DNA of 28,523 nt from the IMG/VR virus record IMGVR_UViG_2061766007_000171; one strand, written 5' to 3'. This stretch comes from an uncultured virus (IMG/VR IMGVR_UViG_2061766007_000171). Taxonomy: Duplodnaviria > Heunggongvirae > Uroviricota > Caudoviricetes. Made by a program: the position numbers and the translations under genes. The notes beneath the pieces are model-generated. The model made no database searches, had not been told where the DNA came from, and worked only from the letters and a program-made list of their open reading frames with translations. This document shows positions 1 to 28,523 of this stretch, in pieces; within the stretch, counting starts at the first letter, position 1, and each line of letters opens with the position of its first letter.

Positions 1-140
1 TGATCCTAGTGCCTTTGCGAGACGTGCCTGTGCAACAAGATCGTTCATCTTGATCTCTGCTTCTTCTAATGTATCGAACGCAGCGGCATATACAGGCCTC
101 GCCTCTTTAGTGGTATAACAATACACTCTGAGCACTTCAT
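1..140 (-). CDS. hypothetical protein, partial (MKCSECICYTTKEARPVYAAAFDTLEEAEIKM...)
   Basis: ATG at 140-138 overlaps the stop of the glutaredoxin gene (ATGA); frame open to the window edge. Confidence 0.6.
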
Positions 141-382
141 GCCCCCCGTATAAGATCCATGTAATCCGGGAGGGTCATGGCGGGCAGTCTACTGCCGTTG
201 ATGATGACCACAGGGAACTGTGCGTTCAGTATCCCCAGATAGGCCATCTCGGCCACATCATCGTCATTATCAGGATCGAACATCCTGCTCTCATATACGA
301 TCTTCTCCTTGTCAAGTATCATCTTGAGATGTTTGCAGTTCGGACAATTCGGTATGCTCAGTATCTTCAAGCTCTCCAGCAT
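137..382 (-). CDS. glutaredoxin/NrdH-like redoxin
   Basis: 81 aa; CPNC motif after a beta strand, cis-Pro-type FPVVIING motif; GGGAG RBS. Confidence 0.8.
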   Translation of the reverse strand: MLESLKILSIPNCPNCKHLKMILDKEKIVYESRMFDPDNDDDVAEMAYLGILNAQFPVVIINGSRLPAMTLPDYMDLIRGA

Positions 383-391
383 TTGGCTCCC

Positions 392-622
392 TCAGTATGT
401 TCCGATATATACCTCAACGATATATAATGTGTTCACAAGATGCACCCTCCCGACTGCATCGTACATCTCAACGAATTGCGGCTTGTCCGCCGACCATTCA
501 TTCAGCTCTTTGACCTTGTTGATCAGCTTCTGCGTCTCCGTAGGCCAATCCTTCAGTGTGTATGTGTATACGCCATTACCTGAATTGATCCTGGCGAATA
601 CAGTGCTTTCTATCACTCTCAT
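392..622 (-). CDS. hypothetical protein (76 aa)
   Basis: ATG 622 overlaps the upstream stop (ATGA), GAGGA RBS; operon-like packing. Confidence 0.65.
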   Translation of the reverse strand: MRVIESTVFARINSGNGVYTYTLKDWPTETQKLINKVKELNEWSADKPQFVEMYDAVGRVHLVNTLYIVEVYIGTY

Positions 623-873
623 TCTGTTCCTCTCCTGTTCCATGCTGAGACCGCCTCTTCCGGTATGTCCACCCTCGACATCAGCCCGCATTCCGGGCAT
701 CTGATCTGTATCTGCCCCTCCACTTCCTCGTCCATCACAGGCTCTTTGCCGCAGCAGGGACAAGGCAGAGGCTTGTCCAGGATCAGCATCTTAAGACGTC
801 TGGCGATGGCAGCCGGTTCCTCGATGTCCAGTCTTTCGATTATCTCCTCAATGTCTTTCTTGTCTATCTCCAT
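619..873 (-). CDS. Lar-family (restriction alleviation) Zn-finger protein
   Basis: LPCPCCG...IRCPECG...EEAVSAWNRR matches the Lar_restr_allev pattern. Confidence 0.75.
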   Translation of the reverse strand: MEIDKKDIEEIIERLDIEEPAAIARRLKMLILDKPLPCPCCGKEPVMDEEVEGQIQIRCPECGLMSRVDIPEEAVSAWNRRGTE

Positions 874-1003
874 CCTTATCCCTCGCTGCCCATTTCGCTT
901 CCACGAGCAAGAATGCCCCATCACGTTCTACCCACATCGTTCCGTCCAGCATCGTCTGTCCGTTGACGAAGTACTCCGGTCTGTCAAAGAATATCTCATT
1001 CAT
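848..1003 (-). CDS. small hypothetical protein (51 aa, MNEIFFDRPEYF...)
   Basis: Translated by hand; ATGA overlap with the upstream gene; fills the gap in the operon. Confidence 0.5.
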   Translation of the reverse strand: MNEIFFDRPEYFVNGQTMLDGTMWVERDGAFLLVEAKWAARDKDGDRQERH

Positions 1004-1293
1004 CTTGCCACCTTCTTTGCGATCTCCTCTGTGAGATCATTCATCCTGTTAAGAAGTTTTAGGAATTCCTTATCTTCAAGGACCTCGTCCCCATCCAATG
1101 CCAGGATGGATTTGGTCAGGAACATGACACCTATGGACATGTCCAGCCCGCTCAGCAAGGCACTCTTCAATTCCTCCAGTCTCTTCCTGGTCTCGAACTC
1201 CTTGACGGCCCTCTCCGCCTCCTCGCGGCGCTTCAGCCTGGCCTCCAGCTTGAGGTCGTCCCTATCCGGGACTATCTTGAAATCCTCGGTCAT
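1000..1293 (-). CDS. hypothetical helical/coiled-coil protein
   Basis: 97 aa; start overlaps the PCNA stop; GGAGG RBS. Confidence 0.7.
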   Translation of the reverse strand: MTEDFKIVPDRDDLKLEARLKRREEAERAVKEFETRKRLEELKSALLSGLDMSIGVMFLTKSILALDGDEVLEDKEFLKLLNRMNDLTEEIAKKVAR

Positions 1294-2021
1294 CAGTATT
1301 CCTCCGGGATCTGCGGTGCCAGGAGCATCCTTGTGTAGAACGTGTCGGTATCCACCGTCAGCTCTATCGGGCAGTTGGTATCGAATCCTACTGTCACGAT
1401 GGCATCCTTCGGCACCGCCAGGATCATCGGTATCAGCGCATCGACGCTGAACCCCGCATGTGCCTGTTCGACCTCCTCCTGCAATGCTACGGTGTCACAT
1501 TCCAGCATGTCCTCGAAGGATTCTCTCTCATCCTCCACCTTGGCGATCAGTCCATTGCCTGTAAGTGTCAGCTCAAGCCCGTTGACGCCTTTGAAGTCCT
1601 TGATCTGCTTCTGTTTGAAGAATTTGATCAGATCCGCAGCCTCGATGAGCATCGTCGACATGGGAGTGTATTTAGGTAATGTCTTCACGGCATCGTTAGC
1701 GTCCAGCCCGTCGAGACGGACGGTCTGCTTGCGTTTGTCGCATGTCACCGTCAGCCTTCCGTCGCCGACGACGATGTCGGGCTGTGTTCCCGGAGTCAGC
1801 GCTTCGGGGAAGAACGCATTCTTCACACTGAACCCATCCCCTTTGACATACCCGTCAGGGAATGCACCCTCCGGCAGCTTGCTGTACACCGCCGAGATCC
1901 TGCTGTCGCTGCGCGACCACACCCCCCAGCCGTCGTCCTCAGGGACTATCGAGATACCGTACGCACCCTGCGAGGCTGCCACGGCACACGCATCCAACAA
2001 TGCATCCGCATCGACCTTCAT
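1293..2021 (-). CDS. pcn: DNA polymerase sliding clamp (archaeal-type PCNA), divergent
   Basis: 242 aa; N-terminal DGWGVWSRSDSRISAVYSKLPEGAF and C-terminal FSVDAL..M..A..V.V.F..N.PI.L....LLAPQI fit the PCNA pattern. Confidence 0.8.
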   Translation of the reverse strand: MKVDADALLDACAVAASQGAYGISIVPEDDGWGVWSRSDSRISAVYSKLPEGAFPDGYVKGDGFSVKNAFFPEALTPGTQPDIVVGDGRLTVTCDKRKQTVRLDGLDANDAVKTLPKYTPMSTMLIEAADLIKFFKQKQIKDFKGVNGLELTLTGNGLIAKVEDERESFEDMLECDTVALQEEVEQAHAGFSVDALIPMILAVPKDAIVTVGFDTNCPIELTVDTDTFYTRMLLAPQIPEEY

Positions 2022-2278
2022 GCCTTCACCTTCCTAGCCTTGGCATTCGTCCTCTGAGGCTGCCTGTCGAAATATTTCGACTTGCATTTAGGGCAATACC
2101 TGGGATAATCCTCGGTTATCGACCCTTTCGGCTTCCACTCATGACCGCAGCGTATGCATCTGCAGTCAAAACTCTCCTCCCCGCACTTGCCGCATCTGTT
2201 GACCTCCGTCCTGGCCGGTGTATACACCATACAGTCTGGACACCACACGAGACGCTTGCCCTCTATGTTCCGTGCCAT
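2018..2278 (-). CDS. multi-Zn-finger protein
   Basis: Four CxxC pairs, including CIRCGHEW...P..CPKCKSKY; likely start ATG 2278 downstream of a TTTATA box. Confidence 0.75.
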   Translation of the reverse strand: MARNIEGKRLVWCPDCMVYTPARTEVNRCGKCGEESFDCRCIRCGHEWKPKGSITEDYPRYCPKCKSKYFDRQPQRTNAKARKVKA

Positions 2279-2289
2279 GTATACGGAAT

Positions 2290-2317
2290 ATACATAGAGG
2301 TATAAATAATATATTAT
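2290..2317 (-). promoter_or_regulatory. archaeal TATA promoter with adjacent ATAATATATTAT palindrome
   Basis: Minus strand reads ATAATATATTATTTATAC about 22 nt upstream of ATG 2278. Confidence 0.55.
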
Positions 2318-2318
2318 C

Positions 2319-2633
2319 TCAAGCCTTCTGCTTCTTGCTCTCGATATAGCCCCATCTGGGATCGTCAGCACTCTTCGGGGTGCTCACATGCTTATACCAA
2401 TCCTCGACCAGCTGACGATCTCCAGGATCCTTACCGAATCCGGACCAGCTCATGAGCTTCTTCATCCCCTCGTGGTCCCTCTTCATCTTCTCATCCATGA
2501 ACGGCTCCCATTCGGCGAAATCCTCGATCGACCTTATAGGTTGTGCCTCATCGCCTTTGAGGAACTTGCTGGCCATCTCAGGGTGGATATCGGCGCCGTG
2601 CCAAGCGTTCATGCGTCCGTCGATGTCGGTCAC
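2319..2633 (-). CDS. hypothetical protein
   Basis: 104 aa; overlaps the upstream stop by 4 nt; GGAG RBS. Confidence 0.7.
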   Translation of the reverse strand: MTDIDGRMNAWHGADIHPEMASKFLKGDEAQPIRSIEDFAEWEPFMDEKMKRDHEGMKKLMSWSGFGKDPGDRQLVEDWYKHVSTPKSADDPRWGYIESKKQKA

Positions 2634-3094
2634 TGCAATTCCTCTGCGATCTCATTGCCTTCGACGTCGACCTTCGGCTGCTCGACAGGGGCCTGCACCG
2701 GCCTCCTCTCTCCGACCTTGCCGCCGAAGAACCTGTCGGTCTGCGCGTCGTCACGCTGCCTCTGGAGCACTCTGGCACCGGGCATGGTGATCATCGCCGT
2801 CCTGTCATTGTCATCGGCGAGGGGTTTGAGAGGATCGGCACGGGTGTGCACGATGACCTTGTCGGTGGGGGTGTATGACGCATCGACGACCTTGCCCATA
2901 CCGAGATGGGGTGCGAAGGCATCTTTCGCCGCCTGCGTGCTGGTATTGGTGCGCGAGGTAGCGTCGAACGCGTCAGCCCCGGCTACGAAGAGATCCTTGG
3001 GCTCTGCGGTCGCCGCCTTGTAGCTGTCGATCCAATACTCCGGGGACTTGGCGAACCTGCCTGCGATGAGGGAGTCGATGTCGGTCATGGTCAC
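2630..3094 (-). CDS. hypothetical protein
   Basis: 154 aa (GTG 3094 or ATG 3088); translationally coupled to its neighbours. Confidence 0.7.
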   Translation of the reverse strand: MTMTDIDSLIAGRFAKSPEYWIDSYKAATAEPKDLFVAGADAFDATSRTNTSTQAAKDAFAPHLGMGKVVDASYTPTDKVIVHTRADPLKPLADDNDRTAMITMPGARVLQRQRDDAQTDRFFGGKVGERRPVQAPVEQPKVDVEGNEIAEELQ

Positions 3095-3609
3095 TCGCGC
3101 CTCTGATATTTCATGATAAGGTCGTCGATGTTGGGGTATGCACCGGGGTGTGCCGCCGACTCGAACTCCCCGACGATCTCAGGCGTAGGCTCGATACCCC
3201 ACGCCTCCAGCATGGACTCCCAATCGTACCCCATGGCCTTCTCCCATTTGGCCCTCTCGGCAGGATCCTCGGGGACCTTATCGAAGGTGTACGCGGTCTC
3301 AGCCGCCTTCTCCTCATCCTCCTTGGCCTTGCCGAGCTCCTCTATGGCCTTCGCCTTGTCCTCTCTGGCCGCAGCTTCCTCGGTGCCTTCGCGCACGTCC
3401 TCTTTGCCTTTAGGTGTGTCAGCCTCCTTGACCTCATCCTCAGTGATCTCCTGCTCGGATTCGTCCTTCTTCTCCTCAGGCACGTCCTCAGAGGCCTGGA
3501 GCTTCTCTGCGTACACATCCTTCCCTACGGAAGGATTCGCCTTTTTGAATCCAGGCTGCGCCTGCTGCCTGGCGTCGATCATGTCGTCAATGCTGATGAA
3601 ATCTGTCAT
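3091..3609 (-). CDS. acidic low-complexity hypothetical protein
   Basis: 172 aa, E/K/A-rich; first gene of the leftward block, TATA box just upstream. Confidence 0.75.
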   Translation of the reverse strand: MTDFISIDDMIDARQQAQPGFKKANPSVGKDVYAEKLQASEDVPEEKKDESEQEITEDEVKEADTPKGKEDVREGTEEAAAREDKAKAIEELGKAKEDEEKAAETAYTFDKVPEDPAERAKWEKAMGYDWESMLEAWGIEPTPEIVGEFESAAHPGAYPNIDDLIMKYQRRE

Positions 3610-3627
3610 GGTATGAAGAATGTGCGG

Positions 3628-3646
3628 TGGGTTTATAAAATATAAG
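3628..3646 (-). promoter_or_regulatory. archaeal TATA box (TTTTATAAA), probably leaderless transcript
   Basis: Minus strand TATTTTATAAACC ends about 22 nt before ATG 3609; no SD. Confidence 0.6.
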
Positions 3647-3788
3647 GGTGGAAGAAGGCGGGAGCACCGGGGGTGCCTCCTGCGGGGAACAGGAAGGCAA
3701 GGGAATATTAGGACACGGACCCGCCCGGCTGTATATATGATACGCGGGTGAGTTAATAAATGTTACTTATAACGTGATGGGTGTTAGA

Positions 3789-3815
3789 TAATATATTATA
3801 TAGATGGGATATGCG
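3789..3815 (+). promoter_or_regulatory. promoter/operator copy 1 (TAATATATTATATA-N4-GGATATGCG)
   Basis: The same 27-bp pattern recurs at 4796-4822. Confidence 0.6.
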
Positions 3816-3891
3816 CAGTAGGTAGAATATTATTGACATTGTAGAATTTGACATGGCAGATTATATATAGTGTGATGACGTACTAAGTGAC

Positions 3892-4641
3892 ATGTCAGGG
3901 AATATTAGTGACATAGAGAAGAGATGGAAGGGCGGTATGACCGTCCGCAGGAGGATAGTGACGTCGGTCGAGGGCGACAAGGCCGAGGTCGAGGAGATGT
4001 CCCGCATGGAGCAATACGCCTCGGAACTGTCAGGCGGAGTACTGAAAGCATTGTGCATGATCTGCGAGAACCCCGGGCTGAAGAAGACCGAGTACGCCGA
4101 AGGTTCCAAGACGGTGTTCAACAACATCACCGAGCTGATGAGGATCGGCCTGATAAAGGAGGAGAGGGAGCCGTATGCCAGATATCCCGGTCTCGCCCCC
4201 ACCGACCAGGGCAGGTCATTGTATACGGGCATGTGGTACGCCAACCACCGCGGGAAGCTGGTGGACGAGATGGAGGCCGCAGGGATACTGATACCGTTCG
4301 TCTTCTGGAAGAAAGGAAATTACACACTGAAGATCCTGGACGACAGCGATGACAACTGCGTGGTATACGAGCTGACCGAGCACCTGGACGGCGGAGGGGA
4401 GATGAAGATGACCATCTGGGATGTGTACATGGATGCCAACGGTGTGATATCGTTCCTCCCCGGCCGCCAGGGCATGTCCTACGGTCAGAGGTTCAACGCC
4501 GACTGGGAGGATGATTTCTGCCTGGACGACAAAGGGACAAGGGAATGTCTGAAGATCATCGCCGAGCACAGTCTGAAGATGGACAGGGAGCTCAGGGAAT
4601 CGAGATACAGGGAGATCTTAGAGGATATCGACACGATGTGA
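3892..4641 (+). CDS. winged-helix domain protein with C-terminal unknown domain
   Basis: ICENPGLKKTE...TVFNNITELMRIGLIKEE...PTDQGR resembles an archaeal MarR-like wHTH; true start may be 3937 or later. Confidence 0.7.
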   Translation: MSGNISDIEKRWKGGMTVRRRIVTSVEGDKAEVEEMSRMEQYASELSGGVLKALCMICENPGLKKTEYAEGSKTVFNNITELMRIGLIKEEREPYARYPGLAPTDQGRSLYTGMWYANHRGKLVDEMEAAGILIPFVFWKKGNYTLKILDDSDDNCVVYELTEHLDGGGEMKMTIWDVYMDANGVISFLPGRQGMSYGQRFNADWEDDFCLDDKGTRECLKIIAEHSLKMDRELRESRYREILEDIDTM

Positions 4642-4795
4642 CGCTCACGCCCCCGGGGTTTTTTCGCTTGCTTGTTTACCCGGGGAGTCTCCGGCATGGC
4701 TGTGCCCGGAGAGATCAAATGGCAGAGAGGGTCTTCCTGGTCGTTCTCCCTCCCTGCCCTAAACCTCTTACCTGCCCTCTGACGGCCGGGCAGGG

Positions 4796-4822
4796 TAATA
4801 TATTATATATACTGGATATGCG
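4796..4822 (+). promoter_or_regulatory. promoter/operator copy 2 (TAATATATTATATA-N4-GGATATGCG)
   Basis: Matches 3789-3815; lies 20-45 nt upstream of ATG 4842. Confidence 0.6.
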
Positions 4823-4841
4823 TATGGTGTATACGGTAGCT

Positions 4842-5180
4842 ATGAAGAGAGGAGAGCTCAAGATCCGGATCGAACAGGTGCTCAGAGAGAAGGGGCCGAT
4901 GAAGTCAGCCGAGATCGCTGCGGAACTGGGCGAGGATCAGAGGACGGTCGCGCACCTGATGAAGTCTATGTCCATGGATGGCAGTATATATGTCGTAAAG
5001 AGAGATCGGAAGAGGGCCAACACCTGGGCGGTGCCCAACTGGTGGGTGGGGAGGACGACGGATATCGTGATCCAGGAACGCGGGACCGGTCGGGAAAGGT
5101 TCGAAGAGATGAGAGCCGATGCAGAGAGCAGATCGCCGGATCCGTGTGAAGGGGATGGCACATCAGGATCCCGGGGGTAA
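4842..5180 (+). CDS. winged-helix DNA-binding protein
   Basis: IEQVLREKGPMKSAEIAAELGEDQRTVAHLMKSM..DG.IY...W is a canonical wHTH pattern. Confidence 0.75.
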   Translation: MKRGELKIRIEQVLREKGPMKSAEIAAELGEDQRTVAHLMKSMSMDGSIYVVKRDRKRANTWAVPNWWVGRTTDIVIQERGTGRERFEEMRADAESRSPDPCEGDGTSGSRG

Positions 5181-5245
5181 TATATTATGGGCGAAATTGG
5201 GTCGCGGTTTTGGACGCCGCCCCCAATATTACAATGGCACCCCTT

Positions 5246-5335
5246 CCCGTAACGCGGGTAATTTGTTTTTATTCAGTTATTTTGTTTTGTTATTGATAGA
5301 AAGATAGATTCGTTCTTTTGTTTCTTTCTTCTTTC
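5246..5335 (+). terminator. hairpin plus long T-rich tract
   Basis: CCCGT-AAC-GCGGG stem followed by several oligo-T runs. Confidence 0.5.
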
Positions 5336-5355
5336 ATTGCAGTGAAAGGAATTAA

Positions 5356-5371
5356 AAATACAATTTATGAA
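5356..5371 (+). repeat. boundary motif copy 1 (AAATACAATTTATGAA)
   Basis: Core shared with five other copies. Confidence 0.75.
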
Positions 5372-5378
5372 ATATTTT

Positions 5379-5521
5379 TGCTCAATAATGAGCAGGAGCG
5401 ATACCAATCAGCAGTACGCACCAGTGTTCACCACCACCCACCACTACCCACGTGGTATGTGGTAAGGCGCGTGACCGTGCATAAAATACAGTTGATGAAG
5501 TATCAGTGCTCAGAAATGAGT
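5379..5521 (+). ncRNA. candidate structured RNA / 5' leader (rod-like hairpin)
   Basis: Nested pairings GATAC/GTATC, ATCAGC/GTTGAT, GCAC/GTGC, TCAC/GTGA, ACCAC/GTGGT, TACC/GGTA; flanked by two similar TGCTCA-N4-TGAG hairpins. Confidence 0.5.
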
Positions 5522-5547
5522 TGAATACGAAAGGAGTATGAAAGAAA

Positions 5548-6099
5548 ATGGCTAAGGAATCAGCTATCGAAATCGCCATCAAAAAAGGCGACGCACGCGC
5601 AATGGCAAAGGACGAAGTATACAACGAGGCCCCTGGCAACAGCATGGAGCCCGAACTGGCTACCCTGAATCTCAGGTACGACGGTTGCTACTACAATGAC
5701 AGGAAGACCCTGGAAAACGGCAAGGTCGACGGAGCGAACCTCAACGCCCGCTTCACCGTGATGAGCGGTAAGACCAAGGGAGCGAAGTTCCACGTGAAGG
5801 CTTACTTCCTCAAATCCAACAACGAGAAGGATGACTACACAACGAAGTTCATCCAGCAGTTGTGCCGTGCTCTTGACGGAAAATCGGACGCGCTGGATGA
5901 CAAGTCCCTTCTGGGAAAGGTCATCAACGCACGTGTCGCATATGACATCGATGTCAAGACCAGGAAGCCGAAAATCCTTGTCCAGAAACTGGATAACAAC
6001 ACCGAAAGGGTCGTCCACCTCTTCAAGGTCTTCGACGTCCGCCAGGCAGTCACCGTCGTCCAGTCCGTCTCTGGAGTCGCGGAGGAGATAGCCAACTGA
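5548..6099 (+). CDS. putative phage ssDNA-binding protein (DUF669-like OB fold)
   Basis: LNARFTVMSGKTKGAKF...IQQLCRALDG...LLGKVINARV resembles DUF669-type SSBs; AGGAG RBS; followed by a terminator. Confidence 0.55.
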   Translation: MAKESAIEIAIKKGDARAMAKDEVYNEAPGNSMEPELATLNLRYDGCYYNDRKTLENGKVDGANLNARFTVMSGKTKGAKFHVKAYFLKSNNEKDDYTTKFIQQLCRALDGKSDALDDKSLLGKVINARVAYDIDVKTRKPKILVQKLDNNTERVVHLFKVFDVRQAVTVVQSVSGVAEEIAN

Positions 6100-6103
6100 A
6101 ACC

Positions 6104-6129
6104 GAGGGGGAAACCCCTCTTCTTTTTTT
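6104..6129 (+). terminator. intrinsic terminator
   Basis: GAGGGG-GAAA-CCCCTC followed by TTCTTTTTTT. Confidence 0.8.
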
Positions 6130-6165
6130 ATTATGCAACCGAGCCCCTGGCAGATAGGAGTGTGA

Positions 6166-6552
6166 ATGAACATGAGTAAAATGGACAGAGAGACATCGTA
6201 CAGAATTGCAAAGAACGCATTGGAACTCATCAGAGATGATGACATCCTTGACACATGGATTGCGCTTTACGCGAACGGCGTGATGGATATGGTCAACCCC
6301 AACATGAAGAAGGAGCACTGCCAAATCGCCTACGCGGACGACGTCACAGACCTCCTGGACGAAATCATGTCCCAGTACGGAGGTGCACTCATCGAAGATG
6401 AGACACTGGACAATGCATTCGACCTAATCTGCTGGAAGTGTAACTCCATCATACAGGACACAATCCTGGAAGGTGAGGAATACACACGCTGGCTGAAGAA
6501 CAACATCGAAGGGCCCAAAATCAAGTTAGACCTTGAGAACGGATGGGCCTGA
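6166..6552 (+). CDS. hypothetical protein
   Basis: 128 aa; AGGAG RBS. Confidence 0.75.
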   Translation: MNMSKMDRETSYRIAKNALELIRDDDILDTWIALYANGVMDMVNPNMKKEHCQIAYADDVTDLLDEIMSQYGGALIEDETLDNAFDLICWKCNSIIQDTILEGEEYTRWLKNNIEGPKIKLDLENGWA

Positions 6553-6565
6553 TTTCACAGTGCTT

Positions 6566-6737
6566 GGGTGAGAGGATGTATTCGCACGATACACCAGCAG
6601 TAGGACTCAGCGACCGTCACAACAAGGTTGTGCTGGTATCCGACGGTCGTATAGCCCTGTCTTGCAGGTTGCCTTGCACTGACGTGCCGCGCTTCGCGCT
6701 TCCGGCAACCATGCTTTTAATTGGGTTCCTCTCACCC
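6566..6737 (+). ncRNA. candidate highly structured ncRNA with pseudoknot (family not recognised; strand assumed from context)
   Basis: Perfect 11-bp closing stem GGGTGAGAGGA/TCCTCTCACCC; internal stems GCGACCGTC/GACGGTCGT, GGTTGCC/GGCAACC, GCAC/GTGC, GCGC/GCGC; CCAGCA/TGCTGG pseudoknot. Confidence 0.7.
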
Positions 6738-6811
6738 TTCACAAACCCTTTCACAACAACCGAGCCCCGCTTAGCAGGGCTCACCACAGACAAGAATCTA
6801 AGGTGATTCAA

Positions 6812-7024
6812 ATGGACGCATTATACACACGCGTAGAGGCTCAGATGAATGAGAGGTTCCCGTTCGACAAGCCCCGTGCACTTGCCCTCACGGACGAAGT
6901 GACAAAGATCCTGGGAACCAACGTGAACGCCAAATGGGACAAGATGGGCGGTGAGCTGTTCTCATCATTCGTCGACGTCGCCATGGAGGACATCGCCAGG
7001 TACAACCCCTGGCTTCTGAGGTGA
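6812..7024 (+). CDS. hypothetical protein
   Basis: AGGTGA RBS before ATG 6812; 70 aa. Confidence 0.7.
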   Translation: MDALYTRVEAQMNERFPFDKPRALALTDEVTKILGTNVNAKWDKMGGELFSSFVDVAMEDIARYNPWLLR

Positions 7025-7028
7025 TACC

Positions 7029-7415
7029 ATGAAGGGAATATCGACTGAGACCTACTTCGACCTTCCTAAGGAAGTCGAGGAACATGTCGGCGATAGAACG
7101 GCTAAAGCTTACCTGAACTACAACAATGTCCGCGGGACATGCCCCTGGATGTGCGCATACGTCATCGTACCCCTCAAGGTCAGAGACGTCGAATGCCACG
7201 GCGGTGTCACATACGGCGAGGAAGATGTCACTGAATACAAGAACGAGATCCCTGGACACAGAGACGTCAAGATACCCAGAGGATATCACGTCATCGGATG
7301 GGATTTCGTTCATTACGATGATGACGAACTTCCCGTCGAGAAGGCAGTCGAATCCGTGAGAAGGACTCTTCAATGGATGATCGCACACAAGATCATCACC
7401 GCGGGGGAAGCATAA
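7029..7415 (+). CDS. conserved phage hypothetical protein (CHGG.TY...GWDF.H motif)
   Basis: CAYV...CHGGVTY...IGWDFVHYDD is a recurring phage/MGE motif; GAGGTGA RBS. Confidence 0.75.
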   Translation: MKGISTETYFDLPKEVEEHVGDRTAKAYLNYNNVRGTCPWMCAYVIVPLKVRDVECHGGVTYGEEDVTEYKNEIPGHRDVKIPRGYHVIGWDFVHYDDDELPVEKAVESVRRTLQWMIAHKIITAGEA

Positions 7416-7466
7416 CAACCGCCCCCCTTCGCTCAGCGACATGATCGGTTCACTGTGAACTTATTT

Positions 7467-7484
7467 TGAAATTCATTTTATGAA
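7467..7484 (+). repeat. boundary motif copy 2 (TGAAATTCATTTTATGAA)
   Basis: Directly upstream of the GAGGTG RBS of the gene at 7506. Confidence 0.7.
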
Positions 7485-7505
7485 ACATTTGTGAGGTGTT
7501 ATAGA

Positions 7506-7886
7506 ATGCCAGAAAACAAGGACAGAATATCTGTAAAAGAACTGAATGCAACCGCCAGGATCCTCATGGCCGCCGCCGAGGATATGGGTCACCCTGACCC
7601 GCACGCCTTCGCAGAGAAGTACGCGAACATGATCCCGCTCTTCTTCGGCTTCGAGCCCGTCAGAAGGATGGCCGCCGGTGACTTCTGTGTCATCGCGCTC
7701 GCTGTCAAGATGTGCATGATCATCGAAGATCCCGGCGTGAAGGAAGAGATGATCGAGCAATATGAGGATGCCCGTGCTAAGGCATATGCCCACGCAGCAT
7801 CCATAGGGATGACGCACGAGGACATAAAGCGCATGTCTGAGGACGACAGCGACGATGAGATAGACTTCGACGAGGAGGATGAATGA
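7506..7886 (+). CDS. hypothetical protein with acidic tail
   Basis: GAGGTG RBS then ATG 7506; C-terminus EDDSDDEIDFDEEDE. Confidence 0.75.
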   Translation: MPENKDRISVKELNATARILMAAAEDMGHPDPHAFAEKYANMIPLFFGFEPVRRMAAGDFCVIALAVKMCMIIEDPGVKEEMIEQYEDARAKAYAHAASIGMTHEDIKRMSEDDSDDEIDFDEEDE

Positions 7887-8334
7887 GATGAGACACCATG
7901 GTAATTGGATAATACACGACGGCAAAGTGAGTGTCTGGTGCGAGACATGCGGATACTCTATCGAACACGCTTGTACAGACAAGCAGGCAGAAATGATCGA
8001 GAACACACCGATCCAGGCAGTCTTCCCCGAACTCACTCCTGATGTGAACGAGATGTTCATCACCGGCCAATGCGGTCTGTGCTCATCACTGGGATACACG
8101 AAGATAACACCGAAGGCTGAGGAGAAGATCGTCAACGAGACCAAGGAGATCCTGGAGATATGCCATCTTCCTTTCACCGTCACCTCAGCAGAGGACTGCT
8201 ATCAGCTGAGCATCGACCTAAAGGACAACATAGATGACTGTGACTACAGGGATGCCTACGTGCTCATCAGGGAGAACATGAAGCGCGTCATCGATGACAT
8301 CTGGGCAGGCAAATACGGGGAGGTGGAAGCATGA
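7879..8334 (+). CDS. Zn-binding phage hypothetical protein
   Basis: CETC...IQAVFPELTPDVNEMFITGQCGLC motif; GGAGG RBS. Confidence 0.75.
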   Translation: MNEMRHHGNWIIHDGKVSVWCETCGYSIEHACTDKQAEMIENTPIQAVFPELTPDVNEMFITGQCGLCSSLGYTKITPKAEEKIVNETKEILEICHLPFTVTSAEDCYQLSIDLKDNIDDCDYRDAYVLIRENMKRVIDDIWAGKYGEVEA

Positions 8335-8711
8335 ATAATTTCGATGAGATCAAAGATCATCCGCTCACCAACGCCTTCAAGACCGTTGAAGTAGGAACAT
8401 ACGCTGAGATGTTCATGGTCAAAGCCTGCAACATCATCATCGGACTTCACGGAAAGAAGAATGCCTACGTCATTGAAGATAAGAATGACGTCAACGGACT
8501 TCTCCAAGAACTCTACATCGATGCGATAATCGGCAAGAACGTCGAGCTCTTCAAAGATATCTACGATGTTGTCAAAGAGACATTCATCGACATCCTTCAA
8601 GGCATGTACATCGAAGATGCACCTGCAGGATATCCGATCATGCAAGAGAAGATGGTAGATAACATGGTGGATGACTACATCCTCAACATCCTTCTGGAAG
8701 GCAAGTCATAA
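8331..8711 (+). CDS. hypothetical protein
   Basis: 126 aa; GGAGGTG RBS, ATGA overlap. Confidence 0.75.
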   Translation: MNNFDEIKDHPLTNAFKTVEVGTYAEMFMVKACNIIIGLHGKKNAYVIEDKNDVNGLLQELYIDAIIGKNVELFKDIYDVVKETFIDILQGMYIEDAPAGYPIMQEKMVDNMVDDYILNILLEGKS

Positions 8712-8759
8712 TTAAGCACTCGTTTAATTTAACAGCGTTTAATTAAGCCATCGTTTAAT
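8709..8759. repeat. iteron-like direct repeats (CGTTTAAT x3)
   Basis: Copies at 8721, 8736 and 8752; TAATTAAGC at 8709 and 8740. Confidence 0.6.
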
Positions 8760-8954
8760 CGTTCCCTTCCCCCATTCGCTTTATATATGATGTTCCTCTT
8801 TAACAAACTTTCAAACGCTTATCCCCGATCATTATATTTAAAGCGAACGGAAATTTCTTAACACCACTTAATTCGTTAAATGGTGTTGAAACATAGATGC
8901 TGTCACATGACTTCAATGAGAATATCAATTTTCATATACATAGCATCTATTTTC

Positions 8955-9075
8955 TTTCTACTTCTCTACAAATTCTACTGAATAATATATATTATGTGAA
9001 ATAATATACTCATACATTACTTATATAATAATCATTTTCTCTATTCCTTAGTAGAATATGTAGAAATGTAGAAGA
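8955..9075. repeat. imperfect 25-bp inverted repeat flanking an AT-rich spacer (origin-like)
   Basis: TTTCTACTTCTCTACAAATTCTACT (8955-8979) vs AGTAGAATATGTAGAAATGTAGAAGA (9050-9075). Confidence 0.65.
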
Positions 9076-9156
9076 TATACATACAATATATCTTTAATAC
9101 ATATACAAACTACTTAACAATCTAAATAACATTATTAACAACTGAGGTGTTATAAA

Positions 9157-10182
9157 ATGTCGAAAGATATACAAGATGGTCAGTCCATCACCACAAATTT
9201 ATCTGATGTCATCCCCAAGGGAATGACATTGAAGAAGGTATTCAACCACAACCGCTTGATCATCAAGTCATTCACCGTGAAAGGTATACTCGGCTTGGAT
9301 ACCACTGTGAACTTCGATGATCACATCACTAGCCTGACATCCTTAGGCTCGCAGGGGCGCACCAGATTCCTGAGATGCCTGCACGCATTCAGGATCATGT
9401 GCATCTGCAACAACTATGACATGCAGCCCGACATGATCTATGATAAGGTAGATGGACACAGCCGCATGTCAATGACTGTAACGACAGCGAACCCTGACGA
9501 CAGAGACTTCTCGATGACCGTGGATATCGAATTCATCAAAAGGCACAGTGACAGGACAGACGATGATTACTATCTCAACGCTATCACATGGACATTATAC
9601 GACTGTGACGGTGAGTGGGTACACTATGATGACATACACGACCCAGAATATGTCGATGATTTCTACGACTATGCCATCGCTGAGGTGAAGAGGTTCCTTG
9701 ATCACGGCATCGTTCAGACGATGGATGAGGCGATGTCATACCTCGGAGGGTTGCCGTATGATATCCTGAGTATCATAGGTGTACACGATCCGTCAGACAT
9801 ATCAGCGAACATCGGCCGCTTGATACCATGGCTATGCGTCTTTGCTGATGCTACGATGAACAGGACGATCATCCTTGACGATGTGTTCGACAGCATTCAT
9901 CCATGCGTGGTCATGAACATGACGGAGAAGATAGACAGTCAGTGTTCACTCGGAAGGAGACAAATGGTAATGTCATGCCGCAGGCCTGAGGGGCTGGTAG
10001 ATGACTCCGCTTGCTATGTGTTCAATGACGGCAAGGCTGTGAGAGTATCCCGTGAGTCACCGCATGAGCGCCTGTATCTGTTCGATGACAAAGACAGTAA
10101 CACTCTTACCAGGTGGATAGAGCATGTCAAGGACGGCAGTGTGTTCCAGAAAGTCAATGACATCATGGAGGTAGGACAATGA
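9157..10182 (+). CDS. degenerate ABC/AAA_21-like ATPase
   Basis: Layout of OLD/AAA_21 ATPases with altered motifs: SLGSQGRT (Walker A), IILDDVFDSIHP (Walker B/D-loop), QMVMSCRRP (H-loop). Confidence 0.65.
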   Translation: MSKDIQDGQSITTNLSDVIPKGMTLKKVFNHNRLIIKSFTVKGILGLDTTVNFDDHITSLTSLGSQGRTRFLRCLHAFRIMCICNNYDMQPDMIYDKVDGHSRMSMTVTTANPDDRDFSMTVDIEFIKRHSDRTDDDYYLNAITWTLYDCDGEWVHYDDIHDPEYVDDFYDYAIAEVKRFLDHGIVQTMDEAMSYLGGLPYDILSIIGVHDPSDISANIGRLIPWLCVFADATMNRTIILDDVFDSIHPCVVMNMTEKIDSQCSLGRRQMVMSCRRPEGLVDDSACYVFNDGKAVRVSRESPHERLYLFDDKDSNTLTRWIEHVKDGSVFQKVNDIMEVGQ

Positions 10183-10577
10183 CATTCATCATCAAGGTCG
10201 AGGATGTCATGACAGAGGACATGGTCAAGGGGAACATCGAGAGAATAGCCGAAACATACGAGCAGCTCAAAGCACAGGGCATAACATCAGAGACATGGGA
10301 ACACCCTCTTTGGAAAGAGCAGAGGAAGGCAGCGAAGAAGTTAGGCTATCAAATATACAAGGTGATGAAGCATGAGGACTTCAATGACAGGGACATCACA
10401 CTGATGCTCCGCGCAGTGCTTAGGCACCTGGGGAGGAAGGACATCAATGATTATGACGAGAGACTGACTGACATGCAATTGGACATGCTGGTCACGGCAC
10501 AGTATCTTGTGAAGAAGGTACTTGATGAGGTGGTCGCCGCCAGGATCGAAAGAGAGAATAAAGAGAACAACGCATGA
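10179..10577 (+). CDS. hypothetical protein
   Basis: 132 aa; GGAGG RBS, ATGA overlap. Confidence 0.75.
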   Translation: MTFIIKVEDVMTEDMVKGNIERIAETYEQLKAQGITSETWEHPLWKEQRKAAKKLGYQIYKVMKHEDFNDRDITLMLRAVLRHLGRKDINDYDERLTDMQLDMLVTAQYLVKKVLDEVVAARIERENKENNA

Positions 10578-10592
10578 AATTCAATTTATGAA
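10572..10592 (+). repeat. boundary motif copy 3 (GCATGAAATTCAATTTATGAA)
   Basis: Its TGA is the stop codon of the upstream gene. Confidence 0.8.
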
Positions 10593-10611
10593 ATATTATT
10601 GAGGTGTCGAT

Positions 10612-11247
10612 ATGGAAACAGAATACACTGTCAGACTCAACACGAAGTTCGGTTACTTCGAGCTCGGTACGACTGTCAATGAATCGGCGAAGAAAGTATT
10701 GGAAGATATCTTCTGGTACGTCGGTGACGAATGGTATGTACGCGACCCGCACTGTCAACGCGACTGTCACGACAAGACATATGTCATGCTGTTATGGAAG
10801 CGTGTGAACAAGAAAGGAACCGAAGTAGAATATATCAAGACGTATTCATGCAAGGCTTTCAAGAGACTTGATGAGATAAGATGTCAGAATGAAGTCGATC
10901 TCCTGAACACATTGAGCGGGAAGAAGTATGTATACATGGTCTTCCAGCCAAGTGATGAGGAGAAAGGTGCATACATCCCGACTGATTATGAACTGTACAA
11001 GGAGAAAACGTACGAACTCGAGAGGAAGTATGGAGCACTGAGAGAGTTCGTACCCATCTGGATACACAATGACGATGATGAATCCAGGTACTTCGACTGG
11101 ACGATAGATAACTTCGCCGAGTTGAATGGTTGCGATGAAGAGTTCATCAAGATGCTGAAACAGGCCAAAGTGAAATTCTTCAAGGACATACCGAAGGTAG
11201 AACCGATAACCATCAAAGACGGAGACAGAACGATAACATTCAGGTGA
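10612..11247 (+). CDS. hypothetical protein
   Basis: 211 aa; GAGGTG RBS. Confidence 0.8.
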   Translation: METEYTVRLNTKFGYFELGTTVNESAKKVLEDIFWYVGDEWYVRDPHCQRDCHDKTYVMLLWKRVNKKGTEVEYIKTYSCKAFKRLDEIRCQNEVDLLNTLSGKKYVYMVFQPSDEEKGAYIPTDYELYKEKTYELERKYGALREFVPIWIHNDDDESRYFDWTIDNFAELNGCDEEFIKMLKQAKVKFFKDIPKVEPITIKDGDRTITFR

Positions 11248-11252
11248 TAAAT

Positions 11253-11480
11253 ATGAGCGATGAAATGAAAGTGGAACAGAGGGTGGACTTCGCACTGATG
11301 CTCACGCATCTTTACGGAGCATTGGGTGAATTGAAATGCAGTGCATTCGCCATGCCGACAGCGATCACCGGCACGGAGGTAGCCTGTGATCTCACAGACA
11401 TCAAGAAAGCACTGGGTGAATTGACTGAGAAAATGCATACCAAGTACAAAGAGCTGTACTATCATGAGGGAGAGGAATGA
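11253..11480 (+). CDS. hypothetical protein
   Basis: AGGTGA RBS before ATG 11253. Confidence 0.7.
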   Translation: MSDEMKVEQRVDFALMLTHLYGALGELKCSAFAMPTAITGTEVACDLTDIKKALGELTEKMHTKYKELYYHEGEE

Positions 11481-11710
11481 GCTACATCATAGGTGTGTGC
11501 AACAGCGGGAATCCTGATGACATTCTCATGAGGGAATATGAATCGGATATGGATGTGCTGGATGCAGCGAGAGATGAACTGTGCTATGAGTTCGGCTATG
11601 TCTCCGATGCATTCGGTAACTTCAGGAACATGACCAAGTTCGAACTCATCGAGAAGGTCGAGAAGAATGGATGGTGGTTCATCAACGGCGAAGAGCAGGA
11701 GGGACACTGA
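11477..11710 (+). CDS. small acidic hypothetical protein
   Basis: 77 aa; ATGA overlap. Confidence 0.7.
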   Translation: MSYIIGVCNSGNPDDILMREYESDMDVLDAARDELCYEFGYVSDAFGNFRNMTKFELIEKVEKNGWWFINGEEQEGH

Positions 11711-12390
11711 TGGGAAAATGTTTCTATGCGACATCGTGGGAGAAACAGGACATAAACAAATCTGCGAATGAATTCATGAAAAAAGACGTGGACGATTATG
11801 AAAAGGACTATCAATGGGTCGCTGATCATTATGCCGAACGTGATCCGTGGATCAACAAAAGAGGATTGACATATAATGCAGCATGTTACATCGTCAGGGA
11901 TAACATGAGAAGTTTGGATCCGATGATAGATATCAATGATGCTAAGATAGCTGTCAACGGCCAGTTGCTCAGGGACACGATGCATGACATGAAGATACCT
12001 GAGCCATTGATACCGAGTCCTATGTGGGCAGAGCTGTTCACAACTGTCCTAGTACCTTCATGGTTATTCAGGAACAAGGAATATGCATCACAGGAACTGC
12101 ATGATGTGACCTTCAATTGTCCTGTATACTTTGAAGAGGATGATAGGAAAGCGATCATCGGAGGAGAAGCATGTCACTATGACACAACAGCGAACAGGAC
12201 ACATAAAGGATGGAAGATCTACAACACCATATACATCGAATGGTCTTACAGATATCATATAGCAATGCCTGATTGGTTCAGTAAGAAGAACAGATACATG
12301 GCAGTATCAAAGGATGGAAAGGTGATAGACGACTGGAACCTGGCAGACATAAAGAATAACATCAATGAATATCTGAACGGAAGAGCATGA
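11710..12390 (+). CDS. hypothetical protein (paralog of 20050-20637)
   Basis: GGAGG RBS, TGATG overlap; KGWKIY...YMAV...NL..IK C-terminal module. Confidence 0.75.
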   Translation: MGKCFYATSWEKQDINKSANEFMKKDVDDYEKDYQWVADHYAERDPWINKRGLTYNAACYIVRDNMRSLDPMIDINDAKIAVNGQLLRDTMHDMKIPEPLIPSPMWAELFTTVLVPSWLFRNKEYASQELHDVTFNCPVYFEEDDRKAIIGGEACHYDTTANRTHKGWKIYNTIYIEWSYRYHIAMPDWFSKKNRYMAVSKDGKVIDDWNLADIKNNINEYLNGRA

Positions 12391-12405
12391 AATACAATTT
12401 ATGAA
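12385..12405 (+). repeat. boundary motif copy 4 (GCATGAAATACAATTTATGAA)
   Basis: Its TGA is the stop codon of the upstream gene. Confidence 0.8.
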
Positions 12406-12458
12406 TTTGTATTGAAACCATTTAATATAAAATAAAATAAAAAAATTGGAGGAATTTT

Positions 12459-14033
12459 ATGAGCGAATTTGGGAACTTTGTAAAAGGAGTAATGAACGAT
12501 CTTGAGAAGAGAGAATCTCTCGAGAAGAAAGAGAAGAAAGAGAAGGTCATCACATACAAGTGTGACTCTTCTGGTATCGACATGGCAGTGACCCGTGTGC
12601 TGAACGGCAAGGACACCAGGACATTGGTGCTTCTTCTGTCACAGCTCGATGACAATGGGAAGCCTGTCATTCTCATGAAGGAGAAGGACAAGGTGCTCGA
12701 GGTCACAGAGAATAGTCTGAGGTCATTCCTTGATGGTGCTGATCCATTCATCGTCACAGGATGCACAGCAATCCCTTACCTGAGGAAAGGAAAGGAATTC
12801 GTCGAGACACTCTGGGATGTCATCCACAGCAAGAACTTCATCAAGCTTGCAAAGATGGGCGTGATCGATGTTGAATGCATAATAGAGTTGAACAACCGCA
12901 GCGACAGTCCATGGTACCTCGGAGGATATGACAGATACAGCAGTCTCATGCCTCGTATCAATAAGATGACTGAAGAGATGTTCAACAATGTGCATCCGAA
13001 GATCGTCAAATATGCTGTGAACTACATGATGGAGACATTCGATATGACATACAACAAAGCACTCCAGCATGTATACAGGAACAATGGCAGCGGAGGATAC
13101 TACAGATCTGTGATCGAAGTGGAAAGCGGAAAAAAGTATGTCATGAATGACAGCATAACAGCATTCGTAGCCATCGCTAATAGATACGATGAACCGTTTG
13201 CACTTCAATGCATGGAGGAATACATGAACGATCTGAACCTCATCGGCCTGAAAGGAGAGAGCGTCGACACGATGCTTAGGATCAAGACAGATGGTGTGTT
13301 CACAAAGGACAACTGGGGAACGAAGCGTGGAGAGTATGCAGGATCATCACTCATATACAACGGACGTTCACAAGTCATCGAGAGGCTTGCTGTGAACTTC
13401 GAGAAGAGAAGGTTCTGGGAGTACATCCTCAATGCAACATGCGTTGGAAAGGGCAGAGATCTGAATGGATATGTCACGCTGTGGAGAGACTACATCGAGA
13501 TGGCAATGACAACAGACAAGAAGATCAGAGAGAAGTATCCTGAATACCTCCAGGTAGAACACGACAAATACAGTGAGAAATACGACTTCATCAAGAATAC
13601 TGTCGAAGAAGAGGCACTGATGAAAGTCACCGAGAGGGCATCGAAGATATGTGATGTGAACACCAAGGACTATCAGTTCCGTATCCTCAGATCACCTCAG
13701 GCATTCTGTGATGAGGCTGCACAGAACTCAAACTGTGTCGCATCATATGTATCGAAGTGTGCTGCAGGCGTGACATACGTCGGTTCATTCAGGCAGAAGG
13801 ATTCTGAGACAACACTGCTCACTGTAGAGATCGATCCGAATACCTTCAAGATGATCCAGATCAGAGGTAAGTTCAACAGGATGGCAACGCCAAAAGAAAT
13901 GGAAGAGCTGAACAAGGTAGCCAAGAAGATCGATGCGAGATGGAAGAAGTTCCTTGACACTGGGAACATTGAGGAGGACAAAGAAGAGAAGATAGAGATG
14001 CCTACCTTGGACATCTTCGTCAAGGAGGAATGA
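12459..14033 (+). CDS. PcfJ-like domain protein
   Basis: LWRDYIEMA...YPEYLQVEHD...EAAQNSNCVASY...SFRQ...LTVEI...IQIRGKFN matches the PcfJ C-terminal domain. Confidence 0.8.
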   Translation: MSEFGNFVKGVMNDLEKRESLEKKEKKEKVITYKCDSSGIDMAVTRVLNGKDTRTLVLLLSQLDDNGKPVILMKEKDKVLEVTENSLRSFLDGADPFIVTGCTAIPYLRKGKEFVETLWDVIHSKNFIKLAKMGVIDVECIIELNNRSDSPWYLGGYDRYSSLMPRINKMTEEMFNNVHPKIVKYAVNYMMETFDMTYNKALQHVYRNNGSGGYYRSVIEVESGKKYVMNDSITAFVAIANRYDEPFALQCMEEYMNDLNLIGLKGESVDTMLRIKTDGVFTKDNWGTKRGEYAGSSLIYNGRSQVIERLAVNFEKRRFWEYILNATCVGKGRDLNGYVTLWRDYIEMAMTTDKKIREKYPEYLQVEHDKYSEKYDFIKNTVEEEALMKVTERASKICDVNTKDYQFRILRSPQAFCDEAAQNSNCVASYVSKCAAGVTYVGSFRQKDSETTLLTVEIDPNTFKMIQIRGKFNRMATPKEMEELNKVAKKIDARWKKFLDTGNIEEDKEEKIEMPTLDIFVKEE

Positions 14034-14461
14034 GCATGCAGCTTCTGCTGAAGTACGATGCATACGACGATGAATATCCAGAAGATCAATACATAGAAGT
14101 CGACAACGAGCTTGATATACTACTCGAGCGGATCTTCGAAAGATATGAGGGCATTCAATTCGAAGGATACCTGGGAAGATGGGATGGCCCGCAGGCTGTA
14201 GAAGCAAAGACCTGGAACATCAACACAGCGAAAAGGATTATAGTCAACCATGATATCTTCGAACTTTGGTATGCCGATGATGACACAGATGTCTCTGAAC
14301 TTCAAAGATATTCTGAGCAGTGGTCGATGCATGTAGAAAAAGGATGCATGCTTCTCAAACAATGGCATCATGACGGGTGTAACATCCTAGCACTGAAACC
14401 ATTAGGAGAGAAGCTGAACATGACATTTGCACCAGAGGAAGTGGGAATATATGGCGAGTGA
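14030..14461 (+). CDS. acidic hypothetical protein
   Basis: 143 aa; GGAGG RBS; GRWDG and HHDG motifs. Confidence 0.75.
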   Translation: MSMQLLLKYDAYDDEYPEDQYIEVDNELDILLERIFERYEGIQFEGYLGRWDGPQAVEAKTWNINTAKRIIVNHDIFELWYADDDTDVSELQRYSEQWSMHVEKGCMLLKQWHHDGCNILALKPLGEKLNMTFAPEEVGIYGE

Positions 14462-14520
14462 AGAACTCAAAACAAACAACCTTAAAAAATAAAACAAAAA
14501 AAACAATCGAGGTAAAACAC

Positions 14521-15337
14521 ATGACAACAATTAGAACAGATGATGAGCTTAAAGAAGTCTTCAATGAAGTAGGAAAGGGATATGAGTTTGAAGTAAAAAA
14601 AGCAGAGTTCATTCCGTTTGCTGATTTCAAAGTCACATGGGAAGGAAACCGCGGAACAAGAGAAATCAAATTCAAGGTATCCGACTACGCAATGAACATG
14701 GACAAAGAGAACATCGAGGTACTTGCTGAGATGATGTTCAGAAGGATCGATAACAAAAGTGTCGAAGGTGAATACAAAGACAAATTCAACAAGACAATAT
14801 TAGAAGAGAACTTCTCTACAATGAACAGACCATTCTACATAGAGAGAAAGAAACTTGAGAAGGTTCCTTTTAAGGTATACAAAGGAGTGTATGTCCATTG
14901 GAGTAAAGTCGGAATGTTCAACGCAGGGTTCATATCGACATTGATGAAAGTCATCGCACTGAATCCTGAACTGAAGAATGCCCCTGATGATATCGTTGAA
15001 ACTGTCATCAAAATGCAGTACAACAGGATACAGGATGGGATACTAAGCTTCGGTGGAGAATCGAAACAAGTAGAGATACCTTGTGATGAGTTACTNNNNN
15101 NNNNNTGGATTCATATCAACATTGATGAAAGTCATCGCACTGAATCCTGAACTGAAAAATGCTCCTGATGATATCGTTGAAACTGTCATCAAAATGCAAT
15201 ACAACAGAATACAGGATGGGATACTGAGCTTCGGTGGAGAATCGAAACAAGTAGAGATACCTTGTGATGAGTTACTGAAGACAAAAAAATGGCTTGTGAA
15301 TAATGATCTCAGACTCAATGAAGACTTATTCAACTAA
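14521..15337 (+). CDS. M48/YgjP-like protein lacking HExxH (interrupted by an assembly gap/duplication)
   Basis: AEFIPFADFKVTW...FKVSDY...RPFYIER...STLMKVIALNPEL...DDIVETVI; GAGGT RBS; ~170 bp duplicated across N-gap 15096-15105. Confidence 0.6.
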
Positions 15338-15376
15338 ACCCCTTTGCTTATCTTCTTTTTATTGGAGTTGATTAGT

Positions 15377-15904
15377 ATGAACGCAATAGAAAAATTAACT
15401 GAATATGTGAACAGTATGAAGAAAGAAGGGCTCATGGGATATGCATTATCTATCGAGAACCTTCTTCCCGAACTTCAGAACAAACCTGAGCCTCGCAAAG
15501 AGGAACCGACCGACATCGAACTGAAAGAAAATTGCGAAAGAATTCGTGATGAACTTGAGAAGTTTGCCTGTGGATATCTATATGATACTAAGACAGGTGA
15601 GATGGTACGTCCTGAAGACTTAGCTGATCCTGATTATGATGAAGAAAGATACCAAGACTTCTACACATATTATCTCACAGACAATCTCGGTATCAAAGTC
15701 ACACACGATATCCAATCACCAAATGAACTTTATTCTTGTTCGATATGCGTTGCCTGGGGCGGACCTAATATCTACATCGATACATACACAGAATGTGTCG
15801 AAGGATACTGGGGATACAGCGGAAGAGCCTCGGCCTCATTCTCAAAGAGAGTCACCGAGATGATAGACAACGAAATAGAAGATATCATGTTCTGTTACAG
15901 GTGA
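15377..15904 (+). CDS. conserved phage hypothetical protein (GGPNIYIDT...GYWG)
   Basis: GGAG RBS; the motif recurs in phage proteins; a second haplotype copy lies at 16399-16798. Confidence 0.75.
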   Translation: MNAIEKLTEYVNSMKKEGLMGYALSIENLLPELQNKPEPRKEEPTDIELKENCERIRDELEKFACGYLYDTKTGEMVRPEDLADPDYDEERYQDFYTYYLTDNLGIKVTHDIQSPNELYSCSICVAWGGPNIYIDTYTECVEGYWGYSGRASASFSKRVTEMIDNEIEDIMFCYR

Positions 15905-16398
15905 TATGATGAGTTCAAAACNNNNNNNNNNNNNNNNNNNNNNNNNNNNNNNNNNNNNNNNNNNNNNNNNNNNNNNNNNNNNNNNNNNNNNNNNNNNNNN
16001 NNNNNNNNNNNNNNNNNNNNNNNNNNNNNNNNNNNNNNNNNNNNNNNNNNNNNNNNNNNNNNNNNNNNNNNNNNNNNNNNNNNNNNNNNNNNNNNNNNNN
16101 NNNNNNNNNNNNNNNNNNNNNNNNNNNNNNNNNNNNNNNNNNNNNNNNNNNNNNNNNNNNNNNNNNNNNNNNNNNNNNNNNNNNNNNNNNNNNNNNNNNN
16201 NNNNNNNNNNNNNNNNNNNNNNNNNNNNNNNNNNNNNNNNNNNNNNNNAATCGATACCAAATTACTTGGCACGAAGAAAACTGAAGTTGAAGACATGGAG
16301 GATTATTGAACATGACCAGATACATAGTATACACATTCTATGGTCTTTATACATTGACAAAAGAGATCGCTGATAAAGAAGACATCATNNNNNNNNNN

Positions 16399-16798
16399 TC
16401 CAACAGACATAGAACTCAGAGAGAACTGTGAAAGGATACGTGATGAACTTGAGAAGTTCGCCTGTGGATATCTATATGACACTGAGACAGGTGAGATGGT
16501 ACGTGCTGAGGACTTAACTGATCCTGATTATGATGAAGAAAGATACCAAGATTTCTACACATATTATCTCACAGACAACCTAGGTATCAAAGTAACACAC
16601 GATATCCAATCACCAGATGAACTCTATTCTTGTTCAATATGCGTTGCCTGGGGTGGGCCTAACATCTACATCGACACATACACAGAGTGTGTCGAAGGAT
16701 ACTGGGGATACAGCGGAAGAGCCTCAGCTTCGTTCTCAAAGAGAGTTACCGAGATGATAGACAGTGAAATAGAAGATATCATGTTCTGTTACAGGTGA
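16399..16798 (+). CDS. duplicate (alternative haplotype) 3' part of the gene at 15377-15904
   Basis: Near-identical sequence beginning right after N-gap 16389-16398. Confidence 0.5.
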
Positions 16799-16799
16799 T

Positions 16800-17316
16800 A
16801 TGATGAGTTCAAAACTGAATGGCAAAGACAAACTGGAAGACACATTCTACCATGACGGTGATGATCGCAGTGATTCCTGGACAGGATACTTTTCTACCTA
16901 TACAAAGAATATATTCGTCTACCTTCAGGAATCGGAGCAAGCNNNNNNNNNNTAAACTGGAAGATACATTCTACCATGACGGTGACGATCGCAGTGATTC
17001 CTGGACAGGATACTTCTCTACCTATACAAAGAATATATTCGTCTACCTTCAGGAATCGGAGCAAGCCCCGACAAAAGAAGATCTTCAAAGAAATCCAGAA
17101 TATTGTGGCTGTGTGAACTTTGAACTCTATAGTATCAGGAAATTCAGAAGCGGATCAACATACAAATACAATATTCAAGGAGGCTACTTCTTATACACCA
17201 AAGACACGACATTCATGGAACTGTGTGATTATATCTCCAGTGATACAGGATATGTGATCGATACCAAATTACTTGGCACGAAGAAAACTGAAGTTGAAAA
17301 CATGGAGGATTATTGA
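16800..17316 (+). CDS. hypothetical protein (MMSSKLNGKDKLEDTFY...; interrupted by gap/duplication)
   Basis: AGGTGA RBS; the frame is restored once the duplicate across N 16943-16952 is collapsed. Confidence 0.65.
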
Positions 17317-17318
17317 AC

Positions 17319-17600
17319 ATGACCAGATACATAGTATACACATTTTATGGTCTTTATACATTGACAAAAGAGATCGCTGATAAAGAAGACATCATAGATG
17401 AATTCGGCTGCATCCCGAATGGTCGTGTAGAAGATCGTGAACGTTATATGAAATGTATCAAACTTACTAGGAATAACATGCGTAGATTCACCATCGATGA
17501 AAGGGATATTCCCTTTTCAGAGACTGTCCCCGATTTCGATAACATGTCTAAGAATATTCAAAAGAAATTCAAATATGAATGGTCAGAAAGGAGTTGGTAA
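17319..17600 (+). CDS. hypothetical protein
   Basis: GGAGG RBS; about 93 aa. Confidence 0.7.
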   Translation: MTRYIVYTFYGLYTLTKEIADKEDIIDEFGCIPNGRVEDRERYMKCIKLTRNNMRRFTIDERDIPFSETVPDFDNMSKNIQKKFKYEWSERSW

Positions 17601-17601
17601 A

Positions 17602-18194
17602 TTGATATTCTATCAAGTAAAACATATCATACCGCCTGAGAACATCGAAATGTTTGGCGTCAAAGGAGTATGGTCACCATGCAGACTATCCGATTATGTC
17701 GGGGGACTGACAGAGGATGATGAAGATATATCATACAACAGACTGAGATTCGATCTGTCTGACAATCCTGAGTTCGATGTAGATCACATCGATCTTCTAA
17801 TCGAGGACATGATCGATGACAACGGCAATGCACTTGCAACATTCGCTGTTGACAATATACTTCAAAAAAGCAGTGAGACATACATCTGCTTCGAAGACAC
17901 GCCGACACTTCGCCATGAACTGGAGATGCTGTGCTATTGGTACAGCTTCGATAAANNNNNNNNNNGAATCACATCGATCTTCTGATCGAGGACATGATCG
18001 ATGACAACGGCAATACACTTGCAACATTCGCTGTTGACAATATACTTCAAAAGAGCAGCAAAACATACATCTGCTTCGAGGACACGCCGACACTTCGCCA
18101 TGAGCTAGAGATGCTATGCTACTGGTACAGCTTTGATAAAAGATCGTGGTACGAAGAACTCGGGCGTGAAATACAATTTATGAATTATGAATGA
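17602..18194 (+). CDS. acidic hypothetical protein (interrupted by gap/duplication)
   Basis: AGGAG RBS, TTG start; duplicated segment across N 17956-17965. Confidence 0.6.
18164..18184 (+). repeat. boundary motif copy 5 (GCGTGAAATACAATTTATGAA)
   Basis: Lies within the last codons of the upstream ORF, just before the next gene block. Confidence 0.8.
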
Positions 18195-18226
18195 AACTTT
18201 TTATAATATTCGTGGAGGAATATAGA

Positions 18227-18851
18227 ATGGCAAAGAAGAATGTAGAGGAAATGATCCTCGCAAGACTGAATGAGATCGCAGATCTCAACGAAGAGAACGA
18301 AGGCATCAAGCGCGAGAGCTCGACTCTCAAAAGATTGATCAAGAATACAGATCGCATATCCTCATTGATCACCGAGGTCGATGAGCTTATGGCTGAGCGT
18401 GATATTACGACACCGATCTCATCGCGTGACGGAACATTCACAGCATACAAGAAGAGAATCGGTAAAAGCGGCGTCGACATGGATGCTATCTTACAGACAG
18501 GACTATTCATGTGGTTCGCAAAGAATCATCCTGAATGTCTTGAGCTTAATCTCAAGAAAGCAGAGATGGTCACCGGCCTCGACCTGAGTGCGTACGCAAA
18601 GAGACAAGCGTATGATATATACACTGTCTCGAAGGATGAAGACTACAGATATATCGCTGAACTTCTNNNNNNNNNNACTCAATCTCAAGAAAGCAGAGAT
18701 GGTCACCGGCCTCGACCTGAGTGCATATGCAAAGAGACAGGCATATGACATATACACTGTCTCGAAGGATGAAGACTACAGATATATCGCTGAACTTCTT
18801 AGTGATTACCATGATGAAATGGCTGAGAAAGAAGCGGGATACCAAGGATGA
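18227..18851 (+). CDS. hypothetical coiled-coil protein (interrupted by gap/duplication)
   Basis: GGAGG RBS; duplicate across N 18667-18676. Confidence 0.65.
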
Positions 18852-18861
18852 AGGGAAGACC

Positions 18862-19089
18862 ATGGATGGGAATGGTCTTCCAAAATGTCCTGTTTGTAAT
18901 TGTCAGCATACGAAATGTGAAAAGGTTACCGGTCTTGAACATGATAAGATGAGACATGTATGTTATGTCTTCACTCTTTATCACTGTCTTGATTGTAATC
19001 ATTGGTTCACTATCAAGGAGGAGAAAGATGAATGGGATCGTATCGAAATTGAAAAACAAATTGAAGAACAAAAATCAAAGCAAGTATGA
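18862..19089 (+). CDS. small zinc-ribbon protein
   Basis: CPVC...CLDC. Confidence 0.65.
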   Translation: MDGNGLPKCPVCNCQHTKCEKVTGLEHDKMRHVCYVFTLYHCLDCNHWFTIKEEKDEWDRIEIEKQIEEQKSKQV

Positions 19090-19228
19090 TCTTGAATGTG
19101 ACAAACTTCTTACGTGTGATGAATGCGGATTTAAAGGAAAGACAAAAGGATACTGGGGCTATTACGGAACCAAGTTCTGTTGTCCCATGTGTCTTAACAA
19201 ACATATGAAAAAGGAGATGGAAAGATGA
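19028..19228 (+). CDS. small zinc-ribbon protein (start uncertain)
   Basis: CDECG...CCPMC; ATGA overlap with the next gene. Confidence 0.5.
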   Translation: MNGIVSKLKNKLKNKNQSKYDLECDKLLTCDECGFKGKTKGYWGYYGTKFCCPMCLNKHMKKEMER

Positions 19229-19401
19229 CAACAAGCTGTCCGTGCTGCGGCGGTTCTGATTTCGATTGCGTTGAAAGAGACTATGATCTTAATGAATATC
19301 TCTATGAATGCAATGATTGTCATTGCTTATTCATAATAAGAGAAGAGATCGAGATAGTAGAAGAAGGAAAATTATATGATGATAAAGAGGAGGAAGATTA
19401 A
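19225..19401 (+). CDS. small acidic zinc-ribbon protein (58 aa)
   Basis: Hand-translated MTTSCPCCGGSDF...YECNDCHCLF...; AGGAG RBS. Confidence 0.7.
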   Translation: MTTSCPCCGGSDFDCVERDYDLNEYLYECNDCHCLFIIREEIEIVEEGKLYDDKEEED

Positions 19402-19713
19402 ATGGGAGAAAGAGTAGGCATAGCAATAGTGGATAAGGATGGTGAAACATCACCCATCATCATACAGAGTCATTATCTTGGAAGGAAACTTCTGGGATAT
19501 GCTCAGCAGTTCATGAACGAAGTCAAAGATAATGATCGCTTCATGCGTGAAGATTGTTATGTGCATCGTATTATAGCAATGTTCATCATGTGGCTTTATG
19601 AGAAGGGATATGATAAACTTCATCATGATCTTTGCATTCAGTTAGATGAAGATGGGGATACAGAAGATCATGGTATCTTCGAAATGAACTTCCAGGAGAT
19701 GACTGTATCATGA
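19402..19713 (+). CDS. hypothetical protein
   Basis: 103 aa; GGAGG RBS. Confidence 0.75.
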   Translation: MGERVGIAIVDKDGETSPIIIQSHYLGRKLLGYAQQFMNEVKDNDRFMREDCYVHRIIAMFIMWLYEKGYDKLHHDLCIQLDEDGDTEDHGIFEMNFQEMTVS

Positions 19714-20045
19714 GTCGTGGAAAAGCCATGTCAAAAGAAACATATGAACTCGCTATAAAAATGATGGAAACAGAAAATATCGGCGTTACAGAAGCAGCCA
19801 AGAGGGTAGGGGTAAGTTATAATACGCTTTATGCCGCCATAAAAAGAGGATCTAATCTTCCAAAACCCAGATATAAAGAATACAAAGGAACAATATTATC
19901 TGATACAGTCTCATTCAGATTCGATCCGAAAGAACAAAAGATCTTTATTGTCTGCGGTTTAAGAGAGATATCTATGAATAAAGAAGAATTTATAGATAAA
20001 ACAATGGTCATGCTGAATCTACTTGAAAAGATGGATGAAATGTGA
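19710..20045 (+). CDS. helix-turn-helix protein
   Basis: IGVTEAAKRVGVSYNTLYAAIKR. Confidence 0.75.
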   Translation: MSRGKAMSKETYELAIKMMETENIGVTEAAKRVGVSYNTLYAAIKRGSNLPKPRYKEYKGTILSDTVSFRFDPKEQKIFIVCGLREISMNKEEFIDKTMVMLNLLEKMDEM

Positions 20046-20049
20046 TAAC

Positions 20050-20637
20050 ATGTGTCCGGAAACAATGCTTACGATCACCAGATGTGATAAGGCAACAGCA
20101 AAGCTCATGGCAGACAACGCACTCAACCGCAGTCCGGAATGGTTCTACGAAACATACGGTGTACTCTGGCCAATGAAATGGTTCTCATCGATCATTGCAT
20201 TCTTCGTATGGGATGAGCTGAGATACATGGGTGCTGCTGCACAGACAGTCAGCGGTTGCAAGGAACGCATGACTATCGATCGTATCAGAAGAAGATATGA
20301 TGCAGCTGAACTTCCGGCAGATCTGTGGATCGGAGACACAACTGTCGACATGCTCATCAACACATTCCTTGTCGCATTCATTGACAATGGATACGGCGTC
20401 GATGAAGAGGATGATGATATTACGATGGAAGAATTCAATGCTGAGACTTACTACAAGATTCGCGGCGAGCTCTGCAAGCTTCATCTCAAAAAACCATACA
20501 AAGGATGGAAGATCTATCGTGCCTGGAATGTGAATGAAGGACATGGAAAGATGAAATACTTCGCCGTCAAAGATGATGAGATACTTTCGGCAAGGAATCT
20601 TTCCGGGATCAAGGATGAGGTATCGAAGGTGAGCTGA
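20050..20637 (+). CDS. hypothetical protein (paralog of 11710-12390)
   Basis: YKGWKIY...YFAV...NLSGIK; start uncertain. Confidence 0.75.
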   Translation: MCPETMLTITRCDKATAKLMADNALNRSPEWFYETYGVLWPMKWFSSIIAFFVWDELRYMGAAAQTVSGCKERMTIDRIRRRYDAAELPADLWIGDTTVDMLINTFLVAFIDNGYGVDEEDDDITMEEFNAETYYKIRGELCKLHLKKPYKGWKIYRAWNVNEGHGKMKYFAVKDDEILSARNLSGIKDEVSKVS

Positions 20638-20831
20638 TGAGATACAACAGCTTGGTATTACCGAGAGGATTCTCTGTAACAGTTGATGCTGATTCTCCGG
20701 AGGAAGCAGAGGAATTGATTAGACAATATGTCATCGAGAACTGTATCTGTACTCTTCAAAGAACAGATGATACATACGATGCTGAGAATCTTCTTGATGA
20801 ATTCGATGTAGTCGATACAACGGAGTGGTAA
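20637..20831 (+). CDS. small acidic protein, DpnD/PcfM-like pattern
   Basis: VTVDADSPEEAEE; AGGTGA RBS. Confidence 0.65.
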   Translation: MRYNSLVLPRGFSVTVDADSPEEAEELIRQYVIENCICTLQRTDDTYDAENLLDEFDVVDTTEW

Positions 20832-20832
20832 T

Positions 20833-21198
20833 ATGGGTTACTATAATGATGTAGTCATTCAGATAGATAAGAAGAATCGTAAAAGATTTGAGGATTACCT
20901 CAATTCTGATTATACGATAACTGATCGCGTACTTGATAACCAATATGTGATAAAAGAGACATCAACAGGATATCTTGTATACATCTGGATGAACGATCAT
21001 CAGCTCAGAGTCTCAGCAAGAAACCATTATTTCAGTCTTGAATACGAGATGGAAAAAGCCGGTTTCGAATTAGAGGATTACGTTGCTGAGATGTGGGAAG
21101 AAGATGGAGATCATCAATACGCCGGTAAGATGGACATAGCATATTATGTCCAAATGAACGCGTTTGTATATGATGAAAGAAAAGGAGAGTGGGTATAA
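20833..21198 (+). CDS. hypothetical protein
   Basis: 121 aa; MGYYNDV start; GGAG RBS. Confidence 0.75.
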   Translation: MGYYNDVVIQIDKKNRKRFEDYLNSDYTITDRVLDNQYVIKETSTGYLVYIWMNDHQLRVSARNHYFSLEYEMEKAGFELEDYVAEMWEEDGDHQYAGKMDIAYYVQMNAFVYDERKGEWV

Positions 21199-21294
21199 GT
21201 AGATTATATATACATCTAATGCATACATGGTAGTGTTACACTACGTAACTAAACATATTAAGAAACATATTAAATTCCAAACGGAGGAATAGAA

Positions 21295-21795
21295 TTGTTA
21301 GCAAGCTACACAATAAGAAAGTCAGTCAATGTGCCTGACGTTATCGGACTGAATGTGAACGACAAAGTCAAGATGATCGACTGTGTGACAACACAGAATG
21401 CATATCTCGGAGACATCGTAGCAAAATACACAGCAGAACTCAAAGAGAGATACTGCATTCGTATCAACATCATCGCTACAAAGGAAAATGAATACGAGAT
21501 CAGTGTCCTCAAGAGTAGTAATATGGATGATCTTTCAGATTATTCATATGATGATTATGACGATGAAGACGATGATGACTACTACGGTATCAACGATTGC
21601 AGTGAAGAGATCTTCTGCGAGACAGCATCTGCAGATAAAGTCGTAGAGGTTCTCGGCGATGCCTGTGCATACATCGAGAAATCTGTAAAAGCATGTCACG
21701 CTTGGGAAAAGAAGTGTGAGAAGAAAACAACAGCGGATGATTTCCTCAAGAGACTCAAGAAGATCATCGATGCGACTTTGGAGGATAACGAATAA
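21295..21795 (+). CDS. hypothetical protein with central Asp/Tyr tract
   Basis: GGAGG RBS, TTG start; DYSYDDYDDEDDDDYY. Confidence 0.75.
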   Translation: MLASYTIRKSVNVPDVIGLNVNDKVKMIDCVTTQNAYLGDIVAKYTAELKERYCIRINIIATKENEYEISVLKSSNMDDLSDYSYDDYDDEDDDDYYGINDCSEEIFCETASADKVVEVLGDACAYIEKSVKACHAWEKKCEKKTTADDFLKRLKKIIDATLEDNE

Positions 21796-21840
21796 ACTCT
21801 TTCAACAAACTTTTTACTTTTTATTCACAAGAGGGATAAA

Positions 21841-22152
21841 ATGGGACACTGGGAAGAAGAAGGGGACAATGAGGTCTGGTACTGTGATGAGAATGAGATG
21901 CTGCAGCAAGCCATAGGCAATTATGGTAGCACCTGTGATTTCGATGACTGGGTAATGAATACATATAGTCTTGAAGACTTGATCGATCTTGCTGTCGGAT
22001 ACGAGACATCGGATGAAGTATGGGACGATCTGGCAAAGGCATATGAAGATTCATTGCTTCAAGAAGCCGGGCCCGCCATCAAAGGACAGGACTACTGTGT
22101 CTACAATGTCAATTACATCTGGGTAGATGATGATGGCGAAGATGATGAATAA
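21841..22152 (+). CDS. highly acidic small protein (paralog of 27403-27729)
   Basis: MGHWE...DFDDW...VW.D...EDS...DY...WVDD. Confidence 0.75.
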   Translation: MGHWEEEGDNEVWYCDENEMLQQAIGNYGSTCDFDDWVMNTYSLEDLIDLAVGYETSDEVWDDLAKAYEDSLLQEAGPAIKGQDYCVYNVNYIWVDDDGEDDE

Positions 22153-22194
22153 ACAATTTAATAAAAACCATAAACAAACAAAGGAGAATTAAAT

Positions 22195-23235
22195 ATGCTG
22201 ATCGACAAAGATAAGACCGGTAAACAGATAAAGAAACTCGAGAGACAGACTGGAATCGCTGCGATATTCCATAATAACAATTTCAAGGAAATGGACGTCA
22301 ATAGCATCTATGATGCTTATGTCCAAGAATTCAAAGAGAAGATCGTCGAAGGAGCGATCTATTCTACATTGAAAGACATGTATGACAAAGGATACCTTAC
22401 AAGAGAAAGACGCACGGTCAANNNNNNNNNNGATAACAATTTCAAGGAAATGGACGTCAATGGCATCTATGATGCTTATGTCCAAGAATTCAAAGAGAAA
22501 ATCGTCGAAGGAGCGATCTATTCTACATTAAAAGACATGTATGACAAAGGATACCTTACAAGAGAAAGACGCACGGTCAAAAGATACATCAATGGACATC
22601 CTAAAGATGTCAGTGTGATCTTCTACAGACCTACAAGACAGCTTCAAGAACTTCATAATGAATCAAGGAAACTGATCGACAAAGTATCAAATGAGATCGA
22701 TGGTGTGAAACCAGAACTCGACCTGGTACCAGAAGATCAGAAATCCAGACCGGCATTCAATACACCTTCTATGTTATCTGAGAAGGAAGCCGAGATCCAA
22801 AAGATGCAGGATAAGATCGACAAGGTACAGGAGATCTGTAAACCTGTAGAAAAAGAGAAAGAGACAAAGAAGAAGATAGAGGACATGCTGAACACGATGT
22901 CGACCGGCGAAGCTCTTGTCAAACTCTATCAGGGATACAGGATCGTGTCAGCCGTGTCAGGGAATGTCTACGTGATCATGGACAAGAAAGGTATCACCTG
23001 CTCGCTGCACCCCGGTGAGATAATCACGACATTCCCTGCCAATGAGATGGAAGGAGTATGGAGACTCCTGGAAGACCCCAAGCCGTGTCCGTATTGCGGT
23101 TCGAGTGTCAAGCTCATTCAGCCTTCTGACAAGGTCGTCTCATATTACATGTGTGAGAATGTATCCTGTCGTGCAAAAGGCCCGCTTGGTACAACGCCGG
23201 AGGAAGCTCTTCGCAAGCATAATACCAGAGCATGA
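22195..23235 (+). CDS. multidomain protein with C-terminal Lar-like Zn finger (internal gap/duplication)
   Basis: KPCPYCG...CENVSCRAKGP...EEALRKHNTR; AGGAG RBS; duplicate across N 22422-22431. Confidence 0.7.
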   Translation: MLIDKDKTGKQIKKLERQTGIAAIFHNNNFKEMDVNSIYDAYVQEFKEKIVEGAIYSTLKDMYDKGYLTRERRTVXXXXDNNFKEMDVNGIYDAYVQEFKEKIVEGAIYSTLKDMYDKGYLTRERRTVKRYINGHPKDVSVIFYRPTRQLQELHNESRKLIDKVSNEIDGVKPELDLVPEDQKSRPAFNTPSMLSEKEAEIQKMQDKIDKVQEICKPVEKEKETKKKIEDMLNTMSTGEALVKLYQGYRIVSAVSGNVYVIMDKKGITCSLHPGEIITTFPANEMEGVWRLLEDPKPCPYCGSSVKLIQPSDKVVSYYMCENVSCRAKGPLGTTPEEALRKHNTRA

Positions 23236-23250
23236 AATACAATTTATGAA
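23230..23250 (+). repeat. boundary motif copy 6 (GCATGAAATACAATTTATGAA)
   Basis: Its TGA is the stop codon of the upstream gene; ATACAATT/AATTGTAT dyad. Confidence 0.8.
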
Positions 23251-23270
23251 TTGTATGTGGAGGTTCTGTA

Positions 23271-23540
23271 ATGAACAGTGAAGAGATGATAACAGCTGTG
23301 AACAGTGTCAAGTCCGGTAATGACTTAGCATTTTACAGCCATGGTAATAAGCTCATCTTCAAAGAGATAGCTAACGGAATATCCATGCTTAGTATCCAGT
23401 CTCAATCTAATGAGACTATCATCATGGTACCATATGATAAAGCTGAAGAAGATGGACATGGGAATGTAATGTTGACATTCAATGATACGATCAGAGGTAT
23501 CATGAATCCAAAAGGGGTGAACAAGATATGGGGTTTGTAA
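23271..23540 (+). CDS. hypothetical protein
   Basis: 89 aa; GGAGGT RBS. Confidence 0.7.
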   Translation: MNSEEMITAVNSVKSGNDLAFYSHGNKLIFKEIANGISMLSIQSQSNETIIMVPYDKAEEDGHGNVMLTFNDTIRGIMNPKGVNKIWGL

Positions 23541-24178
23541 GATCCAAGATATTCGGACACAATAAGAAGATGGAACAGACTGAGGAAGCCAATCCTGGAA
23601 CAGCGTTCTATAACTTCAACACAACACCGGGTGAAACATGTCCTGGTAAAGGTAATTGTTTCAAGAATGGATGGTGCTACGCATGCAACGGACATTATCT
23701 TTATTCTTCTGTGCAGAATAAGATGAAGAAGAATTATGAGCTCTCTAAGACAAATCACTTTGTAGAGGATGTTGAACGTGAACTCAAAAGACTTCAAAGA
23801 TTACAACCGACTAAACAAATCTACATCAGATGGAACGATGCCGGCGATATCTATGATAAAGATTACTTCTTGAAACTGATATCGATAGCTGCAAGATTCC
23901 CGCACATGTATTTCTATTCATACACCAAGTCGATCAGCATCGTTCATCATGTCACCGATGATCTTGGATTCAGTATACCCAAGAACTATCATATCATCTT
24001 CAGCCATGGTGGATCCGAAGATCACCTCATAAGACCTGAGGACAGACAGGCAAAGATCTTCGATGTCGATGAGATGTTGGAAACCGGGTATATAGACGCC
24101 AACCATAATGACATGGTGGCATACAACAACCAGTATGTAGGCTTGCCATATCATGGTACAAGGAGATATGTTCCATGA
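23528..24178 (+). CDS. Gp88 (gene product 88)-family protein
   Basis: NKKM...TCPG...C...CYA...IRWNDAGDIY...YSYTKS signature. Confidence 0.8.
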   Translation: MGFVRSKIFGHNKKMEQTEEANPGTAFYNFNTTPGETCPGKGNCFKNGWCYACNGHYLYSSVQNKMKKNYELSKTNHFVEDVERELKRLQRLQPTKQIYIRWNDAGDIYDKDYFLKLISIAARFPHMYFYSYTKSISIVHHVTDDLGFSIPKNYHIIFSHGGSEDHLIRPEDRQAKIFDVDEMLETGYIDANHNDMVAYNNQYVGLPYHGTRRYVP

Positions 24179-24645
24179 GTGAAGGTATCATATCGCCTAC
24201 GATCCCATTTGAAGAAGCAGCTGTAGAAGAGTCGGTGTTCGAATCCTTGATATCATTTTCAAGATCTAATAAAACAATGTCTGTATCATTCGATACGATC
24301 GTGAATGGTTCGATAGAAAGATTCACACTCTACCGTTTCGTCGATGAGGATACAAAAAGAAACAACATATTCCTTCATCATACTTCAAGAGGATACTTCG
24401 AAGTGATAGATATCAGCCCATATGGTAATCTTAAACATCCGACGCATGTCGGGATAAAGACATCCGGTCTTCTGGCTCTTACCATACACCCAGTCGAAGA
24501 CCTGGAGAGATTCAGATTAAATGCTTTGATACAGCATATCATGGTCGAGATAATCTGTCTACAGAACCAGGTGAATGATGAGGACAAGGACACTGTCGAG
24601 TTGATATTCGAATACCTGAAAATGTTGGAGGCGAATTATAAATAG
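24175..24645 (+). CDS. hypothetical protein
   Basis: 156 aa; ATGA overlap. Confidence 0.7.
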   Translation: MSEGIISPTIPFEEAAVEESVFESLISFSRSNKTMSVSFDTIVNGSIERFTLYRFVDEDTKRNNIFLHHTSRGYFEVIDISPYGNLKHPTHVGIKTSGLLALTIHPVEDLERFRLNALIQHIMVEIICLQNQVNDEDKDTVELIFEYLKMLEANYK

Positions 24646-24672
24646 ATGTAATGTATACTGTATGGTGATAGC

Positions 24673-25014
24673 ATGGTGATGAAACTGTCTATGAAGAAAG
24701 CCCGTGCATTGATCGCGGTATTTAATCATCCTTTCCATGTGGATACTATATCCAGCATTGAAGAGATGTATACTGAGACGCTGCAGGCGATCGGAGACAA
24801 AGGAAGACTGGCCGGAGATTTCTATCTTGACCTGGATCGTAATCGCTGTGACGGAATATACACATGTACCTTCATGTTGTCTATTCGTATTGATAAGAAC
24901 CGGATCCTGAACCTGGGATATATCAATGACGTCACACTCAGCAATCATGAACTCAGAATAGATGTAATCGATGGTACATTCCACTATGCTGTCATACTAA
25001 AAGTGGAGGACTGA
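24673..25014 (+). CDS. hypothetical protein
   Basis: GGTGAT RBS. Confidence 0.7.
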   Translation: MVMKLSMKKARALIAVFNHPFHVDTISSIEEMYTETLQAIGDKGRLAGDFYLDLDRNRCDGIYTCTFMLSIRIDKNRILNLGYINDVTLSNHELRIDVIDGTFHYAVILKVED

Positions 25015-25017
25015 TGT

Positions 25018-25482
25018 GTGGCTGTGATGGTACCGTTATATGACATACCGTTTGCACCGGCATTCGACGACGAATATCCTGTGAAGGATGATAAAGAAGG
25101 CATCTTATGCGTCTATTTCAATCCTTATAAGGGTGGTTGCACTAAGAGGATGCAGCGTGATCTCAGTGATATAATGGACACCATTGGCCTGTATACCAGG
25201 TATGTGGATAAGATCAACTTCTATCAACTAGGTAACAAGATGATCATCACACATGGCATACAGAGTCAGGCGTTCGAGAATGCACTCACATACAATGGCC
25301 AGCTATTCGACCTGGAATCGCCGGCGTTGATATGTAATAAAGGATTCACATCCTTGACACAGACAGAAGCATTGAACATGCTTGAGAGCATCAGACTCCG
25401 CCGCAGTATAAAGAACAAACTATACTTCATGAACATGACAATAAACGAAAGTGGTGACAATGAAAAGAACAATACCGCCTGA
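25018..25482 (+). CDS. hypothetical protein
   Basis: GGAGG RBS. Confidence 0.7.
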   Translation: MAVMVPLYDIPFAPAFDDEYPVKDDKEGILCVYFNPYKGGCTKRMQRDLSDIMDTIGLYTRYVDKINFYQLGNKMIITHGIQSQAFENALTYNGQLFDLESPALICNKGFTSLTQTEALNMLESIRLRRSIKNKLYFMNMTINESGDNEKNNTA

Positions 25483-25756
25483 GATGGGAGGATCGTACGG
25501 ATCCCCTATTGAAGAACTACAAAGTGTGATAGACGACCTGAATGATACTGAGGAACTGTTCATCATATCTGTAAAGATGAATGGTGTAACAGTATACAGT
25601 TATCCGGGTAAACGTGAGAAGATCAACAACCAGATGCAAGACCTGATCGATTCGATCGACAATGGTATCATGCATAAGATCGGAGGAACATGGATCAATC
25701 CGCAATTTGTCTTGACTGCAAGGATAATCAAATACAGTCCTGAGGTGAATGAATGA
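25460..25756 (+). CDS. hypothetical protein
   Basis: GGTGA RBS before ATG 25460. Confidence 0.7.
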   Translation: MKRTIPPEMGGSYGSPIEELQSVIDDLNDTEELFIISVKMNGVTVYSYPGKREKINNQMQDLIDSIDNGIMHKIGGTWINPQFVLTARIIKYSPEVNE

Positions 25757-26016
25757 GACTTCACATCAAAGACAGACTCGATTACTTCATTGATGATGTC
25801 AAGAACTTCTGGGAATACAGATCGATGAAAAAGAAAGCAAACCGTGATTGGTACAATGATATGAACAAACTGAGCGGTGATGAGAAGATGGAATTCGTCA
25901 TTAGTGATGATGGAATGCGTAATGAACTCATCATCGACGGTAAAGTCGTACTCAATATGACATTCGCGGAAACTGCAATGTTCTATCGCTTCATGAGGAA
26001 GTGCATCTATAGGTGA
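25753..26016 (+). CDS. hypothetical protein
   Basis: GAGGTGA RBS; ATGA overlap. Confidence 0.7.
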   Translation: MRLHIKDRLDYFIDDVKNFWEYRSMKKKANRDWYNDMNKLSGDEKMEFVISDDGMRNELIIDGKVVLNMTFAETAMFYRFMRKCIYR

Positions 26017-26020
26017 ATTC

Positions 26021-26485
26021 ATGCCTACAAAGCAGGAACATGATGGACTCTATGAGATCTGGCATGGCATGGTCCGTCGCTGTCATGATCCGAAGAGAAA
26101 GGATTATCCGAAGTACGGCGGCCGTGGCATACGTGTCTGCGAGAAGTGGCGCGGCACAGCCATGGCACAGGAATGGAACATGACAGGCTTCCTGGAGTTC
26201 GAGGCTTGGGCTATAAAGAACGGTTACAAGCCCGGACTCACCCTGGATCGCATCTGTAACAATCGCGGATATCAGCCTAATAATGTTAGATGGATCTCAA
26301 AAAAACAACAAGCATACAACCGAAAAACAAACAGATACATCACAATAAAAGGAAAGACTAAGACTCTTGAACAATGGGGGAAAGAATACAACATCGGCCC
26401 GGATGTCATACTCCACCGCCTTGAAAGAGGTTGGGATATGGAGCGTGCTATCACACAGCCGGTAAGAAAGAAGGTGAAAAAATGA
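26021..26485 (+). CDS. HNH-type (homing) endonuclease-like protein
   Basis: LYEIWHGMVRRC...YGGRGIRVCEKW...TLDRICNNRGYQPNNVRW...QAYN. Confidence 0.85.
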   Translation: MPTKQEHDGLYEIWHGMVRRCHDPKRKDYPKYGGRGIRVCEKWRGTAMAQEWNMTGFLEFEAWAIKNGYKPGLTLDRICNNRGYQPNNVRWISKKQQAYNRKTNRYITIKGKTKTLEQWGKEYNIGPDVILHRLERGWDMERAITQPVRKKVKK

Positions 26486-26685
26486 CTAAATACTCATTCT
26501 ATTTGGAATTGACTCCGCCCGTATTCACTGTAGATGCTGAATCATTAGAGGAAGCTCAGAATATGGCAGACAAAATGATCGCTGAATTCAGTGATGAGAT
26601 GGCATACAGAGTGACCAGTAATCTGTATGCAGAGGAATTCTGGGAAACAGAGACAGAGAGTTATCTGTATGAAGAGGAGGAATGA
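26482..26685 (+). CDS. small acidic protein, DpnD/PcfM-like pattern
   Basis: FTVDAESLEEAQ; AGGTGA RBS. Confidence 0.65.
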   Translation: MTKYSFYLELTPPVFTVDAESLEEAQNMADKMIAEFSDEMAYRVTSNLYAEEFWETETESYLYEEEE

Positions 26686-26689
26686 ATAA

Positions 26690-26992
26690 ATGAAATACTG
26701 CAAAGCATGCGGGAAAGAGATAGAGGATGATACGAGATATTGTCCTTCTTGTGGAACGGAACAGTATACGAACGCTACACCTGATCGCGTGGTATACAGA
26801 GAGGTCAGAGTACAGGATGAGGAAATAGGCGTCGGTGCGATAGTACTGGCCATCCTCGGATTCATCATCCCGTTCATTGGTCTCATCGGCGGCATAGCGA
26901 TGCTGGCTGCCGGTAAGAGTAAGAGTGCCGGGATCATTGCTGTATCCACTGTCATAGGGTTCATCTTCTGGTTCTTCTTCTGGGGGTACTGA
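26690..26992 (+). CDS. zinc-ribbon membrane protein
   Basis: YCKACG...YCPSCG followed by hydrophobic helices. Confidence 0.8.
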   Translation: MKYCKACGKEIEDDTRYCPSCGTEQYTNATPDRVVYREVRVQDEEIGVGAIVLAILGFIIPFIGLIGGIAMLAAGKSKSAGIIAVSTVIGFIFWFFFWGY

Positions 26993-26993
26993 A

Positions 26994-27164
26994 ATGCGTT
27001 GTCCTTGCTGTGACAACGATGTTCTTCATGAGTTTCTCGGAGATGAATATGAAACCATATATGTATGTGAATTCTGTGGATGTGAATTCAAATACTCGAT
27101 CAAGATATTGAAAGAAGGTAAACAACCTGAAGACGATGAAGAACTCACATTGAGGGAGTGGTAA
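26994..27164 (+). CDS. small acidic zinc-ribbon protein (56 aa, paralog of 19225-19401)
   Basis: Hand-translated MRCPCCDND...YVCEFCGCEF...IKILKEGK. Confidence 0.7.
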   Translation: MRCPCCDNDVLHEFLGDEYETIYVCEFCGCEFKYSIKILKEGKQPEDDEELTLREW

Positions 27165-27406
27165 CATTGAACAAGAATATCGAATTCATAAGCGGATATT
27201 ATGATCTCTTACTTAGCGGTGAAATACCCGATGATTTTGAAGGCACGGATGAACAAGCAGAACAGTATGCGGATGTTGAATACCATCCTGCTACAAGCGA
27301 ACTGATCATCGGTCTTGGATCAGAATTCATAATCCTCGATAAAGAATCCATTCTGAATCTAAGAGACATGATCGATCTTGTTATCGAGAAGGAGAAGATA
27401 GAATGA
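27158..27406 (+). CDS. acidic hypothetical protein
   Basis: About 80 aa; start GTG 27158 or TTG 27167. Confidence 0.65.
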   Translation: MVTLNKNIEFISGYYDLLLSGEIPDDFEGTDEQAEQYADVEYHPATSELIIGLGSEFIILDKESILNLRDMIDLVIEKEKIE

Positions 27407-27729
27407 CTGGACACTGGGAAAGAGATGGGGAAGAATTCAACAACATCGACGAAATGTGGGATTACATTCGTGATAACGAATATTACTTTGACGACGTGGA
27501 TTTCGAAAGATGGCTGAATGAGAACTTCACAGCTGCGCAGATTGTTTTCGAATTAAAAGACGCCGAGTTCGCTGAATCAGTCTGGCTTGATTATCTGGAG
27601 AACTTTGAAGACTCTGTATGGGCACCGGATATTCAGGACGAACCCGTTGAGGGATTCGACTATCATTATGGGCCACACGGTGAATTCGAATTCGAATGGG
27701 TAGAAGATGAAGAGGAGGAAAAAGAATGA
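27403..27729 (+). CDS. highly acidic small protein (paralog of 21841-22152)
   Basis: MTGHWE...DFERW...VWLD...EDS...DY...WVED. Confidence 0.75.
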   Translation: MTGHWERDGEEFNNIDEMWDYIRDNEYYFDDVDFERWLNENFTAAQIVFELKDAEFAESVWLDYLENFEDSVWAPDIQDEPVEGFDYHYGPHGEFEFEWVEDEEEEKE

Positions 27730-27884
27730 AAGACGTTAGATTCATCAGAATGGAATTCATCGTTAGTAATGAATGTTCCGACGATAGATTCTATGATTTG
27801 ATCGATTGGTATCTTGATGAGATGGATCCGGATGATAGGAAATTCATAAAGGATTTTAGACTTATTGAAGAGGTAAAAGAATGA
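27726..27884 (+). CDS. small hypothetical protein (52 aa)
   Basis: Hand-translated MKDVRFIRMEF...; GGAGG RBS; ATGA overlaps at both ends. Confidence 0.65.
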   Translation: MKDVRFIRMEFIVSNECSDDRFYDLIDWYLDEMDPDDRKFIKDFRLIEEVKE

Positions 27885-28072
27885 TTGAAACAGAGAAAGC
27901 AATAGAGCTGGCATCGGCAAACGCATATCTGATGATAGCAAAACGTTGTGTCGAAAACGCGAGGACACGTCCATGCATTAACGAGGTAATGGGTGTGAGA
28001 CTAGAAGGGATATATGATGTCCTGGGTTATCTGTTGGATGAGATACATAAAATGGCATCTGAGGAGGAATGA
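27881..28072 (+). CDS. hypothetical protein
   Basis: 63 aa; GAGGT RBS. Confidence 0.65.
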   Translation: MIETEKAIELASANAYLMIAKRCVENARTRPCINEVMGVRLEGIYDVLGYLLDEIHKMASEEE

Positions 28073-28075
28073 GAA

Positions 28076-28306
28076 ATGGAAAGAAGACCGTTCTGTCCGC
28101 ACTGCGGATCAAAATATGTATTCTTCGACAGCAGTGAATACCAAGACGGAGATATGACTTGGGAAGCACGTACCGAGATGTGGCATTGCGGAGATTGCTG
28201 TGAAAGATTTGCCGTTCATACAGAATGGGTAATGACATGCTTCGGCTTTGCCGATGACAGCACACTGACAGGTCTGATGAACGATACGACATACGAGGCG
28301 AAGTGA
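28076..28306 (+). CDS. small zinc-ribbon protein
   Basis: CPHCGS...CGDC; GGAGG RBS. Confidence 0.7.
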   Translation: MERRPFCPHCGSKYVFFDSSEYQDGDMTWEARTEMWHCGDCCERFAVHTEWVMTCFGFADDSTLTGLMNDTTYEAK

Positions 28307-28308
28307 AC

Positions 28309-28523
28309 ATGGGTGCATCATTCTATGGATATATACCTACAGGACAACCTGTCTCTATGGCGTACTCTGCTGTGGAAAGATACCGCGAATATTTGATAAA
28401 GATGCGCGACAACAGAGTATTCGCTGACGAGAGAGTGTTGTGGGGCATCAAGGCATTTGTCAGACATCCAGACTGTGAGGGTGACTTCAGCACCGAGGAC
28501 TGTGAGTACATCAGCATCGCTCT
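28309..28523 (+). CDS. hypothetical protein, partial (HPDCEG motif)
   Basis: Open to the window end: MGASFYGYIP...HPDCEGDFSTEDC. Confidence 0.6.
   Translation, partial: MGASFYGYIPTGQPVSMAYSAVERYREYLIKMRDNRVFADERVLWGIKAFVRHPDCEGDFSTEDCEYISIA

Follow-up and report, generated by a model that had tools for sequence, protein, structure and literature searches.

A motif of about 30 nt, repeated in seven co-oriented copies along the accessory arm of an uncultured virus, probably constitutes, to judge from its sequence and placement, a virus-specific promoter/operator that heads early transcription units, is packed onto the stop codons of preceding genes and moves with the gene downstream. The window considered here is the whole stretch of 28,523 nucleotides that was analysed. 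The element is a probable virus of rumen methanogens, the Methanomassiliicoccales. A divergent PCNA-like sliding clamp encoded in the leftward arm (1293..2021, - strand) marks it as archaeal, and a search of viral contigs gave one distant PCNA homologue. No confirmed relative of the locus appeared among viral contigs (five queries) or genome contigs, no close public genome was found for this virus lineage, and no tRNA genes were found in the window. All copies of the motif are confined to the rightward accessory arm, presumably the early arm, where they lie among small genes and on the sense strand. A small helix-turn-helix protein, a candidate regulator from its sequence, is encoded at 4842..5180 (+ strand) and adjoins the divergent promoter region; its matches to HTH_20/ArsR are weak and fall below the cut-off. 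Should the motif be an early regulatory signal, its copies point to the transcription units of the virus and, following the reasoning of PMC11065993, to candidate anti-defence genes. It offers in addition a short testable sequence for viral transcription studies in Methanomassiliicoccales.

The six sites reported by the first-pass annotation are all present where it placed them, on the + strand, and all six are strong copies, but a seventh, degenerate copy at 5479 had been missed. When up to three mismatches are allowed, the 17-nt core has seven matches in the window, all on the + strand; the mean in 100 shuffles was 0.52 and the largest value 3, so that none reached seven. The octamer TTTATGAA occurs six times on the + strand, each time within a motif copy, and once on the - strand. 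The full layout, longer than first described, reads (GCRTG)AAATWCAWTTTATGAA, then seven AT-rich bases, then TG, the latter at motif positions 29-30 in 7/7 copies. The motif is thus bipartite, with a 16-nt core, an AT-rich stretch and a TG one helical turn further on. TATA-like TTTATGAA forms the 3′ end of the core and is immediately preceded by a short and imperfect dyad (TGAA-A-TWCA) in the place expected for a BRE. Conservation acts at the DNA level, since the core varies at positions 10 and 13, which in the embedded mini-ORF would fall on the second base of a codon. The copies fall into three flank subfamilies, which suggest duplicated promoter-plus-leader units. A scan for sigma-70 promoters was uninformative (49 sites against 42.5 in shuffles).

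All copies lie on the + strand. Copy 1 (5351..5381) consists of the core plus TG without the GCRTG left part and scores 36.9 bits with the position weight matrix. The degenerate copy 2 (5479..5509) scores 25.3 bits, the next match on the non-copy strand reaching 11.4, and has a downstream flank in common with copy 1 (a 38-nt repeat, 79%). Copy 3 (7464..7494) is directly followed by a Shine-Dalgarno (SD) sequence, GAGGTG, and then by the ATG at 7506. The annotation had also stated that the TGA of three copies, at 10575, 12388 and 23233, is the stop codon of the preceding gene, which is borne out by genes ending in Asn-Ala, Arg-Ala and Arg-Ala, respectively. These are copy 4 (10572..10602), at the end of gene 10179-10577 and before an SD and the ATG at 10612, with a junction that is polymorphic among relatives; copy 5 (12385..12415), at the end of gene 11710-12390 and followed by an AT-rich leader, GGAGG and the ATG at 12459; and copy 7 (23230..23260), at the end of the Lar-domain gene 22195-23235 and before an SD and the ATG at 23271. 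Copy 6 (18164..18194) is indeed located within the last codons of a gene, which ends at 18194 and is broken by an assembly gap; its flank resembles that of copy 5.

As proposed, the copies share one orientation and stand where gene blocks begin. Among the 47 gene junctions of the arm, defined by our own gene models, copies occupy 5 of the 14 gaps of at least 20 nt and none of the 33 tight junctions, while two further copies fall in the 5180-5548 gap. This bias of position and of strand speaks for a promoter, as does spacing at three genes: from the start of TTTATGAA it is 29 nt to the ATG at 7506, 27 nt to that at 10612 and 28 nt to that at 23271, close to the box-to-start distance of about 26 nt reported for leaderless archaeal genes, a group in which PMC6028130 places 11/11 Thermoplasmata. 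The distance of 27-29 nt given earlier holds for these three genes; at three further ATGs it is longer, with 61 nt at 12459, 50 nt at 18227 and 56 nt at 5548. Several observations count against the promoter. Nine of the 14 wide gaps have no motif, TTTATGAA fits the methanogen consensus TWTATATA (PMC2699501) at only 6/8 positions, and canonical TTATATAW boxes are available at five other sites in the window. A box at -30 would put the starts 1-3 nt into the ATG of the three closest genes, and an internal leaderless-looking control (3861) has 31 nt to its ATG, 2-4 nt more than the motif genes. The three proximal genes moreover possess good SD sites, dispensable in leaderless messages, and owing to these sites the -10 region is rich in GC. 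Finally, the analysis yielded no regulator, and in run X10 the motif is missing from the position immediately before gene 10612.

In the model that we favour, the motif would be a cis-regulatory site at the head of the accessory-arm transcription units, made up of a promoter core and, next to it, a site for protein binding. The non-canonical box would recruit TBP and TFB, and a DNA-binding protein of the virus would probably assist or control this step and thereby switch all blocks together. Transcripts would start near motif position 40-44, leaving three genes almost leaderless and the remaining ones with short SD leaders; the SD sites could also permit translation from read-through messages. 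Fusion of the motif to stop codons may represent genome compaction, because the TGA belongs to the binding sequence. The motif would belong to the downstream gene and arrive or leave with it, in the manner of a moron, by recombination outside the motif. A more elaborate possibility, which we raise only tentatively on the basis of the TTTATGAA box, the upstream dyad and the downstream TG, is a class of promoter that the host machinery alone could not use and that would need a viral activator, defining a temporal ‘middle’ regulon whose promoter-plus-gene units would in addition pass from strain to strain, either as morons or through recombination between motif copies.

Comparison with contigs of the runs X5, X7 and X10 covered positions 1-14900, which hold all copies other than those at 18164 and 23230. 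X5, a run of another study, is collinear across the copies at 5351, 5479, 7464 and 10572 at about 92-96% identity. The expectation that gene content varies at the motif boundaries proved right for one of them, 10572, and the motif position differs there in five records. For gene 10179..10577 (+ strand), all five remaining members of its cluster (86-89% identical) have SD-like tails with a final Glu in place of Asn-Asn-Ala; because these 5/5 versions lack the Ala-stop tail, the change is located upstream of the motif and not inside it. Behind copy 4, gene 10612..11247 (+ strand) forms a 90% cluster with only one near-identical fragment, and motif plus gene are a possible moron-like insert. The following gene, 11253..11480 (+ strand), begins with M-S-D-E-M-K-V, where S-D-E equals the tail of two gene 10179 relatives, and its start is possibly the displaced tail of gene 10179. 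Gene 11710..12390 (+ strand), which ends on copy 5, has 5/6 relatives (48-89%) also ending in Ala, with varying preceding residues. The Lar-domain gene 22195..23235 (+ strand), interrupted by an assembly gap, ends on copy 7 in the same column as 10/10 relatives down to 42% identity, whose last residues are A (4), V (2), C (2), T (1) and I (1); on this alignment, its stop is the native end. Judged by these protein tails, the motif positions at 12385 and 23230 are probably kept in relatives. The collinearity of X5, the constant end of the Lar-domain gene and the differing tails at 10572 all favour the promoter/operator. As a side observation, 4/14 listed contig ends of X7 lie within 40 nt of a copy, and none of the listed pieces of X5 and X10 do; this clustering was noticed after the fact, in AT-rich spacers at a depth of 3-7.

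The reading first put forward, tyrosine-recombinase crossover sites of the Xer/dif, cer, pdif or integron type dividing the arm into exchangeable cassettes, is very unlikely. Direct orientation of the copies, an 8-bp central part that is near-identical in 4/6 strong copies and a short CATGA/TTATG likeness to bacterial dif arms, as quoted in the annotation, speak for it. The spacer of cer is 8 bp. Yet that left arm, CATGA, is exact in 3/6 strong copies, with CGTGA in a fourth, and no 11-6-11 or 11-8-11 dyad emerges beyond composition: the 8-bp parse pairs 3-6 of 11 positions per copy (30/66 in total), the 6-bp parse 33/66, and the best register 36/66 against 35.4 in column shuffles, 184/400 of which do as well. 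Conservation is lopsided and continues through the supposed spacer. Integron attC sites carry R″/R′ boxes, RYYYAAC...GTTRRRY, and a long imperfect hairpin; such box pairs occur in 0/7 copies, and no hairpin is common to them. The XerA/integrase gene that the annotation proposed to look for, or any other tyrosine recombinase, is absent among the 60 window proteins, and no go-back joint attesting circular motif-to-motif junctions is present among the 12 joints listed in the related contigs for positions 1-14900, contigs being prone to drop rare variants. X5 is collinear over four copies, and the different tails at 10572 speak against the reading since an in-motif crossover would keep the upstream tail intact. 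As described in PMC8371274 and PMC2958812, dif is a single-copy site made of two 11-nt inverted repeats around 6 nt; the likeness of our motif to it, to cer and to pdif is limited to a few letters, CATRA and TTATG, around a short centre, whereas the motif has seven dispersed copies without 11-bp inverted arms, no recombinase seen with it and its polymorphism outside the site. A new archaeal cassette system is not established by the motif.

Ordinary recombination deserves separate consideration, the copies then being promoter repeats conserved mainly as short homology patches for deletion, insertion and exchange of blocks. They would resemble the PeSL of T4-type phages (PMC2839356), repeated promoter-like units in a variable small-gene region with nearby changes of gene content, and the TATA-plus-inverted-repeat motif of HGTV-1 (PMC3950731), another set of repeated promoter-like units. 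We consider such a role quite unlikely as the main reason for conservation, though, with gene content varying near one copy, some PeSL-like shuffling may take place. The 10572 junction is polymorphic, but the change falls outside the motif. In one X7 contig position 5377 is joined to 7556, as a deletion between two motif copies might leave it, but the side of the joint matching copy 1 is 21 letters long and a more consensus-like copy 3 orthologue explains the joint equally well. X5 lacks gene 3892-4641, and its joint there falls on a 14-nt repeat belonging to a different motif of TATA type; deletions in this virus therefore do end on promoter repeats, yet the same strain is collinear over the four copies. 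Identity common to the copies extends over only 16-21 nt, and GC3 declines gradually along the arm with one of its largest steps near 14460-14520, where there is no motif. From PeSL and the HGTV-1 motif, ours also differs in having far fewer copies and no conserved stem-loop or terminator, and in-motif crossover and mini-circles are not seen for it. An element acting on RNA is likewise unlikely. Within a long early message it would be recognised, in a sequence-specific way, by a nuclease or an RNA-binding protein serving in processing, anti-termination or translational control; in a variant, it would form a relay, a chain of mini-ORFs (M-K-Y/F-N/I-L-stop, then a four-codon ORF) that overlap by ATGA and hand ribosomes on between blocks. 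This would suit copies that are always on the sense strand, straight after stops and before SD sites, and would account for the kept SD sites and the non-canonical box; a start codon opens the first mini-ORF in 5/6 strong copies, and the stop of the second falls at positions 29-31 in 4/6. The copies have, however, no common fold (z-scores from +0.28 to -2.47, with different helices per copy) and no Rfam match, a relay has no need of a fixed sequence, and what positions 29-30 keep is TG rather than a stop codon (TGC, TGC and TGG in 3/7).

The promoter/operator that we prefer has its closest analogues in known archaeal viruses, the motif resembling in our comparison the intergenic repeats of halovirus HF2 and the conserved early-gene motifs of rudiviruses. 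According to PMC8707807, the class I repeats of HF2 (Haloferacalesvirus) are proven promoters in the early/middle arm. Like our motif, the class I/II repeats amount to about seven co-oriented AT-rich intergenic elements among genes of unknown function of that arm, and their core words do not recur elsewhere in the genome. The positions of the HF2 repeats are conserved among relatives, as are those of our motif over the four copies in X5. The HF2 repeats measure 58 or 29 bp, their TATA box and start site are mapped and their activity is proven, whereas our motif, known from sequence alone, measures about 30 nt, carries a G in the TATA-like box and often overlaps the upstream stop codon. Regulatory sequences are shared by early genes of archaeal viruses, and in some of these sequences an inverted repeat covers the BRE (PMC11065993, as for what follows). 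SIRV2 and others thus possess a virus-specific motif common to unrelated small genes, the inverted repeat overlapping the BRE in SMV2 is comparable to our upstream dyad, and in SIRV2-type systems a viral HTH regulator has been proposed and the downstream genes are candidate anti-defence genes. Those motifs, from viruses of Sulfolobales, show a TTTAWATA consensus box and a purine-rich BRE, mostly before single genes, whereas in our methanogen virus the box is TTTATGAA and stands before blocks of several genes. As in HF2 and SIRV2-type systems, several co-oriented copies precede the first genes of blocks and the core is unique to the repeats.

No published description of the motif was found in the literature, most subscription papers being outside the scope of the search. 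Motif scans of sequence collections gave one and three loci in viral sets and seven in a metagenome. These 11 loci were rejected as relatives and attributed to chance: ten are single-copy, one (L006) has a second match with two mismatches, and none shows credible similarity to the window. Caudoviricetes sp. vir335 (BK063680), whose record names Methanomassiliicoccales as host, lacks the motif, with one 3-mismatch match to the 16-nt core in 83 kb. Only 3/60 window proteins match this virus, namely those of a Zn-ribbon gene (41.5%), which heads a leftward arm, of an HNH gene (39.4%) and of a GP88 gene (30.7%) located among the small genes of a rightward arm.

The repeated motif is a real feature of the window. 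The repeat noticed in the first-pass annotation was confirmed and extended to seven copies, all on the + strand, against 0.52 expected; they start at 5351, 5479 (a degenerate copy), 7464, 10572, 12385, 18164 and 23230. A weight matrix scores them at 25-45 bits, the next match at 11.4 bits, and leave-one-out recovered every strong copy (all but 5479). The motif reads (GCRTG)AAATWCAWTTTATGAA, then seven AT-rich bases and TG, the latter present in 7/7 copies. Downstream flanks form three groups: copies 7464, 10572 and 23230 are followed by an SD sequence and an ATG at positions 41-43, copies 12385 and 18164 by TGAAAC, an AT-rich leader and GGAGG, and copies 5351 and 5479 by a common 38-nt flank. 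Among gene junctions of the arm, a copy occurs in none of the 33 tight junctions and in 5 of the 14 wide gaps. Across 3892-28306, GC3 is 0.7-0.8 close to the divergent region and declines to 0.3-0.5 farther along the arm, with no steps at the motif.

The motif had been parsed earlier as a dif/cer-like dyad around an 8-bp spacer, delimiting exchangeable cassettes. Archaeal and bacterial dif sites, as described in PMC8371274 and PMC2958812, have two 11-nt inverted arms with 6 nt between them. With the 8-bp parse, 3-6 of 11 positions pair per copy (30/66 in all), and the best common arm register (36/66) is equalled or bettered by 184 of 400 column shuffles. Searches with Pfam and PHROGs revealed no cognate recombinase among the 60 window proteins, and none of the motif copies has a pair of attC boxes nearby. 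Contigs from four sequencing runs were compared with window 1-14900 (32/179 pieces, 24/130 loose ends, 12 joints listed). Run X5, from a different study, is collinear through copies 5351 and 5479 (span 5281-7188), 7464 (7206-9794, 203 differences) and 10572 (10278-11048, 43 differences, gapless). The motif-to-motif circular junctions evoked earlier were not found: no joint of the 12 listed goes back as a circle would, contigs dropping rare variants so that rare circles could be missed. One contig of run X7 carries 21 letters matching copy 5351 and resumes at 7556, which reflects either a deletion between copies 5351 and 7464 or an orthologue of copy 7464 that is closer to the consensus. With no arm symmetry beyond that of shuffled columns, no recombinase among the window proteins, no attC boxes at the copies and X5 collinear, a dif/cer or integron system is not supported by the present tests.

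Judging from its sequence and position, the motif would most simply be a promoter or operator. TTTATGAA begins 27-29 nt upstream of three ATGs, about 26 nt being typical of leaderless archaeal genes according to PMC6028130, and a short dyad, TGAA-A-TWCA, occupies the expected BRE position. Comparable elements are described for halovirus HF2, whose class I repeats are proven promoters present in seven copies in the early/middle arm (PMC8707807), and for rudiviruses and others, whose early motifs are shared and virus-specific; in some of these an inverted repeat overlaps the BRE (PMC11065993). The motif, for which our literature search found no prior description, most likely adds a new case to the conserved repeats that regulate early genes in archaeal viruses. 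Several observations fit the promoter reading poorly. The TATA-like box matches TWTATATA (consensus from PMC2699501) at 6/8 positions and canonical TTATATAW boxes are present elsewhere in the window; the sole leaderless-looking control lies 31 nt from its ATG, and three proximal genes retain SD sites. Because of these misfits of box, spacing and SD, we propose that a viral helper protein would assist promoter use at the motif; candidate regulators (4842-5180, 3892-4641, 19710-20045) show weak HTH matches only. The same misfits leave room for a role at the RNA level, which we nevertheless consider unlikely: a mini-ORF chain is embedded in the motif, but its variation is non-synonymous and its final stop is not conserved, and the copies do not share similar RNA folds.

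Three genes, 10179-10577, 11710-12390 and the Lar gene (22195-23235), end on copies 10572, 12385 and 23230 respectively, and these stop-codon fusions do not share one history. All relatives of the Lar gene (10/10, 42-94% identity; final residue A in 4, V in 2, C in 2, T in 1, I in 1) end at the alignment column where it does, and the domain therefore ends natively at this stop. In 5/6 relatives gene 11710 is Ala-terminal, with variable preceding residues, consistent with an old and stable overlap with the motif. For gene 10179, the other cluster members (5/5, 86-89% identical) are Glu-terminal, with tails including EGDPDE, EGDSDE, KESDE and KKVEE; deduced from protein, the DNA behind these tails would contain an SD and, as GAATGA, overlapping stop and start codons. 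Two of these relatives lie on contigs of the same lengths (26,140 and 7,343) as relatives of gene 11710 and probably belong to the same kind of genome.

The window gene next after 10612 (10612-11247) starts M-S-D-E-M-K-V. Since this repeats the S-D-E tail of two gene 10179 relatives, it suggests that the motif and gene 10612 were inserted into that tail, with the caveat that the window letters read through, without stop, one base off. In run X10, a different sequence precedes gene 10612, without a motif directly upstream. Junction 10572 is thus polymorphic, as had been guessed; the proposed crossover within the motif is unsupported, since it would have kept the upstream Ala-stop tail, which is the part that changes. 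Here the motif apparently travels with the downstream gene.

A second repeated motif, the palindromic AATATATT, leads into a TATA box at 3789-3802 and 4796-4809, with related sites near 2307, 5178 and 8985. X5 is devoid of gene 3892-4641, and the joint falls on a 14-nt repeat of this TATA-type motif. This absence is a promoter-bounded gain or loss, and promoter repeats can serve as deletion ends in this virus. Because the X5 joint sits on the other promoter repeat, a secondary shuffling role is possible for the main motif, by analogy with the promoter plus stem-loop (PeSL) cassettes of T4-type phages (PMC2839356) and with HGTV-1, as presented in PMC3950731.

The window is part of a larger element, the source-run contig extending 8 kb past its left end. 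By domain searches, the leftward arm encodes glutaredoxin, Lar and a PCNA-like clamp; the rightward arm, from about 3900, has about 50 small genes, mostly of unknown function, with PcfJ, GP88, Lar and HNH domains among them. No capsid or terminase gene lies within the window, so the element is called a 'virus' by inference. Window 15096-22431 contains seven N gaps with flanking duplicates 91-99% identical, which look like scaffold artefacts of co-occurring strains, not true tandem repeats. Runs containing window sequence are bovine gut metagenomes wherever labelled. PCNA matches, TAG scarcity and three genes matching the Methanomassiliicoccales virus vir335 point to a Methanomassiliicoccales host: the clamp has archaeal best matches, except one top eukaryote-type fusion entry, and TAG accounts for 1 of 58 stop codons (1.6% in pyrrolysine-using M. 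alvus, as reported in PMC4153887).

The clamp (1293-2021, -) belongs to a divergent family of PCNA-like clamps with 26 representatives at 50% identity; searches of viral and genome collections found no member, and PCNA_N matches 5/24 aligned members. Gene 5548-6099 (+), first of the arm, has a weak DUF669 match in 1/4 homologues (E 0.02) and possibly encodes a single-strand-binding protein. An Rfam RT-5 RNA (RF03026) matches at 6589-6692 (+) over the full model length (53.2 bits, gathering score 45.7), in gap 6552-6812. It covers the greater part of 6566-6737, noted earlier as an 'unrecognised RNA'; a reverse transcriptase was not found within the window. The AT-rich 445-nt gap 8711-9157, with inverted repeats 8956-8996/9033-9073 and 8772-8795/8827-8850 and without a motif copy, is a possible origin or strong bidirectional promoter. 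Gene 9157-10182 (+) lacks a Pfam match of its own, but atlas features (0.97) and structure both give it an AAA_21/AbiEii-like ATPase fold; it is possibly a degenerate copy serving as a counter-defence protein. An unannotated Zn-ribbon ORF of vir335 (L012 27605-27793; BK063680 60675-60863) shares 41.5% identity with window gene 2018-2305. Several genes of the window are followed by a word resembling AAACYYYTT (4760, 6742, 8800, 15337, 21795), which is also present in vir335 intergenic regions, possibly as a lineage-wide terminator signal.

Follow-up and report, generated by a model that had tools for sequence, protein, structure and literature searches.

A 172-nt element on the + strand of a virus-derived sequence folds into a pseudoknotted RNA. 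Which RNA is it, and what might it do where it lies? The window is the whole stretch of DNA that was analysed (28,523 nt), and it comes from a bovine gut metagenome. The initial annotation of this DNA called the element unrecognised and compared it loosely with the RNAs of retrons and of other reverse transcriptase (RT) systems.

The element was assigned with covariance models. A cmscan search of the whole window against Rfam 15 matched RT-5 (RF03026) at 6589-6692 (+) with 53.2 bits, a gathering score of 45.7 and an E value of 7.6e-8. The match spans the full model (positions 1-104), and it was the sole match above the gathering score. A cmscan of 6400-6900 at E ≤ 1 contained RT-5 and a chance-level snoRNA (E 0.43) only, in line with the earlier statement that this is no known self-cleaving ribozyme. 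A covariance model built from 67 bacterial copies only, with the window excluded (R1), finds 6564-6701 with 33.2 bits (E about 1e-7). R1 misplaces the 3' end of the window copy because of its 44-nt junction insertion, and the MAFFT alignment A1, described below, was therefore taken for pair counts. By these matches, 6566-6737 (+) is very probably a complete but divergent member of the RT-5 family.

The claim of an unrecognised RNA thus does not stand. The Rfam check that the annotation had itself named was run, and the strong RT-5 match, above the curated threshold, removes the novelty of the RNA. The RNA family is already catalogued; the solitary, conserved, phage-borne state is new. The prediction of a structured noncoding RNA with a pseudoknot was sound, as the Rfam match and the family alignment agree. 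The guess at an RT-associated RNA was also correct, since RT-5 copies adjoin RT genes in bacteria. Its retron half was not borne out. A retron msr-msd RNA was rejected because the window contains no RT and the cmscan of 6400-6900 matched no retron model. The terminal inverted repeat is the P0 helix of the family. An integration-site remnant was rejected as well, since this divergent copy is full-length and sits inside the gene array. Weinberg et al. 2017 (PMC5737381) found the RT-1 to RT-19 motifs near RT genes, and their motif descriptions assign no function.

Table 1. Features of the RNA and of its surroundings in the window.
Feature	Positions	Strand	Remarks
Upstream 128-aa ORFan	6166..6552	+	Unrelated to the bacterial accessory protein (hhalign probability 0.2%); no Pfam or PHROG family
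Probable full-length RT-5-family RNA, P0-P1-pseudoknot-P2-P3 region-UUYAA-P0'	6566..6737	+	RF03026, R1 and column-by-column alignment with 67 copies
P0 outer helix, 5' strand, purine-rich	6566..6576	+	Pairs with 6727-6737, 11/11
P1 hairpin	6577..6593	+	6578-6582/6588-6592, 5/5 pairs
Pseudoknot 5' strand, ACCAGC	6593..6598	+	Bacterial consensus GCCUGC; 6/6 pairs with 6632-6637
P2 long arm with invariant GGA...AGC and GU-A motifs	6602..6658	+	Rfam model positions 13-72; apical loop carries the pseudoknot 3' strand
Pseudoknot 3' strand, GCUGGU, in P2 loop	6632..6637	+	Bacterial consensus GCAGGC
Three-way junction GGUUGCC/GGCAACC with two hairpins	6667..6710	+	MFE fold; aligns as an insertion, in place of bacterial P3
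UUUAAU	6716..6721	+	Corresponds in the alignment to UUCAAA, a single-stranded and near-invariant family motif; Clostridia copies have a UUUAA-type form
P0 outer helix, 3' strand, pyrimidine-rich	6727..6737	+	Pairs with 6566-6576, 11/11
Stable hairpin 3' of the RNA, without a U-tract on the + strand	6762..6782	+	Segment -18.5 kcal/mol, z -3.0
Downstream small ORFs, 73 aa and 128 aa, at the bacterial RT position	6803..7415	+	Neither is an RT

Sequence inspection and pair counts recovered every element that the annotation had drawn in this RNA, position for position (Table 1). The 172-nt fold has a minimum free energy (MFE) of -71.5 kcal/mol, against -54.2 ± 4.0 kcal/mol for 200 dinucleotide shuffles (z -4.3), and none of the shuffles was as stable. 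The perfect 11-bp terminal helix is P0, a family-wide feature that covaries. The first hairpin (TGTAT/ATACA) is P1, which is also family-wide. Its limits are 6577/8-6582 with 6588-6592/3, and two of its pairs differ from the bacterial reference copy L006 by compensated changes. The pseudoknot was confirmed, and the pair A6599-T6631 proposed by the annotation would be its seventh. It contains two compensated pairs relative to the bacterial copies, G-C to A-U and U-A to A-U. The Rfam alignment places CCUGC/GCAGG of the family over CCAGC/GCUGG of the window, so the annotated pseudoknot is that of the family with a compensated change.

The long arm (P2) forms 16 of 18 pairs and retains every family-invariant letter. 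It is a covarying family feature. Its sections are 6602-6607/6653-6658 (5 of 6 pairs, with one A.C), 6610-6617/6643-6650 (8 of 8 pairs) and the apical stem 6626-6629/6638-6641 (3 of 4 pairs). An alternative pairing of the loop, CACAAC/GTTGTG, had been proposed. Single-sequence MFE folding chooses it; the family consensus backs the pseudoknotted form instead. The three-way junction, closed by 6667-6673/6704-6710 and bearing two GC hairpins, is the MFE fold as described. The internal loop at 6618-6625 (CACAACAA, with an ACA-ACA repeat) lies between a helix and the pseudoknot, and is proposed, speculatively, as a template of the telomerase or DRT10 type. The hairpin at 6762-6782 may be a 3' end or processing site of the RNA.

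The family RNA is longer than its 104-nt Rfam model. This was seen in two MAFFT alignments, one of 67 full bacterial copies plus the window (A1) and the same one without the window (A2). The order from 5' to 3' is the P0 strand, P1, the pseudoknot 5' strand, P2 with the pseudoknot 3' strand in its loop, P3, UUCAAA and P0'. The outer helix, P1 and the UUYAA motif fall outside the Rfam model. P0 joins a purine-rich strand to a pyrimidine-rich one that lies about 120 nt further 3'. The loops of P1 and P3 vary in length, for which reason RNAalifold did not recover these two hairpins from A2, and their pairs were set by hand.

Pairing in A1 was compared with shuffled and slid controls. It contained 88.6% paired cells, against 76.4 ± 0.4% in 500 shuffles. 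Changes on both sides were found in 36 of 47 pairs, against 27.4 ± 1.8 in the shuffles. Sliding the partners by 1-3 columns gave 44-51% paired cells; the controls do not take out the relatedness of the copies, but the slid ones preserve it. P0 had both-side changes in 10 of its 11 pairs across the family, with 91.7% of cells paired (A1). The search pattern demanded the pseudoknot, which accounts for its invariance in the 67 copies. Three copies free of this bias were retrieved with RF03026 from 151 genomes, and they include one compensated CCUGU/ACAGG pseudoknot (L112) and one with a U.G pair. By these alignments, the outer helix, P1, the pseudoknot and the long arm are family-wide covarying features.

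The window copy is the most divergent RT-5 copy seen. Over shared columns, no bacterial copy is more than 50% identical to it (median, 45%), whereas bacterial copies compared with one another have a median of 64%. It shares with RF03026 the long arm (GGA/AGC/GU-A) and the pseudoknot, CC(U/A)GC with GC(A/U)GG in the loop. It shares with the family, in our own alignment, the outer helix, P1 and UUYAA. Every family helix is retained, and P3 alone is replaced, by the three-way junction. The setting also differs. The window copy sits in phage-like DNA and has no adjoining RT, whereas RT adjacency was the criterion by which the RT motifs were found. One bacterial copy, L079, encodes two hairpins at the P3 position. 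This locus (L079/L091) is from a Clostridia MAG, and its two-hairpin P3 is an independent expansion at the site of the window's three-way junction.

Bacterial copies were retrieved from 185,579 species genomes with a strict consensus pattern. The search returned 83 stretches, and 68 of these were judged true copies. The other 15 were dropped by eye as chance matches in GC-rich coding DNA, and none had an RT downstream (L009, L018, L019, L032, L033, L038, L042, L049, L054, L068, L069, L074, L078, L085 and L088). The true copies are mostly from rumen and gut Bacteroidales and Clostridia. The family is sparse by the Rfam model: within one Clostridia order it was found in 4 of 151 genomes, and the sample of the phylum yielded 1 of 151, which was the centre genome itself.

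RT-5 in bacteria is a pseudoknotted RNA of about 135 nt between a COG2852-like accessory gene and a gene for a UG26-class RT. The bacterial RNAs are intergenic. A typical locus contains an ORF of 150-250 aa that ends about 30 nt before the motif, followed by an ORF of 400-450 aa on the same strand. The downstream protein was an RT in 65 of the 68 true loci by phmmer. One contig ends at the locus (L062) and was not assessable, and in another locus (L086) the RT was found when more of the genome was included (L090). An RT is thus present in 66 of 67 assessable loci, starting about 10-250 nt from the RNA. PADLOC assigned RT_UG26 in all six loci tested (E 1e-142 to 1e-161). The upstream protein gave a weak match to the RT-associated COG2852 model in three of the six tested. 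From the end of the P0 3' strand and its trailing U-run to the RT start codon there are 10-25 nt, and in bacteria the closing helix may thus reach into the translation-initiation region of the RT.

Two bacterial loci deviate from this pattern. L014, a 6617-nt Bacteroidales contig, is the sole RT-less copy among the 67. It retains an intact-looking RNA at 3304-3350 (-) and the accessory ORF at 3384-3956 (-). The RT position is occupied by the potassium transport genes TrkA (1833-3167, -) and TrkH (340-1878, -). L014 keeps its RNA without an RT, so RT-less copies can come from plain decay. L031, an isolate labelled Bacteroidaceae, contains an RT ORF (6121-6882) of only 253-265 aa, which is possibly truncated.

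The window is a one-strand array of small phage-type ORFans with few family matches. The matches in Pfam and PHROG were Lar-like restriction alleviation, HNH endonuclease, PcfJ-like, Ren/MarR-like and GP88. Relatives of window proteins occur in Bacillota phages, and no structural phage genes were found in the 28.5 kb. The ORFan array, the domain matches and the phage relatives are indirect marks of phage-like DNA. The 346-aa product of the ORF at 22195-23235 (+) has a Lar-like restriction-alleviation domain at its C terminus (PHROG 599, E 7e-8), which points to anti-restriction functions in at least some of the window.

The RNA lies between an upstream ORF that stops at 6552 and a next ORF that starts at 6803/6812. 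The annotation had called this a GC-rich gap. The gap is real; the GC enrichment is weak (0.545-0.555, against 0.47-0.54 nearby). The downstream 128-aa protein resembles viral hypothetical-protein clusters in a protein atlas, and the look-up there returned no function for the flanking proteins. No RT is present in the window, as had been noted before; none of its 47 ORFs matches RVT_1 (Pfam).

Two other hairpins lie upstream. The first, at 6104-6122 (+), resembles an intrinsic terminator, with a T-run, and lies between the ORFs at 5548-6099 and 6166-6552. The transcription unit with the RNA may therefore begin between 6123 and 6165. The second, at 4719-4758 (+), lies 3' of the ORF at 3892-4641 and has a purine and a pyrimidine strand (GGCAGAGAGGG.../...CCCUCCCUGCC). 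The outer-helix part of the RT-5 model gives it 14.4 bits (E 0.03), and it is probably a terminator or an unrelated hairpin.

The element was also looked for in other samples. Contigs from four other studies match 6000-7500 at 90-95% identity. Three of the four bridge the element (X5, 6000-7188; X7, 6000-6780; X11, 6279-6761). The lineage is present in samples dated 2011-2025 from several studies. One variant, X9, has a piece at 6517-6667 with two differences, both before 6543, which leaves 0 in 125 nt (6543-6667) over the 5' part of the RNA. The flanking pieces of X9 differ at 16 places in 247 nt and at 8 in 245 nt (3-6%). Some other variants differ inside the element. These contigs show the element to be kept up in the phage lineage in rumen samples.

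A solitary RNA of this kind might act on an RT supplied by the host. We favour this reading tentatively and hold it at clearly less than even confidence. By analogy, the phage would encode a mimic of the host UG26 RNA, and this mimic would act in trans to titrate or reprogram the host RT. The phage would transcribe the RNA along with accessory or early genes. The retained core would comprise the outer helix, P1, the pseudoknot, the GGA/AGC/GUA arm and the UUYAA motif. Through this core the phage RNA would bind the host UG26 RT in trans and compete with the host RT-5 RNA. The host RT would be sequestered, or made to copy a different RNA, and the normal product of the system would not be made.

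The features of the sequence that point to a mimic are family membership, intact helices at ≤50% identity, the solitary phage-like setting and maintenance in the lineage. The candidate hosts fit as well, in that UG26 and RT-5 carriers occur in the same habitat, as Clostridia and Bacteroidales of goat, sheep, yak and buffalo rumen. Several points weigh against it. The solitary viral RT-5 was found in one phage lineage only, across IMG/VR, GenBank phages, plasmids and JGI metagenomes, and does not recur as Racrs do. The prediction of a defence role for UG26 is graded inconclusive in the assessment of Mestre et al. 2022 (PMC9226505). Decay can also produce an RT-less copy, as L014 shows. The RNA also appears fully competent, with UUYAA kept, which would be as compatible with use as with blockade.

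The RNA could instead be a relic with no function, gained by recombination as a fragment of a host UG26 cassette and yet to erode. The RNA of L014 outlasted its RT in just this way, and GenBank phages, IMG/VR and JGI metagenomes contained no second phage example. Against a relic, coding traces of the RT and the accessory gene are absent beside the RNA. A tblastn search of the window with five UG26 RTs and six accessory proteins gave a best E of 0.01, in a 51-aa stretch of the HNH endonuclease gene. Six-frame profile searches of the window gave best E values of 0.54 (RT) and 0.38 (accessory). The accessory profile reached hhalign probabilities of only 0.2-0.3% against both flanking ORFs. The RNA occupies a clean gap of 250 nt within a compact run of genes, and its helices are all intact, including the perfect closing helix. 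Erosion also fits poorly with the X9 variant (no differences in 125 nt, against 3-6% in its flanks) and with a lineage that recurs over 2011-2025 in several studies. We regard a relic as unlikely.

Another purpose than blocking a defence was also considered. The phage may recruit the host UG26 RT, or use the RNA in an RT-independent role, to its own benefit. Examples are cDNA synthesis, exclusion of competing phages and regulation of downstream genes. This complete RNA, with a 3' domain enlarged by the three-way junction, lies in the 5' region of a gene block of the same orientation. The same sequence data fit the decoy reading equally, and we think a use of this sort improbable.

The RNA might also serve an RT of the same phage that is encoded beyond the 28.5-kb window, in a split UG26-like system used for the phage's own purposes. 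The RNA seems complete, with all family motifs retained, and the window need not be the entire phage genome. UG-class RTs with ncRNAs are known from phages, UG27 being one (PMC9226505). Against this, bacterial RTs keep close to their RNA (about 10-250 nt in 66 of 67 assessable loci), and no RT of any kind was found within 6.5 kb upstream or 21.8 kb downstream of the window RNA.

Other copies of the RNA and of its RT were also sought. The strict RT-5 pattern had no matches in IMG/VR. Loose patterns retrieved five loci there, none of which was RT-5 by cmscan or R1. Relatives of the UG26 RT in IMG/VR numbered at least 472; the best 80 were all ≤29% identical, the top ones were UG27, and none was UG26-type. 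No RT-5-like RNA was found beside these best 80 RT loci, where the best R1 score was 13.9 bits (E 0.74). A pattern for the window-type pseudoknot retrieved 20 loci from JGI metagenomes, none matching R1 at E ≤ 1. Positions 5500-8000 had no blastn match among GenBank phages, and the RNA element had none among PLSDB plasmids. IMG/VR returned no relatives for either flanking protein other than one stretch, presumably the window's own record. By the IMG/VR searches, UG26 and RT-5 are not usual phage cargo. A split system is distinctly unlikely.

The 87-aa ORF at 6543-6806 does exist as a reading frame, but it is very improbable that it is a real gene with an incidental RNA fold. It matches no family in Pfam or PHROG. 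Its sequence scores as an RNA family that is intergenic in bacteria, and coding constraint leaves the compensated pair changes unexplained.

The host-directed mimic would matter beyond this locus. It would be the first RNA-based countermeasure against an RT system, namely a stand-alone mimic of the UG26 RNA with a re-coded but intact pseudoknot and a 3' domain of its own, hijacking the host RT. We put this larger claim forward as doubtful, by analogy with known systems. A literature search on RF03026 and on phage-encoded ncRNA/RT decoys returned, by titles and the beginnings of abstracts, no viral RNA that targets the RNA dependence of UG RTs. The mimic, if real, would also argue indirectly for an anti-phage role of the uncharacterised UG26/RT-5 cassette. 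With a single RNA and a single RT cassette, two questions could be put to a cheap test: does UG26 serve as a defence, and do phages use RNA mimics to disarm RT systems? If the RNA is a relic or has a distant partner RT, the finding shrinks to a divergent member of a known Rfam family.

Four known systems can be compared with this locus. The first is the UG26 cassette itself. Mestre et al. 2022 (PMC9226505) place UG26 among the class 2 UG/Abi RTs, together with an associated COG2852 protein, and their description of it includes no ncRNA. By the present analysis, the window RNA is of the kind found in bacterial UG26 cassettes. The UG26-class RT and the COG2852-like accessory gene are both missing from the window.

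The second comparison is with DRT2, DRT9 and DRT10, which are class 2 UG RTs that require an ncRNA as scaffold and template (PMC12632851, PMC9226505). Their ncRNAs are structured, are encoded beside the RT and are needed for repetitive cDNA synthesis (PMC12632851). A scaffold or template role of this type is the likely working model, by analogy, for RT-5 with UG26. RT-5 has no sequence or Rfam relationship to these ncRNAs. They act in cis-encoded systems, whereas the window RNA is a solitary phage gene.

The third is the UG27 RT of gut phages, a phage-borne relative of UG26 with a structured RNA of its own (PMC9226505). UG27 phages carry the RT and the window does not. The RT-5 model finds nothing beside the best 80 IMG/VR RT loci.

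The fourth, and the closest analogy, is the Racrs, solitary CRISPR-repeat RNAs by which phages disarm Cas proteins (PMC10651486). Like a Racr, the window RNA is a viral, solitary copy of a host-system RNA, and the proteins of that system are absent. Racrs differ in being CRISPR repeats, in occurring in many viruses and in having been tested experimentally; the window RNA is known from one lineage and from sequence. The Racr precedent provides the analogy for how the window RNA might work.
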